Source of the DNA: Candidatus Woesearchaeota archaeon
GTDB taxonomy: Archaea > Nanobdellota > Nanobdellia > Woesearchaeales > JBAZVA01
NCBI GenBank assembly: GCA_041661165.1
Contig: JBAZVA010000003.1
Location: 1-53,972 of the forward strand
Direction: 5' to 3'
Length of the DNA: 53,972 bases
Shown: one piece after another, positions 1 to 53,972 of the stretch
Position numbering within the stretch: position 1 is the first letter of the stretch
Layout of the letters: each line of letters begins with the position of its first letter
The notes under the pieces: generated by a model
The model's input: only the letters and a program-made list of their open reading frames with translations
Database searches by the model: none
Told to the model about the DNA's origin: nothing
Program-made: the position numbers and the translations under genes

Positions 1-1
1 T

Positions 2-187
2 ACGTGTAAAAAAAGTGGTGTATATAGTAAAACAATGAATTGTTTCTTTATTTTGAATTTAGAGAATAAAAGTATTTATTATGTGGGAGAAAAGAATATT
101 AGTAAAAAATACACTTCTACTATATCAAGAATGATATTTATAGAAAATAAAATGGCACTTCTTACTGTTGGTGTTCAAAATGAATAA
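2..187 (+). CDS. 3' end of an ORF running off the left window edge (partial). Likely another surface protein of the pilus cluster.
   Basis: Manual translation: the frame is open from position 2 to TAA at 185-187 (...NKSIYYVGEKNISKKYTSTISRMIFIENKMALLTVGVQNE*). The stop overlaps the next gene's ATG (ATGAATAA). Contains N-X-S/T sequons. Confidence 0.3.
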   Translation, partial: TCKKSGVYSKTMNCFFILNLENKSIYYVGEKNISKKYTSTISRMIFIENKMALLTVGVQNE

Positions 188-575
188 ACGTGCTTTTATT
201 TTTTCTCTTGAAGCAATGGTTGCACTTTTAATTTCTTTGCTTTTTATTGGTAGTATACTTTTTATGATAACTTCGATAAATGATGCTGTTGCATATTCTG
301 ATTCAATGCGACCTCTATCACAGGATATATTAACGTTATTGGACGATTCAAATCAAATGTTAAATGAAACAAGAGTATCTGTTTTGATTGATGATTTACT
401 TCCAAATAGATTTTGTGCAAGACTTGATGTGTCAAACACAGATGATTATTTGGTTTATTCTTATATTAAGAAAACTTGCAAAGAAACTGGCGAACAGTAT
501 ATAATTAGTAAGAGAACATATATTGATGGCGACAATATGTATGTGGCAAAAATTTTGATGTGGTATAATGACTAA
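180..575 (+). CDS. Type IV pilin-like protein (class III signal peptide)
   Basis: N-terminus MNKRAFIFSLEAMVALLISLLFIG: basic residues, then A|F, a conserved Glu and a hydrophobic helix, as in prepilins. The track ORF starts at TTG 168; ATG 180 is more likely. Sits directly upstream of the pilus ATPase genes. Confidence 0.55.
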   Translation: MNKRAFIFSLEAMVALLISLLFIGSILFMITSINDAVAYSDSMRPLSQDILTLLDDSNQMLNETRVSVLIDDLLPNRFCARLDVSNTDDYLVYSYIKKTCKETGEQYIISKRTYIDGDNMYVAKILMWYND

Positions 576-1347
576 AATAATTACTAATAATTTTATCAAT
601 AGACCTATTTGTTTTTTAAGAATTAAAAAAGTACAAAAAAAAGCAATGATATATAGTGTTATTTCAATAATTATGATAGGACTTTTATTTGTTTTTCTTT
701 TTATGTATCAAAATTATATCTCAAGTAAAGAATACGATTTACAAATAGCATTAGGAATTTTAGTTATTGATGATGTTGTTAAAGATATACAAAAAGATAT
801 GTTAAAACAATCTTATAATCATGTAAATATAGTTGGTCAGAATAAAATAATAAGAAACATTTCTTTTTTCAATTATACTTCTTATGAGAATTTTATTAAT
901 AATTATTATTTTAAAAAAGCAAACATAAATATGATTCTTGTTTCGAATGATTCAATAGTTACAAAAGATTTTGCGATTAACAAAGAAACTATATCAATAC
1001 TAAACGGCTCATATATTAGAACAGATATTTATATTCCTCAAAATAATTTTTCAATAATAGATCAATCCTATGCTTCTGGTAATTATAATTTGTCTATTTA
1101 TTTTTATAATCAAAGCGATATGCTACTTTTTTTCATAAATAAATTAGTGAATGTTTCAAAAGATAGTCATGTATATCTTTCAAATGGTGCTAATGTTACT
1201 ATAACAAAGAATAGTATTTATTTCAAAAATATGCTTTATTATACAATTGATGTATATACAAACAAAACTAATAATGTATGGTTTGGTTCAACTCTTAATG
1301 TTACAATAGGGAAAAATGGATATTTTGGTAATGTTTTGATGAATTAA
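568..1347 (+). CDS. Membrane-anchored surface protein with many N-glycosylation sequons (pilus-cluster associated)
   Basis: One N-terminal TM helix (MIYSVISIIMIGLLFVFLFM). About ten N-X-S/T sequons (NYTS, NGSY, NFSI, NLSI, NQSD, NVSK, NVTI, NKTN). Overlaps the upstream gene by 8 nt. Confidence 0.5.
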   Translation: MTKIITNNFINRPICFLRIKKVQKKAMIYSVISIIMIGLLFVFLFMYQNYISSKEYDLQIALGILVIDDVVKDIQKDMLKQSYNHVNIVGQNKIIRNISFFNYTSYENFINNYYFKKANINMILVSNDSIVTKDFAINKETISILNGSYIRTDIYIPQNNFSIIDQSYASGNYNLSIYFYNQSDMLLFFINKLVNVSKDSHVYLSNGANVTITKNSIYFKNMLYYTIDVYTNKTNNVWFGSTLNVTIGKNGYFGNVLMN

Positions 1348-1378
1348 TGTGATTTTCAAATGAGTGTGTTTTATAACT

Positions 1379-1486
1379 AAACGTTACCGGCAAACAGAAC
1401 AGTATGCAGTAATAAAATAAGATCTTTAGACTATGTGATTTAGATTGGTACAATTATTAGTAATGAAAGCAAGGCCGGTAACGTTT
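1379..1486 (+). repeat. Clamp-hairpin repeat, type A, copy 1
   Basis: aaacgtt-ACCGGCAAACAGAACAGTATGCAG...TCTTTAGA...ATTATTAG...GCAAGGCCGGT-aacgttt. Shares the clamp and interior motifs with 11 other copies. Confidence 0.85.
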
Positions 1487-1561
1487 TGGATATATTTTAC
1501 CAAACAACAACGTTTAAAAATTCAAGAGATTATTATATAATTATTAAAAAGATGGTGAACG

Positions 1562-2503
1562 ATGACTGAAAGTAGAAAAAACACTACAAAATTAAGCAGT
1601 GCAGTTACTCCACAGATAAGTGCCGCTATTCAAAAGATTAGTGCTGCTGCTAAGTTAAACAATGCAATTACGCAGAGTTCTGTTCCAAAACAAAAGCTTA
1701 TTCATTCTTTAAAAACAAAATTACGAGAAAAAGTTAGAGAAAAAGTTGTAAAAGAGCACAACATTAAGAGAAAAGATGAATATCATGATAAAGAATTCAA
1801 TCCTCACAAAAGAGTTCCTTCAGGAATACCAGGGTTTGATGATTTAACAGAAGGTGGATTTGTTTTAAATTCTATAAATCTTCTTGGTGGAGATGCTGGT
1901 TCTGGTAAGAGTCTTTTTGCTATGCAGTTTATTATTAAAGGTATAGAACAATTTAATGAGAGTGGTGTTTACATTTCTTTTGAAGAATCAAAAATTGTTG
2001 TGTTCGAACGTATGAAAGAATATGGTTGGGATTTGCAAAAACTCGAAAACGAAAAAAAGTTTGTATATTTGCAATATACGCCGGAACAAGTAGAGCAAGT
2101 TTTAGAGTCAGGTGGTGGAATAATTGCGGATGTTGTTCAATCAATTGGTGCAAAGCGTGTTGTTTTTGATTCGCTTACTGCGTTTGCTTTTTTGTTTGAT
2201 TCAGAATTTAAGCAAAGAAGTTCTCTTTTATCGTTATTTGCCCTTATTAGAAAATGGGGTTGTACTGCAATTTTAATTGCTGAAGAAGAGCCTGATTTAA
2301 AGGCTCACAAGGCAAATATTATGGAATTCGAATCAGATTGCGATGTTCTAATTTACAATATTTTAATGGAAAATAAACGTGAACACGTAGTAGAAATATA
2401 CAAAATGCGTGGGACTAATCATTCAAGAAATATTTATCCATTAAAAATTGCAGATGATGGAATTTCTATAAATAAATCTGTGTATATTCAACAGATTAAT
2501 TAG
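1562..2503 (+). CDS. KaiC/RecA-superfamily ATPase, ArlH(FlaH)-like
   Basis: GIPGFDDLTEGG...LLGGDAGSGKSLFAMQF (Walker A) and a VVFDSLTAF Walker B-like strand. Lies immediately upstream of the ArlI/PilB-like ATPase. Has an N-terminal extension of about 85 aa. Confidence 0.75.
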   Translation: MTESRKNTTKLSSAVTPQISAAIQKISAAAKLNNAITQSSVPKQKLIHSLKTKLREKVREKVVKEHNIKRKDEYHDKEFNPHKRVPSGIPGFDDLTEGGFVLNSINLLGGDAGSGKSLFAMQFIIKGIEQFNESGVYISFEESKIVVFERMKEYGWDLQKLENEKKFVYLQYTPEQVEQVLESGGGIIADVVQSIGAKRVVFDSLTAFAFLFDSEFKQRSSLLSLFALIRKWGCTAILIAEEEPDLKAHKANIMEFESDCDVLIYNILMENKREHVVEIYKMRGTNHSRNIYPLKIADDGISINKSVYIQQIN

Positions 2504-2641
2504 TTATTTTACACATTATTCTGTGTAATTATGCGTATTTTTCTTATGTTGTTACAATGCAGTAGTTTCCAAATTTATGATTATTTCGTTTTAAAAACGT
2601 TTTTAAATACTATTATATAATCTATTATAAAAGGGGGGAAC

Positions 2642-5248
2642 ATGGGAAAACAAACTAAAAAGAAAGTTTCTACTGTAAAGTCTGTTATAAGTAAATCTCC
2701 TGTTACAAACTCCACTTCGAAAAAGAAAACTATTGTTAAATCTAATTCTTCAAAAATCATATCAAATTCTTCAAAGATTAAATCAGATCCGCAAATTAAA
2801 TCAAATCCTCTCGCGATAAATTCCACTTCCTCAAAAATAACTCCTACGAAAAATACTGTAACAAAAATAACAACAACACAAACTGATGAAAAACTTATAT
2901 TTGTTCCAGAACAGATAAGAACTATTGCAGACGATATTTTAGATATTGTAAACGATTTTGAAAAAATTCATTTAAAACAGCTAATGACTAACATTCGTTT
3001 CAACGTAAATGCAAAAGGAGTTCCGATAGTGTGTGCATCCTGTGTTCATCTAAAAGATAAAGAAAATAGTGAAACTAAGTTTATAGGTTATGAACAGATA
3101 AAGAATATAAAAGTAAAAACTGTTAATGATAACGAAGAAAAAAATGATGTTATTTCTTCAAAAGAAAAAGATGATAAAACAGAGATAATATTAAAAAATA
3201 AAAACATAGAAACTAAGAAAGAAATTAAAAATGAAAAATCAAAACAAAAATACGAAATAAAAGAGTTTATAACAAAAATTATTGTTCATAGTGCCGGATG
3301 TGTGCACCAGCAAAAAAATAAATCTAAACTTGGAAGAGAGATATCTGTAAGTGTTTCAAAAAATATAGATATAATAGAGTACGATTTAGAAAAATGGGTT
3401 CATTCTTTAGCAGAATATGGTACGATAGAAGTTGTTTTTCCAATAAATATTTTTGCAGATATCTTAATTAAGAAAAAAGAGCAATCGTTGCAAAAAAAAG
3501 AGATGAAAGAAGAAACTTTGATAAATAAAAACAAGAAAAAACTGCACGAATACATTATTGAGCGAGATGGAGTTATATCAAAAGTTATTATTTGGGATAT
3601 TCCTACTGAGAATGTTGGTATTTACGAACTTATAAATTCGAAAATATGTATTGGAACAGAAAGTATGCTAAAAGGAGTTGGAAAAAAATTAACTGATGCA
3701 ATAAAAATTTCAAGTGAAGATATTACAGATCCAAAAAAAATGATGGAATTAAAAGATTCATTCAAAATATTGTCAGAGAAAATATTAGGAGACGTTTTTT
3801 CTACAAAAGACAAAAAAACGTTTGACTATTTGGTTGGAACCCTTGTTCATAGATTTTATGGTCTTGGTATTTTAGAATTAATAATTGCAGATGATTTTTT
3901 AGAAGAAATAGTAATAAATAGTTCAACAGAAGCAATTTCTGTATATCATAGAAAATATGGTTGGTTAAAGACTACGCAATATATTAACACAGAAATGGAT
4001 ATTTACAATATTTCTGCACAAATTGGTCGAAAAGTTGGACAGCAAATAAATTCTTTAAATCCAATAATGGATGCTCATCTTTTAACAGGTGACAGAGTAG
4101 CATCAACTATTTTCCCTGTTTCAACATCAGGAAATACAATAACAATACGACGTTTTTCAAGAAATCCTTGGTCACTTATTAATTTTATTTCAGACGATAT
4201 GCATTTATTTTCAAAAGAAATAGGTGCGATAGTTTGGCTTTGTATGCAATACGAATTAAATATTATTGTTGCAGGTGGAACTGCGTCAGGTAAAACTTCA
4301 GTTTTAAATATTCTTTCGTCAATGATTACTCCACAGAATAGAATTTTGTCAATTGAAGATACGCGTGAAATTCAACTTCCGGAAGCTTTACACTGGAATT
4401 GGATTCCTCTTACTAGTAAACGTCCAAATCCCGAAGGTCAAGGAGAAGTATCTATGCTTGATTTGATAGTTGCTGCACTTAGAATGCGTCCTGACAGAAT
4501 TATTGTAGGTGAAATACGTAAACCGGAACAAGCACAAGCATTATTTGAAGCAATGCATACTGGTCATTCAGTTTATGCTACACTTCATGCAGATACTGCT
4601 TCTCAAGTAATTGACAGATTAAAAGAAAAACCAATGAGTATTCCTGCAACAGAACTTTCTGCGCTTCATTTAATTATTATGCAGTATCGTGATAGAAGAA
4701 CAGGTAAAAGAAGAACAAGAGAAGTTGTTGAAATAACTCCATCAAAGGATGGGATATCTCTAAATCATTTATACAGATGGCAACCAAGAACAGATCGTTT
4801 TGAAAAAGTTAATGATTCAATTAGGATTTTCGAAGAACTATCGCTTCATACAGGAATGACTCCGCATGATATTGAAGAGGATCTTTCAAAAAAAGCAAAA
4901 TTACTTCAATGGATGTTAGATTGTAAAGTTTTTAACAATAATTTGATAGGTGATGTTTTCAGATATTATTACAAGGACCCAGAGTGGTTGTTCGAAGAAT
5001 CAAAAACAAAAACAGTACAGCAGGTATTAGACGAAGTTAATGAACAGAAATTTGCTTTTGTTGACAAAAAAGACGAAGAACTTCATTACAAAAAGGATAA
5101 AAAAGAACTTATTGCAGAGCAATTTTATAAAAAGTTTGATACTTATAACGACGAAAACTGGTTAAAATTCTTAAAAACAATTGACCTGTCTGATCCGGAA
5201 ACTGACGATTTATTATATGAAGTTAAAAAAGAATTAAAGAAGACATGA
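2642..5248 (+). CDS. Type IV pilus/archaellum assembly ATPase (ArlI/FlaI-PilB-VirB11 family) with a large N-terminal extension
   Basis: VAGGTASGKTSVLN (Walker A), SIEDTREI, RPDRIIVGEIR...EAMHTGHSVYATLHA (His box). 868 aa. The first ~380 aa are K/S/T-rich and low complexity, with two xCVH motifs. GGGGGG Shine-Dalgarno-like sequence upstream. Confidence 0.85.
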   Translation: MGKQTKKKVSTVKSVISKSPVTNSTSKKKTIVKSNSSKIISNSSKIKSDPQIKSNPLAINSTSSKITPTKNTVTKITTTQTDEKLIFVPEQIRTIADDILDIVNDFEKIHLKQLMTNIRFNVNAKGVPIVCASCVHLKDKENSETKFIGYEQIKNIKVKTVNDNEEKNDVISSKEKDDKTEIILKNKNIETKKEIKNEKSKQKYEIKEFITKIIVHSAGCVHQQKNKSKLGREISVSVSKNIDIIEYDLEKWVHSLAEYGTIEVVFPINIFADILIKKKEQSLQKKEMKEETLINKNKKKLHEYIIERDGVISKVIIWDIPTENVGIYELINSKICIGTESMLKGVGKKLTDAIKISSEDITDPKKMMELKDSFKILSEKILGDVFSTKDKKTFDYLVGTLVHRFYGLGILELIIADDFLEEIVINSSTEAISVYHRKYGWLKTTQYINTEMDIYNISAQIGRKVGQQINSLNPIMDAHLLTGDRVASTIFPVSTSGNTITIRRFSRNPWSLINFISDDMHLFSKEIGAIVWLCMQYELNIIVAGGTASGKTSVLNILSSMITPQNRILSIEDTREIQLPEALHWNWIPLTSKRPNPEGQGEVSMLDLIVAALRMRPDRIIVGEIRKPEQAQALFEAMHTGHSVYATLHADTASQVIDRLKEKPMSIPATELSALHLIIMQYRDRRTGKRRTREVVEITPSKDGISLNHLYRWQPRTDRFEKVNDSIRIFEELSLHTGMTPHDIEEDLSKKAKLLQWMLDCKVFNNNLIGDVFRYYYKDPEWLFEESKTKTVQQVLDEVNEQKFAFVDKKDEELHYKKDKKELIAEQFYKKFDTYNDENWLKFLKTIDLSDPETDDLLYEVKKELKKT

Positions 5249-5254
5249 TTTTAA

Positions 5255-5298
5255 GTAATTTGTTTTAAGAAAGTTTAAAGTGATTTGTTTTAAGAAAG
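5255..5298 (+). repeat. 19-bp direct repeat x2 (GTRATTTGTTTTAAGAAAG), 25-bp period
   Basis: 5255-5273 and 5280-5298 match at 18 of 19 positions. Followed by ATTTTGGCAA x2 at 5299-5308 and 5315-5324. Confidence 0.6.
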
Positions 5299-5356
5299 AT
5301 TTTGGCAAAGAATTATTTTGGCAATATGATATTTTATAGAAAAGTATCGTTTGTCG

Positions 5357-5494
5357 GTAAGTAATAAGTGTTTACTTCACCGGCAAACTACAAGTATTGA
5401 TGCTAAATATTTGCACATACTCCGTTGGCAAGAATGAGTGAAAATGATTGGCAATCGCAAGAGAGCCGGTTCGTGTGAACACTTATTATTTACA
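5357..5494 (+). mobile_element. Clamp-hairpin element, type B (MITE-like) with a 7-bp target-site duplication
   Basis: Arms GTAAGTAATAAGTGTTTAC / GTGAACACTTATTATTTAC enclose ACCGGCAAACTACAAG...GCTAAATATTTG...GAGAGCCGGT. Flanked by the direct repeat TTTGTCG (5350-5356 and 5495-5501). Confidence 0.8.
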
Positions 5495-5527
5495 TTTGTC
5501 GTATGTCTTTTTTGATTATAAATAAAT

Positions 5528-5578
5528 TAAGATTGTAGACGAACTAAAATTGTAAACAAACTAAGATTGTAAACAAAT
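5528..5578 (+). repeat. 17-bp tandem repeat x3 (TAARATTGTARACRAAY) upstream of the platform gene
   Basis: Units at 5528, 5545 and 5562 lie head to tail. A degenerate fourth unit spans 5579-5595. Confidence 0.7.
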
Positions 5579-5610
5579 TAAATTTTAAGATTAAATTTAT
5601 ATTAACCGTT

Positions 5611-6519
5611 GTGAATTTTACCATGGAAACTCCAAATAATCAACATATTCCTTTTATGCTGTTTAATGCAGAAAGATTAAAAAAATTAAAACGTTTAAGG
5701 GGAATAGCAAAACTTTTTTCTAAAATTATTCCTGAAGGAAACTCTTTAATGGAAAGAAGTGGTGTAAATTTATCTTGCGAAGATTACACAATTGGTGCAT
5801 TACTTTCCGGATTAGTTTATTTTTTATTATTTGGAGGAATGTTGTTTGTCGTATCAAATACTTTCAAGGGAAATATTGAAGAAGCACTTCGTGTTGGTGT
5901 AGGAGCGGGGTTTGGATTAGGATTTATGTTTTTCTTTTTAATGATGACTTATCCAAAAACACTTGCAAAGAAAAAAGCTGACATGGTTGATAGATATTTA
6001 ATTTATGCACTTAAAGATTTTTTAATGCAAATTTCTGCAGGTAATTCAGTTTATAATGCGTGTGTCGAGATAGCAAATGCAAATTATGGTCAGGTATCTA
6101 TAGAATTTGAAATTGTGGCAAAAAAGATTCAGACAGGGATGCCTGTAGAACAAGCATTGGAAGAAATTGCAAAACATAACGATTCAAAATATTTCAAGAA
6201 AGTTATTTGGCAGTTAGTTAATACAATACGTGCCGGTGCATCCTTAAAAGAAGCATTGTTTAGTATCATAAATGATCTTAATGAATCACAAAAATCAAAA
6301 ATAATAGGGTTTGCAAACGAACTTAATTTGTGGTCACTTATTTACATGCTTTTCGCAGTTGCCATTCCTTCTATTGGAACAACTATGATGGTAATATTAT
6401 CAGCATTTGGGGGTGCAAATTTATCTAGAGGTACATTTGTACTTTTTTTAGTTATTTGTGCATTTATTCAATTTGCAATAATCGGATTTATTAAAGCAAG
6501 AAGACCAGTTGTAGACTAA
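5611..6519 (+). CDS. Type II secretion system F-domain membrane protein (TadB-like / half of ArlJ-PilC)
   Basis: Single T2SF-like domain (YLIYALKDFLMQISAGNSVYNACVEIA...GMPVEQALEEIA) between TM helices. GTG start at 5611, alternative ATG at 5623. Confidence 0.7.
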   Translation: MNFTMETPNNQHIPFMLFNAERLKKLKRLRGIAKLFSKIIPEGNSLMERSGVNLSCEDYTIGALLSGLVYFLLFGGMLFVVSNTFKGNIEEALRVGVGAGFGLGFMFFFLMMTYPKTLAKKKADMVDRYLIYALKDFLMQISAGNSVYNACVEIANANYGQVSIEFEIVAKKIQTGMPVEQALEEIAKHNDSKYFKKVIWQLVNTIRAGASLKEALFSIINDLNESQKSKIIGFANELNLWSLIYMLFAVAIPSIGTTMMVILSAFGGANLSRGTFVLFLVICAFIQFAIIGFIKARRPVVD

Positions 6520-6536
6520 AATTTGGTGAATAAAAA

Positions 6537-7529
6537 ATGAGATTAAGAGAAAGACTTTACATATCGATGACGAATATTATGCCAAAGAAATATGTAGAGT
6601 CAATTTCAAAAATGGCAAGATTTGCAGGTGAAGAAAAAAATATTCGTCAGTGGCTTGGCTCTATAGTTCTTTTAGGTGTAATTTTAATAGTTATATCTAT
6701 ATTTTTACCTTTTGCTATGTATGGAAGTTATTCTTTTAAATATCTCCCATTCGGAATAGCGGGATTATTTTTGTGTGCTTTTTTGGGATATGCTCTTTTA
6801 TATTTCAAAGTTCAAGCAAGAGTAGATGAGGCAGAAAATTATTTGCCTGATGTGTTGCAACTTATCGCAGTAAATTTACGTGCAGGTCTTACTCCATTTG
6901 CTGCAATTAAAATTGCCGGACGTGGTGAATTTGGTTGTCTTGCAGATGAACTTCGTCAATCAACAACAAAAGCATTAGGTCTTGAATCTTTTTCACAATC
7001 GCTTCTTTGTATTAAAGATAAAATTGATTCTCCGGTAGTGGAGCGTGTTATGAAACTTATTTCAACATCTTTAATGACTGGTGGGCATTTAGCAGGACTT
7101 TTAGAAGAATTATCAAACGATATTCGTTCAACTCAAGGTTTAAAGCGAGAAATGATAACAAAAACAAAAACATATACTGCTTTTATTTTATTTACTATTT
7201 TGTTTGGTACTCCTGTACTTTTGGCAATTTCTATACATTTTGTCACGATGATTACTGTCATGACTACTCAAAATGATATGAGTGGTTCGGCACAATTTGA
7301 TTTAGGATTCATGTCTCAAGGTATGACTATTACTCCTTCGTTTCTAATTATGTTATCTGTTATAATGCTTTCAGTTACTTGTCTTTTAGCATCAATGCTT
7401 ATGGGTGTAATAAATAAAGGAAATATGAAGTATGGGCTTAAGTATGCGCCATTTCTGATTCCTGCCGGAATTTTAATGTTTACTTTAGCAAGGTTTGCAG
7501 TTACTAATTTGTTTGCAACACTTGTTTAG
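6537..7529 (+). CDS. Type II secretion system F-domain membrane protein (TadC-like, second half of the platform)
   Basis: LPDVLQLIAVNLRAGLTPFAAIKIA...GGHLAGLLEELSNDIR is T2SF-like. Multiple TM helices. Adjacent to its paralogue. Confidence 0.7.
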   Translation: MRLRERLYISMTNIMPKKYVESISKMARFAGEEKNIRQWLGSIVLLGVILIVISIFLPFAMYGSYSFKYLPFGIAGLFLCAFLGYALLYFKVQARVDEAENYLPDVLQLIAVNLRAGLTPFAAIKIAGRGEFGCLADELRQSTTKALGLESFSQSLLCIKDKIDSPVVERVMKLISTSLMTGGHLAGLLEELSNDIRSTQGLKREMITKTKTYTAFILFTILFGTPVLLAISIHFVTMITVMTTQNDMSGSAQFDLGFMSQGMTITPSFLIMLSVIMLSVTCLLASMLMGVINKGNMKYGLKYAPFLIPAGILMFTLARFAVTNLFATLV

Positions 7530-7540
7530 TTTTTTTAATT

Positions 7541-7652
7541 AATATTTCTACCGGCCTTTGCTTGTATAGCAAATAATAGTACTAATATTATCACTTATTC
7601 TAAAGAAGTAAATTTGTTGCCAGATACTGTTTTGCTTGCCGGTAGAAATATT
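7541..7652 (-). repeat. Clamp-hairpin repeat, type A, copy 2
   Basis: Reverse complement reads aatatttct-ACCGGCAAGCAAAACAGTATCTGG...CTTCTTTAGAATAAG...ATTATTTGCTAT...GCAAAGGCCGGT-agaaatatt. Confidence 0.85.
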
Positions 7653-7708
7653 TAAAACACACTTGCAGACAAAGAAAACAATATAAACACAGTTAGTATT
7701 TTAATATT

Positions 7709-8209
7709 ATGAGACGTAAATTAGTTATTTTGATTGTATTTCTTTCTGTACTTTTGTATGGTTGCACATATTATAACAATTATTGTGATGCTCCAAACGA
7801 TTGTTCAAGATTAAATTTAATGCATGCACATTGTCAGGGGAATTGGGTGTGTGAACAAAACAAATGCGGATGGACTTGCGATGAATTTGCATTAAATACT
7901 TCTAAAGAGACAATATACGATTTAGATAATCAAATAAGAGATACTGATGATAGAAAATTATCTGGCGACGAAAATTCTTCTTTAGTTATACTTATGTCAA
8001 AAGCTACTTGTGAAGATTACGGTGGATTTTGGAATGAGTGTGTCTCTTCTTGTAGATTCAAGAACGAATCTTTTTGTACTGCTGTTTGCGACACTATTTG
8101 TATGTGTGGCTCTCCAAACGAATTTACTTGTCCTTCTGGATATTATTGTAAGATGTATAATCTTGTGACTGGAGAAGGGGAATGTTTGCCTAGTGTTACG
8201 AGAAAGTGA
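7709..8209 (+). CDS. Cys-rich secreted lipoprotein (unknown function)
   Basis: Signal peptide with lipobox LLYG|C. The mature part has about 20 Cys in CxxxC-type spacing. Confidence 0.5.
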   Translation: MRRKLVILIVFLSVLLYGCTYYNNYCDAPNDCSRLNLMHAHCQGNWVCEQNKCGWTCDEFALNTSKETIYDLDNQIRDTDDRKLSGDENSSLVILMSKATCEDYGGFWNECVSSCRFKNESFCTAVCDTICMCGSPNEFTCPSGYYCKMYNLVTGEGECLPSVTRK

Positions 8210-8290
8210 TTTTTTATAAATTAATAATATACAAATTTTAATTATTCTTACAAATTTTAATATTTTTTATTCGGTATTTTTACTAAATAA

Positions 8291-8896
8291 TTATTTCAAA
8301 TGTTTATCGCAATTTAGTTTAATTAATTTAGGAATACTTTTTCCTTTAATATTCTTAAACTCAAAAACACTGACCGCTGTATTTTTTGGCATATATTTTC
8401 TATAATCTTTTGCAGGAATTTTAAGTAAATGTAGTAATATGGCAGTTATTGGTCCACCATGAGTTACTAACAATACTTTTTTGCCATTATGTTTTCTTTT
8501 TATAGTTCTTAAGAATGCTTTAATTCTTTTTTTAAAATCTGCAATTGATTCTCCGCCTTTTGGTCTGAAATTTACTTGTTTTATTCCTAATTTTTCTGCG
8601 GTTTCTCTTTCTATGCCCCACGTTTTGCCTTCAAATTCTCCAACGCTTCTTTCTCTTATTTTAGGTTCATATATTACTTTTGCATTTGGATGAAATTTAA
8701 TAATTTCTTTAGCAGTATCAATTGCTCTTTTTAGATCACTTATGTAAATAAACTCAAATTTTTCTTTTTTTAGACATAAACCTACTTTTTTGGCTTGTTT
8801 AATTCCTAATATAGAAAGTTTGCCGTGTCTTTGACCTTGAATAGTTCCCTTTTTATTAGAAATTGTTTCTCCGTGTCTTACTAATGTTAATCTCAT
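8291..8896 (-). CDS. Histidine phosphatase family protein (phosphoglycerate mutase-like)
   Basis: N-terminal LVRHGET (RHG motif) and C-terminal LLVTHGG. Confidence 0.8.
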   Translation of the reverse strand: MRLTLVRHGETISNKKGTIQGQRHGKLSILGIKQAKKVGLCLKKEKFEFIYISDLKRAIDTAKEIIKFHPNAKVIYEPKIRERSVGEFEGKTWGIERETAEKLGIKQVNFRPKGGESIADFKKRIKAFLRTIKRKHNGKKVLLVTHGGPITAILLHLLKIPAKDYRKYMPKNTAVSVFEFKNIKGKSIPKLIKLNCDKHLK

Positions 8897-8941
8897 AATT
8901 ATACCTTGATTATTATATATAAAAATTTAACTATATTAGTT

Positions 8942-9062
8942 CTGTAGAAAAATTTAACCGGCAAGCAGAATTATTACACAATATGAATTAGTTCTTTAGA
9001 TTCGGTAATTACGATGGGTAAATGATATTACAAATTATGCAAGGCCGGTATATTTTCTACAG
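8942..9062 (+). repeat. Clamp-hairpin repeat, type A, copy 3
   Basis: ctgtagaaaa...ACCGGCAAGCAGAATTATTACAC...GTTCTTTAGATTC...TTATGCAAGGCCGGT...ttttctacag. Confidence 0.85.
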
Positions 9063-9894
9063 AGTTATATTTGTAATAATTGAAATAAACTGATTTAGAA
9101 TCATTATAAAAAATAAAAAGGGGCGAACTTTTTCTTTTGTGCTCCGCTCGCTTGCCCTCTTTTTGTCCTTTTGCTTAAATTTTGTTCTAATACTTCTCGT
9201 AACGTTTGCGAAACAATTCAACAAAAACGCCAGTTAACCTCTCAAATCAATTTTACAAAGCAAAATTTACCGATTTTGGTTTTTTAGGTTGATTCTTTGA
9301 TGCTATCCTTAATCTTTATTTTATTTATCCACTCACTATACTTGTTGTATCTATTGTACTGATTTTTTTCTCTTTTGTTTTTAATGTCTTTTGTTGTTTA
9401 AAATTTTCTTTTTTTTGTTTAATTTTTGCGTTCTGCTTTTTTTATTCAATTTTTTTGCAATATTGTACTGTTTTATTTTTGTTTTTTGGTTTAATTTTGT
9501 TCTTCACTATTCTTGCAACCCAGCCTGAATTTTGCCGAAGCTTTGTGATTGGCTGCAAACAGCTAACAAAAACAAGGTAATCACGTGGCCCAAGTTTTCA
9601 TATGTGTTTTTTTCGTTGAAAACATCGAATCATTCCTTTTGACGTTACAGAAAAAAACGTCTAAAGTCGAATCAAATGAGTTCATTTTGTTATTTTTTGG
9701 TAGGTTTGTGTTAAAACAATGTATGTATGAACTTATTTATAAACATTACCTTTTTTAGGGCACTAGTATGGTTATTAGTATACTTACTTTATATATGAAA
9801 TGCGTTTTATTACTTTTTTAAGCAAGTTATTGTGGTTTTTAGTATATTAAAAACAGTAGAAAACTTTAAAATAGGACATTTTGTTTGTTAATGT

Positions 9895-10095
9895 ATGTCA
9901 AGACTAAATAGCTCTCAAATACAAAGACGTGGCTCTTCTTCTACTTTGGACGAAATTGCAGGTAAAGAAACAGGTCGTTTTTCAAATAATCGTACGGGAA
10001 GATCATTAGATAGTAATTCGTCTTATTCTAATTCAGAAGATTCTTCATATAAACCAACTTGTTTCAAAAAAACATACTTATCTAATCATTCTTAA
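9895..10095 (+). CDS. Possible small Ser/Asn-rich disordered protein
   Basis: 66-aa ORF. A TATA-like CTTTAAAATA lies about 21-30 nt upstream. Composition is low complexity, so support is weak. Confidence 0.25.
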   Translation: MSRLNSSQIQRRGSSSTLDEIAGKETGRFSNNRTGRSLDSNSSYSNSEDSSYKPTCFKKTYLSNHS

Positions 10096-10104
10096 TTCTT
10101 TTAA

Positions 10105-10212
10105 TTTTTTTGCCAGCCTTGCATACATAGCTAATAATAGTACCAAAAATATTATTTATTCTAAAGAGCAAAATTAGTTGCTGCATACTGTTTTGCGTGC
10201 TGGCAAAGTAAA
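10105..10212 (-). repeat. Clamp-hairpin repeat, type A, copy 4
   Basis: Reverse complement reads GCCAGCACGCAAAACAGTATGCAGCAAC...GCTCTTTAGAATAAAT...ATTATTAGCTATGTATGCAAGGCTGGC. The clamp is changed on both arms (GCCAGC/GCTGGC). Confidence 0.85.
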
Positions 10213-10239
10213 TTTGAGAAATCATCTCCCAAACGAATA

Positions 10240-10247
10240 TTTATAAA
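10240..10247 (+). promoter_or_regulatory. TATA box (TTTATAAA) upstream of the DedA gene
   Basis: Lies 35 nt upstream of ATG 10283, with AAGAGGAA between the two. Confidence 0.4.
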
Positions 10248-10282
10248 CAGTTCCAGACGATTATATAATAAAGAGGAATATT

Positions 10283-10975
10283 ATGCTTGACATCGTTATG
10301 TATTTAATTGATTTTGTTCTACATTTAGATACTCATTTACAACTTATCATTCAAAACTATGGACTTTGGACATATCTTATTATATTCTTAATAATTTTCT
10401 GTGAAACTGGATTAGTTGTAACTCCTTTTTTACCGGGAGATTCATTAATTTTTGTTCTTGGTGCATTTGCAGCTACAGGTTCATTAAACATTTGGTTATT
10501 ATTTGCATTATTATTTATTGCGGCAACACTTGGAAACATTTCAAACTATCATATAGGTTCATTTATTGGTGAAAGAGTTTATCGAATGAAAGTTTGGTTT
10601 ATTAAAAAACAATATTTGAACGAAACAAAAGCATTTTATAAAAAACATGGCGGTAAAACTGTTGTTCTTGCAAGATTTATGCCTGTAATTCGTACATTTG
10701 CGCCTTTTGTTGCAGGTGTAGGGAAGATGAATAAGAAGATGTTTATTTTTTACAGTATAATTGGTTGTATTGCTTGGATTTCATTATTTCTTTTCGCAGG
10801 ATTTTTCTTTGGAAATATCCCTTGGGTATCAAAGAATTTAACTATCGTTATATTTGGAATTGTTATACTTTCTTTTGTTCCGCCATTATATGAAATTATC
10901 AAAAGGAAAATTGCTGCACGAAAGAACAAGAAAACTGAAAAGAAAAAACAATCTAAAAAATTTAAGAAAAAATAA
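10283..10975 (+). CDS. DedA family (VTT domain) membrane protein
   Basis: FCETGLVVTPFLPGDSLIFVLG...HGGKTVVLARFMPVIRTFAPFVAGVGKM is typical DedA. Lys-rich C-terminal tail. Confidence 0.85.
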   Translation: MLDIVMYLIDFVLHLDTHLQLIIQNYGLWTYLIIFLIIFCETGLVVTPFLPGDSLIFVLGAFAATGSLNIWLLFALLFIAATLGNISNYHIGSFIGERVYRMKVWFIKKQYLNETKAFYKKHGGKTVVLARFMPVIRTFAPFVAGVGKMNKKMFIFYSIIGCIAWISLFLFAGFFFGNIPWVSKNLTIVIFGIVILSFVPPLYEIIKRKIAARKNKKTEKKKQSKKFKKK

Positions 10976-11416
10976 TTACTTCTTATTTAATTTTTTTCTT
11001 AATACAAACTCATATAAAATCAAGAATCCAATTCCTACACAAATCATTGAATCTGCAATATTGAATGTCGGAAATGTAGGGAAAAATGGCATAGGAATAT
11101 AATCAATAACATATCCTAAAAATACCCTGTCAATAAAATTTGACAATGCACCAAAGAAAATTAAAGTATATGAAACCCTAAGTGATAAATCATTTGTTTT
11201 GTAATACATATATCCTAATATTCCCATAATTAATATTGCTGCAACAAGTAAAATCGTACGTTCGTTTTGCATAATTCCAAAACTAGCGCCAAAATTTAAT
11301 ACTGGGTTGTGGATATTACTTTTAATTAATTGATCAAGAATAACTAGTCCAACACCTATAGAAACTATTTGCATTTCTACTTTTTTAATACAATCAGAAA
11401 AATTCATATTTACCAC
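10976..11416 (-). CDS. lspA: Lipoprotein signal peptidase (signal peptidase II)
   Basis: NFGASFG, GALSNFIDRV and FPTFNIADSMI (both catalytic Asp motifs). Four TM helices. Confidence 0.8.
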   Translation of the reverse strand: MVNMNFSDCIKKVEMQIVSIGVGLVILDQLIKSNIHNPVLNFGASFGIMQNERTILLVAAILIMGILGYMYYKTNDLSLRVSYTLIFFGALSNFIDRVFLGYVIDYIPMPFFPTFPTFNIADSMICVGIGFLILYEFVLRKKLNKK

Positions 11417-11937
11417 GAATTTGATTTTTTTTCTATCTTTTGGTCAATTACGTTTAATTTCATTTGAATTGATTCTATATTGGCTCTAAGTAAATCAATT
11501 TTTGATGCGAGAATTTCAATTTGTTTTTCTAAAATTTCAGTTTTATGTACTTGTGCTTGCGAAAAGTTGTTTGTCTGAGATGTTTGTCCATTATTATTTC
11601 CATAATCATTATTTTGCATATTTCCATAATTTGCGTTGTGTTGTGAATATCCGCTATTTTGAGAAACTGACATTGAAGGTGCGGATGGGTTTATTTCATT
11701 ATAATTTTTGACCGGTGTAAATCCGGAAGGAGAACTTATTTGTTCATCAGAGTTTGATGCATTCATTGCCATATTAAGTCTGTCTTCACGAGTTGTTTTA
11801 GGAGTCATATCTTCTTCAGGAAAATCATTTTGTATAGAGGATGGCGATTGATGAGGTTGTTCGAAACTACTTCCGCCTGTTAATTCTTTTTCCAAAGCAT
11901 CCAAATCAAAGTCATCTTTTTTCTTAAATGGCCACAT
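11410..11937 (-). CDS. Hypothetical N/Q/S-rich protein with a C-terminal coiled coil
   Basis: Low-complexity middle region. C-terminal heptad-like EILEKQIEILASKIDLLRANIESIQMKLNVIDQKIE. Overlaps lspA by 7 nt (operon). Confidence 0.45.
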   Translation of the reverse strand: MWPFKKKDDFDLDALEKELTGGSSFEQPHQSPSSIQNDFPEEDMTPKTTREDRLNMAMNASNSDEQISSPSGFTPVKNYNEINPSAPSMSVSQNSGYSQHNANYGNMQNNDYGNNNGQTSQTNNFSQAQVHKTEILEKQIEILASKIDLLRANIESIQMKLNVIDQKIEKKSNSW

Positions 11938-11959
11938 GTTTTTACCTTTTACGTATCAT

Positions 11960-12802
11960 TTACTTGTTTGTTTTCTTGTTATCATTATTTTCATCAGGAA
12001 CAACACTTTTATCTGTAAATTTTTCAATAATCGTAATTACTAACGAAGTAGGAACTGCATCAACAATTCTAAATATCGTGGTTTTCTTATCAACTTTTAC
12101 ATTTCCTTTTTTATATTCCGACAAAAGTCCTGTTACAAAAGAAACACTATCTTCACTTGCTTTGTTTGCAATAAACATTCCTGCAAGCATTGTTTTGAAC
12201 TGATCATCACTTTTTAGTTCTTTAGAAATTTCTACTTTTATTCTATCTTTGAATGCAGAAATATCATAATTTGTTCCTTCTTTTTTTTGTTTTTCTAAAG
12301 CAATAGTCATAAGTGCATCATCAACAGGGGTACTACTTCTTATCCATTGGAGAGCCATCTCTTTTGTTATTGTCACATTAATTTCGTCTTTTTCTTCTCC
12401 TATGGGCATAATTATGCTATTTGAAAATATTTTTTCAGAAACAATCAAATCAATTTCGACAATTTTGTAATATGAATTATGAAGAGAATTGTAATCAAGT
12501 GGTTTTGTAAATGAATTGGATTGTAAAAACATCATTTTTTCATCTTCATTTTCTGCATTTGGCACAAGTGATATGGCTGATATTATTTTATCGTTATCCT
12601 CTAGAATTAATAGATTCTTATCGTTTGCATGTTTTTGAAAATCTTGAACATCTAAAAAGGCTGCAAATCCAATTCCTGCAAGTATCAAAAACAATAATAC
12701 TAATGTTAAAGCAATAGCGATAAGTAAGTGTTTTATAAATTTGAATATAAGAACAATGGCGACAATAGTTAGAATCAAAATTCCAATCATTAAAAAGTCC
12801 AT
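11960..12802 (-). CDS. Hypothetical membrane-anchored protein
   Basis: Two N-terminal TM helices followed by a soluble domain of about 220 aa. No motif recognised. Confidence 0.45.
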   Translation of the reverse strand: MDFLMIGILILTIVAIVLIFKFIKHLLIAIALTLVLLFLILAGIGFAAFLDVQDFQKHANDKNLLILEDNDKIISAISLVPNAENEDEKMMFLQSNSFTKPLDYNSLHNSYYKIVEIDLIVSEKIFSNSIIMPIGEEKDEINVTITKEMALQWIRSSTPVDDALMTIALEKQKKEGTNYDISAFKDRIKVEISKELKSDDQFKTMLAGMFIANKASEDSVSFVTGLLSEYKKGNVKVDKKTTIFRIVDAVPTSLVITIIEKFTDKSVVPDENNDNKKTNK

Positions 12803-12865
12803 ATTTTACCTCTTTTATACAACAAATCAAAATGCACTAATATAATATAGAACTAGACATATTGA

Positions 12866-12873
12866 TTTATAAA
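12866..12873 (+). promoter_or_regulatory. TATA box (TTTATAAA)
   Basis: Ends 22 nt upstream of ATG 12896 with no Shine-Dalgarno sequence, which suggests a leaderless transcript. Confidence 0.45.
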
Positions 12874-12895
12874 CATTTGCTCCCTTATATTCATA

Positions 12896-13822
12896 ATGAA
12901 AAAATTGAATAAATTAATACAAACATTAAAAAAAATGTCAAATATATCAAAAAATACAAAAACTTCTAAAAAAAAGGTAAGTAAGGTCGTTTCAAAGAAG
13001 ATAAATATTGGAAAAAATAAGATTATTCGTAAAAATAAAACTATTTCAACAAAAAACAGTATTCATAAGAATAAAGTTGTTCATAAAGATAATACTGTTC
13101 AAAGAGAGAAGATTATTCAAGAAAAGTCAGAAATACCTATGAAGATTTATTACGATTTATTTGAAAGCTATGGTCCACAAGGTTGGTGGCCACTTTTAGA
13201 ATGTGAAGGAGTAAATCCTACAAAATCAGGTTGTATAAATGGATATCATCCACATAATTATTCTTATCCAAGAGATGAATTTGAACAGTTCGAAATTTGT
13301 ATTGGAGCAATATTAACGCAAAATACTTCTTGGCCAAATGTTGAAAAGGCACTTGTAAATTTAAAAAAAATGAATGCGATTAATCCTAGTGCGATATTAT
13401 CTTTAAATGATGATGTCTTAAAAAATGCAATAAGGCCTGCAGGTTATTTTAATCAAAAAGCAAAAAAATTAAAAGTATTTTCAAAATTTTTCATGGACTT
13501 GGAGAAAAGAGAACCAAAAAGAGCAGAACTTTTAGATGTTTGGGGTGTTGGTCCTGAAACTGCTGATTCAATATTACTTTATGTGTATAAAAATCCAGTA
13601 TTCGTTGTTGATGCATATACAAAAAGAATATTTCAAAATATAGGTCTGATAAAAAAAGATGCTACTTATGACGAAATTAAAAGATTTTTTGAGAAAAATG
13701 TAAAATGGGATTATAAAATTTATCAAGAGTATCATGCATTGATTGTTGAGCATGCGAAAAGATATTATAACAAAGCGTCAGAATACAAAAAATGTCCTTT
13801 GTATAAAAAATATGAGAAATGA
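12896..13822 (+). CDS. Endonuclease III-related HhH-GPD family protein
   Basis: ILTQNTSWPNVEKA...LLDVWGVGPETADSILLY...VVDAYTKRI (HhH-GPD core). Lys-rich N-terminal extension of ~80 aa. Confidence 0.75.
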   Translation: MKKLNKLIQTLKKMSNISKNTKTSKKKVSKVVSKKINIGKNKIIRKNKTISTKNSIHKNKVVHKDNTVQREKIIQEKSEIPMKIYYDLFESYGPQGWWPLLECEGVNPTKSGCINGYHPHNYSYPRDEFEQFEICIGAILTQNTSWPNVEKALVNLKKMNAINPSAILSLNDDVLKNAIRPAGYFNQKAKKLKVFSKFFMDLEKREPKRAELLDVWGVGPETADSILLYVYKNPVFVVDAYTKRIFQNIGLIKKDATYDEIKRFFEKNVKWDYKIYQEYHALIVEHAKRYYNKASEYKKCPLYKKYEK

Positions 13823-13829
13823 TTTTCTT

Positions 13830-13950
13830 TGTAGAAACGTTCTACCGGCAAGCAGAAGTAGTAAGCAATCAGAATTTGTTCTTTATACTAAAGCAACTAA
13901 AATAAGAAAATAATATTGTAAGTTAATCAAGGCAAGTGTACGTTTCTACA
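13830..13950 (+). repeat. Clamp-hairpin repeat, type A, copy 5 (degenerate 3' clamp)
   Basis: tgtagaaacgt-tct-ACCGGCAAGCAGAAGTAGTAAGC...GTTCTTTATAC...AATCAAGGCAAGT-gt-acgtttctaca. Confidence 0.75.
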
Positions 13951-13962
13951 GAACAGAAATAA

Positions 13963-14670
13963 TTATTTCATTTTTCTTTTTACTAATCTATCAATTTGCT
14001 CAAACAAACTTCTTTGCTCTGCTTTTTCGTCAGTGAATGTAAATTTAGAAAGAATGTTTTGTTTCTTAATTTTTGCTATGTTTTCAGTTAAATTTTCTTT
14101 TAATTCAACAAAATTGATTTTGATTCTTGGAAGGTGCATCCATCTTACGTTAGACATATATTTTCTAACTTTATTTACTAGTTTTAATGTATATATTGCA
14201 TCAATTACAAAAATTCCATATGTTATTCCTAATATGAACGATATATTGCTTGAAGGTAAAAATGTAAGCCAGGTATTTAATCTTGGAAACAACGTGTAAT
14301 AAAAAGCAATACCACTTAATGCCCAAACCACACTTTGTAATATTGAAATATATCCTCTATAATTCATAAAATAATTTGAATAATCCCATAATACAATTTT
14401 ATAATAACTTAGAAGTATTCCTGTAATAAGTTCAAGAACAGTAACAAGTATTGTAAATATTAATACTGTTTTCCATAATGGCAATGTTAAAGAAAAAATA
14501 AGATATGCAATTATAGTTCCAAATCCATATATTGGTAGATATGGTCCAAAAAAGAGTCCGGGATTTACTAGTTTGTGAGATACAAAAATTGGTCTCCAAA
14601 ATAATTCTAAAATCCACCCCAAAATACTTCCAATGCCGAATATGAAAAGTAATTCATGTAAATTTAGCAT
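13963..14670 (-). CDS. Polytopic membrane protein, putative ABC-transporter type IV family (CmpB-like)
   Basis: IGSILGWILELFW...NPGLFFGPYLPIYGFG resembles that family's signature. About 6 TM helices. Confidence 0.55.
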   Translation of the reverse strand: MLNLHELLFIFGIGSILGWILELFWRPIFVSHKLVNPGLFFGPYLPIYGFGTIIAYLIFSLTLPLWKTVLIFTILVTVLELITGILLSYYKIVLWDYSNYFMNYRGYISILQSVVWALSGIAFYYTLFPRLNTWLTFLPSSNISFILGITYGIFVIDAIYTLKLVNKVRKYMSNVRWMHLPRIKINFVELKENLTENIAKIKKQNILSKFTFTDEKAEQRSLFEQIDRLVKRKMK

Positions 14671-14720
14671 ATTTTACCTTTTAGTTATATCTTGAATTTA
14701 GTTATATATTAAACAATGCG

Positions 14721-14850
14721 AAATAAGTGTTCATACGTACCGGCTCTCATACGTTTGCATGTAAGTTTAGTTCATCCTCACAAACGATGTATGAACAAAC
14801 ATTTAGCTTTAATAATTGTAATTGCCGGTTGAATGAACACTTATTATTTT
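14721..14850 (-). mobile_element. Clamp-hairpin element, type B, inserted at the 3' end of tRNA-Leu
   Basis: Reverse complement reads ACCGGCAATTACAATTATTAAAGCTAAATGTTTG...GAGAGCCGGT and aligns along its length with the copy at 5357-5494. Arms AATAAGTGTTCAT/ATGAACACTTATT. Flanked by the direct repeat CAATGCG(AAA) at 14714-14723 and 14851-14860. Confidence 0.8.
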
Positions 14851-14853
14851 CAA

Positions 14854-14937
14854 TGCGAAAGACGGGGTTCGAACCCGCGCAAGCACTAAGCTATACGGCC
14901 CTCAACCGTACCCGTTTGACCGCTCCGGCACTCTCGC
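14854..14937 (-). tRNA. tRNA-Leu (anticodon GAG), class II with a long variable arm; no encoded CCA, no intron
   Basis: Folded by hand: GCGAGAG/CTTTCGC acceptor, TACGG-TTGAGGG-CCGTA anticodon arm, variable arm AGC-TTAGT-GCT, T arm GCGGG-TTCGAAC-CCCGT, discriminator A. Confidence 0.85.
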
Positions 14938-14953
14938 GTAAGTCACATAATCT

Positions 14954-15120
14954 AGCTATATCTGAATCGTCTTTACCAGCAAACAGACTCCTCGTAAGAG
15001 GCAGCCAAATGCAATGCGGCCGTGTATACAGAATGTATATCCAGTTCCAATCGGAAATTCTAATGAATACAATTATTTGCACTATATGTGAAGGCTGGTA
15101 AAAAGACTTCAGATATAGCT
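14954..15120 (+). repeat. Clamp-hairpin repeat, type A long variant, copy 6
   Basis: 27-nt arms AGCTATATCTGAATCGTCTTTACCAGC / GCTGGTAAAAAGACTTCAGATATAGCT. The interior carries extra hairpins CCTCGTAAGAGG and GCAGCCAAATGCAATGCGGCCGT. Confidence 0.85.
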
Positions 15121-15151
15121 TGTAAAGTCTAAATATTTTGTATAAGTAAGG

Positions 15152-15161
15152 TATTTAAATA
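15152..15161 (+). promoter_or_regulatory. TATA-like box (TATTTAAATA)
   Basis: Ends 21 nt upstream of ATG 15182. Confidence 0.35.
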
Positions 15162-15181
15162 CTCTTCTCTTACATTTGTGT

Positions 15182-15541
15182 ATGAAACACGTAAAGCCAG
15201 TGCATCACGTTTTGTCAGAGCTTCATGCAAAGAAACGTTCAGGGGAACAATTATCTGGTAAAGATAAAATAAAGCATTTAATAGAATCGGAAATTCGTTC
15301 TGCACAGCATAAACATTACAAGTCAATGAGAAATTATGTTATTTTGTTTTCTGTTTCACTTATAGTTTTGATGTTAATTTACATTTACAATCCAAAACTT
15401 CCACCATTTGTTGGAATAATAAACATTTGCGCAGCAATAATAATATTTTTCGTCGGAATGATTCATTTAAACAACGGATATAAAAGAGAGATTAGTGATT
15501 ATTTGATGATTGAAGAACAGGTTAATAATTTAAAAAAATAA
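15182..15541 (+). CDS. Hypothetical small membrane protein (two TM helices)
   Basis: ORF track 15176-15541; ATG at 15182 preferred. Two hydrophobic helices in the C-terminal half. Confidence 0.45.
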   Translation: MKHVKPVHHVLSELHAKKRSGEQLSGKDKIKHLIESEIRSAQHKHYKSMRNYVILFSVSLIVLMLIYIYNPKLPPFVGIINICAAIIIFFVGMIHLNNGYKREISDYLMIEEQVNNLKK

Positions 15542-15596
15542 TTTGAAAGAATTATTTTATAATTTAAGTTGGTTTAAAAAATAACGAGGTATATTC

Positions 15597-15923
15597 ATGG
15601 CAAAAAAGAAAATTGTAAAAAAGAAAGTAGTTGCAAGAAGTGTAAGAGCAAAATCAGAAAAAGTAGCTGCTATTCATACAGATAAAATTGTTGTAAATAA
15701 TAATGTGACAATATCAGGAAAGAAAAAAGTTAATTGGGTATTAACACTTGTAATGTCAATAATATTTGGTTGCATTGGTGTTGACAGATTTCTAATGGGT
15801 CACGTTGGACTTGGAATACTAAAATTATTCACTTTAGGTGGATGCGGTATCTGGTGGTTAATTGACGTGATACTTATTGCAACAAAATACCAATTCAAAG
15901 ATATTGAATGGGTAGAAAATTAA
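15597..15923 (+). CDS. TM2 domain-containing membrane protein
   Basis: GVDRFLMGHVGLGILKLFTLGGCGIWWLIDVILI matches the TM2 domain pattern. GAGGT Shine-Dalgarno sequence upstream. Confidence 0.75.
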   Translation: MAKKKIVKKKVVARSVRAKSEKVAAIHTDKIVVNNNVTISGKKKVNWVLTLVMSIIFGCIGVDRFLMGHVGLGILKLFTLGGCGIWWLIDVILIATKYQFKDIEWVEN

Positions 15924-15995
15924 ATTTTGTTTTTCTTTTATTTTTTCATTTAAATAACGTAATTTAATCTGGGACATTAAATAGGTAAATTGTAA

Positions 15996-16367
15996 ATGAA
16001 ACTAAAAAGTTTTTTTCTGGAGCTATTAAGTTTCTCCACGCCAAGAGCAATTGTAATTAACATCTCATCAATATTTTTAGCTCTTAGACTATTACCTACG
16101 AATGTTTTATCTGGTTCTCCTATAACTTGTGTTTTTAAGACTTATATTATTCCATTATTTTTTCAACATGGTTGTCTGACATATGGATTTTTTGCATTCT
16201 GTAATTGCCCTGCGTGCGGTATTACAAGAGGGATGTCAAGATTACTTCACGGGGATTTGTTTGGTGCAATTGGTTATAATAAATTAGTAATTCCTGTATT
16301 TGGAATTATGATTTTTTTACTTGTTCTTAATGCATTTAGATTGTATAAAAACAAAACTTTAAAATAA
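15996..16367 (+). CDS. DUF2752-like membrane protein
   Basis: CPACGITRGMSRLLHGDLFGAIGYN is the characteristic CPxCGxTR motif. Confidence 0.6.
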   Translation: MKLKSFFLELLSFSTPRAIVINISSIFLALRLLPTNVLSGSPITCVFKTYIIPLFFQHGCLTYGFFAFCNCPACGITRGMSRLLHGDLFGAIGYNKLVIPVFGIMIFLLVLNAFRLYKNKTLK

Positions 16368-16383
16368 TTTTTTACATTTTATA

Positions 16384-16497
16384 AAATATTTCTACCTGCC
16401 TTTACATCTGATACTAATAATTGTGTTGATTAGAAGCACTGGAAGATATCCACATACATTATTCTGCATACCGTTCTGCTTGCCGGTAGAAATATTT
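16384..16497 (-). repeat. Clamp-hairpin repeat, type A, copy 7
   Basis: Reverse complement reads aaatatttct-ACCGGCAAGCAGAACGGTATGCAGAATAATG...CTTCCAGTGCTTCTAATC...ATTATTAG...GTAAAGGCAGGT-agaaatattt. Confidence 0.85.
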
Positions 16498-16500
16498 CTA

Positions 16501-16605
16501 ACTATATTGAATAAAAATAAAGAAAGTAATAAAAAACAAAGAAAATTATAAAAAAGAAAGTAATAAAAAATAAAATATTAAAAAAGAAATAATAAAAATA
16601 AAAAA
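16501..16605 (-). terminator. Oligo-T-rich tract downstream of the helicase stop (archaeal-type terminator region)
   Basis: On the minus strand there are consecutive T5-T7 runs. Contains an 18-nt direct repeat (16519-16536 and 16553-16570). Confidence 0.4.
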
Positions 16606-18120
16606 TTAATCAGTTCTTCTTCCTTGTCCCCAATCGCTTCTTGGAACTCCGCCGCCTTGGCTTCGTCCAGAACTTCTACCTTCGTGAGTTCTTGAAGGTC
16701 CTCGTGATGGGCCATCATGACTTCTAGGTGGTCTGCTCTCAGATCGTGGTCCACGACTTTCTCCGTCAGACGAACCAAAACGTGCTCTTGGTCTACTTTC
16801 GAATCTTGGGCCATCTCGTCTACCTTCTGAACTTCCAAATCTTCTTGGTCCGCCAGATGATCTTCCTCTTCCAAATCCACCACTGCTTCTTCCTCTAGAA
16901 CCGCCACCAAATGACTCTCTTTCCCTTTCAACGTGTTTGGTTTCAATTCTTTCAACGAATGGTGTGGCTTCTTTTGTTATGTCCATATTTTTGAATTCTC
17001 GTAGAACTCTTCCAAAGTTATCGTGATCTCTTGGTGCAAGTATGTTTATTGCTTTTCCGTCAGCTCCTGCTCTTGCAGTTCTTCCAATTCTGTGTATGTA
17101 TTGTTTTGATTCTTTTGGAATATCGTAATTATATACGTGAGTAACTCCTTTGATATCAAGACCTCTTGCAGCAACGTCAGTACAAACAAGCACATATACT
17201 TTTTGTGTGTGAAAACTTTCCATTATATGAGTTCTTCTCGCTTGTGTAAGTCCGCCGTGAATTGCTTCTGCTTCTATTCCGTTTCTTTGAAGATTCTTTG
17301 CAACGAAATCAGTGCTGTCTCTTGAATTACAAAATACCATTACAAGATTTGTTTTTTCATTCTTGATTAAATGTACAAGAGTAGAAAATTTAAGTCCATC
17401 AATAACATCGTAGTAAACCTGTTTTAATTTGCTTGGATCTACTTCTGCTTCTGCCATGATTCTTACTGGATTTGTCATGTGTTTTTTTGCAAAGTGAGTA
17501 ATTTCATTACACAATGTTGCAGAAAAGAATAAAGTTTGTCTTCCTTCTTTTGGGCATCTAGCAATTATTTGTTCAACATCGTGGGAAAAACCCATATCAA
17601 ACATTCTGTCTGCTTCATCAGCCACAAAAACTTTAACTTTTGACAAATTGATTGTTCTTCTTTCAATGTGATCAAGTACTCTTCCTGGAGTTCCTACAAC
17701 TACATCAGCAGATCTTAATTTGTCAATTTGAGGAACAATTGATACTCCTCCATAAACATCTACAATGTTTAGCGGTTTGTATTTTGCGAATTTTTTCAAT
17801 GTTTTTGTTATCTGCTCTGCAAGTTCTCTTGTAGGAGTCAAAACTATTGCTTGAATTCCTTTACCTTTCTCTGCATGCTGAATTATTCCGCATCCAAATG
17901 CAAGTGTCTTTCCTGAACCAGTTGACGAGCCTGCGATAACATCTTTTCCTGCAACTATATGAGGAATTGATTCTTGTTGTACAACACTCGGGTCTGTGAA
18001 ACCCTCATCTTTTATTGATTTTAGTATAGGTTCAATAATACCTAGTTGTTTAAATTTTTCCATATTTTCTTCACTAAATTTTGCGCTAAGAAATAGAACT
18101 CTAACAAATGTTTTTTGCAA
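16606..18120 (-). CDS. DEAD-box ATP-dependent RNA helicase with a ~110-aa Arg/Gly/Ser-rich C-terminal tail
   Basis: AGSSTGSGKT (motif I), PTRELA, VADEADRM (DEAD), SAT, HRIGRTARAG (motif VI). The true start is probably ATG 18063 (MEKFKQLGI...). Confidence 0.9.
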   Translation of the reverse strand: MQKTFVRVLFLSAKFSEENMEKFKQLGIIEPILKSIKDEGFTDPSVVQQESIPHIVAGKDVIAGSSTGSGKTLAFGCGIIQHAEKGKGIQAIVLTPTRELAEQITKTLKKFAKYKPLNIVDVYGGVSIVPQIDKLRSADVVVGTPGRVLDHIERRTINLSKVKVFVADEADRMFDMGFSHDVEQIIARCPKEGRQTLFFSATLCNEITHFAKKHMTNPVRIMAEAEVDPSKLKQVYYDVIDGLKFSTLVHLIKNEKTNLVMVFCNSRDSTDFVAKNLQRNGIEAEAIHGGLTQARRTHIMESFHTQKVYVLVCTDVAARGLDIKGVTHVYNYDIPKESKQYIHRIGRTARAGADGKAINILAPRDHDNFGRVLREFKNMDITKEATPFVERIETKHVERERESFGGGSRGRSSGGFGRGRSSGGPRRFGSSEGRRDGPRFESRPRARFGSSDGESRGPRSESRPPRSHDGPSRGPSRTHEGRSSGRSQGGGVPRSDWGQGRRTD

Positions 18121-18278
18121 AATCTTTATGAGAACCTTGAATAACCCGTGTTTTGGGTTAGGCTATTTTATAACAAATATTAATTCAAAATTCTTCTTCG
18201 AGGGTTACTTAAAACCGTCAATTTTTTAACAAAACGATTATGTTTATTCGATTTCTTTGTTTTTCGCATATTGATTAT

Positions 18279-18342
18279 TAGTCAGTATATTATAAAAGAA
18301 CAAAGGTCGCTTTATAAATCTTCCTATGATTATTACTGACTA
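18279..18342. promoter_or_regulatory. 9-bp inverted repeat (TAGTCAGTA/TACTGACTA) bracketing a TTTATAAA box
   Basis: Arms at 18279-18287 and 18334-18342, 46-bp spacer, TATA at 18311-18318. Lies upstream of the helicase gene. Confidence 0.4.
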
Positions 18343-18443
18343 AAGAAGGAATTTTAACGAGAGTGAAATAATTTTTCTTTTAGTAATTGATTCGAGAATT
18401 GAAAAAAATTTAATTTGAAAAAATGTAAAAATTGTCGGATTTT

Positions 18444-19064
18444 TTAGAAAAATAATCTGCTTCCTTTGTACAAGTTTCTATTCTTTTTCTTAAAAGATCT
18501 TTCAAATCTTTCTGAGTCCACTTCATTAGTATATATTACGCCCTCTATCGAAGTAATCTTTTCCCCACCATAATAAACTACATCTCCTTTAATTTCCGTT
18601 TTTCCTGATTGTAGTGTATATCCATTAATGTTACTAAAAACCAAACCTTCAATGCCATTTAAAACATATAATAGAGAATTATCTTTTTTTAAGAAGCTAA
18701 ATTTTAAATTATCAATTATTCTTTTACCGACAGGTTCTGTTTTTGCTTCGTGTGGTTTAACTGTTAATATTGGCTTAAGTGAAATTGAATCATATACTTG
18801 AACAAAATTATATCTATCGTCTACCCATTTTCCCCTTATAAATCCTGATTCTTTTCCTACTCCTATTTTTTCAAGTGCATGATAGACACCGCTACCACTT
18901 GAGTATATGTCCAGAATATTGCTTCTTTCATGAGCTCCACTTCTGTCTCTTTCTATAGGATTTAACAACATCCTTCTTTTATTTTCAGGATTTACAACCC
19001 ATATCTGATCCTTTGTTCCTATGACTAAATAATCATTCATTTTATCTTGTAGATATAGTTCCAC
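18444..19064 (-). CDS. Hypothetical protein
   Basis: 206-aa ORF with ordinary composition. No motif recognised. Confidence 0.4.
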   Translation of the reverse strand: MELYLQDKMNDYLVIGTKDQIWVVNPENKRRMLLNPIERDRSGAHERSNILDIYSSGSGVYHALEKIGVGKESGFIRGKWVDDRYNFVQVYDSISLKPILTVKPHEAKTEPVGKRIIDNLKFSFLKKDNSLLYVLNGIEGLVFSNINGYTLQSGKTEIKGDVVYYGGEKITSIEGVIYTNEVDSERFERSFKKKNRNLYKGSRLFF

Positions 19065-19250
19065 TATTTAAATTTTTCTATTATTAACAACTAATTAGTA
19101 GTGATAAAACCAAACATCTCACATATTTTTAATCAAACAATCCTCCCCAAATGCTCTTTTTTATACAGAGGAATTTATTTGTTCTATTTTATAGTATTAT
19201 AATTAGCATCAACCACAACGTTTATATACACGGAATATATACATATATAC

Positions 19251-19502
19251 GTGATATATATGGTACAAGCAATGATAAATATTGATGAAAATACGAACAG
19301 AGTATTAAACATAGTAAAAGCAAAATTCGGTTTAAAGGACAAATCTGAAGCAATAAATATGGTAGTTTCTGATTATGAACAAAATTCTCTTGAACCGAAT
19401 TTAAGACCTGAATACGTTGAGAAATTAATGAAAATAAAAGATAAAAAAGGAATTTCTTTCAAAAGTATTGATGAATTGAGAAAGAGTATAGAAAATGCGT
19501 GA
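19251..19502 (+). CDS. DUF2683-type antitoxin-like small protein
   Basis: MVQAMINIDENTNRVLNIVKAKFGLKDKSEAINMVV resembles the archaeal DUF2683 family. Its stop overlaps the start of a RelE-like ORF (ATGCGTGA). Confidence 0.6.
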   Translation: MIYMVQAMINIDENTNRVLNIVKAKFGLKDKSEAINMVVSDYEQNSLEPNLRPEYVEKLMKIKDKKGISFKSIDELRKSIENA

Positions 19503-19760
19503 ATTTGAAATAAAACCCGAACTGCATAAGATACTGATAAAATTATTTAAAAAAGATAAAATTTCTTATGATGCAGTTATGACTAAGATTCAAGAAGTAT
19601 TAATTCTTCTGATGTTGAGCATTATAAAAATTTAAGATACGATATGAAACTTTCAAAAAGAGTTCATATTGGTCATTTTGTTCTTGTTTTTAGTTATGAT
19701 AAATCAAGGGATTTTATTTCATTTGAAGATTATGACCATCATGATAACATTTATGATTAG
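19495..19760 (+). pseudogene. RelE/ParE-superfamily toxin gene interrupted by a 1-nt frameshift
   Basis: Frame 1: MREFEIKPELHKILIKLFKKDKISYDAVMTKIQEVL, then a stop at 19633. Frame 0 from 19602: NSSDVEHYKNLRYDMKLSKRVHIGHFVLVFSYDKSRDFISFEDYDHHDNIYD*. Adding one A in GTATTAATTC near 19600 would join the two frames. Confidence 0.7.
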
Positions 19761-19858
19761 TTTGTTTTCTTAGATGAAATTATTATATTTTAGAAATAAT
19801 TATGACGAAAGTAATTTATGTTTCATCTTTTTGTTATTAGTACATAACTTAAAAAAGT

Positions 19859-20233
19859 TTATTCTTTAAGTTGATATTTTTGAACTATAAAATCTAATCC
19901 TTTTTTAATTGTTGGAATAAGATAAGGAACATGTTTTCTGATAAAATTTGCAGTTTTTTCTCCCGTTCCTCCATAATAAAAGGAAACAAATTTTCTGCCT
20001 AAATAGTTTTTAACTAGAACTTCGTCTCTAAATTCTCTTAATATTTGAACTTCCGGGGCATTTATATTGCCATAGACTACTGTAGCCACAAAACATTCTT
20101 TATCTTTTTCAATCCACTTAGTGCCCCATGCTCTGCCTTCAATATCTTGATTTTCAATACATTCATAGGTTTTTCCATTCATGTATGTGATATCTCCAAC
20201 TTTAGGTTCACCAGATTCTTTATTGTACTCCAT
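19859..20233 (-). CDS. Hypothetical protein with a CxxATxxYG...LREFRDEVL module
   Basis: CFVATVVYGNINAPEVQILREFRDEVLVKNYLGRKFVSFYY recalls a C-terminal module seen in secreted or surface proteins. I cannot name the family with confidence. Confidence 0.45.
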   Translation of the reverse strand: MEYNKESGEPKVGDITYMNGKTYECIENQDIEGRAWGTKWIEKDKECFVATVVYGNINAPEVQILREFRDEVLVKNYLGRKFVSFYYGGTGEKTANFIRKHVPYLIPTIKKGLDFIVQKYQLKE

Positions 20234-20415
20234 TTTATCCCTAATCTTAAATCTATTTATATTAAAACTTACAAGTGATAATTAATATAAAAAGTTACCT
20301 CACTTAGAATCATCCAAGTGAGTAATAATTGTTCGTTTCATAGGCAATTATTGATACTAACTTAATTTGCTATTTTAATTAACGTGAATACTATTATTTA
20401 TTTATCTATCTTAGG

Positions 20416-20576
20416 CTCTGTCCGAAAAGTCTGGCGGCAAGCAAAACCTCGTTAGAGGTAGCTAAGTGCAACGCGACTACATTCCTACGCAAGTATGATT
20501 GTTTTTCCAATAGTTACAAAAATAAATATAATTATTCACGCAATTTATGCAAGGCCGCCAAAGACTTCGGACAGAG
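20416..20576 (+). repeat. Clamp-hairpin repeat, type A long variant, copy 8
   Basis: ctctgtccgaaaagtct-GGCGGCAAGCAAAACCTCGTTAGAGGTAGCTAAGTGCAACGCGACTAC...TTATGCAAGGCCGCC-aaagacttcggacagag. Confidence 0.85.
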
Positions 20577-20643
20577 AATAGGCACACAGTTTTATAAACA
20601 GGAAAAATGCCCCTAATATAATAGCAACAAGTATACCTTAGGT

Positions 20644-21054
20644 ATGCAAAATGTTGGCGGAGTAATGACAATGGGAGATTTTGATCGAAGTAGTAGTTTT
20701 AGAAAAAGAGAAGGTTCTGGTAGGTCTAGAGATAGAGATTCCAGAGGCGGATCAAGAGATGGTGGTTTTAGATCAGGCGGTGGCGGTTTTGGCGGTCGAA
20801 GTTCTGGTGGTAGATCATTTGAAAAAGAAATGCACACAGTAAAATGTGATAAATGCGGAGAAACTTGCGAAGTTCCATTTAAACCAACTAATAATAAACC
20901 AGTTTATTGTAGTTCTTGTTTTAGAAAAGGAGAATCGTCAGGTTCTGATTCAGTTCGTTCAAGTCCAGCTAGTTCAGGCGTAAGTAAGACTGATATTATT
21001 GAAATAAATAGTAAGCTTGACAGAATCTTAGCAATTCTAGAACGAGAAGAATAA
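20644..21054 (+). CDS. RGG-rich zinc-ribbon protein (probable nucleic-acid binding)
   Basis: GGSRDGGFRSGGGGFGGRSSGGRS followed by CDKCGETCEVPFKPTNNKPVYCSSCF (CxxC-x19-CxxC). The start is possibly an internal Met (MTMGDF). Confidence 0.65.
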   Translation: MQNVGGVMTMGDFDRSSSFRKREGSGRSRDRDSRGGSRDGGFRSGGGGFGGRSSGGRSFEKEMHTVKCDKCGETCEVPFKPTNNKPVYCSSCFRKGESSGSDSVRSSPASSGVSKTDIIEINSKLDRILAILEREE

Positions 21055-21088
21055 ATATTAAATTGTTTTATTTTTTTATTTTCATTTT

Positions 21089-21124
21089 ATTTCTTTTTAA
21101 ATTTCTTTTTAAATTTCTTTTTTC
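21089..21124 (+). terminator. T-rich 12-bp tandem repeat (ATTTCTTTTTAA x3) downstream of the stop codon
   Basis: Units at 21089, 21101 and 21113. Oligo-T runs are typical archaeal termination signals. Confidence 0.4.
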
Positions 21125-21140
21125 TACTTGGTTTAAATAC

Positions 21141-21247
21141 AGTCTTTACCGGCAGGCAGAATAGTATGCAGAATAATATATGTGCATATCTTCCAGTGCT
21201 TCTAATTTAGACAATTATTTGCCTATATGTAAAGGCTGGTAAAGACT
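21141..21247 (+). repeat. Clamp-hairpin repeat, type A, copy 9
   Basis: agtcttt-ACCGGCAGGCAGAATAGTATGCAGAATAAT...CTTCCAGTGCTTCTAATT...ATTATTTGCCTAT...GTAAAGGCTGGT-aaagact. Confidence 0.85.
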
Positions 21248-21306
21248 TTTTTAGAGAGTCTTTTAAATACCAACATTTAATAAAAGAATATATTTTTTAG
21301 AGTTAT

Positions 21307-22782
21307 ATGGATAGGGACTACATTTACTCTGAACCAACTATAAGTATTTGTCCTGTTTGCCTATTACAAATTTCTGCAAAAATTATTATTAAAAATAATC
21401 AAGTTTTCTTAAAAAAATTCTGTAAAAGTCATGGTGAAACAGAAGAATTGTTGGAAGAAGATGCGGCTTACCATTTGTCAAAAAAAGAATTTGATAAGCC
21501 AGGAACTATCTCAAAAACACAGACAAAAATAGACAAAGGTTGTCCTTTTGATTGCGGTCTTTGTCCAAATCACGATCAGCATACTTGTATTAGTTTAATT
21601 GAAGTAACTAATGCTTGCAATTTGAATTGTCCTGTTTGTTACGCGGGATGTGGAAATATGACTAACAAAAAGAATGAAGTTAATAATAACTATATTTTCT
21701 ATTTATCGCTTTCAAAAATATCAAAAATGATTGATTTTCTTTTAGATTCAGAAAATGGAAAAGCAGAAATATTGCAGATTAGCGGCGGAGAGCCGACACT
21801 ACATCCAGATATAATTAAGATAATTTCTCTTGCAAGGGAAAAAGGTATTTCGTATGTTATGCTTAATACAAACGGAATAAGAATTGCAAATGATGAAGAG
21901 TTTGTCAAACAATTGGCAAACTTCAAGGGAAAATTTGAAGTATATTTGCAATTTGATTCCTTTTCGGACAAGACCAATAATTTTCTTCGTGGAAAAGATA
22001 TTACTTCTATAAAATTAAAAGCTATAGAAAATCTTACAAAATATAATATTCCTGTAACTTTAGTATGTACTGTGCAAAATAAAGTGAATGATTCTGAACT
22101 TGGAAAGATTTTACGTTTTGGTATGGATACTAAAGGAATAAGAGGAGTAAATTTTCAGCCAATTGCTTTTTTTGGAAAGTTTAATAATGTCGAAAATTTA
22201 AAAAACAATATTAATATTACAAAAGACAGAATAACTTTGAGTGGTGTGATTCAAAGAATAGAAAATCAAATTTCCGATGTTTTTATCAAAGGAGATATTG
22301 TTCCTTTGCCATGCAACGTGCAGCGTGTCGCAGTTTCATATTTGTTTCGCTCAAAAAATAAGAAATTTATTCCGATTACAAGAACAATTAAAGTGAAAAG
22401 TTATCTGCCGTTGATTGATAATACTTTTATGTTTGATGCCGATTCTATTTTGAAAAATAAATCAAAATCTATATTTTCATGCGATTGCTTCGCAAACAAA
22501 ATTAATTTGGCCGCTAAAATCAGTAGATTTCTACCAAGCGATTTCTTATTATGGTCTTCTGACAAAAAACTTTCTTTTATTGATAATAATACTTTTAGAG
22601 TAAGTATCTCTTCATTTATTGATGTGTATAATTTCGATTTAAAATCAATGCAAAAAGAATGTGTGCATGTGATTACTCCTGATTTTAAGAAGATTCCTTT
22701 CTCTGCATATAATATGTTTTATAGAGATTCAAAATTAAATAAAAAAAGGGCAGACGCGCTAAGAAAGAGGAGATGCGAATGA
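21307..22782 (+). CDS. Radical SAM enzyme with an N-terminal Cys-rich knuckle (COG1964 / MJ0619 GDGT-MAS-like family, tentative)
   Basis: ICPVCLL...FCKSHG at the N-terminus, then EVTNACNLNCPVCYA (CxxxCxxC) and ISGGEPTLHPD (SAM-binding GGE motif). Confidence 0.7.
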   Translation: MDRDYIYSEPTISICPVCLLQISAKIIIKNNQVFLKKFCKSHGETEELLEEDAAYHLSKKEFDKPGTISKTQTKIDKGCPFDCGLCPNHDQHTCISLIEVTNACNLNCPVCYAGCGNMTNKKNEVNNNYIFYLSLSKISKMIDFLLDSENGKAEILQISGGEPTLHPDIIKIISLAREKGISYVMLNTNGIRIANDEEFVKQLANFKGKFEVYLQFDSFSDKTNNFLRGKDITSIKLKAIENLTKYNIPVTLVCTVQNKVNDSELGKILRFGMDTKGIRGVNFQPIAFFGKFNNVENLKNNINITKDRITLSGVIQRIENQISDVFIKGDIVPLPCNVQRVAVSYLFRSKNKKFIPITRTIKVKSYLPLIDNTFMFDADSILKNKSKSIFSCDCFANKINLAAKISRFLPSDFLLWSSDKKLSFIDNNTFRVSISSFIDVYNFDLKSMQKECVHVITPDFKKIPFSAYNMFYRDSKLNKKRADALRKRRCE

Positions 22783-23366
22783 TGCTCACTTTAATTATTG
22801 CAGATATTATTGTAGGTATTTGTCTTTTGTTATTGTTTATTTCTATATCTATCAACTTTGCAATTGCTTCAGAAAAAACATCAGTTAAAAAAGAGAAAAA
22901 AAGTATTGTTGAAACTGGAACTATGACTTTGTTTGCGGTGGTTTTTTATATTATAATAAGATTTTCAATAGGTAGTATTTCTATCTCAAACGTTATTTTA
23001 ACAAACGTTCTTATGATCTTTGGAACCTTGTTATTTTCGTTTGGTTGTTTTGTAAATATTGCTGGACGATTTAATTTAGGAAAAAACTGGGCAAATCAAG
23101 TTACTATATACAAAAAACAAACTTTTATTTCTTTTGGAATGTATCGTTTTGTAAGGCACCCGCTTTACGCATCAATAATTTTAATGTTTTATGCTGCGTG
23201 TTTAATTCATCCAAATTATATTGCTTTTTTAGCAACAACGTTTATATTTATTCCATTTATGTATTATCGTGCAAAACAAGAGGAAGTTTTATTAACCAAA
23301 ACATTCAAAGATTATAGTATATATCAAAAAAAAGTCGGGATGCTTTTTCCTAAGATATTGAAGTAA
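22773..23366 (+). CDS. ICMT/PEMT-family membrane methyltransferase
   Basis: GRFNLGKNWANQV...FISFGMYRFVRHPLYASIIL is the family signature. Overlaps the radical SAM gene by 10 nt. Confidence 0.7.
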   Translation: MRMMLTLIIADIIVGICLLLLFISISINFAIASEKTSVKKEKKSIVETGTMTLFAVVFYIIIRFSIGSISISNVILTNVLMIFGTLLFSFGCFVNIAGRFNLGKNWANQVTIYKKQTFISFGMYRFVRHPLYASIILMFYAACLIHPNYIAFLATTFIFIPFMYYRAKQEEVLLTKTFKDYSIYQKKVGMLFPKILK

Positions 23367-23376
23367 TATTATTTAA

Positions 23377-23934
23377 GTGATTTTTATGAAATTAAACAAA
23401 AAAAATATTAAATTAAATACAAACAAGATAAATGCAAAAAAGATAACTGCAAAAAAGAATACCGAAGAAACTCAAAGTTGTAAAACTTGTTCAACTGATT
23501 TAGTTGATATTAGAAGTGATGCATTTGCTTTTTGCCGTTATGGTGTGATGATTATTGTTTGGCTTGCTCTTTTACTTCAGTTAAAATGGCTTGTTCTTTT
23601 ATCTTTTGGAATTTTGTTATTATCTGCTATATTTGGTATAGGATACGCTCCTATGATATTAATTTACACCAACACGATAGGTTTATTCTTCAAATTTAAA
23701 ACAGAGAAATTGGGAGTGAGTGGAATGAGATTTGCTCACACTCTTGGAAGTATTTTTGCAGGAATTGCTGTACTATGTTTATATTTTTGGAATACAAAAG
23801 TTGGTTGGGTAATAGTAATTTTCCTTGCGATTATGAAAACAATATCTGCAATTGGGCTTTGTCCTGCTTACAAATTATATAATTGCATTAAATCTGGCGG
23901 TTGTTGTTCTTTTACAAGAAAATTGAGCAAGTAA
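23377..23934 (+). CDS. DUF4395-like membrane protein
   Basis: Four TM helices ending in GLCPAYKLYNCIKSGGCC. Family assignment is tentative. Confidence 0.45.
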   Translation: MIFMKLNKKNIKLNTNKINAKKITAKKNTEETQSCKTCSTDLVDIRSDAFAFCRYGVMIIVWLALLLQLKWLVLLSFGILLLSAIFGIGYAPMILIYTNTIGLFFKFKTEKLGVSGMRFAHTLGSIFAGIAVLCLYFWNTKVGWVIVIFLAIMKTISAIGLCPAYKLYNCIKSGGCCSFTRKLSK

Positions 23935-23981
23935 AATTTAGTAATAAAATAATTAAGAGAAAAAATAATTGAGAAAATAAA

Positions 23982-24830
23982 ATGTTAGATTTTCATACGC
24001 ACCCGGCAAATTGGGGAATAAAACCAGTTTTGTTTAATATTGGCAACGTTCCTGTAACTTCTTATGCTTTCTTTGTTATTCTTGGTTTAATTGCAGGTCT
24101 TTTAGTTTATTATTATCTTGCAAAAAAAGAAAAACTTCATTCAGAAAATTCTTTCTATGTGCTTGTTGCAGGTTTGTGCGGCGGAATTTTAGGTGCAAAA
24201 ATTCCTATTTGGATTTTAAATTTTCCATTGCTTTTGCAAACAAATAATGTCGCATTATTTCTTTCTGGGAGAACTATTATCGGAGGCCTGATTGGAGGAA
24301 CAATTGCAGTTATTATTGTTAAAAAAGTTTTAAAAATCAATCAAAAATTAGGAAACCTGTTTGCTCCGGCGATTGCTTTAGGAGTTGCAATAGGTAGAAT
24401 TGGATGTTTTTTTGCAGGTTGCTGTTATGGAACTCCAACCACTTTGCCGTGGGGGGTTGATTTTGGAGATGGTTTACTTCGTCATCCAACTCAGATTTAC
24501 GAATCTATCTTTATGTTTGGGATGTTTATTTTTTTAATTATAAAGCAAAATAAAAATACAAAGCAAAAAAAATCAAAAGAAATAAAACCAGGATATTTAT
24601 TTTACATTCTCATGAATTTCTATTTTGTATTTAGATTTTTTGAAGAGTTCATTCGTGATAATCCAAGATATTTTTATTTGACTTTATTCCAATATTTATC
24701 TATTGCTGCGCTTTTATTCATAAATGGCAAATATCTGTTTGAAAATAGAAAGAAAGGAAATTTAGAAAATATGCAAGTACAAACTCGAAGTATGGAAAAG
24801 AATATAAAGAGAAAAAGAAAGAGTAAGTAG
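23982..24830 (+). CDS. lgt: Prolipoprotein diacylglyceryl transferase
   Basis: VTSYAFFVILGLIAG..., GRTIIGGLIGG, GRIGCFFAGCCYGTPT, WGVDFGDG, RHPTQIYES are all canonical Lgt motifs. Confidence 0.85.
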   Translation: MLDFHTHPANWGIKPVLFNIGNVPVTSYAFFVILGLIAGLLVYYYLAKKEKLHSENSFYVLVAGLCGGILGAKIPIWILNFPLLLQTNNVALFLSGRTIIGGLIGGTIAVIIVKKVLKINQKLGNLFAPAIALGVAIGRIGCFFAGCCYGTPTTLPWGVDFGDGLLRHPTQIYESIFMFGMFIFLIIKQNKNTKQKKSKEIKPGYLFYILMNFYFVFRFFEEFIRDNPRYFYLTLFQYLSIAALLFINGKYLFENRKKGNLENMQVQTRSMEKNIKRKRKSK

Positions 24831-24831
24831 T

Positions 24832-25230
24832 ATGGCAGCAAAACATAAAGAATCAGAAAAAGATATTGGAAGCATAGTTAAAACTACCGAAAAGATTCCT
24901 TTAGTTGAATACAAACTTGTTACTGGATGGAAGTCTCTTGATGTGATAGCAAGTTTTTTTGGATTTATGATTGCCAATGTTTTATTATTTTTACTTTATT
25001 CTTTTCTTATGTCATTCTTGTTTACAAACATTATAAGTAATGTTCCATCTATTATGTTTGGACTAACATTATTTGCGATTAATGTTTTCATAGTTGTTTA
25101 TTTATTTCGTGCAAAATATAAATTCTTAGCAATAGGACTTTTAACTTCAATTTTTTTACCTTTGCTTATATTTGGTTCTTGTATTGGTATTATGAGTTTA
25201 ATCTTATCTGCAGGGCCTGCATTGTCTTAA
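24832..25230 (+). CDS. Hypothetical membrane protein (three TM helices)
   Basis: Starts 1 nt after the lgt stop. Hydrophobic helices present. Confidence 0.45.
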   Translation: MAAKHKESEKDIGSIVKTTEKIPLVEYKLVTGWKSLDVIASFFGFMIANVLLFLLYSFLMSFLFTNIISNVPSIMFGLTLFAINVFIVVYLFRAKYKFLAIGLLTSIFLPLLIFGSCIGIMSLILSAGPALS

Positions 25231-25483
25231 ATATTATCTTTACTTTTTATCTTTGAAATTTATTTCTGTAGAAAACTTTATATATTAATTCAATTATAGT
25301 AAATAGAATGTTCAATAACGGCACATTAAGTATTATCAGTCTGATTATAGTAATTGTGTTAGTGATTGTGCTATAGGGCATTTCCAAGAAAATTTAAAGA
25401 AAACTTGGAGATTACACAAACGTTCTAAATAATTTCTTGGTTTTCTTAATACATTTTTCTTGGATAACTCTGTATTAAACTAG

Positions 25484-25864
25484 GTGGTGAAAAATATGGA
25501 AAGTGCAACAATAGGAAATACTATGCAAATGTATACAAAAATAGGAAAAGAAGAACAAAAAACAAAACAACGAAATACTGAACTAACAGAACTTGGTAGA
25601 AGAACTTTTCTATCAAAAGCAAGTTTAGTAGATAGAGTACACGCGAATGGAAATGGAAAAATAGCGATTCCAAAGCACGCAGTATACTATAGAACAAAAT
25701 CAGGCGAAGTAAGATTTTTTAGTATTAATCAATACATTTTTATTGGAGAAGAACATATTAAAAATTTAAAACCGATTGATGAAAAGAGTAGATATGTTGC
25801 ATTTCCTGATGTAAAAGTAAGAGTTGGACATATTGATTACGGAACACCTGTGTTTTATCAATAA
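25484..25864 (+). CDS. Hypothetical protein
   Basis: 126-aa ORF preceded by a GGTGGTGA Shine-Dalgarno-like sequence. No motif recognised. Confidence 0.4.
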   Translation: MVKNMESATIGNTMQMYTKIGKEEQKTKQRNTELTELGRRTFLSKASLVDRVHANGNGKIAIPKHAVYYRTKSGEVRFFSINQYIFIGEEHIKNLKPIDEKSRYVAFPDVKVRVGHIDYGTPVFYQ

Positions 25865-25912
25865 TTTTTTTATATTTTTATGAAAATATTAGGACAAAGT
25901 CCTTTATTTTTA

Positions 25913-26263
25913 TTAATTTTGTGTGCCTTTTTCAATTGTTTTTTTATCATTGCTTTCCAAATTGGAAAAATATTTTGTTATTAACTCTTGAAATTGTAAA
26001 TCCCTATCAGAACCATCGCGAAGTTCGTCATTATAACCATGAAAATGATAATTAGAATCTTGTTTTGATGCAAAAAATTTTGCAGTCATAAAAGGTTTAT
26101 GGTCTAAATATCCATTTTTAATTAAACAATCATAATTTTTAAATAAAAATCGTTTTTCATCTGTTTGTTGTAATTGAATTTCATACATTTTGCAAAATAA
26201 TTTGTATACCTCTATTAATTCTTCTTTTGTTATCAAATGGTCAAGTGTTATTTTAAAAGACAT
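25913..26263 (-). CDS. Hypothetical protein
   Basis: 116-aa ORF, co-oriented with the next gene and 40 nt from it. Confidence 0.4.
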   Translation of the reverse strand: MSFKITLDHLITKEELIEVYKLFCKMYEIQLQQTDEKRFLFKNYDCLIKNGYLDHKPFMTAKFFASKQDSNYHFHGYNDELRDGSDRDLQFQELITKYFSNLESNDKKTIEKGTQN

Positions 26264-26303
26264 TGTTTATCCTAAATAGAATTATTACTTGAAATTTTTA
26301 AAT

Positions 26304-26810
26304 TTATCTATTATTTATTTCTTCTGTTTTTTTATCTTCACTATCCACCAAATCATCTATTGTTTTTTTTGCAAACGAAATAAATCCGAATTCGTCTGTT
26401 TTTATCTCATATAAGTCAACTATTCTTGTTTTAGGCGCATTATATTTATTTTTATTTAGTAGGTTTTTTAATTCCAAATATTTTATTTCATTAGAATATA
26501 AGTTATTGCCAAGAATTAGTGACGCAAAATATTTTAATCTGTTTTCAGGCTTTATTTGCAATTTGTGATTCGGAAGGTGGGATTGTTTAAGTATAAATAA
26601 AATTTCTCCGGATGCATGAGTTATAATTTCATACAATTCAATAATCTCAAAAAAACTTAGATGTACAACCTCATCTGTTAATTTATTTTTTTTGAAAGGG
26701 CGGGAATTGGACCCGTAAGAATAAATATTTCCAAACTGATTACAAGAAATCCAATATTGTGATTTAGAATTAGGACATATCTGAATTTGTTTTTTATCTT
26801 CTTCTTCCAT
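26304..26810 (-). CDS. Hypothetical protein
   Basis: 168-aa ORF. No motif recognised. Confidence 0.4.
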   Translation of the reverse strand: MEEEDKKQIQICPNSKSQYWISCNQFGNIYSYGSNSRPFKKNKLTDEVVHLSFFEIIELYEIITHASGEILFILKQSHLPNHKLQIKPENRLKYFASLILGNNLYSNEIKYLELKNLLNKNKYNAPKTRIVDLYEIKTDEFGFISFAKKTIDDLVDSEDKKTEEINNR

Positions 26811-27082
26811 AGATATTATTTTATTTATTCAGTATTTATTATTTTATAATTTCCCTCCAATGCTCTAAATGTATTACTATTATTCAATTAGAACTAATTT
26901 TTATATTTTATTTCTATTGTTAATATGATGAAAATATATCAAAAAGCACACCGCTTCTGGCTTTTTTTCTTTTTGACGTAAAAATTAGTCAGATGTTTTA
27001 TATTACTGATATTTATCTTATTCTTATAGAATCAAGAAAAATGATTAAAAATAATTATTAACTATAAAAAGGAGGCGATAAT

Positions 27083-27358
27083 ATGTTATATTACTATATA
27101 AAAATAAAAGAACAAAACTCATTTTCCTGGAGTCCATTAAAACAGGATGGAAAGATACCTATTTTCTGTTTGGAAAGAAACGCAAAGAAAGTTACAAAAA
27201 ATATTAGCTCCAATAAATTTATGATAATGCCAATATCTTATCTTCCAACACAAAAAAAATCTCCACTATACAAAAAAAACTTTGTTATTATGGATATGGT
27301 TCCATTATTTCAGAATTATGATTTCTTAGAAAGGCAGATAAACGTTTCACAGGATTAA
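27083..27358 (+). CDS. Hypothetical small protein
   Basis: 91-aa ORF preceded by an AAGGAGG Shine-Dalgarno sequence. Confidence 0.4.
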   Translation: MLYYYIKIKEQNSFSWSPLKQDGKIPIFCLERNAKKVTKNISSNKFMIMPISYLPTQKKSPLYKKNFVIMDMVPLFQNYDFLERQINVSQD

Positions 27359-27365
27359 TCAATAG

Positions 27366-27668
27366 ATGCAAAGGGTGAATGAAATGATGTCAAAAATACC
27401 TGTCGATTTAGAAAAGATTGACCCTGTGATTTCAGATAAAGAGATATTAAGAGTTGGGATTATTGCGGAATTAGATGCGATAAATTTGTACGAACAAATG
27501 GCAATATTTGCAAAAGATGTAAATATAAAAAAAATATTATTGGATATTGCAAAAGAAGAAAAAACTCACGTTGGAGAATTTCAAAGACTTCTTCTTAACA
27601 GGGACAAGGAGCAGGTAAAAGAACTTGAAAAAGGAAAAGAAGAAGTAAAAGAAGAAGTCGGAGAATAA
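27366..27668 (+). CDS. Small ferritin-like protein of the EncFtn / rubrerythrin-like type
   Basis: IAELDAINLYEQ...IAKEEKTHVGEFQRLL matches the E-x-x-A-x-x-x-Y-E/D-Q ... EE-K-x-H di-iron pattern of encapsulated-ferritin-like proteins. Confidence 0.6.
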   Translation: MQRVNEMMSKIPVDLEKIDPVISDKEILRVGIIAELDAINLYEQMAIFAKDVNIKKILLDIAKEEKTHVGEFQRLLLNRDKEQVKELEKGKEEVKEEVGE

Positions 27669-27689
27669 ATTTAGTTTATCTTAATTGTT

Positions 27690-28178
27690 TTAAATTCTGC
27701 AAACCTCATTTTCTTTTTTAAATAAATATTTTTGGTGATATTCTTCTGCTTTGTAGAAAATCTCTGCGGGAAGTATTTCTGTCATAATTTTTCTTTTGTG
27801 ATGTATTTGTTGCATTTCCTTTGATTCTAATGCTATATTCATCTGATTTTTGTCATGAAAAAATATTACCGATTTATACTGACTTCCTATATCTAGACCT
27901 TGTTTGTTAAATTGAGTTGGATCATGTATTTTCCAAAACGTCTCAAGCAATTTCTCATAAGAGATTATTTTAGGGTAATATTCCACCTGACACACTTCAA
28001 CGTGTCCTGTTTTATCTGAACATACTTTTTTATATGCGGGATTCTTAGTTTCTCCACCCATATATCCTACTGTTGTTTCTACAACCCCTTCTAATTTTCT
28101 AAATTCTTCTTCAACATGCCAGAAGCATCCTGCTCCAAAAGTTGCTATTTTTGCATTGTGCATTTTTTTATCAATCAT
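27690..28178 (-). CDS. msrA: Peptide methionine-S-sulfoxide reductase
   Basis: ATFGAGCFWHVEEEF...GYMGG...GHVEVCQVEY. Confidence 0.9.
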   Translation of the reverse strand: MIDKKMHNAKIATFGAGCFWHVEEEFRKLEGVVETTVGYMGGETKNPAYKKVCSDKTGHVEVCQVEYYPKIISYEKLLETFWKIHDPTQFNKQGLDIGSQYKSVIFFHDKNQMNIALESKEMQQIHHKRKIMTEILPAEIFYKAEEYHQKYLFKKENEVCRI

Positions 28179-28218
28179 CTTTTCACCTAATAATATATTC
28201 TTTGATGAATTGTTATTT

Positions 28219-29124
28219 TTAAGGAAAAATACATTCTTTTATAGATTTATCATCTCTTAAACGTTTAAACACTGGTGCTCTTAATTTTTCATCCTTAGTA
28301 AATTCCAGATATTCAATTTCTGCAACATGCTTGGGCCTGACAAAAATTATCTCTTTAGGAAGATTTTTACTTTCGTCTGACAACTTATTTTTAATATCTT
28401 CTTTTATTTTTGACATACTTACTTCAAATGTATCAATAAATTTTTCAGAAAACCCTGTTCCGACTTTTCCGACATAAATGATTTTTTTGTTTTTGTACAA
28501 TCCGAGAGCAAGACTGGAAATTTTTCTTTTACCTTTTGTAAATCCTATTATAATGCAATCGATTGTATTTAGATTTTTTATCTTAAGCCAATTGTCAGAA
28601 CGTATACCTTCAAGATAAAAACTATTACTTTTTTTTGCTATGATTCCTTCCATTTTGCGTTTTTTCATGGAAAGAAATAATTTTTTTCCCTTCGTGGTAT
28701 AAAAAATTGTTTGAAGTGATTTGTTTTCAATTATTGTCTTATTGAGAATTTTTTTTCTTTGTAAAAGAGGTATATTTTTTAAATTTTTACCATTTTTGTT
28801 TAGGATGTCAAATACAACAAACACTGCTTCTTTTTCTCCTTCTTGAGTTTGTAAAATATGAAAATCTGGATTTCCTTCTTTGTTGTAAGAAACAATCTCT
28901 CCATCAAGAATACACGATTTTGCTTTTATTTTTGACAAATCAATATTTTCAAATCTTTTTGTAATATCTATGTTGTTTCTGCTCTTAAATATATTTCTCT
29001 TATTTTTATTAAAATATAATATTGCTCTGATACCATCTAATTTTGGCTCATAAATATGTCCTTTCGTATTTAAAACATCAATATGACTTTTATCATTCAC
29101 AAGTTTTGCAAGCATTGGTTTCAT
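28219..29124 (-). CDS. ligD: ATP-dependent DNA ligase (stand-alone LigD ligase-domain type)
   Basis: YEPKLDGIRA (motif I, KxDG), ILDGEIV, VFDIL, EGIIAK. Confidence 0.85.
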   Translation of the reverse strand: MKPMLAKLVNDKSHIDVLNTKGHIYEPKLDGIRAILYFNKNKRNIFKSRNNIDITKRFENIDLSKIKAKSCILDGEIVSYNKEGNPDFHILQTQEGEKEAVFVVFDILNKNGKNLKNIPLLQRKKILNKTIIENKSLQTIFYTTKGKKLFLSMKKRKMEGIIAKKSNSFYLEGIRSDNWLKIKNLNTIDCIIIGFTKGKRKISSLALGLYKNKKIIYVGKVGTGFSEKFIDTFEVSMSKIKEDIKNKLSDESKNLPKEIIFVRPKHVAEIEYLEFTKDEKLRAPVFKRLRDDKSIKECIFP

Positions 29125-29125
29125 A

Positions 29126-30079
29126 TTACGATTCTCCTTTTTTAGTTTCTTTATTAATGTCTTTTTTTAGTTTTTTCATGATTTTGTTTAATGATTTGGA
29201 ATTTTTGTAAAAATATTTTAAAGGGTCACTTTTTGTTTGCATTCTTTTTAATACGTCATTTATATCGAAACTATCAGGATTTGTTTTTCTAAGTTCTTCC
29301 CAAAAAATTGGAAGTGCCACTGTCGCAGTCAAAGTTGCTCTTACAGAATAAGGAGAGATAGATGTTTGTTGAGGGGAATTTCTGTTAATATCAATGAAAA
29401 TCTTATTAATACGTTTATTTTTTGAAAGTTCTGTCGTTATATTTTTTGGATTATCCTGTTCTATTACTTTTGCAATCTTTAATGCAAACTCTCTTACTTT
29501 GTCGTTTGAATTTTTAGGTTTTATGGGTACTATTATGTGATATCCTTTTTTTCCTGTAGCTAATAAATACGGATTTAATCCAATATCAGTCAAAAGCTGT
29601 TTTAATTTTAGAACTGTGTTTTTTAATAATACACTATTTTTTTCTGACGGATCAATATCAAACACCATTTTGTCAGGATATCCTAAATTTTCAGTCGTAC
29701 TTGTCCATGTATGTATTTCACCAACTTGCGATGCGACATAAATAAGACACTCTTTATTATTACATATTATATAATCTACTTCCCCTTCTTTTTTTTTGAT
29801 TTTTATGTGTTCTATCCATGATGGAAATGAATTTGGTTTATTTTTCTGGTAAAATCCCTCTTTATCTGCACCGTTTGGGAAACGATACATGACGATGGGT
29901 CTTTTTCTTATAGAATGAAGCATGATATTTGCAATTTTTTTATAATACTCAACATATTCCCGTTTTGTAAATTTTTTAAATATTTTTTTTTCGGAATTAG
30001 AAATATTAATTATGTCGTCATCTTTTCTTTTGTATTTTTTATCCATATGATTATCCGTTTGAGAAGTCATACTTATCAT
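29126..30079 (-). CDS. NHEJ polymerase/primase (LigD PolDom-like, archaeo-eukaryotic primase fold)
   Basis: MVFDIDP, GKKGYHIIVPI and SPYSVR are motifs of LigD polymerase domains. Confidence 0.85.
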   Translation of the reverse strand: MISMTSQTDNHMDKKYKRKDDDIINISNSEKKIFKKFTKREYVEYYKKIANIMLHSIRKRPIVMYRFPNGADKEGFYQKNKPNSFPSWIEHIKIKKKEGEVDYIICNNKECLIYVASQVGEIHTWTSTTENLGYPDKMVFDIDPSEKNSVLLKNTVLKLKQLLTDIGLNPYLLATGKKGYHIIVPIKPKNSNDKVREFALKIAKVIEQDNPKNITTELSKNKRINKIFIDINRNSPQQTSISPYSVRATLTATVALPIFWEELRKTNPDSFDINDVLKRMQTKSDPLKYFYKNSKSLNKIMKKLKKDINKETKKGES

Positions 30080-30587
30080 CCTTCATCTTAATAATAAGCC
30101 AGTTTTTTTTGTTTTCATTAAACTTGGTATTGACTAACGCATAATTTCCTTTCAAAACTCTTCCTTTAAGATTCACTTCAATCTGTCCCTGTAAATAAGA
30201 TTCTTTCATACTGATTTTTCTTATGTTTCTGTAATTTCCTTTATCCCATATTTTAACTTTTCCCGCTCCGTATTCTCCTTTTGGAATCTGTCCTTGAAAA
30301 TCCGCATATTTAATCGGGTGGTCTTCTGTTTCTACAGCAAGATGTTTTTCAGAAACAGTCGTCGGAATTCCTTTCGGGACCGCCCACGATCTTAATACTC
30401 CGTCTATTTCTAGTCTAAAATCGTAATGGAGTCTTGTAGCATTATGTTCCTGAACCACGAATATTGTTCCTTTTCTTTTCTTGACAGCATCAGTTTCTTT
30501 TGGTTCGTTGGTCTTTTCAAAATCTCTTTTTTCCTTGTACGTACTTAATTTTGAGGATTTAATTGATGATTCGTTTGATGATTTCAT
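30051..30587 (-). CDS. LigD 3'-phosphoesterase-domain protein
   Basis: FVVQEHNATRLHYDFRLEIDGVLRSWAVPKGIP. Confidence 0.85.
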   Translation of the reverse strand: MKSSNESSIKSSKLSTYKEKRDFEKTNEPKETDAVKKRKGTIFVVQEHNATRLHYDFRLEIDGVLRSWAVPKGIPTTVSEKHLAVETEDHPIKYADFQGQIPKGEYGAGKVKIWDKGNYRNIRKISMKESYLQGQIEVNLKGRVLKGNYALVNTKFNENKKNWLIIKMKDDKYDFSNG

Positions 30588-31360
30588 AGGCTCGCCTTCA
30601 AACTTTCAACAAGATTTTTCTCTTTTTTGATTTTTTTACTTTCAGCTTTTACTTCAATTAATTCTCCTTTTGTTTTCTTTTTGATAAGTTTTAGAAGTTC
30701 ATCTCTGAAAGTATCCTTAAAATCGGTGATATCAAATTCTTCCTTTTCAAGTTTTCCAATTAACTGTTTTGCAAGTTCAAGTTCTTGGGTTGAAAGTTTT
30801 GGTTTGTTATCTATAAAATCTATATCTTCAATATTTCTAATCTCATAAGCGTAATTTAATGTCGTTAAAAGAAGACCATTCTTATATGATTCTATTGCAC
30901 ACACATATTCTTTTTCACGCATGACAAATCTTCCAATCGCGGCTTTCGCAGACTGCTGTAAAACCTCTTTTAATAAAAAATATGCTTTCTCATTCTTCTT
31001 GTCCGGTCCGATAAAATAAGTGTGGTCAAAATATATAGGATCAATTTGTCTCGAATGAATTATCTCAACAATGTTAATAGTGTCAGTTTTTCCTGGTTTT
31101 AGATTCTGAAGTTCCTCTTTTTCAAATATATAAAATTTATTTTTTGATATTTCTATGCCTTTTACGATATCGTCCCATGAAACTTCTTTGTCGTGCTTTG
31201 AACACCATCTTTTATTTTTTATAGGGACATTATCTTTTTTATGAAGAAGCCTAAATCCAACCTTGTTTTGTGATTCTACTGCAGAATAAAGTCTTACAGG
31301 AATATTAACAAGTCCAAACGAAATTGATCCGGTCCAAATTGTTTTCATATTTTCACCCAA
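30584..31360 (-). CDS. ku: Ku DNA end-binding protein
   Basis: IWTGSISFGLVNIPVRLYSA...FRLLHK. Overlaps the phosphoesterase gene by 4 nt. Confidence 0.9.
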   Translation of the reverse strand: MGENMKTIWTGSISFGLVNIPVRLYSAVESQNKVGFRLLHKKDNVPIKNKRWCSKHDKEVSWDDIVKGIEISKNKFYIFEKEELQNLKPGKTDTINIVEIIHSRQIDPIYFDHTYFIGPDKKNEKAYFLLKEVLQQSAKAAIGRFVMREKEYVCAIESYKNGLLLTTLNYAYEIRNIEDIDFIDNKPKLSTQELELAKQLIGKLEKEEFDITDFKDTFRDELLKLIKKKTKGELIEVKAESKKIKKEKNLVESLKASL

Positions 31361-31442
31361 TACTGTTTTAAAATTATAATCAGATGGAACTATTTTTTAT
31401 TTTCAAGTTTCTAAATTTTTTTAGTTTAAAAGATATAAAGCA

Positions 31443-31835
31443 TTATAATGTTGCGTTAAAATTAAGTGCCATTGAATTAATACAATATCTTTTTCCGGTC
31501 GGTTTTGGACCATCATTAAAAATGTGACCTAAATGGCTTTTACAATTTCCGCATATAACTTCTGTTTTTACCATTCCCTGACTATAATCCTTGACAAATT
31601 CAACCGCATCTTTTTTTGCATCATAAAAACTGGGCCAACCGCATGAAGAATCGAATTTTACATTAGAACTAAAAATTTCATTACTGCAGGCAGCACAAAC
31701 ATACATCCCTTTTTTGTCAAATTTAATATATTTACCGCTAAAGGGAGCTTCCGTTCCTTTCTCTCTTAAAACACGGTATTGCTCAGGAGTCAATTCCTTT
31801 TTCCATTGATCATCAGTTTTTTTCATTTTACTCAC
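31443..31835 (-). CDS. msrB: Peptide methionine-R-sulfoxide reductase
   Basis: [11 protein letters not shown]...CGWPSF...[16 protein letters not shown]. Confidence 0.9.
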
Positions 31836-31989
31836 AATGCCTTATAATAGCTTTACCAATATATAATGTTAGTCTCATATTTTTCCGTTATTCAGACAAT
31901 TTGGTTGTTTTTAGAACTAATTTTCTTACGTTTGGATAACTTAATATATTACTTTTTGCTATAATAGTAAAAATACATAAAGTGAAAAT

Positions 31990-32607
31990 ATGAAAAGTGA
32001 AAAAAATAATGATTGGATATCCAAAACGTGGAAAAAACATAAGGGGGCTATTTTTTTTATACTATTTATTATTCAGATCACATTTTTTTATAAATTAATC
32101 CAAATATTCTCTTCAAAAGGACTAATTATTAAGACTGCATTAGATGATAAAATCCCTTTTTTGTCCTTCTTTGTAATTTTTTATTTATCAATACTAATCA
32201 TTTTGTTTTTACCATTTATTTTAACTTTTAGAAACAAAATTACTTTTCTAAAACTTGCCACTACCTTCTTTATAATATCAATAATGTGTAATTTAACATA
32301 TGTTTTATTTCAAACAACAATTATAAGAGCATTGGTTATTCCTTCGACGATATTTGATAAGTTGGTTTTATTTATATATTCAATCGATAATCCTTTTAAT
32401 TCAATTCCTAGTATGCATGTAACATTTTCCGTTCTGTCAAATTTATGTCTTTTTAATATAAATAAAAAAGTTGCTTATGTAATATTGCCTTTTACAATTC
32501 TTCTTATACTGTCTACACTTTTCATTAAGCAGCATTATATTCCAGGCGTCCTGACGGGATTGGTATTTGCTGTTTTAGGATATGTTTTATTTAAAAGAAT
32601 GAATTAA
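31990..32607 (+). CDS. PAP2-like integral membrane protein (tentative)
   Basis: Six TM helices. IPSMHVTFS and KQHYIPGV resemble the PSxH / HYxxD motifs of the PAP2_3 / IPC-synthase-like family, but Gly replaces the Asp. Confidence 0.45.
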   Translation: MKSEKNNDWISKTWKKHKGAIFFILFIIQITFFYKLIQIFSSKGLIIKTALDDKIPFLSFFVIFYLSILIILFLPFILTFRNKITFLKLATTFFIISIMCNLTYVLFQTTIIRALVIPSTIFDKLVLFIYSIDNPFNSIPSMHVTFSVLSNLCLFNINKKVAYVILPFTILLILSTLFIKQHYIPGVLTGLVFAVLGYVLFKRMN

Positions 32608-32637
32608 ATATAAGTTAATCTTCTTTTTATTTCTATA

Positions 32638-32874
32638 TTAATTTTTTTTCCTATTAAACAAACTTCGAGAATAGTATAAATGTGCCGCTAAAAATATAAT
32701 TGATGGATAAATAAGATATAAGTGTATACTTGAGGACAACGATTTCGTCAATAATCCTAATGTTAATTTTTCTACAATTTTAGGTTGAGTTATTCCAAAA
32801 CCTGTTACAATAAACAGAAGTATAACAATTAAAGTAAGATAAGCTACAACTTTTTTAATTATAGTATGATTCAT
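32638..32874 (-). CDS. Small two-TM membrane protein, possible partner of the upstream molybdoenzyme
   Basis: Overlaps 32871-33527 by 4 nt. His residues sit in or near TM2 (IHLYL, AAHLYY). Confidence 0.4.
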   Translation of the reverse strand: MNHTIIKKVVAYLTLIVILLFIVTGFGITQPKIVEKLTLGLLTKSLSSSIHLYLIYPSIIFLAAHLYYSRSLFNRKKN

Positions 32875-33527
32875 TTCAAAAACCCTTTGTTTAAATCTCC
32901 TGAATCAGAATACCCTCTTTGTTCCCAATAGCCTGTATAATTTTCATCATTTGACAATTGTATATCCGTAACCCACTTTATCCATTTATATCCCCATTTA
33001 CTTTCCGCCACTAATTGGAATGGATATCCTCTTTCGGGGGGAATTGTTACGTTGTTCATTTTATATGCAAGAATAATATCGTTATCTAAAACATATTTTA
33101 GCGGGAAGGAAGTTGAATATCCGTCATATGCGTAAAATATTATTGTATTTGCTTTTGAAGAAATATTTGCAGATTCTATAAGGTCTTTGACTTTTACTCC
33201 TTCCCACAAGATATTCACGCTCCAGCCTTCAACACAGTTTAGTTTTACAACCTTTGTATATTTCCGATGATTCAATATTTCATCATAAGTATAACTTTTT
33301 GGATTTTCTACAAGTCCCGTAATATATAATTTATAATTTGTTACGTTCACATATTGAGGACCTTTTATAGAATTTTCTCTGAAATCACCAATAGAAGACA
33401 ATTTTTCTCCTTTATACTCTCTTACTTCTACACTTTGTAATGATTTAATCTCCTGTGATACACATCCTGCTAAGAAAAGTGTTGCAAATATGACCACTAC
33501 AAATATTATTTTTTTAGATTCTAGCAT
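32871..33527 (-). CDS. Molybdopterin-binding oxidoreductase domain lipoprotein (MsrP/YedY-like)
   Basis: Lipobox FLAG|C. NCVEGWSVNILWEGVKVKDL (Cys ligand region) and GYPFQLVAESKWGYKWIKWV. Confidence 0.7.
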   Translation of the reverse strand: MLESKKIIFVVVIFATLFLAGCVSQEIKSLQSVEVREYKGEKLSSIGDFRENSIKGPQYVNVTNYKLYITGLVENPKSYTYDEILNHRKYTKVVKLNCVEGWSVNILWEGVKVKDLIESANISSKANTIIFYAYDGYSTSFPLKYVLDNDIILAYKMNNVTIPPERGYPFQLVAESKWGYKWIKWVTDIQLSNDENYTGYWEQRGYSDSGDLNKGFLK

Positions 33528-33565
33528 TATCTCACTGTTTTATTATAATATTTTATTTTGTACTA

Positions 33566-33666
33566 TTTTTACCAGCCTTGATTTGATATCTAAATATTTG
33601 TGCTAATTAGAAGCTACTATTGGAATCACATCATAATCTGCATACAAATTCGTTTGCTGGTAAAAA
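33566..33666 (-). repeat. Clamp-hairpin repeat, type A, copy 10
   Basis: Reverse complement reads ttttt-ACCAGCAAACGAATTTGTATGCAGATTATG...GTAGCTTCTAATTAG...AATATTTAG...AATCAAGGCTGGT-aaaaa. Confidence 0.85.
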
Positions 33667-33676
33667 CATTTTTATT

Positions 33677-34144
33677 TTATTGAACAATTATTGTTCCTTT
33701 CATTGAAGGATGTATTCCGCAATGATAGTTGTATGTTCCCGGTGTGTTAAAAGTGTGCGCATATGTTTCCCCATTTGAGATTGAATCTGAACTAATTTCA
33801 TTTCCGGAATCAGAGACAATAGTGTGGGCTGAAGAATCTTTATTGGTCCAAATTACAGTTGCCCTAACAGGTACAGTCACACTTTTTGGATCAAACGCGA
33901 ATCCTTGTATTGTGACATCTTGTTTAATGCCTAAATTGCCCGTAGGTGATGTGACAGGATTAGGTGTTGGAGTATTTGATTGATCATTTGTAGGCGGAAC
34001 AATACTTGGCACTTGTGGTTGTTGCATAGATGATTGTTGGACAGAACAGCCAATAATAGTAATTATCATCATCAAAAGTCCGAGAATAAGTATTTGTTTC
34101 AATATTTTCTTCATATTGTCATCACGAGTGCATAGTATGTACAA
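33677..34144 (-). CDS. Cupredoxin (plastocyanin/amicyanin-like blue copper) lipoprotein
   Basis: Lipobox IIG|C. YNYHCGIHPSMKGTIIV provides the C-terminal Cu ligands (C, H, M). Likely start is MKKIL at 34114. Confidence 0.8.
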   Translation of the reverse strand: MYILCTRDDNMKKILKQILILGLLMMIITIIGCSVQQSSMQQPQVPSIVPPTNDQSNTPTPNPVTSPTGNLGIKQDVTIQGFAFDPKSVTVPVRATVIWTNKDSSAHTIVSDSGNEISSDSISNGETYAHTFNTPGTYNYHCGIHPSMKGTIIVQ

Positions 34145-34273
34145 CTAAGTTCTTAAATGTGATTCTATAATATTTCATCTTTATTACTTTTATTTATATT
34201 ATAATGGTGATGTGAAAGAAATTTACATAAGTGTATTTATGTAAAATTTTATGCTAATTTTGTTCTCAAAGCA

Positions 34274-34281
34274 TTTATAAA
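34274..34281 (+). promoter_or_regulatory. TATA box (TTTATAAA)
   Basis: About 50 nt upstream of ATG 34332, which is preceded by a TAGGGGGAG Shine-Dalgarno sequence. Confidence 0.4.
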
Positions 34282-34331
34282 TGTCCTCTATCCATTCTAT
34301 ATTGTATAATTAGTAAATAATAGGGGGAGTA

Positions 34332-36332
34332 ATGGTAAAAAAAGAGATAGATTATGCGTGGGAGAAGCAAGTATATGATCCATTGCCAGAGAAAGATATA
34401 AATTCTTGGCAGACTAAAACAGGTACAATCATTCTAACAAGAAATCCTGATGGTACTGCAAAGTTAGTCAAATTCCAGCTGTTAGTAGACAACCCCTATC
34501 AAGAAATTTTTCTGTTATGCAATGGAAGTAATTGGCAGAAAAATGATTCTTTCAAATTTGTGTCTGATCAATATTCAGTTTATTACACTTTAGAAACTGA
34601 TAAAATAAAACATAATGAAGAGTTTCTTTTGTTAATTAATAATATTCAAAGAAAAGATCCGGCGTGTTACTTCTTTGCAAAAAATGGAAATTGCTTATTT
34701 TATGATTTTGATGACCCTAAATGTTACAAAATGAAATATGAAAAACAAAATCCTATTGAAAAATCATTAAAGATTTTGCAGACTGATGTTTTAGGATTTA
34801 TTTATCATTGGAAATCAAAGCATGAAGAAAAATATGGAAAAAATGTTCCAAGAGATACAACGTTCAAATTTATGGTTGAATCAGGAATTCTTGAATTTGT
34901 AAAAGAATTAGGTTTTAATGCAATACAATTTTTACCAATAGCACAATCTATTGATGGAGACAATTGGAAATTTAGATATTTGGTTGTGTATCATTATGCA
35001 ACAAATAATATTTATGGAACACCCGATGATTTTGCAAAATTTGTCGATGAATGTCATAGACTTGGAATTTCAGTAATTGATGATGTTGTTTTAGGTCACA
35101 TGCCTGATAGAGATTATTCCGTATTTGGAAAAATTGGTGACCTTCATTTGTGGTACAACAGGTTTGGATTTCAATCTTTTATGGATGAAGAGACTTTGTG
35201 GGGTACAAGAAGACCAAATTTTAAAAATCCATATTTACGAAGATATTTAGTTGACAGTTGTATTCATTTTATGAAACATTTTAGAATTGATGGATTTAGA
35301 ATTGATAATGTTGATGGAATTTTACGTTTTGGTCCTGCAGGTGACGGTGATGATAGGCCAGGTGGACGAGATTTCTTACGAGAACTTGCAAGAGAACTTT
35401 ATACATACAATAGATATTGTTTAATTTCGTATGAAGCTCATTTTTTCTATGAAGACAATGCACGAATGTTAGTTGCGCCACTTGATAATTTTGGACGCGC
35501 ACTTGGTGGAACTGCGTATAACGAGAGTAGAGTTACTTATTATCTTCACAAAGATTATATGTTAAAAACGGCAAAGGAAATTACAATTTGGAGATTTAAA
35601 CATATTTCAGAAGAAAAAGAATGGGGAAAATCAAATTCTTGTATTGCGGATTTTCATAATCACGATGCTGCGGCAGGTTTAATGCACGGAAGAGCAACAG
35701 GTGCGTATGCGTATGTTTGTATGACTTTAAAAAATCCATCGCTACATAAATTTGCGGCCGGGAAAATAAAAATAATGGATGCATTAATTTGTTTTTATAT
35801 GGAAGGAAGAAATTTGGATTTAATGCAAAGTTTTCTTTTGCAGCAGGGAACATTCGAGCACGATACAGGAATTACATGGGGTGCTGTATTTGAAAATAAT
35901 GATGTAAAACGAATGCAGAATTTCAAGAAAGATATAAATAAAGTCATGGACGAAAGAGCATTCTGGCCGATAAACAATCATACGAGAAAATATATTAACG
36001 TTGATGATAATTGTAAAGTTCTTGCAATTACGAGATATGATGATTCTGTTTCAAACGATAATTCAGACGGAAATAAATCTGGTGACAAGTACATTGTAGT
36101 TACAAATTTGTCTGACTACGAACATAGTGCATATTGTCTTGGCGTAGAAGATGAAGGGGAATATGTTTGCGTTTTTAATTCCGACGAATTAAAATACGGT
36201 GGAACTTGCACAACAAGATATTATTCTCCACTAAAAACAAGACCTACAAACAAGTTTGAATTTTTTTCAAAAGAACTTGATTTAGGAACAATTGCACCTT
36301 ACGAAGTGCTTGTTTTGAAATTAAAGAAATAA
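34332..36332 (+). CDS. GH13 alpha-amylase-family enzyme (glucan branching-enzyme-like)
   Basis: GFNAIQFLPI, DDVVLGHM, GFRIDNVDG (nucleophile region), FHNHD. Confidence 0.75.
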   Translation: MVKKEIDYAWEKQVYDPLPEKDINSWQTKTGTIILTRNPDGTAKLVKFQLLVDNPYQEIFLLCNGSNWQKNDSFKFVSDQYSVYYTLETDKIKHNEEFLLLINNIQRKDPACYFFAKNGNCLFYDFDDPKCYKMKYEKQNPIEKSLKILQTDVLGFIYHWKSKHEEKYGKNVPRDTTFKFMVESGILEFVKELGFNAIQFLPIAQSIDGDNWKFRYLVVYHYATNNIYGTPDDFAKFVDECHRLGISVIDDVVLGHMPDRDYSVFGKIGDLHLWYNRFGFQSFMDEETLWGTRRPNFKNPYLRRYLVDSCIHFMKHFRIDGFRIDNVDGILRFGPAGDGDDRPGGRDFLRELARELYTYNRYCLISYEAHFFYEDNARMLVAPLDNFGRALGGTAYNESRVTYYLHKDYMLKTAKEITIWRFKHISEEKEWGKSNSCIADFHNHDAAAGLMHGRATGAYAYVCMTLKNPSLHKFAAGKIKIMDALICFYMEGRNLDLMQSFLLQQGTFEHDTGITWGAVFENNDVKRMQNFKKDINKVMDERAFWPINNHTRKYINVDDNCKVLAITRYDDSVSNDNSDGNKSGDKYIVVTNLSDYEHSAYCLGVEDEGEYVCVFNSDELKYGGTCTTRYYSPLKTRPTNKFEFFSKELDLGTIAPYEVLVLKLKK

Positions 36333-36333
36333 A

Positions 36334-36414
36334 TGTAGTAGTTAAATAATAAATTGTAGTGGTTAAATGATATTGTATTATATATATTTAAGACGATGAA
36401 TGTAGTGGTTAAAA
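36334..36414 (+). promoter_or_regulatory. Three copies of the 14-nt box TGTAGTRGTTAAAW around a TATA-like element
   Basis: 36334-36347, 36355-36368 and 36401-36414. TATATATTTA at 36381-36390. The third box abuts ATG 36414. Confidence 0.5.
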
Positions 36415-37082
36415 TGAAACTATTAAAAAAAGACGATCGTATCAATACTGATAAGCCAATAATTGCAACAACTTTGTCAGGGCTATTTGTAAAATCTTCT
36501 CCTTGGAAAAAAGCACATAAATTATGGTTTGATTTTGTCGCACACGAACTTAATGATGAAAGTATAAAAGAGTGGATGCATAGAAAAGATTATTTCAAAG
36601 GCGTAGATATTGCGATGAAAAAATTGTATCCGAAAAAGTCAAACGACGAAAGAACAAAAATTGCAAGAACGTTATACTTTAATTGTGTTTTCTCATATAT
36701 CAGATTTAACAAAGACAAATTAATCAATAAAGATGTGATTTCATATTTTCTCTCTATTAAAAAGAAATATAGAATTGCACTTGTTTCAACAAATTCGAGT
36801 GAACATATAAAAGAGTTGTTATCAATTATTGATATATCTGATTTTTTTGACATAATTGAGTGTTCTAAACCTGAAGAAAAGGATGACAAAATAAAAGTAT
36901 TTTCAAGATTTCTGAAAAAATATAAAAAACCCGCGATTTATATTGGTGGGGATAGAAAAGATACTTACGAATTCTGTAAGAAACACAAAATTAACTATGT
37001 TTTTGCAAATTTTGAAAATGCAGACATATTACCCAAAACAAAATTCGTGTCTAATTTGAACGAATTAAAGAAATTATTGTAA
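36396..37082 (+). CDS. HAD-fold-like protein lacking the canonical DxD nucleophile motif
   Basis: LVSTNSS (motif II-like) and IGGDRKD (motif IV-like), but motif I reads IIATTLSG. The start may be ATG 36414. Confidence 0.45.
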   Translation: MNVVVKMKLLKKDDRINTDKPIIATTLSGLFVKSSPWKKAHKLWFDFVAHELNDESIKEWMHRKDYFKGVDIAMKKLYPKKSNDERTKIARTLYFNCVFSYIRFNKDKLINKDVISYFLSIKKKYRIALVSTNSSEHIKELLSIIDISDFFDIIECSKPEEKDDKIKVFSRFLKKYKKPAIYIGGDRKDTYEFCKKHKINYVFANFENADILPKTKFVSNLNELKKLL

Positions 37083-37151
37083 CTAAATTATTAAGTTATT
37101 ACATCATAATGACGACTCGTCTTTAAATATTATTTAGATTTTCTATATACT

Positions 37152-38303
37152 ATGGTTTGGGAAGGTGAACATAGAAAGGTAATTATAGAACTAAAAGATA
37201 TAAGAAAATCTTTCGGTAAAAAAGAAGTTTTAAAAGGGATTTCTCTTTCTGTAGAACATAATAAGATTATTGGTCTTATTGGAAAATCTGGTAGCGGAAA
37301 GACTGTTTTACTTAATATTCTAATTGGAAATCTTTCATACGATTCCGGCGAAATATTTGTAAATGTATCACATAAAAATATTAAATCTATTTTTGGATTT
37401 TCAGTACAAAATAATAGTTTTTATGAAGAACTTACACTAAAAGAAAATTTAGATTATTTTGGGGCACTTTATAATCTTTCAGAAAACGAGATTAATCATC
37501 GTTCAAAGATATTATTCGAACTTCTTGATTTAGAACTTGACATAGATGAAAAAGTGAAAAATCTTTCTGGCGGAATGAAAAAAAGATTTGATTTTTGTTG
37601 TGCACTTTTGCACGATCCTGAAATTCTTATTTTAGATGAGCCTACAACAGGACTTGATCCGTTAAGACGAGCACAATTATTAAAGGTTATAGAAAATATA
37701 AAAGAAGCAGGTACAACTGTTATTATGTCAACTCATTTTTTAGATGAAATAGAGTATCTTTGTGATAAGGTGCTTGTTTTAGAATCTGGAGAAATCATAG
37801 AAGATAGATCTCCTAAAACTATAATTGAAAGTTATGGCGAAAATGAAAAAATTATATTAAAAACATATCCGGGAAATTATTCTCATATTATTAAAAAACT
37901 TAATCATATTCATTTGCTTCATGCTTATATTAAACAAAATGAGATAATAATTTTGACTCCGAAAAGTGAAGTAGTTCTGAAATATTTACTTAATAGACTT
38001 AAATATTTGGGAGAACAAGTTGTTTCTGTCGAGATAAAAAAACCCACATTAGACGAAGTTTTTCAGAAAGGTTTTAAACATCATACAAACGAAATGAAAA
38101 ACTATTTGTTCGGATTAAAAGAAGCGATAGATAAAATGATTAAATCAAAATATTCTGATGCGAAGATTCGTCAAGTGTTAATGGATCATGGTTGGCCAGA
38201 AGAAATACTTGATAATATAATTGCAAAAGAAGAGTTAAGCGAGCATAATAACTCAAAAGAACAAAGTAACTTAGAAAAACAAAAAGAATTGAAAGGGGAC
38301 TAA
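37152..38303 (+). CDS. ABC transporter ATP-binding protein with a C-terminal extension
   Basis: GKSGSGKT (Walker A), LSGGMKKR (signature), ILILDEPTTGLD (Walker B). Confidence 0.9.
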   Translation: MVWEGEHRKVIIELKDIRKSFGKKEVLKGISLSVEHNKIIGLIGKSGSGKTVLLNILIGNLSYDSGEIFVNVSHKNIKSIFGFSVQNNSFYEELTLKENLDYFGALYNLSENEINHRSKILFELLDLELDIDEKVKNLSGGMKKRFDFCCALLHDPEILILDEPTTGLDPLRRAQLLKVIENIKEAGTTVIMSTHFLDEIEYLCDKVLVLESGEIIEDRSPKTIIESYGENEKIILKTYPGNYSHIIKKLNHIHLLHAYIKQNEIIILTPKSEVVLKYLLNRLKYLGEQVVSVEIKKPTLDEVFQKGFKHHTNEMKNYLFGLKEAIDKMIKSKYSDAKIRQVLMDHGWPEEILDNIIAKEELSEHNNSKEQSNLEKQKELKGD

Positions 38304-38306
38304 TTT

Positions 38307-40220
38307 ATGTTTTTTCGCGCATTTTTGGCACAAATAAAAAAGAATATTCTTTCTATATTTAGAAATAAAATCTCTTTTCTACTAATTCTTCTTGCGCCAT
38401 TGTTTATTTTATTCTTAGTTGCAAATTTATTTTTAAGTTATGAATTTACTTCTTTGAAAGTTGGTTATGTATTAACAGATGATGTAAATGCAACTTCTTT
38501 TGTGAATATATTAAAGGAACAAAAAGAAACAACTTTGTATCAGTTTGCAGATGTTGATACTTGTGTTGCAAATGTTAAATATGGTGCAATAAAATCCTGT
38601 TTAGAATTTAGAAATACTGAAGATGATAAACCTAAATTGGTTTTTCATGTGGATTATTCAGAAATGAATTTGGTATATCTCATAATTAATCATATTACTA
38701 ATAAATTTAATGACGAATCTAGTCAAATGCGTCTTTTGGTTATAGAACAAATGTTTAGCCAAATGTCAAAAATTAGCGAAGAATTCTCAAAGAATAGTAA
38801 AAATGTTAAACTTATGAATTTACAAATATCAGAATTACAAACAGCTTTGGATAATTTATCTTCTTCACTTGACAATAAAATATCATTCGATATGTCTTTT
38901 GATTTAGGTTCGTTTGAAGATACTATTTCTGAAGCTAAAGATGATATGTCTGATTTTGGAAATACTAATAAAAAAATGTATCAAGATAATGTTAATTCTC
39001 TTGATTCTTTTAAAGAATCTATAATTGAACTACGTAATGTGACTATTCAGGAAAAAAAATACCTTGATAACATGTATATGTCTCCGGTAGGAGAGGATTG
39101 TCATTCAGTAGACATTTTTAATGCGTATGATGACTATCTAAATACAGGCGATGTCGAATATTTAAAACAAAAGTATATGTACTGTGAATGTTACGCCGAA
39201 TTTGAAGGTTCTCTTGAAAATTTTTCAAGTGATGCGGATGATTTGATAGATATTTATGATGAAATGCTTTTAGAAACAGAGCGTGCAAAAGGTAGTGCTT
39301 ATAATACGTACATGTCAATAGCAAGTACCTTAGATTCACAAAACTCTAAGTTTGATTCTGCAGATAAATCTATTCGTACTGCTAAAAAACAAATTTCTAA
39401 ATTGGCTAATCAGGCAGACTCTATTAACGATGATAAAGAACAGCTAAAAGATAAATTACGAGATATTTCTAATGGTGTTGGTGCGTCAAAGAAAAAATTA
39501 GGAGAATTGCAGTTTGGATTTGATAAAGTTAATCGGGAACTTAATAAAACATTAGATTTTGATGTTTCAAATGTAAATACTCCTTTACAATTTAGTATGA
39601 AATCTATATACGAACCAAAAAATAAATTTATTTTCTATTTTCCTATGTTATTTTTCTTACTTGTAATGTTTATTTCTATATTATTTTCAACAACTTTTGT
39701 AAATAATGAAATAAAATCACTTGGGCGTTTTAGAACGAATATTTCTCCGGCGGATTTTCTTGTTCGTGAATTAGGAACTTTTGTTTCTTTGTTTTTAATA
39801 GTTTTTGTACAAGGAATAATATTGTTGATGATTTGTAAATTTTTATATCAAATAGATATTTTTTCAAGTATTATTCCTATACTATTAATTTTGATACTTG
39901 GTATTTCAATATTTGTTCTTCTTGGTATGATTATTGGATATATGATTAAAAAAGAAGAAATATCGATTCTTTTCTCTATATCAGTTATGGTTCTTTTATT
40001 GTTTTATTCTTCTTTTTTAAAACCGATTGAAACAATAAATATTTCATATCAGTATATTATTGTAAATAATCCTTTTGTTATTTGTATAGATCTGTTTAGA
40101 CGAGTTCTTTTCTTTAATATGCAATTAACACAATATGGTAGTAGAATGATTACTTTATTATTAGAAATAATTGCTCTTGCTGCAATATATGCCTTTCTTG
40201 TAAAACTACTTAAAAGATGA
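38307..40220 (+). CDS. ABC-2 type permease with a large extracytoplasmic coiled-coil loop (YhgE/Pip-like architecture)
   Basis: One N-terminal TM helix, a ~400-aa polar coiled-coil-like domain, then five C-terminal TM helices. Starts 3 nt after the ATPase gene. Confidence 0.7.
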   Translation: MFFRAFLAQIKKNILSIFRNKISFLLILLAPLFILFLVANLFLSYEFTSLKVGYVLTDDVNATSFVNILKEQKETTLYQFADVDTCVANVKYGAIKSCLEFRNTEDDKPKLVFHVDYSEMNLVYLIINHITNKFNDESSQMRLLVIEQMFSQMSKISEEFSKNSKNVKLMNLQISELQTALDNLSSSLDNKISFDMSFDLGSFEDTISEAKDDMSDFGNTNKKMYQDNVNSLDSFKESIIELRNVTIQEKKYLDNMYMSPVGEDCHSVDIFNAYDDYLNTGDVEYLKQKYMYCECYAEFEGSLENFSSDADDLIDIYDEMLLETERAKGSAYNTYMSIASTLDSQNSKFDSADKSIRTAKKQISKLANQADSINDDKEQLKDKLRDISNGVGASKKKLGELQFGFDKVNRELNKTLDFDVSNVNTPLQFSMKSIYEPKNKFIFYFPMLFFLLVMFISILFSTTFVNNEIKSLGRFRTNISPADFLVRELGTFVSLFLIVFVQGIILLMICKFLYQIDIFSSIIPILLILILGISIFVLLGMIIGYMIKKEEISILFSISVMVLLLFYSSFLKPIETINISYQYIIVNNPFVICIDLFRRVLFFNMQLTQYGSRMITLLLEIIALAAIYAFLVKLLKR

Positions 40221-40321
40221 TGATTAATAATTTTAAAACATATTAGTGATTAATCTTTTAAAAAAATAAGACTAATATGACTTAAAAAATAAAAGAATTA
40301 TAATAAAAAATTAAAAATAAT

Positions 40322-42145
40322 TTATTTAATCAAAGGAACTTTCTTTGAAAAAGTATCTTTTCCAATTTTTGCATTTACTATATAAATTCCATTTGCTAAT
40401 GGTTTATTTATATTAACTGCATTTGGTCCTTTATTTGCCATTCCATTTTGTGAATATATTGTTCTTCCGGCAACATCAACTATTTTAATAGAAGTAGGTA
40501 GATTATTTTCAGCTAAATATTCTATTCTTATTCCGTTATTTGATTGATAACATCTTGAAAGTTCTGTTTTTGGTAATGCTAAATTTTCCTTTGAAACTCC
40601 TGTGTTACTTGGAACAGTTACAATAAATGAGTTTTTATATGCTCCTGCGAATTGATCATTGTAATATGTTGAATCATTACATAATCTATATATTTTATCC
40701 ATGTTTTTTTCAGCTTCTTGTCCGATTATTAATATTGCATCAAAAAAGCCATCTTCTTTTGAAATCATAAAGAAACCAGCTTGATTATTATACATTGATT
40801 TTCCAAGGTCAACTATTTGTTTATTTGAACTTTTTAGTGCATCTTCAAGAGCTATACAAACAAGATTTTCAGTGTGTCTTGGTGTTATTATTCCAGTATC
40901 TGATTTTACATCTGAATCAATATCTAATAGATCAATTAATTTTGAAAAATTTTCAGAATTAATTCCATTAAATGATAATGAGTTTGAAAAATATTTTTTA
41001 GATGGAATAATTGTTTCTTCTGAGTTCATTTGATAAAATAAATCATTCAAATTACGAGGAATATCTCTATCATATATGTCTACATTTTGTTCTACTCTTG
41101 CAAGCGTATCATTTCCATCCACATAAATTGATATTATATCAGTAGTTGCATCTTTTGTCGAATCTGATGTGAATTTATAACCAAATCCTACTTCCTCGTT
41201 TGATTTTAATTTTCCTAAAGATAGTCTTGATGTTTTTGTTTTTATTGGTAATTTTACAACTTCAATTAATGCAGAAGTAGTTGGAATTGTAGTTATATAT
41301 AATGATTTTATTAAAACATCTTGTCCACCAATAGTGTAAGTGTTTCCTTCAGACACCGTTTTTTGAGTTGAGCCAATTTTTAATATTGCATTATGGTTGT
41401 CTGCATTTGCTCCAAGTAGTGTGTATTCTTTTCCATCGATATTAATTGTTTCTCCTAATTCTATAGATTTACTTCCTGTTTGTTCTGTAACAATAACCTC
41501 TAGGTTTGGTATGTCTTTAGTACCAAGATTAATCATACTATGCGATACATTTCTTTTAGAAAATTTTTTAACGCTATTATTTTCATTAACGTAACTAGGT
41601 AATAATAATGAATTTTTTAAATTAAATTCAACAACAGTATATACTGTATCTGATCTATTGCCATTATTATCAACAGACCATATAGGAATAATTTTTGTAG
41701 TATCTTTTAATAATACATCATTAGATGAAATATATCTTTTTGAAATAAATTCTTCTGTTAAAACGCTATCATTTGGATTAAAAGAATAAACTGTCCAATT
41801 TGCATCATTATTAAATAATGATATTTGTTCTAAATTTATAATGTCTGAGTTAAATTCTTTAATTGTCATGTTTGAAGGCATAGTCATATTACTTGTTGAT
41901 GAACCATTTTGTGCATATACTCCAAAAATTCCTGCTGTGTCTTTTGCAGTTACATTTGGAATTCTAAAATTTCCCATATCTACTCTGATTGTTTCAGGTG
42001 CAGTCACAACTGGTTTGATTGTATCATTTGGATTTTTTGGAGGGTAATTACTTCCACATAAATATCCTTGTGCTAAACTAGCAAGTAATGCAGTAGTTAA
42101 TCCTGCTTTTATTAGTGTATTTTTTAAATTTAATTTTTTCATCAT
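40322..42145 (-). CDS. Secreted surface protein with a T9SS-type (Por_Secre_tail-like) C-terminal beta-sandwich domain
   Basis: N-terminal signal peptide. C-terminus IKIVDVAGRTIYSQNGMANKGPNAVNINKPLANGIYIVNAKIGKDTFSKKVPLIK fits the T9SS type A sorting-domain pattern. Confidence 0.65.
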   Translation of the reverse strand: MMKKLNLKNTLIKAGLTTALLASLAQGYLCGSNYPPKNPNDTIKPVVTAPETIRVDMGNFRIPNVTAKDTAGIFGVYAQNGSSTSNMTMPSNMTIKEFNSDIINLEQISLFNNDANWTVYSFNPNDSVLTEEFISKRYISSNDVLLKDTTKIIPIWSVDNNGNRSDTVYTVVEFNLKNSLLLPSYVNENNSVKKFSKRNVSHSMINLGTKDIPNLEVIVTEQTGSKSIELGETINIDGKEYTLLGANADNHNAILKIGSTQKTVSEGNTYTIGGQDVLIKSLYITTIPTTSALIEVVKLPIKTKTSRLSLGKLKSNEEVGFGYKFTSDSTKDATTDIISIYVDGNDTLARVEQNVDIYDRDIPRNLNDLFYQMNSEETIIPSKKYFSNSLSFNGINSENFSKLIDLLDIDSDVKSDTGIITPRHTENLVCIALEDALKSSNKQIVDLGKSMYNNQAGFFMISKEDGFFDAILIIGQEAEKNMDKIYRLCNDSTYYNDQFAGAYKNSFIVTVPSNTGVSKENLALPKTELSRCYQSNNGIRIEYLAENNLPTSIKIVDVAGRTIYSQNGMANKGPNAVNINKPLANGIYIVNAKIGKDTFSKKVPLIK

Positions 42146-42239
42146 TAATCACCAAGTTTTATTTGTAATATTTTTATTTTATTATAGTATTTTTATTTGT
42201 TATGATATTGTTTTAAGCAGCATTATTATGATGCTTATT

Positions 42240-42307
42240 TACTACTATTAAAAAATAAAAACGTCGACTATTTATAAAGATTATCATTATATCACTTAAT
42301 AGTAGTA
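42240..42307. promoter_or_regulatory. 11-bp perfect inverted repeat (TACTACTATTA/TAATAGTAGTA) bracketing a TTTATAAA box
   Basis: Arms at 42240-42250 and 42297-42307, 46-bp spacer, TATA at 42271-42278. Lies in a divergent intergenic region. Confidence 0.45.
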
Positions 42308-42310
42308 ACA

Positions 42311-42320
42311 TTTATAAATA
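42311..42320 (+). promoter_or_regulatory. TATA box (TTTATAAATA)
   Basis: Ends 22 nt upstream of ATG 42343 with no Shine-Dalgarno sequence. Confidence 0.45.
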
Positions 42321-42342
42321 CATATTCTTCAATAATTAAAGT

Positions 42343-43497
42343 ATGGATAGACGAAACTTTTTGAAAGGCATAGTTTGTGCGTCAGTTTTGGGTTTTTTTA
42401 GTCAAATTTATTCTGAAAATATATCAAAAACACCAAAATTACCTTTAGAACAAATAATTGGTGGTTTATTTATCACAGTTCCTTCAAAAGAAATTATTAG
42501 AGATTATAATATAGGCGGGATTATTTATTTTCAAATAGAAAATGGGACTTTAAATAAAACACAAGAAGAAATGAAATTGTTAAGTGATGAATATAAATTA
42601 GAATCAAAAAGAGTTTTAGAAAGTAATAAACTACTTGTTGCAATTGATCACGAAGGAGCATCAATAAACAGAATACCTTCTATTGCAAAATTAGATAATC
42701 CATCTGATGTCGGTGGAAAATATGAGCAAGCAACAACTTCTCATGAGAAAAAACAAATATTATTAGAGTTTTCTGCGACATGGCGGATGCAAGCAGAAAT
42801 ATTAAAAAGTATTGGTGTAAATTATTTGTTTGGTCCTTCTATAGATATTACTAATTCATCTTCTTTTGATCAAAGTAAGAGAAGTTATTCTTCAAACGAA
42901 GAAACAGTTAAATTATTTTCAGAGGTAGTAATAAAACAAACACGAAAACAAGGAATTTTATCTTGTATTAAACATTATCCTTCAATATATAATGGAAAAA
43001 ATATGAACAATGATGAAGGTTGGACGGATACTCACAAACAAATGGGATATGTATATGATAAGGATATTTATGATAAAGAGTTAAGGACGATAAGAGAAAT
43101 TTTATTTAAAACGTCTTTGGATTTTTCAAATCAAACTTTCTCTAATTCTATAATGATTGGTCATTTAATTGACGCATATACTAAAAAAGAGATATATAAA
43201 TCTCCTAATATTATTAGAAAACTTAAAGAAAATTTGTCAACGGGTTTTATTATCTCTGACGATATTGGGTTGTTTTTATATCATGAATATTATGATTATA
43301 CTGTTGATATTCTTTCAAATGATTGTAAAGAAATGATTACTTCTGGAGTTGATATGATTATTCAGTCAGATATTGAAATGGTTCCTAAAATAATTCGTGA
43401 TTTGGCTAAAAAAGCAACGAAAGATAAGAAATTTAAAGATAGAATTTATGATGCGTATTCTAGAGTTCAAACTGCAAAATCATATATTTCTGATTAG
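42343..43497 (+). CDS. GH3 N-terminal-domain glycosidase (NagZ / beta-hexosaminidase-like) with a twin-arginine signal
   Basis: MDRRNFLKG (Tat motif), AIDHEGASINRI (compare IDQEGG), KHYPS (compare KHFPG). Confidence 0.65.
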   Translation: MDRRNFLKGIVCASVLGFFSQIYSENISKTPKLPLEQIIGGLFITVPSKEIIRDYNIGGIIYFQIENGTLNKTQEEMKLLSDEYKLESKRVLESNKLLVAIDHEGASINRIPSIAKLDNPSDVGGKYEQATTSHEKKQILLEFSATWRMQAEILKSIGVNYLFGPSIDITNSSSFDQSKRSYSSNEETVKLFSEVVIKQTRKQGILSCIKHYPSIYNGKNMNNDEGWTDTHKQMGYVYDKDIYDKELRTIREILFKTSLDFSNQTFSNSIMIGHLIDAYTKKEIYKSPNIIRKLKENLSTGFIISDDIGLFLYHEYYDYTVDILSNDCKEMITSGVDMIIQSDIEMVPKIIRDLAKKATKDKKFKDRIYDAYSRVQTAKSYISD

Positions 43498-43538
43498 TGT
43501 TTAAAGATGGACCTTTGAGACGTCTATAGTATTAAAGT

Positions 43539-43697
43539 ACTGTCCGAAAAGTCAGGCGGCAAGCAAAACCTCGCAGAGGTGGCCAAGTGCAACGCGGCTA
43601 CATTATGCAGCAATTTAATAACTCTTTAAAATAAATGACTTTATCGGCACCATTATTTACGCGAGTACAATAAAGGCCGCTAAAGACTTCGGACAGT
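43539..43697 (+). repeat. Clamp-hairpin repeat, type A long variant, copy 11
   Basis: actgtccgaaaagtca-GGCGGCAAGCAAAACCTCGCAGAGGTGGCCAAGTGCAACGCGGCTACATTATGCAG...AATAAAGGCCGCT-aaagacttcggacagt. Confidence 0.85.
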
Positions 43698-43831
43698 GTT
43701 ATGTTATCGAAACAATTATAAACTTAGTTTTTAATTATTCTTACTATTATACTATTAATATGTTAGTTTGTTATTGCGATATACAATTATTATATTGTGA
43801 TATGTAATATTATATTAAAGAGGTACGTGAT

Positions 43832-44254
43832 ATGAAAATATTGAGTTTTTTAGTGATCATTCTAAGTCTATTTCTTTTTATTGGATGTGTAAATCCAAAT
43901 ATGCTTCCAAACGGAGTAACTATTGAAGAAGAAACAGCCAAAGATACTATGAGAATGGATCCGGTTGAGGTTCAAATAGGAATTTCTGCAACTAAAATAG
44001 ATAGTGTGAAAATTATAAACGTTGTATATGAAAATATTATTATTAATTCTTTTAAAATTGATGACGTAGAAGTATTGTCTTTGCCATTGTCTATTTTATC
44101 TGGTGATTCAAGGTCAATAACTTCTGCAAATGATATTTTGTGTACTGCGGGAGATCGTTCAAGTTATACTGTTTATGTTAATTATACAAAAGAAGGGATG
44201 AATGATGGTTATTATTTTGGTACACACGAAATAAATTTAACTTGTGCTAATTAA
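43832..44254 (+). CDS. Hypothetical lipoprotein
   Basis: Signal peptide with lipobox FIG|C. Confidence 0.5.
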   Translation: MKILSFLVIILSLFLFIGCVNPNMLPNGVTIEEETAKDTMRMDPVEVQIGISATKIDSVKIINVVYENIIINSFKIDDVEVLSLPLSILSGDSRSITSANDILCTAGDRSSYTVYVNYTKEGMNDGYYFGTHEINLTCAN

Positions 44255-44330
44255 TTTTTTTATTTTACTATCATAAAAATAAGTAAAAAAAATAAAAAAC
44301 CGGTAATTAGAATAAGAAATAATATTGTAT

Positions 44331-44642
44331 TTATTTAAACAGTGGTTTTCTCTTATTTTTGTGTTTAATTACTGCAATAGTTATTCCTGCAGCAATTGCA
44401 GCACCAATACCTGCTAAAATAAGTTTTGTTGCTTTCGGATTTTTCTTGACTGCCTTGTGATAATCTTTTTCAGCTACAATTAATTTTTGTTTTGCTGCTT
44501 TGAATTCTTTTCTAACAACTGTTCTAGAATCAACTTTTTTACTTTTTGATTGTTTAGAAATAATTTTTCTTCCTTTTGATTTTTTAGAAATTTTCTTTAC
44601 TACTTTTTTAACAATATTTTTACTTACTTTCTTTTTTGCCAT
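44331..44642 (-). CDS. Lys-rich tail-anchored small protein
   Basis: Highly basic N-terminal region of ~75 aa, then one C-terminal TM helix (LILAGIGAAIAAGITIAVI). Confidence 0.4.
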   Translation of the reverse strand: MAKKKVSKNIVKKVVKKISKKSKGRKIISKQSKSKKVDSRTVVRKEFKAAKQKLIVAEKDYHKAVKKNPKATKLILAGIGAAIAAGITIAVIKHKNKRKPLFK

Positions 44643-44710
44643 GTCACACCCTCTTTTTATTTTACGCTAATGATTAAAATAATATAAAATAAAAAAATCA
44701 ATACGATTGT

Positions 44711-47344
44711 TTATCCGAAATAATCAGGTAAATTATCTTTTATCTGTTTTGCACGAGCAACAGAGAAATGTTTCTTAAATTCTTCATATAGTGCTGCAAC
44801 ATCTTCAGTTACTGATGGTACGATATTCTTTATTGCTTCTTCAAAATCACTAGCGACTATTTCTTTTGAAGACATGCTTTTTCTAAGTGAAACTATTGCT
44901 GCTTCTCTGCATAGTCCTTCAATATCTGCTCCAACAAAACCATCTGTTCTTGATGCAAGATACTTTAGAAAAATTTCTTTTGAATCTGAATCTTTCTTTT
45001 TTGTTTTGCTTATTGTGGACGTATCTTCACAGGGATCCTTTAGTGATTTGTAATCAATTGGCATATTCTTCGTATGAACTCTAAAAATATCAATACGTGC
45101 TTTTTCATCAGGTATTGGAGTCATTATTACTCTATCAAATCTTCCAGTTCTAATTAGTGCAGGATCAATCATGTCTGGCCTGTTAGTTGCACCGATTATA
45201 ATTACATCTCGCATTTCTTCAACGCCATCCATCTCAGTCAAAAATTGATTCACCATTCTTTCGGTAACTTTGTTGTCATCATTGCCACTTCTTCTTGAAA
45301 CAATTGCATCAATTTCGTCAAAGAACACAATACAAGGTGCAGTCTGTCTTGCTTTTGCAAATATATCTCTTATGCCTTTTTCAGATTCTCCTACCCATTT
45401 TGAAATTAATTCAGGTCCTTTTACTGAAATAAAATTCGCTTCTGATTCTGTCGCAACTGCTTTTGCAAGTAAAGTTTTTCCTGTTCCGGGAGGACCATAT
45501 AATAAAATTCCTCTTGGCGGTTTTATTCCTAGTCTAGTAAATGCATCTTTATACTTTAATGGCCACTCAACAGCTTCTCCTATGTCTCGTTTAACTTCTT
45601 CAAGCCCGCCAATATCATTCCATTTTACATTTGGAACTTCAATTAAAACTTCTCTCATTGCACTAGGTCTTACGTATCTGAGTGCAGTGTAAAAATCATC
45701 TCTTGTAACTGTTAGTTTACTTAGAATGTCGTCAGATATTCTTTCATCTTTTTTCAAATCAAGTTCAGGAACAACTCGTCTAAGTACTACCATTGCTGCT
45801 TCTTTTGCAAGTGATTGTAAATCAGCTCCAACAAAACCGTGAGTAATTGATGCAATTTCTTTAATCATTCCTTCAGTAAATGTTGAACCTAGATTGTCTT
45901 GTTTTTGTCCTATAAACTTTTTGACTTTTTCTTCATTATCTTTTGCATCAGATGTTAATGTTTCTATAAGAATTTTTAAATCTGTCAATATTTTTTTGTT
46001 GTCATCAACATTTTGTACCATTTGTTTTTTATTTTCTTCATTAGTGATTGTTTTTATTTTTAATTCCATGTCGGAAATTTTATTTGTGAGTGATTCAATC
46101 TTCTTTTCGACATATTCCTTTTTGATAAATGGTTTTATTGGCATATTTCTTGTGTGAATTTTTAATATTGCTTCTCTTCCTTCTTTATTAGGAACTCCTA
46201 TCTCTATCTCTCTGTCAAACCTTCCTGGTCGTCTAAGTGCCGGGTCAAGTGCGTTTGGTCTATTAGTTGCAGCAATTACTAAAACTTTTCCTCTTGATTT
46301 TAATCCATCCATTAAAGATAAAAGTTGTGCAACAACACGTCTTTCAACTTCTCCTTTTGAATCATCACGTTTTGATGCGATTGCATCAATTTCATCAATA
46401 AAAATTATTGCAGGAGAATTTTTCTCAGCATCTTCGAAAACTTTTCTTAAATTTTCTTCAGACTGTCCATAAAATTTTCCCATTATTTCGGGGCCATTAA
46501 TTATACTAAAGTTCGAGTGAGTTTCGTTTGCGATTGCTCTTGCAAGTAAAGTTTTACCGGTTCCTGGAGGACCAAACATTAATACTCCTTTAGGTGCATC
46601 TACTCCAAGTCTTTCAAAAATTTCTGGATGTTTAAGTGGAAGTTCAACCAATTCTCTTACTTTTGATAATTCTTCATTTAATCCACCAATATCTTCATAA
46701 GTAATGTCAGGAACTTTTTCTGTTTCTTTTATTTCTACAGCTTCTGCGCTGTAAACAACTTCAGTATTTTCTGTAATGATGATTGCTTCTTTAGATGGAA
46801 TACAATCAACTACAACAAATTTAATGTCTGAGAATCCAAATGATGAAAAATTTTCATCAAGTAAATTAAATATGTCATCAAAGAACGGAGAGTCGCTCAT
46901 AGTGCTTCTTCTTCTTTTAGTTCCGCCAAGAGATACGATGTCTCCTTTTACACAAGTTCTTCCTAATAGTCCATTTTTAAAAACTGCTGGTGGTGCTTGT
47001 ATTTGGACATTTGCCTGTGATGGTGCAATTGTAATTCTTGTTGCTTCTTTAACTTTTATTTGAGTAACACTAACTACATCTCCGATAGATGCTTTTGCGT
47101 TTCTTCTAACAATTCCATCCATTCGAATAATATTAAGTCCAATATCTGAAGGGTATGCTCTATCAACAATTGCGACAGTTTTTCTTTCTCCTTCGATTTG
47201 CACAATAGAACCAGGTTTCAAACCTATTTGATACATTAAATTAGAATCTATTCTTACGATACCTTTGTTGACAGCGTCTTGTACTGCGTCTGCAACTTTT
47301 AGTTTTAATTTTCCTGCTTCAGGTTCTGATGCCAATAAAACCAC
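44711..47344 (-). CDS. Cdc48/VAT-type double-AAA+ ATPase with insertions
   Basis: N-domain, D1 ([26 protein letters not shown]) and D2 ([26 protein letters not shown]). GTG start. 877 aa. Confidence 0.9.
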
Positions 47345-47431
47345 CCTTTTTTTGAATTATAATTATTTTCTTGATTAATACAAATCAACCAATACGGACT
47401 GAATCTAAATTAAATATGAAAAAAATAAAAT

Positions 47432-47932
47432 TTATTTTTTCTTGTTATTATTTGCGTTATTTTTCTTAGGCTCTTCCTTTTTCTCTTCATGCTTTTCTTC
47501 TTTTTTTGAAGCGTTTGCATTATTCCCGCCATCCATTCTAACTTTTGGTAATGGTACTGGAGATGGGAGTCCTAAATCTTGTGATATTAAAATTCCTTTA
47601 ATGTAACCTTTTTCAATAACAATGGAAATTACTCTTGCTGTTAAGTCTCTTTCAATTCTTTTTTCTTTTTCCCACATATCAACAATTTCTTTAGCTTTTT
47701 TCTCTTCTTCAATATCAATTACTGCTCCTTCGATTGTGATTACTCCAACTTGTGGTTCGTAAGTAATTGAGAAAGAAAATTCAAATATAATTGCTTTTTG
47801 ACTTGTATGGTTACTTGCACCATAAGATACATTAGTTATTGCAACATTGTTTTTAATAGAAACTTGACCATTATTGTGTTTTTTAGATTTTTCTGCGTGA
47901 ATTTTGTTATACGATATTGATACGATTGCCAT
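47432..47932 (-). CDS. Hypothetical protein with a Lys/Glu/Asn-rich tail
   Basis: 166-aa ORF downstream of cdc48. No motif recognised. Confidence 0.45.
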   Translation of the reverse strand: MAIVSISYNKIHAEKSKKHNNGQVSIKNNVAITNVSYGASNHTSQKAIIFEFSFSITYEPQVGVITIEGAVIDIEEEKKAKEIVDMWEKEKRIERDLTARVISIVIEKGYIKGILISQDLGLPSPVPLPKVRMDGGNNANASKKEEKHEEKKEEPKKNNANNNKKK

Positions 47933-48066
47933 ATTTTGTTCCCCCTGAACTTAAATTTTTTACTTTTTGCACCTACGTGTGCTATAACACTAAAAAACTC
48001 ACTTTTCTTTATAAATTTATGGGTAGTAAATGGGTAGTGAAAATGATAAAAAAATAATGTTACTTT

Positions 48067-49107
48067 CTAAAAAGGCAAATCTTGCTCCACAGGAATACTT
48101 GCTCTTTTTCTTGCATCTTCTCTTAATCCTTTGTGAAAATTAATACGTTTAGAATACAAGTCATTGTGTCTTAAATTTACATCCCTTACAAATCTGTCAA
48201 TGCTATATCTGTTACTTTCAATAGCTTCAACAACTCCGTTTGATTCATTTTGCCAATTTCTAAAATCAGACAAAAGTTCCGGAGTATAATTGGAACTGAA
48301 TTCTTTTTTGTTTAAAGTAACATATAATGAATAAGGATTTTCATAATAATCTCCTTTTTTCATAAAATGAGTTTCATCAAAAGCGAAAGGTGTTTTTTTA
48401 TTCCAAGGATTGCTTCTAGAATGCATTGATGACAATTCTACATCATAAGGAAAACTGACGAGTGTTGTTGGTGTAAGAATTATACATTTTGGAACTTTTA
48501 TATTTTTTGCAGAGTTTTCTAATCTGTCTGAAAAGAAAGCATCTCCTTTAGGTTGTTCATCAACGTATTCTTTCCAAGCTTGAAATTGTTCTAGCATTTG
48601 ATTTTCTTTTTCTCTTAATAGTTCAAGATATTTTTGTCTATCCATTGTACGTGCATCAGTTGCATACACATCAAAACCGTCACATGCATAACCATATTTA
48701 TGACTTCTGTGTGTTGTGCCATGTTCCATCATTCTTATTTTTCCGTCATCTCTTGATGCGATTTCTTTTGCATGTTTTGCAATAGATTCAAGACTATCAT
48801 AATTTGAATCAGGACCAAATGCTATGGCTTTTACAAAAGGAATTTCTTCTTTGACAAAATGAACAGTATCTTTTTCAATTTTTTCAATAATACTTTTTGA
48901 TTCTTTGAACCATTTTGGTTTATCTTTACTATTATCTCTAATATCTGATGTTAAAAAACCGTTAAAAACTAATCCTACTCCTGCGTCACTTGCTACGTAT
49001 AGAATTCCGTCTCTTTGAAATAAAGTAGGTTCTTTTCCACTAATTTCTTTTACTACATCTAGAACAGTATCAACAATATATGTCATAGTATTACCCCCTA
49101 TAAACAA
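48067..49107 (-). CDS. Hypothetical protein
   Basis: 346-aa ORF with ordinary composition. Likely start is MTYIVD at 49086. Confidence 0.45.
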   Translation of the reverse strand: MFIGGNTMTYIVDTVLDVVKEISGKEPTLFQRDGILYVASDAGVGLVFNGFLTSDIRDNSKDKPKWFKESKSIIEKIEKDTVHFVKEEIPFVKAIAFGPDSNYDSLESIAKHAKEIASRDDGKIRMMEHGTTHRSHKYGYACDGFDVYATDARTMDRQKYLELLREKENQMLEQFQAWKEYVDEQPKGDAFFSDRLENSAKNIKVPKCIILTPTTLVSFPYDVELSSMHSRSNPWNKKTPFAFDETHFMKKGDYYENPYSLYVTLNKKEFSSNYTPELLSDFRNWQNESNGVVEAIESNRYSIDRFVRDVNLRHNDLYSKRINFHKGLREDARKRASIPVEQDLPF

Positions 49108-49207
49108 TCGACTAAAATTAAATAATCAATTAATTTGGTTAAATATCCTATAACTACTCTCCAATTACATCTTTATAAATTTATCTTATTTTTGGGTTTC
49201 CTAACTC

Positions 49208-49325
49208 CACATTACTGGCAAACAGAACATTATGCAGCAATTATGTTTGTTCTTTAGAATAAGTAATTATATTGGTACTATTATTAGCTATAACAATGAA
49301 GGCCGGTAAAGACTTCTTTAATGTG
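49208..49325 (+). repeat. Clamp-hairpin repeat, type A, copy 12 (left outer arm truncated)
   Basis: cacatt-ACTGGCAAACAGAACATTATGCAGCAATTATG...GTTCTTTAGAATAAG...ATTATTAGCTAT...AATGAAGGCCGGT-aaagacttctt-taatgtg. Confidence 0.85.
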
Positions 49326-49347
49326 TATTGTAATATGTTTCTTAATA

Positions 49348-49758
49348 TCATAAGAATTTTTTCTTAATATCATTAATTAACAATAACATATTTTCTTTTG
49401 CTTCGCATGCAAATTCTTTTGAAACTGTTTTTCCGTAATAATTGATTTTATTTCTTACTTTTCTGTATTTGTCAAAATTCTCTGCAATTCTTTGATCTTT
49501 TAATATTTCAAGAACAAAATAGTAATACGCTTCATGGCTAAAAAAAGAATATCCTTTCTTAATGCCCACACATTCTAAAATTAAGCGAAGTGCTTCATAA
49601 TGATTTGTAACTGTAAGTGATGCATTTAAATCATCAAGAGGTATTTTTTCAAACGATTTTATTATTGATTCTGACATTAGTATAAGTGATTTTATTTTTT
49701 GATTATCTAAAGGACATTCTTTTACATTTCCTTCTTCTAAAAATGTTTTAAACATCAA
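49348..49758 (-). CDS. HEPN domain protein (toxin-like partner of the upstream nucleotidyltransferase)
   Basis: About 135 aa and helical. 4-nt overlap with the MNT gene. The R-x4-H-like region is weak (KYRKVRNKINYYG), so the call rests mainly on size and pairing. Confidence 0.55.
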   Translation of the reverse strand: MMFKTFLEEGNVKECPLDNQKIKSLILMSESIIKSFEKIPLDDLNASLTVTNHYEALRLILECVGIKKGYSFFSHEAYYYFVLEILKDQRIAENFDKYRKVRNKINYYGKTVSKEFACEAKENMLLLINDIKKKFL

Positions 49759-50282
49759 AATACCTCTATATATCCTGATAGAATTTTCCCGTTTAATATG
49801 TTATTTGCAAGTTCTTTGTGTTCTTTTAATTCTTTCGCACTCATTACAAAAGTTTGTATTTTTTTCTTTAAAATTTGTTCAAATTTTTTTAAATTTTCTT
49901 TTGTGTGTGATTGTTTATTTGATGTTATTATTGCAATATCAATATCGCTGTCTTTTCGGTCTAATCCTTTTGAAGTTGAGCCAAAAAGTATAATTGCGTC
50001 TGGCATATATTCGTCAGAAATTTCTGATACTAATTTTGATTCGTTTATCTTTTTTACATTTTCAAATATCTTGATATTTTTGAAATTTTCATTTTTTTCG
50101 TTCGCCTTATACAGAACAAATCCTCTTTCTTCTTTTCTATCTAAAAGATTTTCTTTTTTTAGTTCTTCTAGTTTCTTTTTCGCACTGGCAGGTGATATTT
50201 TTAATTCTCTTGCAAATTCTCGTATGTGAATCCATCTTTGTGAGTCCTCAATGAATGGTTTTAGTAACATTTCGTTGTCCAT
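49755..50282 (-). CDS. Minimal nucleotidyltransferase (MNT) with an N-terminal winged-helix domain
   Basis: IILFGSTSKGLDRKDSDIDIAII (GS-x9-DxD). N-terminal IHIREFARELKISPASAKKKLEEL looks like an HTH. Confidence 0.75.
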   Translation of the reverse strand: MDNEMLLKPFIEDSQRWIHIREFARELKISPASAKKKLEELKKENLLDRKEERGFVLYKANEKNENFKNIKIFENVKKINESKLVSEISDEYMPDAIILFGSTSKGLDRKDSDIDIAIITSNKQSHTKENLKKFEQILKKKIQTFVMSAKELKEHKELANNILNGKILSGYIEVF

Positions 50283-50477
50283 GTGTTTATTATAATGAAC
50301 ACTTGTTTATATATTTTACTATTGTTCATATTTTTAAACATCTGTTTATAATTTTGAACATATGTCAATTTAAATAAAACATCATTGAAAGCACTTGCAT
50401 CGAGACATATTGTTACTTATAAGTAGTTATAAAAACAAAATCTTTATAAATTATCATTAATTCTTTTATTATTATAT

Positions 50478-51311
50478 ATGGTTTTCAAAGGAGGAAACAA
50501 AATGACAATTGAACTATTCAAAGGTAATTTATTAGATATATCAAAAGAAGCAGACTTGTCTACAGCACTTTCTGCAAAAGAAATACTTACAAAAAGAAGA
50601 AATGATGAATCTCTTGATGGCGAAAATCTTCGTAATACTTGGATGTGGACTGGTGATTTTTCGATGTATCGTGTTGAAAATGGCAAAGTATTGCTTTATC
50701 TTGCTCCAACAGCTCAGAATTTAGTATTTCAAAATATTGAAGACGCATATTGTCAATTTACAAAAAATAGAGATTATAATCCGACAAAAGAAGGAATTGC
50801 AAAAATAATGGATTCTGCAAAATCAGGAGAAACGTTTGTTTGTGATTTATCAAAACTTAATCTTAAGGAACATAATGATGAATGGGTTTACTTTAGTATT
50901 GATGATGCAAAAAAAGGAAAACAAAGAGAGCTAAGAAACAGAGTTTATGATGATGAAGATGTAAATCTTTTAAAAGGAAAAGGAACAAAATTTTTTGTTT
51001 TGAATCCAAAATATGTATTACAAAATGTCAAAGATAATGAATCTGCAGTCGGTCGGGTCTCTTTCCTTGACGGTTGGCTCGATGGTTGCAATTTCGTTGC
51101 TCGTGGTAGGGATGCAGGCGACGACGGTGGTCGGCTAGTTGGGGTACGTCGTAGTGAGCGAGTCGCTGAAAGCGACGAGCGAGTATTCGCGCGCGATAAT
51201 TTTTCAGAAGCATATAAAACAATAATTTCAAATCCTGACAAAGTAACTTCAGAAATGGTATCAGGACTTTCAAATCTTATAGCTTCGTATCTAACAAGGC
51301 AAGCGAAATAA
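50478..51311 (+). CDS. Hypothetical protein carrying an internal GC-rich, A-poor segment
   Basis: 277-aa ORF, likely starting at MTIELF (50502). Codons 51045-51195 use CGG/CGT/CGC/GCG/GGC, unlike the rest of the window. Confidence 0.5.
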   Translation: MVFKGGNKMTIELFKGNLLDISKEADLSTALSAKEILTKRRNDESLDGENLRNTWMWTGDFSMYRVENGKVLLYLAPTAQNLVFQNIEDAYCQFTKNRDYNPTKEGIAKIMDSAKSGETFVCDLSKLNLKEHNDEWVYFSIDDAKKGKQRELRNRVYDDEDVNLLKGKGTKFFVLNPKYVLQNVKDNESAVGRVSFLDGWLDGCNFVARGRDAGDDGGRLVGVRRSERVAESDERVFARDNFSEAYKTIISNPDKVTSEMVSGLSNLIASYLTRQAK

Positions 51312-51382
51312 TAAAATACTACTCTAAAAAAGCATTCTTGAATTTTTTTGCTTTATTTGTTAACAATTTATTAATATACATA

Positions 51383-51390
51383 TTTATAAA
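51383..51390 (+). promoter_or_regulatory. TATA box (TTTATAAA) upstream of mutS
   Basis: 44 nt upstream of ATG 51435, with a GGGGAAA Shine-Dalgarno-like sequence in between. Confidence 0.4.
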
Positions 51391-51434
51391 TGGAAATTAT
51401 ACTTCAATAATTAGAATAATCTTGGGGAAATGGT

Positions 51435-53927
51435 ATGAAACTCACACCTGGAATGCAGCAGTATATGGATCAAAAGAAATTGTATCCGGATTGCGTAATT
51501 CTATTTAGAATGGGAGATTTCTATGAAACTTTTTATGATGACGCAAAGATTTGTTCTAAAGTATTAGGAATTACGCTCACCGCAAGAGGAAAAGATGAAA
51601 CAAGAGCGCCTTTAGCAGGAATTCCATATCACGCACTTGATAATTATTTGCATAAATTAGTAACAGCAGGTTACAAAGTTGCAATTTGTGAACAACTTGA
51701 AGATCCAAAATTAACAAAAAAATTAGTTAAGCGTGGAGTTACAAGAGTAGTTACTGCCGGAACTGTGATGGATGAAAAATGCCTTGACAAAGGGTCAAAC
51801 AATTATATTGCAAGTGTATTTATTGATGAAAATAAATTCGGATTTTCTGTGTGTGATATTTCAACAGGTGAATTTCTCACAAGTGAATTTGAAAATTATG
51901 ATTCTTTAATTTGTGAATTTGCGAAATTTTCCCCAAAAGAACTTTTGATTTCACAAGATGATGAAAAGATAAAACAGTATTGTGAAGCGAATCATATTTT
52001 TTATAATAAACAAGACATTACAAAATTCTGGATCGAATCGTGTGAGAAGGCAGTGCTTGAACAATTTAATGTCCATAGCATTTCGTCGCTTGGACTTTCC
52101 GAGCACGAATTATCAATTTGCTCATCAGGTGCATTACTAAATTATCTAAAAGAAACTCAAATGACTAATTTGTCTCACATAAATAAGTTAAGATATTATG
52201 TTCAATCAGAATTTATGAATTTAGATGCATCAACGATTAGAAATTTAGAACTTTTAAAAAATATTATGGATGGAACAAAACGTGGTTCGTTATTATCAGT
52301 AATTGATAAGACAACAACTGCGTTAGGGTCTCGTCTTATTAGAAATTGGATTACAAGACCACTTCTTGATGTTGATAAAATAAATAAAAGACTTTTCGCA
52401 GTCAAAGCATTTGTTTCTGATTCACAAACAAGACAGGAAATCGAACAATTACTAAAGAGTATTTCTGATATAGAAAGAATAATGGGTAGAATTGAATACG
52501 GAATAGCGAATGCGAGAGATTTAATTGCACTAAAAAATTCCTTATTGACAATTCCGAAAATAAATGAACATTTAAAGAAAAACGAATCAATTAGTAACGC
52601 ATTTGGCGACATAGTTTGCACTCATGATTTTTCTAAATTAACAACTCTTTTGCTTGAGGCAATTAAAGACGAGCCCGCACTATCAACAAGAGAAGGCAAT
52701 ATGATAAAACATAATTATCATAAAGAACTTGACGAGTTGTTTGCAATCAAACGTGATGGTGCAAAAATATTACACGAAATAGAAAAGAAAGAAAAGGAAG
52801 AGACAAAAATTCCGTCACTTAAAATCGGATATAATAACGTGTTTGGATATTACATTGAAGTAACTTCTAAATACAAAGATCAAGTTCCTGCTAATTACGT
52901 TAGAAAACAAACCCTTTCTAATTATGAAAGATATATTACAGACGAATTAAAACAAAAAGAAGAACAGATTCTTTCCGCCGATGAGAAAATAGTAGAGTTA
53001 GAATACAAACTTTTCTTAGAAGTGATAGAAAAAACAAAAGAATTTACAAAACAAATTCAAGATGCGGCAACAAACATAGCAACAATAGATTGCGTTTTAT
53101 CTTTCGCACAAGTTAGTGTATTAAATCATTATACAATGCCTGTTGTTTCAAGAAATTATGAATTAAAATTAATTGATGCAAGACACCCTGTAATTGAAAC
53201 AATGCAGAAAAATTATATATCAAACGATTGTACACTTTCGCTAGACAAAAATATCATGATAATTACTGGTCCAAACATGAGTGGAAAATCTTCTTTTATG
53301 CGCCAGGTCGCTTTGTGTGCTCTTCTATCGCAAATCGGTTGTTTTGTTCCTGCAAAAGAAGCGCATATTGGAGTAATTGACAGGATTTTTACTCGTGTAG
53401 GTGCATATGATGACCTTACAAGCGGTCAATCAACTTTTATGGTTGAAATGAATGAGACATCTAACATAATAAATAATGCAACAGAAAATTCTATTATTAT
53501 TTTGGATGAGATTGGAAGAGGAACTTCAACTTATGATGGTATTGCTATTGCTTGGAGTGTTGCGGAGCACATAATAAACGTGATTGGTGCAAAATGTTTG
53601 TTTGCAACACATTATCACCAAATGAACAAACTTTCACAAATGTATGACAATGTTGCAAATTTTAATGTCGCAGTTGATGAAAATAAAGAAGGAATAGTTT
53701 TCTTACATAAATTAATTGAAGGTGGAACAGATAAAAGTTACGGAATCGAAGTTGCACGTTTAGCAGGACTTCCAAAAGACGTAATTGATAATGCAAAAAA
53801 AATAATGTCGCGACTTGAGTTAGAAGACGAAATTGCAGACAAAATTGCTGCGCCAATAAAACCAAAGAAGATGTCGCAGTTAAAAGAATCTGATACAAAA
53901 TACGAAAAACAAACTAAATTGCTTTGA
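51435..53927 (+). CDS. mutS: DNA mismatch repair protein MutS (MutS1 type)
   Basis: TPGMQQYMDQK...LFRMGDFYETFYDDA (mismatch-binding domain), GPNMSGKSSFMRQ (Walker A), ILDEIGRGTSTYDG. Confidence 0.9.
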   Translation: MKLTPGMQQYMDQKKLYPDCVILFRMGDFYETFYDDAKICSKVLGITLTARGKDETRAPLAGIPYHALDNYLHKLVTAGYKVAICEQLEDPKLTKKLVKRGVTRVVTAGTVMDEKCLDKGSNNYIASVFIDENKFGFSVCDISTGEFLTSEFENYDSLICEFAKFSPKELLISQDDEKIKQYCEANHIFYNKQDITKFWIESCEKAVLEQFNVHSISSLGLSEHELSICSSGALLNYLKETQMTNLSHINKLRYYVQSEFMNLDASTIRNLELLKNIMDGTKRGSLLSVIDKTTTALGSRLIRNWITRPLLDVDKINKRLFAVKAFVSDSQTRQEIEQLLKSISDIERIMGRIEYGIANARDLIALKNSLLTIPKINEHLKKNESISNAFGDIVCTHDFSKLTTLLLEAIKDEPALSTREGNMIKHNYHKELDELFAIKRDGAKILHEIEKKEKEETKIPSLKIGYNNVFGYYIEVTSKYKDQVPANYVRKQTLSNYERYITDELKQKEEQILSADEKIVELEYKLFLEVIEKTKEFTKQIQDAATNIATIDCVLSFAQVSVLNHYTMPVVSRNYELKLIDARHPVIETMQKNYISNDCTLSLDKNIMIITGPNMSGKSSFMRQVALCALLSQIGCFVPAKEAHIGVIDRIFTRVGAYDDLTSGQSTFMVEMNETSNIINNATENSIIILDEIGRGTSTYDGIAIAWSVAEHIINVIGAKCLFATHYHQMNKLSQMYDNVANFNVAVDENKEGIVFLHKLIEGGTDKSYGIEVARLAGLPKDVIDNAKKIMSRLELEDEIADKIAAPIKPKKMSQLKESDTKYEKQTKLL

Positions 53928-53972
53928 TAATTTTAAATTGATATAATGATTAAAAAGGTACAAAATGAGTCT

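Follow-up and report, generated by a model that had tools for sequence, protein, structure and literature searches.

Foldback-type repeats, probably miniature mobile elements, at high density in the intergenic spacers of a DPANN archaeon

What kind of element has come to occupy one short spacer after another in this DNA, a mobile sequence, a structured RNA or a hairpin kept by the host? The host is an uncultured AT-rich DPANN archaeon related to Woesearchaeota/Nanoarchaeota, and the window analyzed here is a whole stretch of 53,972 nucleotides. We searched the window with the motif given in a preliminary description of the repeats and, allowing up to 3 mismatches, found 4 matches versus 0 in 100 shuffles. 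A 9-copy profile recovered 12 copies, and a 35-copy profile identified exactly 14 at E<=4e-4, with nothing further at E<1. Profile search thus bore out the copy number and strand split (9 plus, 5 minus) proposed earlier. Each copy is an inverted-repeat element of the 100-170 bp class (individually 101-167 bp) and lies between genes (Table 1). The copies had been estimated to sum to 1.77 kb, or ~3% of the window; the measured total is 1,892 bp or 3.5%, at a density of ~259 copies per Mb (14 per 54 kb).

Table 1. Repeat copies in the window and the direct repeats next to them
Feature	Position	Strand	Type	Clamp or arms	Core	Remarks
Copy	1372-1494	+	A1	clamp ACCGGC 1386-1391 / GCCGGT 1474-1479	94 nt
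Direct repeat, left	5350-5356	+	7 bp	TTTGTCG		abuts copy 5357-5493; candidate target-site duplication
Copy	5357-5493	+	C, divergent	19-bp arms GTAAGTAATAAGTGTTTAC / GTGAACACTTATTATTTAC	92 nt
Direct repeat, right	5495-5501	+	7 bp	TTTGTCG		1 nt past right arm of copy 5357-5493
Copy	7528-7663	-	A1 interior	AAATATTTCT arms		begins at stop codon of gene 6537-7529
Copy	8933-9070	+	A1, diverged	CTGTAGAAAA arms
Copy	10103-10214	-	A1	clamp GCCAGC/GCTGGC
Copy	13818-13964	+	A1, diverged	3' clamp degraded, GCAAGT		left arm overlaps stop codon of gene 12896-13822
Direct repeat, downstream	14714-14723	-	10 bp	TTTCGCATTG		candidate target-site duplication of copy 14722-14845
Copy	14722-14845	-	C, divergent		91 nt	directly 3' of tRNA-Leu
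Direct repeat, upstream	14851-14860	-	10 bp	TTTCGCATTG		first 7 nt are the 3' end of tRNA-Leu (14854-14937)
Copy	14954-15120	+	5' two-hairpin module	clamp ACCAGC/GCTGGT; 26-bp terminal stem	125 nt	outer arm holds TATA-like box upstream of tRNA-Leu
Copy	16368-16516	-	chimera: A2 interior (89% to copy 21134-21253)	arms of copy 7528-7663
Copy	20416-20576	+	5' module	clamp GGCGGC/GCCGCC; full-length arms CTCTGTCCGAAAAGTCT / AAAGACTTCGGACAGAG	127 nt
Copy	21134-21253	+	A2	clamp ACCGGC/GCTGGT, one G.U
Copy	33566-33666	-	A2	clamp ACCAGC/GCTGGT; short arms
Copy	43539-43697	+	5' module	clamp GGCGGC/GCCGCT, one G.U	127 nt
Copy	49208-49325	+	A1	clamp ACTGGC/GCCGGT, one U.G		left outer arm replaced

The copies are dispersed in both orientations through short spacers between housekeeping genes, typically with 0-20 nt separating them from the stop codon before and 40-80 nt from the start codon that follows. 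Relative to co-directional neighboring genes, 12 had the same and 7 the opposite orientation, indicating no bias. The sole ORF that overlaps copies, 14727-15101, is a spurious frame running across tRNA-Leu and two of them, and the claim that no copy lies on a credible CDS holds. The repeats themselves have no coding capacity. A small-peptide or type I toxin reading was rejected, the short ATG-initiated frame of some copies (MQQL...) being interrupted in others by stops and 1-nt indels.

Beyond the window, the family followed a single lineage. Looking for copies in related genomes, as the preliminary description had proposed, yielded 23 more, all of them intergenic, on nine AT-rich contigs from a JGI metagenome (Ga0172379) in which the window's own strain is present too, and none on the contigs of the closest relatives by CDC48 (L058-L060; 40-50% GC; about 60% identity), where no comparable repeat was seen either. 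The family was absent from 185,579 species genomes; the 36 single matches were all bacterial, with no archaeon among them, and were taken as chance. Two scans of IMG/VR gave 2 and 77 chance matches, none of which was upheld by the profile.

In each unit, a terminal inverted repeat of ~20-26 bp, with a GC clamp as its innermost 6 bp, encloses a non-palindromic interior of ~80 nt with conserved sequence blocks and optional modules of ~33 nt (33-35 nt). The consensus of the terminal repeat over 35 copies is CTGTCCGAAAAGTCTTT-ACCGGC ... GCCGGT-AAAGACTTTTCGGACAG. Arms of 10-26 bp are found in every copy, with a median of 17 paired bases. The outer stems had been described as copy-specific; we found instead that they all represent one long terminal inverted repeat from which they have diverged, that a consensus emerges across the 35 copies, and that subfamilies have arms in common. 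Since this repeat has a consensus of its own and searches with either arm type detected no solo arm or empty palindrome elsewhere in the window, it belongs to the element. From clamp to clamp the core measures 91-96 nt, or 125-129 nt in variants with an extra ~33-nt module. The extra modules keep an 11-nt loop, AAGTGCAACGC (AAATGCAATGC in one copy), on a stem with compensated changes. In addition to subfamilies and modular variants, including the strongly divergent subtype C, the family has chimeric, truncated and tandem copies; one copy is internally deleted (contig L051:1378-1474), and two stand in tandem (contig L037:6427-6689).

The two arms of a copy have changed together. None of 500 shuffles reached the observed covariation score; over the inner 10 bp, 87.9% of cells were paired and double-sided changes occurred at 7 of the 10 pairs. 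Arms also fit the partner arm of their own copy better than arms taken from other copies. The compensated clamp changes reported earlier are therefore real by pairing statistics against shuffles, and every clamp pair then listed was correct, including the G.U cases at 21148 and 49214. Such changes do not by themselves imply RNA, since symmetric inverted repeats used by a DNA-level mechanism give the identical pattern. G.U and A.C mismatches in the arms were equally frequent (13:15 and 14:13 in two counts), and no conserved interior helix was found, whether across the family or within subfamily A1 or A2, so that the hairpin is essentially the terminal stem only. An Rfam search with the copies, at the gathering threshold and at E<=5, gave tRNA-Leu as its only relevant match. 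Together with the unbiased orientation, these results mark the arm pattern as a DNA-level signature rather than an RNA one.

Substitutions were spread very unevenly over the length of the element (dispersion index 2.7 and 1.9; p=7e-16 and 5e-7), which could mean host-level selection rather than mere parasitism. The best-conserved parts were the innermost stem, that is the clamp, and the neighboring unpaired AAGCA/GCAAG blocks. Conservation thus peaks at the innermost part of the repeat and not at its tips, which is unusual for DDE transposon ends.

The reading that we favor, with a probability of roughly 0.6, takes the repeats for miniature mobile DNA of the foldback type, non-autonomous and specific to this lineage: a family of MITEs that resembles Correia and ERIC elements. 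It is based on the long terminal inverted repeats, the dispersal, the subfamilies, the chimeric, truncated and tandem copies, the direct repeats at type C copies and the occurrence in one lineage. As in MITEs, the units are short (<~500 bp), non-coding and bounded by terminal inverted repeats, and they occur in many dispersed intergenic copies. A transposase supplied in trans would recognize the symmetric ends and spread the copies. The enzyme is probably of the DDE type and makes staggered cuts, as the 7-bp and 10-bp duplications at the type C copies suggest. Arms may stay complementary because propagation would be limited to copies with matched ends, possibly aided by intrastrand hairpin repair or recombination between copies. 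The insertions that survived would be those that spared promoters and coding sequence. With 65-74% pairwise identity, the copies are presumably old, and they seem to have become fixed in the population sampled. If the hairpin also acts as a terminator or insulator, that role would be secondary.

We examined the flanks of the copies for target-site duplications. Both type C copies are bounded by direct repeats, of 7 bp at copy 5357-5493 and of 10 bp at copy 14722-14845, the latter repeating the 3' end of tRNA-Leu. The duplications are convincing for these two copies only. No clear target duplication was seen at type A and B copies whose arms are perfectly intact, such as 20416-20576 and 43539-43697, nor were TA duplications seen around the copies. 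The mean best flanking repeat was 3.09 nt, as compared to 2.84 nt with permuted flanks (p about 0.15), while flanking repeats of at least 7 nt numbered 14 observed versus about 9 with permuted flanks, a weak enrichment. An apparent 9-bp duplication at copy 21134-21253, TTTAAATAC, was not counted, as its left copy may be part of a diverged arm.

The earlier claim that the window encodes no transposase holds for its 47 ORFs, and none was found in 20 ORFs of related contigs either (~100 kb in all). No autonomous partner with matching ends was found within this ~100 kb. A look-up of strain variants with four window proteins returned only identical, collinear contigs. Empty sites were not seen in four additional assemblies of this strain (ENA ERZ27249449, Logan SRR18595301, JGI Ga0172379), which are collinear with the window at 99.7-100% identity; the nearest other relatives (~60% CDC48 identity) are not syntenic with it. 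One observation runs against mobility, namely that old copies (65-74% identity) in a compact genome retain the 91-96 nt core and intact clamps.

A possible, though rather unlikely, alternative is that the copies were once mobile DNA and are now selected as cis-acting DNA or RNA hairpins of the host. They might then act as bidirectional terminators or insulators, 3'-end stabilizers or protein-binding sites; for REP, ERIC and Correia elements, such exapted cis-acting roles have been suggested in bacteria. Consistent with such a role, the core is fixed in length and the clamps are nearly always intact despite 26-35% interior divergence, conserved blocks alternate with variable blocks along the element, and the added modules keep their 11-nt loop on a compensating stem. 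The copies also lie in the gap between a stop codon and the promoter that follows, close to both, in a genome whose spacers are otherwise minimal, and every copy is fixed in the four other assemblies of the strain. However, selection solely on propagating master copies yields the same conservation pattern, and the family is missing from all sampled relatives. A strand-specific RNA role is unlikely because there is neither an orientation bias nor an excess of G.U pairs, and archaeal termination depends, as is generally known, on oligo-T tracts and not on hairpins. The conserved blocks and the tight length control leave some room for exaptation. Under a more specific and equally doubtful proposal, ~250 hairpin modules per 1-Mb genome would form a domesticated set read by a host protein, as DNA or RNA, to punctuate the transcription units of a very compact genome. 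The long closing stem would present single-stranded conserved blocks, and the optional hairpins would carry the near-invariant 11-nt loop. We retain this proposal because the core holds to 91-96 nt, conservation runs in blocks and the clamps have stayed intact at a divergence of 26-35%.

It is quite improbable that the repeats are single-strand hairpin elements moved by an HUH/Y1 enzyme that recognizes the folded DNA hairpin and not a sequence. REPINs are moved in this way by RAYT and PATEs by the TnpA of IS200/IS605. The drift of arm sequence with persistent complementarity would be explained, as would the lack of target duplications at types A and B, and a best-conserved clamp with unpaired AAGCA/GCAAG is the layout expected of a structure-plus-tag recognition site. 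On the other hand, the arms are not themselves palindromic REP units, and the copies lack the two like-oriented hairpins, one close to either end, that characterize PATEs derived from IS200/IS605. A strand-specific single-stranded DNA hairpin should accept G.T and not A.C, but such a bias is absent. The type C copies have direct repeats of 7 bp and 10 bp, and no Y1/HUH gene was present among the 67 ORFs of the window and related contigs.

We consider it very unlikely that the copies are independently transcribed genes of a large paralogous family of structured sRNAs (guides or scaffolds, for instance), each closed by a long helix. The closing helix does co-vary, single copies folded better than shuffles (z about -3 in 6 of 8 tested), and the extra hairpin modules recall the optional expansion segments of some structured RNAs. 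In 8 of 35 copies, a TATA-like box precedes the clamp by ~40-45 nt, with a peak at 41-45 nt. However, the folding signal is confined to the terminal stem, with no conserved interior pairs, G.U pairs are no more frequent than A.C mismatches, and the orientation is mixed. The TATA-like boxes are similarly enriched on the far side (4+4 in equivalent bins), and individual boxes are largely the promoters of adjacent genes, so that a promoter of the element's own was rejected. No Rfam family and no relatives in other genomes were found, and ~259 copies per Mb would be unprecedented for RNA genes. K-turn, bulge-helix-bulge, H/ACA and Y-RNA-like readings were likewise discarded after inspection of aligned copies by eye, in which bulges were not conserved and no GA/AG tandem was in register. 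Among the three readings left open by the preliminary description, the mobile element and the Correia/ERIC-like element both fit, while the structured small RNA or 3'-UTR element is unsupported.

The notion of copy-specific outer stems implies a further reading, in which a ~92-nt core, clamp to clamp, inserts into the center of pre-existing palindromes and the outer stems derive from the target. A core common to all copies, outer arms that vary between copy groups and one copy that joins the arms of one subfamily to the interior of another would agree with it, but the consensus among the arms of 35 copies and a window free of empty palindromes of either arm type make it scarcely credible.

If the repeats are MITEs, mobile DNA can still flood streamlined DPANN genomes. 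These genomes are tiny, and repeats would be expected to be purged from them, yet a foldback repeat fills ~3.5% of the DNA here. The repeat family explains the fragmented short-read assemblies of the host organism and can serve as a lineage-specific marker for binning. It is also a natural test case for whether selection keeps old MITEs in a compact genome. Should transcriptional punctuation or protein binding prove true, archaea would have in this family their own counterpart to REP, ERIC and Correia elements.

Several known systems were compared with the family. REP and REPIN sequences are likewise abundant intergenic hairpin-forming repeats with complementary halves near gene ends. In a REPIN, two REP palindromes of 20-40 bp, headed by GTAG or CGTC, stand inverted to each other across a spacer of low conservation, whereas the present arms are not self-palindromic, have no conserved tetranucleotide head and enclose a spacer with conserved blocks. 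Membership in the REP/REPIN-RAYT group was rejected on the lack of palindromic arms and head and of a RAYT/Y1 transposase in the ORFs scanned. PATEs have distinct subterminal hairpins on the left and right, no terminal inverted repeats and no target duplication; the present family was not assigned to them because it forms a single hairpin from true terminal inverted repeats and has direct repeats at type C copies. Integron attC sites carry R''/R' boxes (RYYYAAC...GTTRRRY) and form same-orientation cassette arrays beside intI, and were rejected given the ACCGGC/GCCGGT clamp and copies in both orientations among housekeeping genes. Rickettsia palindromic elements are also palindromic repeats of ~100-150 bp spread in a reduced genome, but they often insert in frame inside genes, whereas the present copies are all intergenic.

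ERIC/IRU elements of enterobacteria are imperfect palindromes, ~127 bp long, that lie either way round in transcribed intergenic DNA, with longer variants arising by insertions at fixed internal sites; we know of no mobilizing enzyme for them. The intergenic location, either orientation and longer variants are shared, the last being comparable to the 33-35 nt modules. ERIC elements are palindromic over most of their length, whereas the present family pairs only its terminal 20-26 bp. The Correia elements (CREE/NEMIS) of Neisseria are 100-155 bp intergenic repeats with ~26 bp terminal inverted repeats, able to form a long hairpin. In a small genome they number hundreds of copies and take up a few per cent of the DNA; internal segments give them length subtypes, and, to our knowledge, they have no autonomous partner. 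Size, intergenic site, terminal inverted repeats, genome share, length subtypes and the absence of a known autonomous partner all recur here. Correia elements belong to bacteria, have TA duplications on their flanks and contain outward promoters and an IHF site; the present family, with an archaeal host and no TA duplication, is likened to them by architecture only. No sequence similarity of the family to either Correia or ERIC elements is apparent, and the comparison with both is one of architecture.

Catalogued prokaryotic MITEs are short, bounded by terminal inverted repeats, non-autonomous, intergenic and taxon-specific, as are the present elements (PMC11602168). In that census, Woesearchaeal and Altiarchaeal genomes were the densest among archaea, with 105-146 MITEs per Mb (PMC11602168), and the present density is higher, at ~259 per Mb and 3.5% of the DNA within a 54-kb window only. 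The family looks new, and it stands out mainly by this very high density.

We searched the window with an nhmmer profile built from nine copies of the hairpin repeat and recovered 12 copies. When related copies were added, the enlarged profile returned exactly the 14 loci of the preliminary description (E<=4e-4) and none further at E<1, confirming the 14 window copies of the repeat. The 24-nt motif proposed there had four window matches at up to three mismatches vs none in shuffles, and the orientation split (nine plus-strand and five minus-strand copies) and every listed variant of the clamp, the innermost 6 bp of the terminal stem, were also correct. With the inverted repeats as bounds, the copies sum to 1,892 bp and make up 3.5% of the window. 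The window has a GC content of 28-31% and carries archaeal housekeeping genes, among them those for a two-AAA-domain CDC48, a DEAD-box helicase and a type IV pilus ATPase. Other genes found were an NHEJ cluster, notable in a reduced DPANN genome, bacterial-type genes for lipoprotein maturation in an archaeon, and a bacterial-type MutS.

Positions of element copies and other features (window coordinates unless a contig is named)
Feature	Position	Strand	Remark
Copy, type C	5357-5493	+	7-bp direct repeat TTTGTCG abuts 19-bp arms
Tandem repeat in spacer	5515-5582		short
Gene	5611-6519		17-nt repeat ATTGTAGACGAACTAAA, 3-4 units, upstream
Copy	7528-7663
Copy	8933-9070	+
~1 kb without ORF >=80 aa	9071-10100		between inverted copies
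T-rich low complexity	9300-9520
Copy	10103-10214	-
Signal peptidase II (Peptidase_A8)	10976-11416
Copy	13818-13964
Copy, type C	14722-14845	-	10-bp flanking direct repeat TTTCGCATTG
tRNA-Leu (GAG)	14854-14937	-	only tRNA in window
Copy with module	14954-15120		module loop AAATGCAATGC instead of AAGTGCAACGC
Copy	16368-16516
Tandem repeat in spacer	16510-16592		short
Clustered substitutions	17662-17773		DEAD-box helicase gene
Tandem repeat in spacer	21075-21121		short
Copy	21134-21253
Lgt	23982-24830
MsrA	27690-28178		flanks NHEJ cluster
NHEJ cluster	28219-31360	-	Ku; LigD split into phosphoesterase, Prim-Pol and ligase genes
MsrB	31443-31835		flanks NHEJ cluster
MutS	51435-53927
Second Lgt	L055:2437-3219		related contig

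Alignment of 35 copies at the clamp indicated that the outer stems, which had been taken to be copy-specific, are diverged forms of one terminal inverted repeat with a single consensus arm, 5'-(C/G)TGTCCGAAAAGTCTTT-ACCGGC ... GCCGGT-AAAGACTTTTCGGACA(G/C)-3'. The inverted repeats bounding the units are 20-26 bp long; arm variants among the subfamilies include AAATATTTCT, CTGTAGAAA and AATAAGTGTTCA, and the element ends include a CTGTCCGAAAAGTCTTTACCGGC type and a AATAAGTGTTCA type. Beside the clamp lie the interior blocks AAGCAGAAC and GCAAGG. The core, measured from clamp to clamp, is 91-96 nt long in 28 copies and 125-129 nt in six that carry an extra module, either a two-hairpin insert 3' of AAGCAAAA (CCTC-loop-GAGG followed by a stem of 5-6 bp whose loop is AAGTGCAACGC) or a ~35-nt insert preceding AAGGCC. 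The two type C copies are strongly diverged, with the clamp ACCGGC...GCCGGT and the core length kept and the arms different. One copy has an internal deletion and one pair is arranged in tandem. The copy at 16368-16516 has the arms of 7528-7663 and the interior of 21134-21253 (89% over 73 nt), which points to recombination or gene conversion between copies. The ORF-free interval between the inverted copies at 8933 and 10103 gave no match to Rfam and may represent a gene in decay or a unit resembling a composite transposon.

When 185,579 species genomes were scanned for the pattern ACCGGCARRCARAA-N60-90-AAGGCYGGT, there were single matches only, all bacterial and none archaeal, which we took as chance, and IMG/VR scans likewise gave chance matches only. 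A scan of this type in JGI metagenomes identified ten AT-rich contigs, every one from the metagenome Ga0172379. One was 99.9% identical to window positions 423-1716, indicating that this sample contains the window's own population; the remaining nine held 23 copies, all intergenic, with neighbours including MetRS, ThrRS, Cdc6, the PolD small subunit, diphthamide synthase, FtsY and ScpA. The preliminary description had also proposed a search of related DPANN bins. The nearest CDC48 proteins in a collection of 5.8 billion were only ~60% identical and labelled Woesearchaeota or Nanoarchaeota, and their contigs (40-50% GC) contained neither a copy nor any comparable repeat. On present evidence the family is limited to one poorly sampled DPANN lineage.

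The best-supported reading, to which we assign a probability of about 0.6, is a lineage-specific family of foldback-type MITEs. Short non-coding units with such inverted repeats would owe their spread to an enzyme acting in trans, and would have given rise to subfamilies, undergone recombination among themselves and been retained where harmless. The copies begin 0-20 nt past a stop codon, some overlapping it, and lie 40-80 nt ahead of the next start codon, occupying what is the sole dispensable part of very short spacers. Substitutions along the element were non-uniform (dispersion indices of 2.7 and 1.9; p=7e-16 and 5e-7), with conserved blocks at ACCGGC-AAnCAnAAC-AGTAT, TCTTTAG-AAT-AA, ATTAT and AAGGCCGGT. 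This pattern would fit selection on propagating master copies alone and equally host-level selection after exaptation. We consider it unlikely that the element was exapted as a terminator, an insulator or a protein-binding element, a reading compatible with a mobile origin; a role as domesticated, functional modules is similarly doubtful and, if true, would be considerably more interesting. Two copies sandwich the tRNA-Leu gene, one of them inserted at the 3' end of the gene and accompanied by a 10-bp repeat that duplicates this end. A TATA-like GATATAG ~25 nt upstream of this gene falls within the outer arm of the copy at 14954-15120, and the promoter of the tRNA may therefore now be provided by that arm. 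Adjoining two copies are A-rich or T-rich tandems with a period of ~12-19 nt.

Signs of transposition were clearest at the type C copies. The upstream TTTCGCATTG comprises the final 7 nt of tRNA-Leu and three further nt, and this duplication is the probable signature of a staggered-cut insertion beside the tRNA gene. Flanking repeats of 7-8 bp also occurred at 7643 and, on related contigs, at L055:5146, L042:5001 and L055:4578, in imperfect register with the arm ends; one 9-bp repeat dissolved on inspection and was discarded. Type A and B copies with perfect arms had no comparable flanking repeats, and all copies pooled showed a weak excess over permuted flanks. Since the copies are 65-74% identical to each other, intact 8-bp duplications are expected in a small minority only, and the flanking-repeat result is thus compatible with transposition without proving it. 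A transposase was found neither in the 47 window ORFs (Pfam, with NCBIfam for the ten ORFs lacking a Pfam hit), as the preliminary description had stated, nor in 20 ORFs of related contigs. The proposed comparison of filled with empty sites yielded no empty site in four other same-strain assemblies, collinear at 99.7-100% identity. That the hairpin was mobilised by an HUH/Y1 enzyme seems improbable. The ENA contig k141_930688 equals the window except for two substitutions in the copy at 13818-13964 and 11 clustered ones near the contig end, differences due either to recombination between strains or to a chimeric assembly.

An independent family of small-RNA genes has a slim chance of being correct. 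The terminal helix has clearly been preserved, with 87.9% of cells paired, both-sided changes in 7 of 10 pairs, none of 500 shuffles attaining the observed values and far lower scores for slid partners; arms within one copy were also more alike than arms between copies. Single-sequence folds were better than shuffles, but through the terminal stem only. RNAalifold (14 copies, 28 cores, and subfamilies A1 and A2) predicted no pairing beyond the clamp, and an exhaustive scan for stacks of at least 4 pairs at >=70% pairing found the clamp alone. If selection acted on one transcribed strand, G.U mismatches should be favoured over A.C, so the even split of arm transition mismatches (14:13 in gapped arms, 13:15 over the 10 innermost bp; p=0.85 in a binomial test) counts against RNA. 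Between co-directional genes, 12 copies lay with transcription and seven against. TATA-like boxes peaked ~41-45 nt upstream of the clamp with a similar excess on the opposite side; case by case they were promoters of neighbouring genes, and promoters of the element's own were rejected. Rfam, another of the proposed checks, gave no match to the element, whether at the gathering score or with E<=5. The gathering-threshold search gave no hits at all, though the tRNA reached 46.7 bits in the E-value search and the gathering score is 29; this miss is a tool filter artefact, not biology. Everything RNA-specific is missing from the element, and the features that had pointed to a novel structured RNA were not upheld. 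Solo arms of either type were found nowhere else in the window, so the arms are part of the element, not a pre-existing target, and insertion of cores into pre-existing palindromes is hardly credible.

MITEs are already known as a kind, and in a published MITE census (PMC11602168) Woesearchaeal and Altiarchaeal genomes, with 105-146 per Mb, were the archaeal hosts of highest density. The density of the present element, ~259 copies per Mb, is unusually high. The family appears uncatalogued, since Rfam gave no hit and neither the GTDB representative genomes nor IMG/VR contain it. There is no basis for placing it in the sequence family of the Neisseria Correia elements or of the enterobacterial ERIC elements, and in architecture it is similar to both.

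Follow-up and report, generated by a model that had tools for sequence, protein, structure and literature searches.

A DDE-type transposase that acts in trans on a MITE leaves a characteristic trace, a duplication whose length is fixed and whose sequence varies, on either side of symmetrical inverted ends. Families that make duplications of 8 bp include IS6, ISL3, IS1595, IS256 and ISH6. Elements of the IS200/IS605 type have no inverted terminal repeats and produce no target duplication, and they carry subterminal hairpins; integration by an integrase classically leaves the 3' end of a tRNA duplicated. The ends of IS66-family elements are 20–30-bp inverted repeats starting with GTAAGCG, flanked by 8-bp direct repeats, and most members of this family come from Proteobacteria (PMC11946415). 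ISDge4, an element of the ISBst12 group, has GTGACT/GTAACT ends and an 8-bp repeat (PMC12898284), and captured IS66 elements gave 8-bp repeats, as did IS6 and IS21 elements in the same study (PMC3281130). Here we compare with these systems a family of small repeats, type B, one copy of which lies at the 3' end of a tRNA-Leu gene. We conclude that type B is very probably a MITE that makes an 8-bp target-site duplication (TSD), and that the copy at tRNA-Leu arose in this way.

The whole stretch of DNA that we analyzed, called the window, is 53,972 nt long and has a G+C content of ∼28%. Its genes include a Cdc48-type ATPase and a KaiC/ATPase/2×T2SSF pilus operon, among named homologs the closest belong to Candidatus Woesearchaeota, Nanoarchaeota and Nanobdellota, and close relatives of the organism are very rare in databases. 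A methanogen such as Methanobrevibacter, which the low GC would suit, was set aside as the source because the named homologs indicate DPANN archaea. Bacterial-looking genes are found at 28219–31360 (minus strand), 23982–24830 (plus), 10976–11416 (minus) and 40322–42145 (minus); for end-joining repair this set has Ku and split ligase and polymerase domains of LigD, for lipoprotein maturation it has Lgt and a gene resembling signal peptidase II, and it also includes MutS and a surface protein that bears a C-terminal sorting domain of the T9SS type.

Two copies of type B lie in the window. Copy 1 occupies 5357–5493 (or 5494) on the plus strand; it is 137 bp long (GTAAGTAATAAGTGTTTAC...GTGAACACTTATTATTTAC), scores 123 bits against the family HMM over model positions 1–135, and has the arm pattern at its ends. 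Copy 2 occupies 14723–14851 on the minus strand; it is 129 bp long (GAAAATAATAAGTGTTCAT...ATGAACACTTAT on the tRNA-sense strand), scores 124 bits, and its right arm is without one 7-nt ACTTATT unit of the consensus. A sequence-only reading of this DNA had described two copies on opposite strands sharing inverted arms, and both were indeed present: they are 75% identical across ∼129 nt (BLAST E = 1e-19), and all four of their ends fit the pattern AATAAGTGTTYAYN{3,4}ACCGGC, for which the chance expectation is 0 matches.

We used this arm pattern, taken from the window copies, as the query for genome, metagenome and viral scans. Among JGI metagenome contigs, 41 loci fitted the pattern; eight of them carry a full-length type B copy, all in metagenome Ga0172379. 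With the two window copies, to which these eight are 74–82% identical, the family comprises ten full-length copies, whose pairwise similarity is 73–89% and ends at the same element boundaries in every pair. A contig of Ga0172379 (L077) is 99.92% identical to window positions 423–1716, indicating that the same organism is present in that metagenome, and the type A repeats of the window (described below) also occur in three of the eight metagenome loci. Because of this near-identical contig and these shared type A repeats, the eight copies are most likely genome-wide copies of the same organism, judging from sequence. Type B is thus dispersed, with two copies in the window and eight in a metagenome that holds the same organism, and its loci carry archaeal EF-2/EF-1α, FtsZ and ATP-dependent DNA ligase genes. 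The organism is present in samples SRR18595301, ERZ27249449 and IMG 3300014208, and a sister species in ERZ27247973; near-identical contigs from two other samples (L001, L002 and L029) all bear the window insertions. Since the copies differ by 11–27%, they give no sign of recent type B activity.

Neither the family nor the organism turned up in 185,579 species-representative genomes scanned with the arm pattern, where the 26 matches were single, scattered and all due to chance; one of the chance matches, in a Methanobrevibacter MAG (L008), has no similarity past the arm pattern. The viral scan with the same pattern gave two matches, both by chance, and BLAST against phage records and a search of Rfam gave no match to type B. 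Type B is therefore a new sequence family of a known element kind, the MITE. A possible decayed, internally deleted relic of type B lies at 20318–20399 on the plus strand (GTGAGTAATAATTGTTCG...GAATACTATTATTTAT), adjoining a type C repeat and with 3 mismatches in 18 positions of its left arm; it is a weak case, not detected by the family HMM at E < 0.01. A weak HMM match in another contig (L053) falls inside an FKBP-type isomerase gene and was set aside as a chance match. One of the near-identical contigs, L001 (from Logan SRR18595301), ends inside type B copy 2, its position 1 corresponding to window position 14842; assemblies of the organism break at type B repeats, which is probably why so few copies can be retrieved. 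A look-up of MutS, aimed at sequence past the window, gave no record.

The consensus of the ten-copy alignment is ∼135 bp long (GTAAGTAATAAGTGTTCATTTCACCGGCAAC...GAGAGCCGGTACGTATGAACACTTATTACTTAY), and individual copies range from 129 to 137 bp. The terminal inverted repeats are imperfect and extend over 17–19 bp (5'-GTAAGTAATAAGTGTTCA...TGAACACTTATTACTTAC-3', arms GTAAGTAATAAGTGTT). The interior diverges, but the arm core TAATAAGTGTT is the same at all 20 ends, a count that is partly built in, because the search pattern forced conservation at one end of each metagenome copy; the outermost six bases of the arms are more variable than the core. Just inside the terminal repeats lies a second, nearly invariant inverted pair, ACCGGC/GCCGGT, and the right arm of the consensus holds an internal direct repeat, ACTTAT-T-ACTTAT. 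We found no reading frame that is open through all copies.

The ends, together with the inner CCGGC/GCCGG pair, can form a long hairpin, and the copies are intergenic and often sit beside other hairpin-like repeats, as would be the case if type B were a set of structured small-RNA genes or regulatory hairpins spread by recombination, with incidental flanking repeats. The consensus fold of −26.5 kcal/mol consists of the inverted ends and the inner pair only, however, and the invariance of the stem pairs makes them uninformative. When we tested the fold for covariation, a compensatory change was seen in 2 of the 29 predicted pairs, and the covariation term was +0.2 kcal/mol. The absence of covariation in the interior, the lack of an Rfam match, and the direct repeats in fixed register, which this explanation does not account for, make it quite improbable. 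An RNA role and a MITE origin are compatible with each other, and any RNA role may be secondary.

The other hairpin-like repeats are of two types. Type A repeats are ∼110–170-nt elements with the core TACCGGCAAGCAGAAC...AAGGCCGGTA, of which the window holds at least 10, at 1376–1489, 7540–7654, 8953–9051, 10103–10217, 13839–13889 (partial), 14965–15111, 16383–16499, 21141–21253, 33564–33671 and 49202–49319. In the metagenome loci they occur at 4868–4992 of L057, 1584–1689 of L047 and 3849–3978 of L033, and a type A copy is found within 50 nt of four of the ten type B copies. The outer stems of type A differ in sequence from copy to copy while complementarity is kept (TTAAATATTTCTACCGGC/GCCGGTAGAAATATTAA versus ACTAAACGTTACCGGC/GCCGGTAACGTTT), and the stem of the copy upstream of tRNA-Leu reaches ∼30 bp. 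This pattern, unlike that of a normal MITE, suggests selection for the hairpin or insertion into palindromes. Around type A, the sequence-only reading noted no duplications as clear as those of type B. Type C, a ∼160-nt variant without a match in Rfam, is found at 20415–20575 and 43540–43697, with the outer pair CTGTCCGAA...TTCGGACAG and the inner pair GGCGGCAAGC...AAGGCCGCC; its internal block CCTCG..AGAGGTAGCTAAGTGCAACGCG is shared with the type A copy upstream of tRNA-Leu. The ACCGGC/GCCGGT motif is common to type B and to the unrelated type A and type C repeats. Homology between types A and B stops at the short CCGGC motif, so type B is not a type A core that has acquired other arms.

To define the duplications, we set the element boundaries by the family consensus (GTAAGT...ACTTAC) and then compared the flanks of each copy register by register. 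In the 8-bp register, the flanks match at 54 of 80 positions (68%), compared with 32% in the cross-copy control, and 54 matches were attained by 1 in 200,000 permutations; with the boundaries unshifted, registers of 5, 6, 7, 9 and 10 bp gave 39–47% matches. The two flanks are identical over 8/8 positions in L033 (TGTTTGTG on both sides) and in L047 (CTTTTTGA on both sides), and agree at 7/8 in window copy 1 (left GTTTGTCG at 5349–5356, right ATTTGTCG at 5494–5501) and L055 (TTTCCATC / TTTTCATC), and at 6/8 in L057 (GTTTTGTG / GTTTTATA), so that five of the ten copies match at 6/8 or better. Agreement falls to 5/8 in L031 (GGGAAAAT / GAAAAAAA), 4/8 in L034 (ATAAATAG / TATGATAG), and 3/8 in both L041 (AACATAAA / GTGAAAAT) and L062 (TACTTTTC / ATTTGTTA), the last three copies lying near the level of the cross-copy control. 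Window copy 2 matches at 3/8 in the consensus register and at 8/8 after restoration of the 7-nt unit missing from its right arm. The duplicated flank sequences vary from copy to copy, as expected for transposition and against site-specific integration.

These results bear out the earlier proposal that type B is a mobile element making target-site duplications, and the tabulation of flanks in further copies, suggested along with it, was passed by eight more copies. They also change the length of the stagger. The direct repeats reported around the window copies are present (TTTGTCG at 5350–5356 and 5495–5501 for copy 1), and from them a 7-bp stagger had been read; the consensus register gives 8 bp instead, as seen most plainly in the four copies that match at 7/8 or 8/8. 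Judged from the flanks, the type B duplication is 8 bp, and 9 bp is also compatible with them, the ninth position (the last base of the element) matching in six of the ten copies. We favor 8 bp because the ends are then symmetrical (G1...C) and because the flanks of L047 agree at all 8 positions but not at the ninth.

Short repeats arise readily in AT-rich DNA, and type B would be a dispersed repeat with no evidence of transposition if the flank matches were due to chance. When we searched leniently for the longest word common to the surroundings of two window points separated by 130 nt, it measured at least 7 nt in 16% of trials, and a clear duplication is missing in three to four of the ten copies. 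The same search found at least 10 nt in 0.36% of trials (P ∼ 0.004), and because of this difference a 7-nt repeat is not significant alone, whereas the 10-nt repeat at tRNA-Leu is. The main support for the duplication comes from the family, in which ten copies define the boundaries and the 8-nt flanks match far above controls. Given also two copies that match at 8/8, chance is hardly credible as an explanation, and the permutation test rejects it.

Copy 2 shows what such a duplication does at a tRNA gene. The tRNA-Leu gene (anticodon GAG) lies at 14854–14937 on the minus strand; it is intact and has no encoded CCA, as identified by ARAGORN and by a full-length match to Rfam RF00005 (46.7 bits). 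A perfect 10-nt repeat, CAATGCGAAA, is found at 14714–14723 and 14851–14860, as first reported, with the last 7 nt of tRNA-Leu inside it. This repeat is best read, in the register of the family, as an 8-bp duplication, TTCGCATT, plus one neighboring base at either end. The duplication has its tRNA-proximal copy at 14852–14859 (minus strand), where 14854–14859 are the last 6 nt of tRNA-Leu; in the distal copy, at 14715–14722 (minus strand), these 6 nt of the tRNA 3' end recur. The further two bases that match are a T of the shortened right arm and the G that begins the element, and the flanking repeat looks like 10 bp because the right arm lost one 7-nt unit. Copy 2 fits the 8-bp register only if this 7-nt deletion is assumed, and we infer that it occurred by slippage. 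Deleting one 7-nt unit from the consensus right arm yields exactly the observed ...GAACACTTAT-TTCGCATT-GTTTAAT (hyphens mark the junctions), and restoring the ACTTATT unit in copy 2 yields the consensus right end, a length of 136 bp and arms that match at 16/19 positions.

Thus the tRNA 3' end was duplicated and the gene left intact at full length, in agreement with the sequence-only reading. That reading placed the insertion exactly at the tRNA 3' end, and here the position shifts slightly: the insertion point lies 2 bp downstream of the discriminator base. With copy 2 and one TTCGCATT removed in silico, the empty site becomes an ordinary tRNA end, after which come a T-rich trailer and the TATA-like TTTAATATATAA that belongs to the CmpB-like gene downstream.

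A perfect 10-nt repeat of a tRNA 3' end could also be the attachment-site core of a tyrosine-integrase element, of which copy 2 would be a site-specific integrative remnant. The other nine copies differ in their flanks, however, and copy 2 is the only one of the ten to abut a tRNA 3' end. In L047, the type B copy lies 45 nt upstream of a tRNA-Val. The element is ∼135 bp long without an integrase, and the 8-bp register is constant around symmetrical inverted ends. Together, these features make an integrase remnant highly improbable. The L047 interval is another tRNA amid repeats: tRNA-Val (GAC) at 1308–1382 (minus strand) is followed by type B at 1428–1556 and type A at 1584–1689, all within 1308–1689. 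For two of the ten type B copies, a tRNA is found no more than 50 nt away; a rough estimate puts this at a marginal P ∼ 0.06, and we make no claim of a tRNA preference.

Two annotation points concern the same region. A 124-aa ORF at 14727–15101 (plus strand) is called as a gene on public contig L002; it crosses copy 2 of type B, the tRNA-Leu gene and a type A repeat in antisense orientation, and is almost certainly spurious. A whole-window Rfam search at gathering thresholds returned nothing, missing the tRNA as well, while a search of 14500–15300 alone detected the tRNA at 46.7 bits, above the 29-bit cut-off; the whole-window search missed it because the speed filters lost it in the AT-rich window.

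The features of copy 2 suggest the following sequence of events. A transposase supplied in trans would bind the arms and join the element to a target cut with an 8-bp stagger, and gap repair would then duplicate the 8 bp. For copy 2, the target would have been ...GTCT-TTCGCATT-GTTTAAT..., in which the duplicated bases take in the final 6 nt of tRNA-Leu (GAG) plus 2 nt of trailer. Of the two resulting copies of these bases, the proximal one would rebuild the end of the gene, which is why the tRNA is intact, and the distal one would be left behind as a 6-nt tRNA fragment. Later, slippage would have removed one unit of the right-arm ACTTAT-T-ACTTAT repeat.

It is instructive to compare the occupied sites with relatives. 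Neither window copy had an empty counterpart among the near-identical contigs and the relatives that we checked. For the tRNA-Leu site, there was a single closer CmpB-like homolog (59% identity), on a 1.2-kb contig with no tRNA and no synteny. The L041 copy lies 7 nt past the EF-2 stop codon, in the EF-2/EF-1α spacer; in a sister species (L074, EF-1α 93% identical) the element is absent, and the stop-codon context and the downstream promoter block are the same. The L041 duplication is not checkable there because the flanks have diverged, and the comparison has only 17 nt of left flank. Copy 1 lies in a 362-nt spacer between the pilus ATPase gene (2642–5248) and the first T2SSF-like gene (5611–6519). 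In L075, the nearest available relative for the pilus operon (same operon, pilus ATPase 61% identical), the ATPase and T2SSF-like genes overlap by 4 nt at the point where the window has this spacer, and the 15-kb contig of L075 carries no type A or type B repeats. Tandem repeats also lie beside copy 1, with two ∼24-nt units (TTTAAGTAATTTGTTTTAAGAAAG) upstream at 5250–5300 and three 17-nt ATTGTAAACAAACTAAG-like units downstream at 5515–5582.

Which enzyme could have moved type B? Mobilization would have been in trans, and neither the window, the eight loci nor the scans of genomes, metagenomes and viruses revealed a transposase or a longer element with type B arms. The terminal inverted repeats and 8-bp duplications rule out a palindrome-associated element derived from IS200/IS605. 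The best lead is an IS66-like enzyme, because the ends begin with GTAAG (in some copies GTGAGT or GTGACT) and the duplication is 8 bp. The consensus start, GTAAGTA, agrees with the IS66 hallmark GTAAGCG at 5/7 bases; G1 is invariant, positions 2–5 vary in some copies, and two copies have GTGAGT or GTGACT ends. From this comparison, we regard an IS66-family (TnpC-type DDE) transposase as a tentative candidate for the partner, one that falls somewhat short of probable.

The same MITE with the same 8-bp duplication could instead have been mobilized by a family other than IS66. As no partner was found, the family has to be judged by just two features; in one capture study, 8-bp repeats were made by IS6 and IS21 elements as well (PMC3281130), and the agreement with the IS66 hallmark is limited to the 5/7 bases noted above. 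Against another family, a GTAAG start is described for IS66 alone among the families considered here (PMC11946415), and the GTGAGT/GTGACT ends of two copies resemble those of ISDge4 of the ISBst12 group. A non-IS66 partner is thus a real possibility, although one that falls clearly short of probable. Given the failed search for a partner and the motif that type B has in common with other repeats, we also consider that an enzyme from outside the genome (from a host cell or a virus) mobilizes type B, with no matching transposase encoded, or that the shared ACCGGC/GCCGGT pair marks a common host factor or processing site; we think it unlikely that either is the case. If an outside enzyme were responsible, type B would form part of a burst of small repeats peculiar to this lineage, within a reduced DPANN genome; if the shared pair marked a common factor or processing site, type A, B and C repeats would have a common cellular role.

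Our results are direct evidence, at the sequence level, for transposition of a small non-coding repeat in an uncultivated Woesearchaeota/Nanoarchaeota-like (DPANN) archaeon, whose 54-kb window has an unusually high density of short repeats. With a cut staggered by 8 bp, the element can enter the last bases of a tRNA gene harmlessly, and the corrected length of the duplication points to an IS66-like transposase as the enzyme to seek. The insertion at tRNA-Leu is a clear but ordinary case of a known element kind and involves no new mechanism. The family should be useful for annotating and assembling the genome of a poorly sampled archaeal lineage, and will not surprise the specialist.

In relation to described systems, type B shares with the IS66 family, including the single-ORF ISBst12 group, the GTAAG start and the 8-bp duplication, and its arms, at 17–19 bp, come close to the 20–30 bp of IS66. 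It differs from that family in being ∼135 bp long and non-coding, with no tnpA, tnpB or tnpC, in its GTAAGTA ends and in its DPANN host. Prokaryotic MITEs in general, among them MITEAba12 (PMC6382973) and those covered by reviews and surveys (PMC10969869, PMC11602168), resemble type B in being small and non-coding, with inverted ends and TSDs, and in occurring as multiple diverged intergenic copies that need a transposase in trans. Compared with these MITEs, type B has a new sequence and a second, inner inverted pair, ACCGGC/GCCGGT. Finally, copy 2 resembles tRNA-targeting integrative elements in that a short direct repeat of the tRNA 3' end flanks it and the gene is intact; it differs from them in being 129 bp long without an integrase, and in that the tRNA end would have been regenerated through an 8-bp staggered cut.
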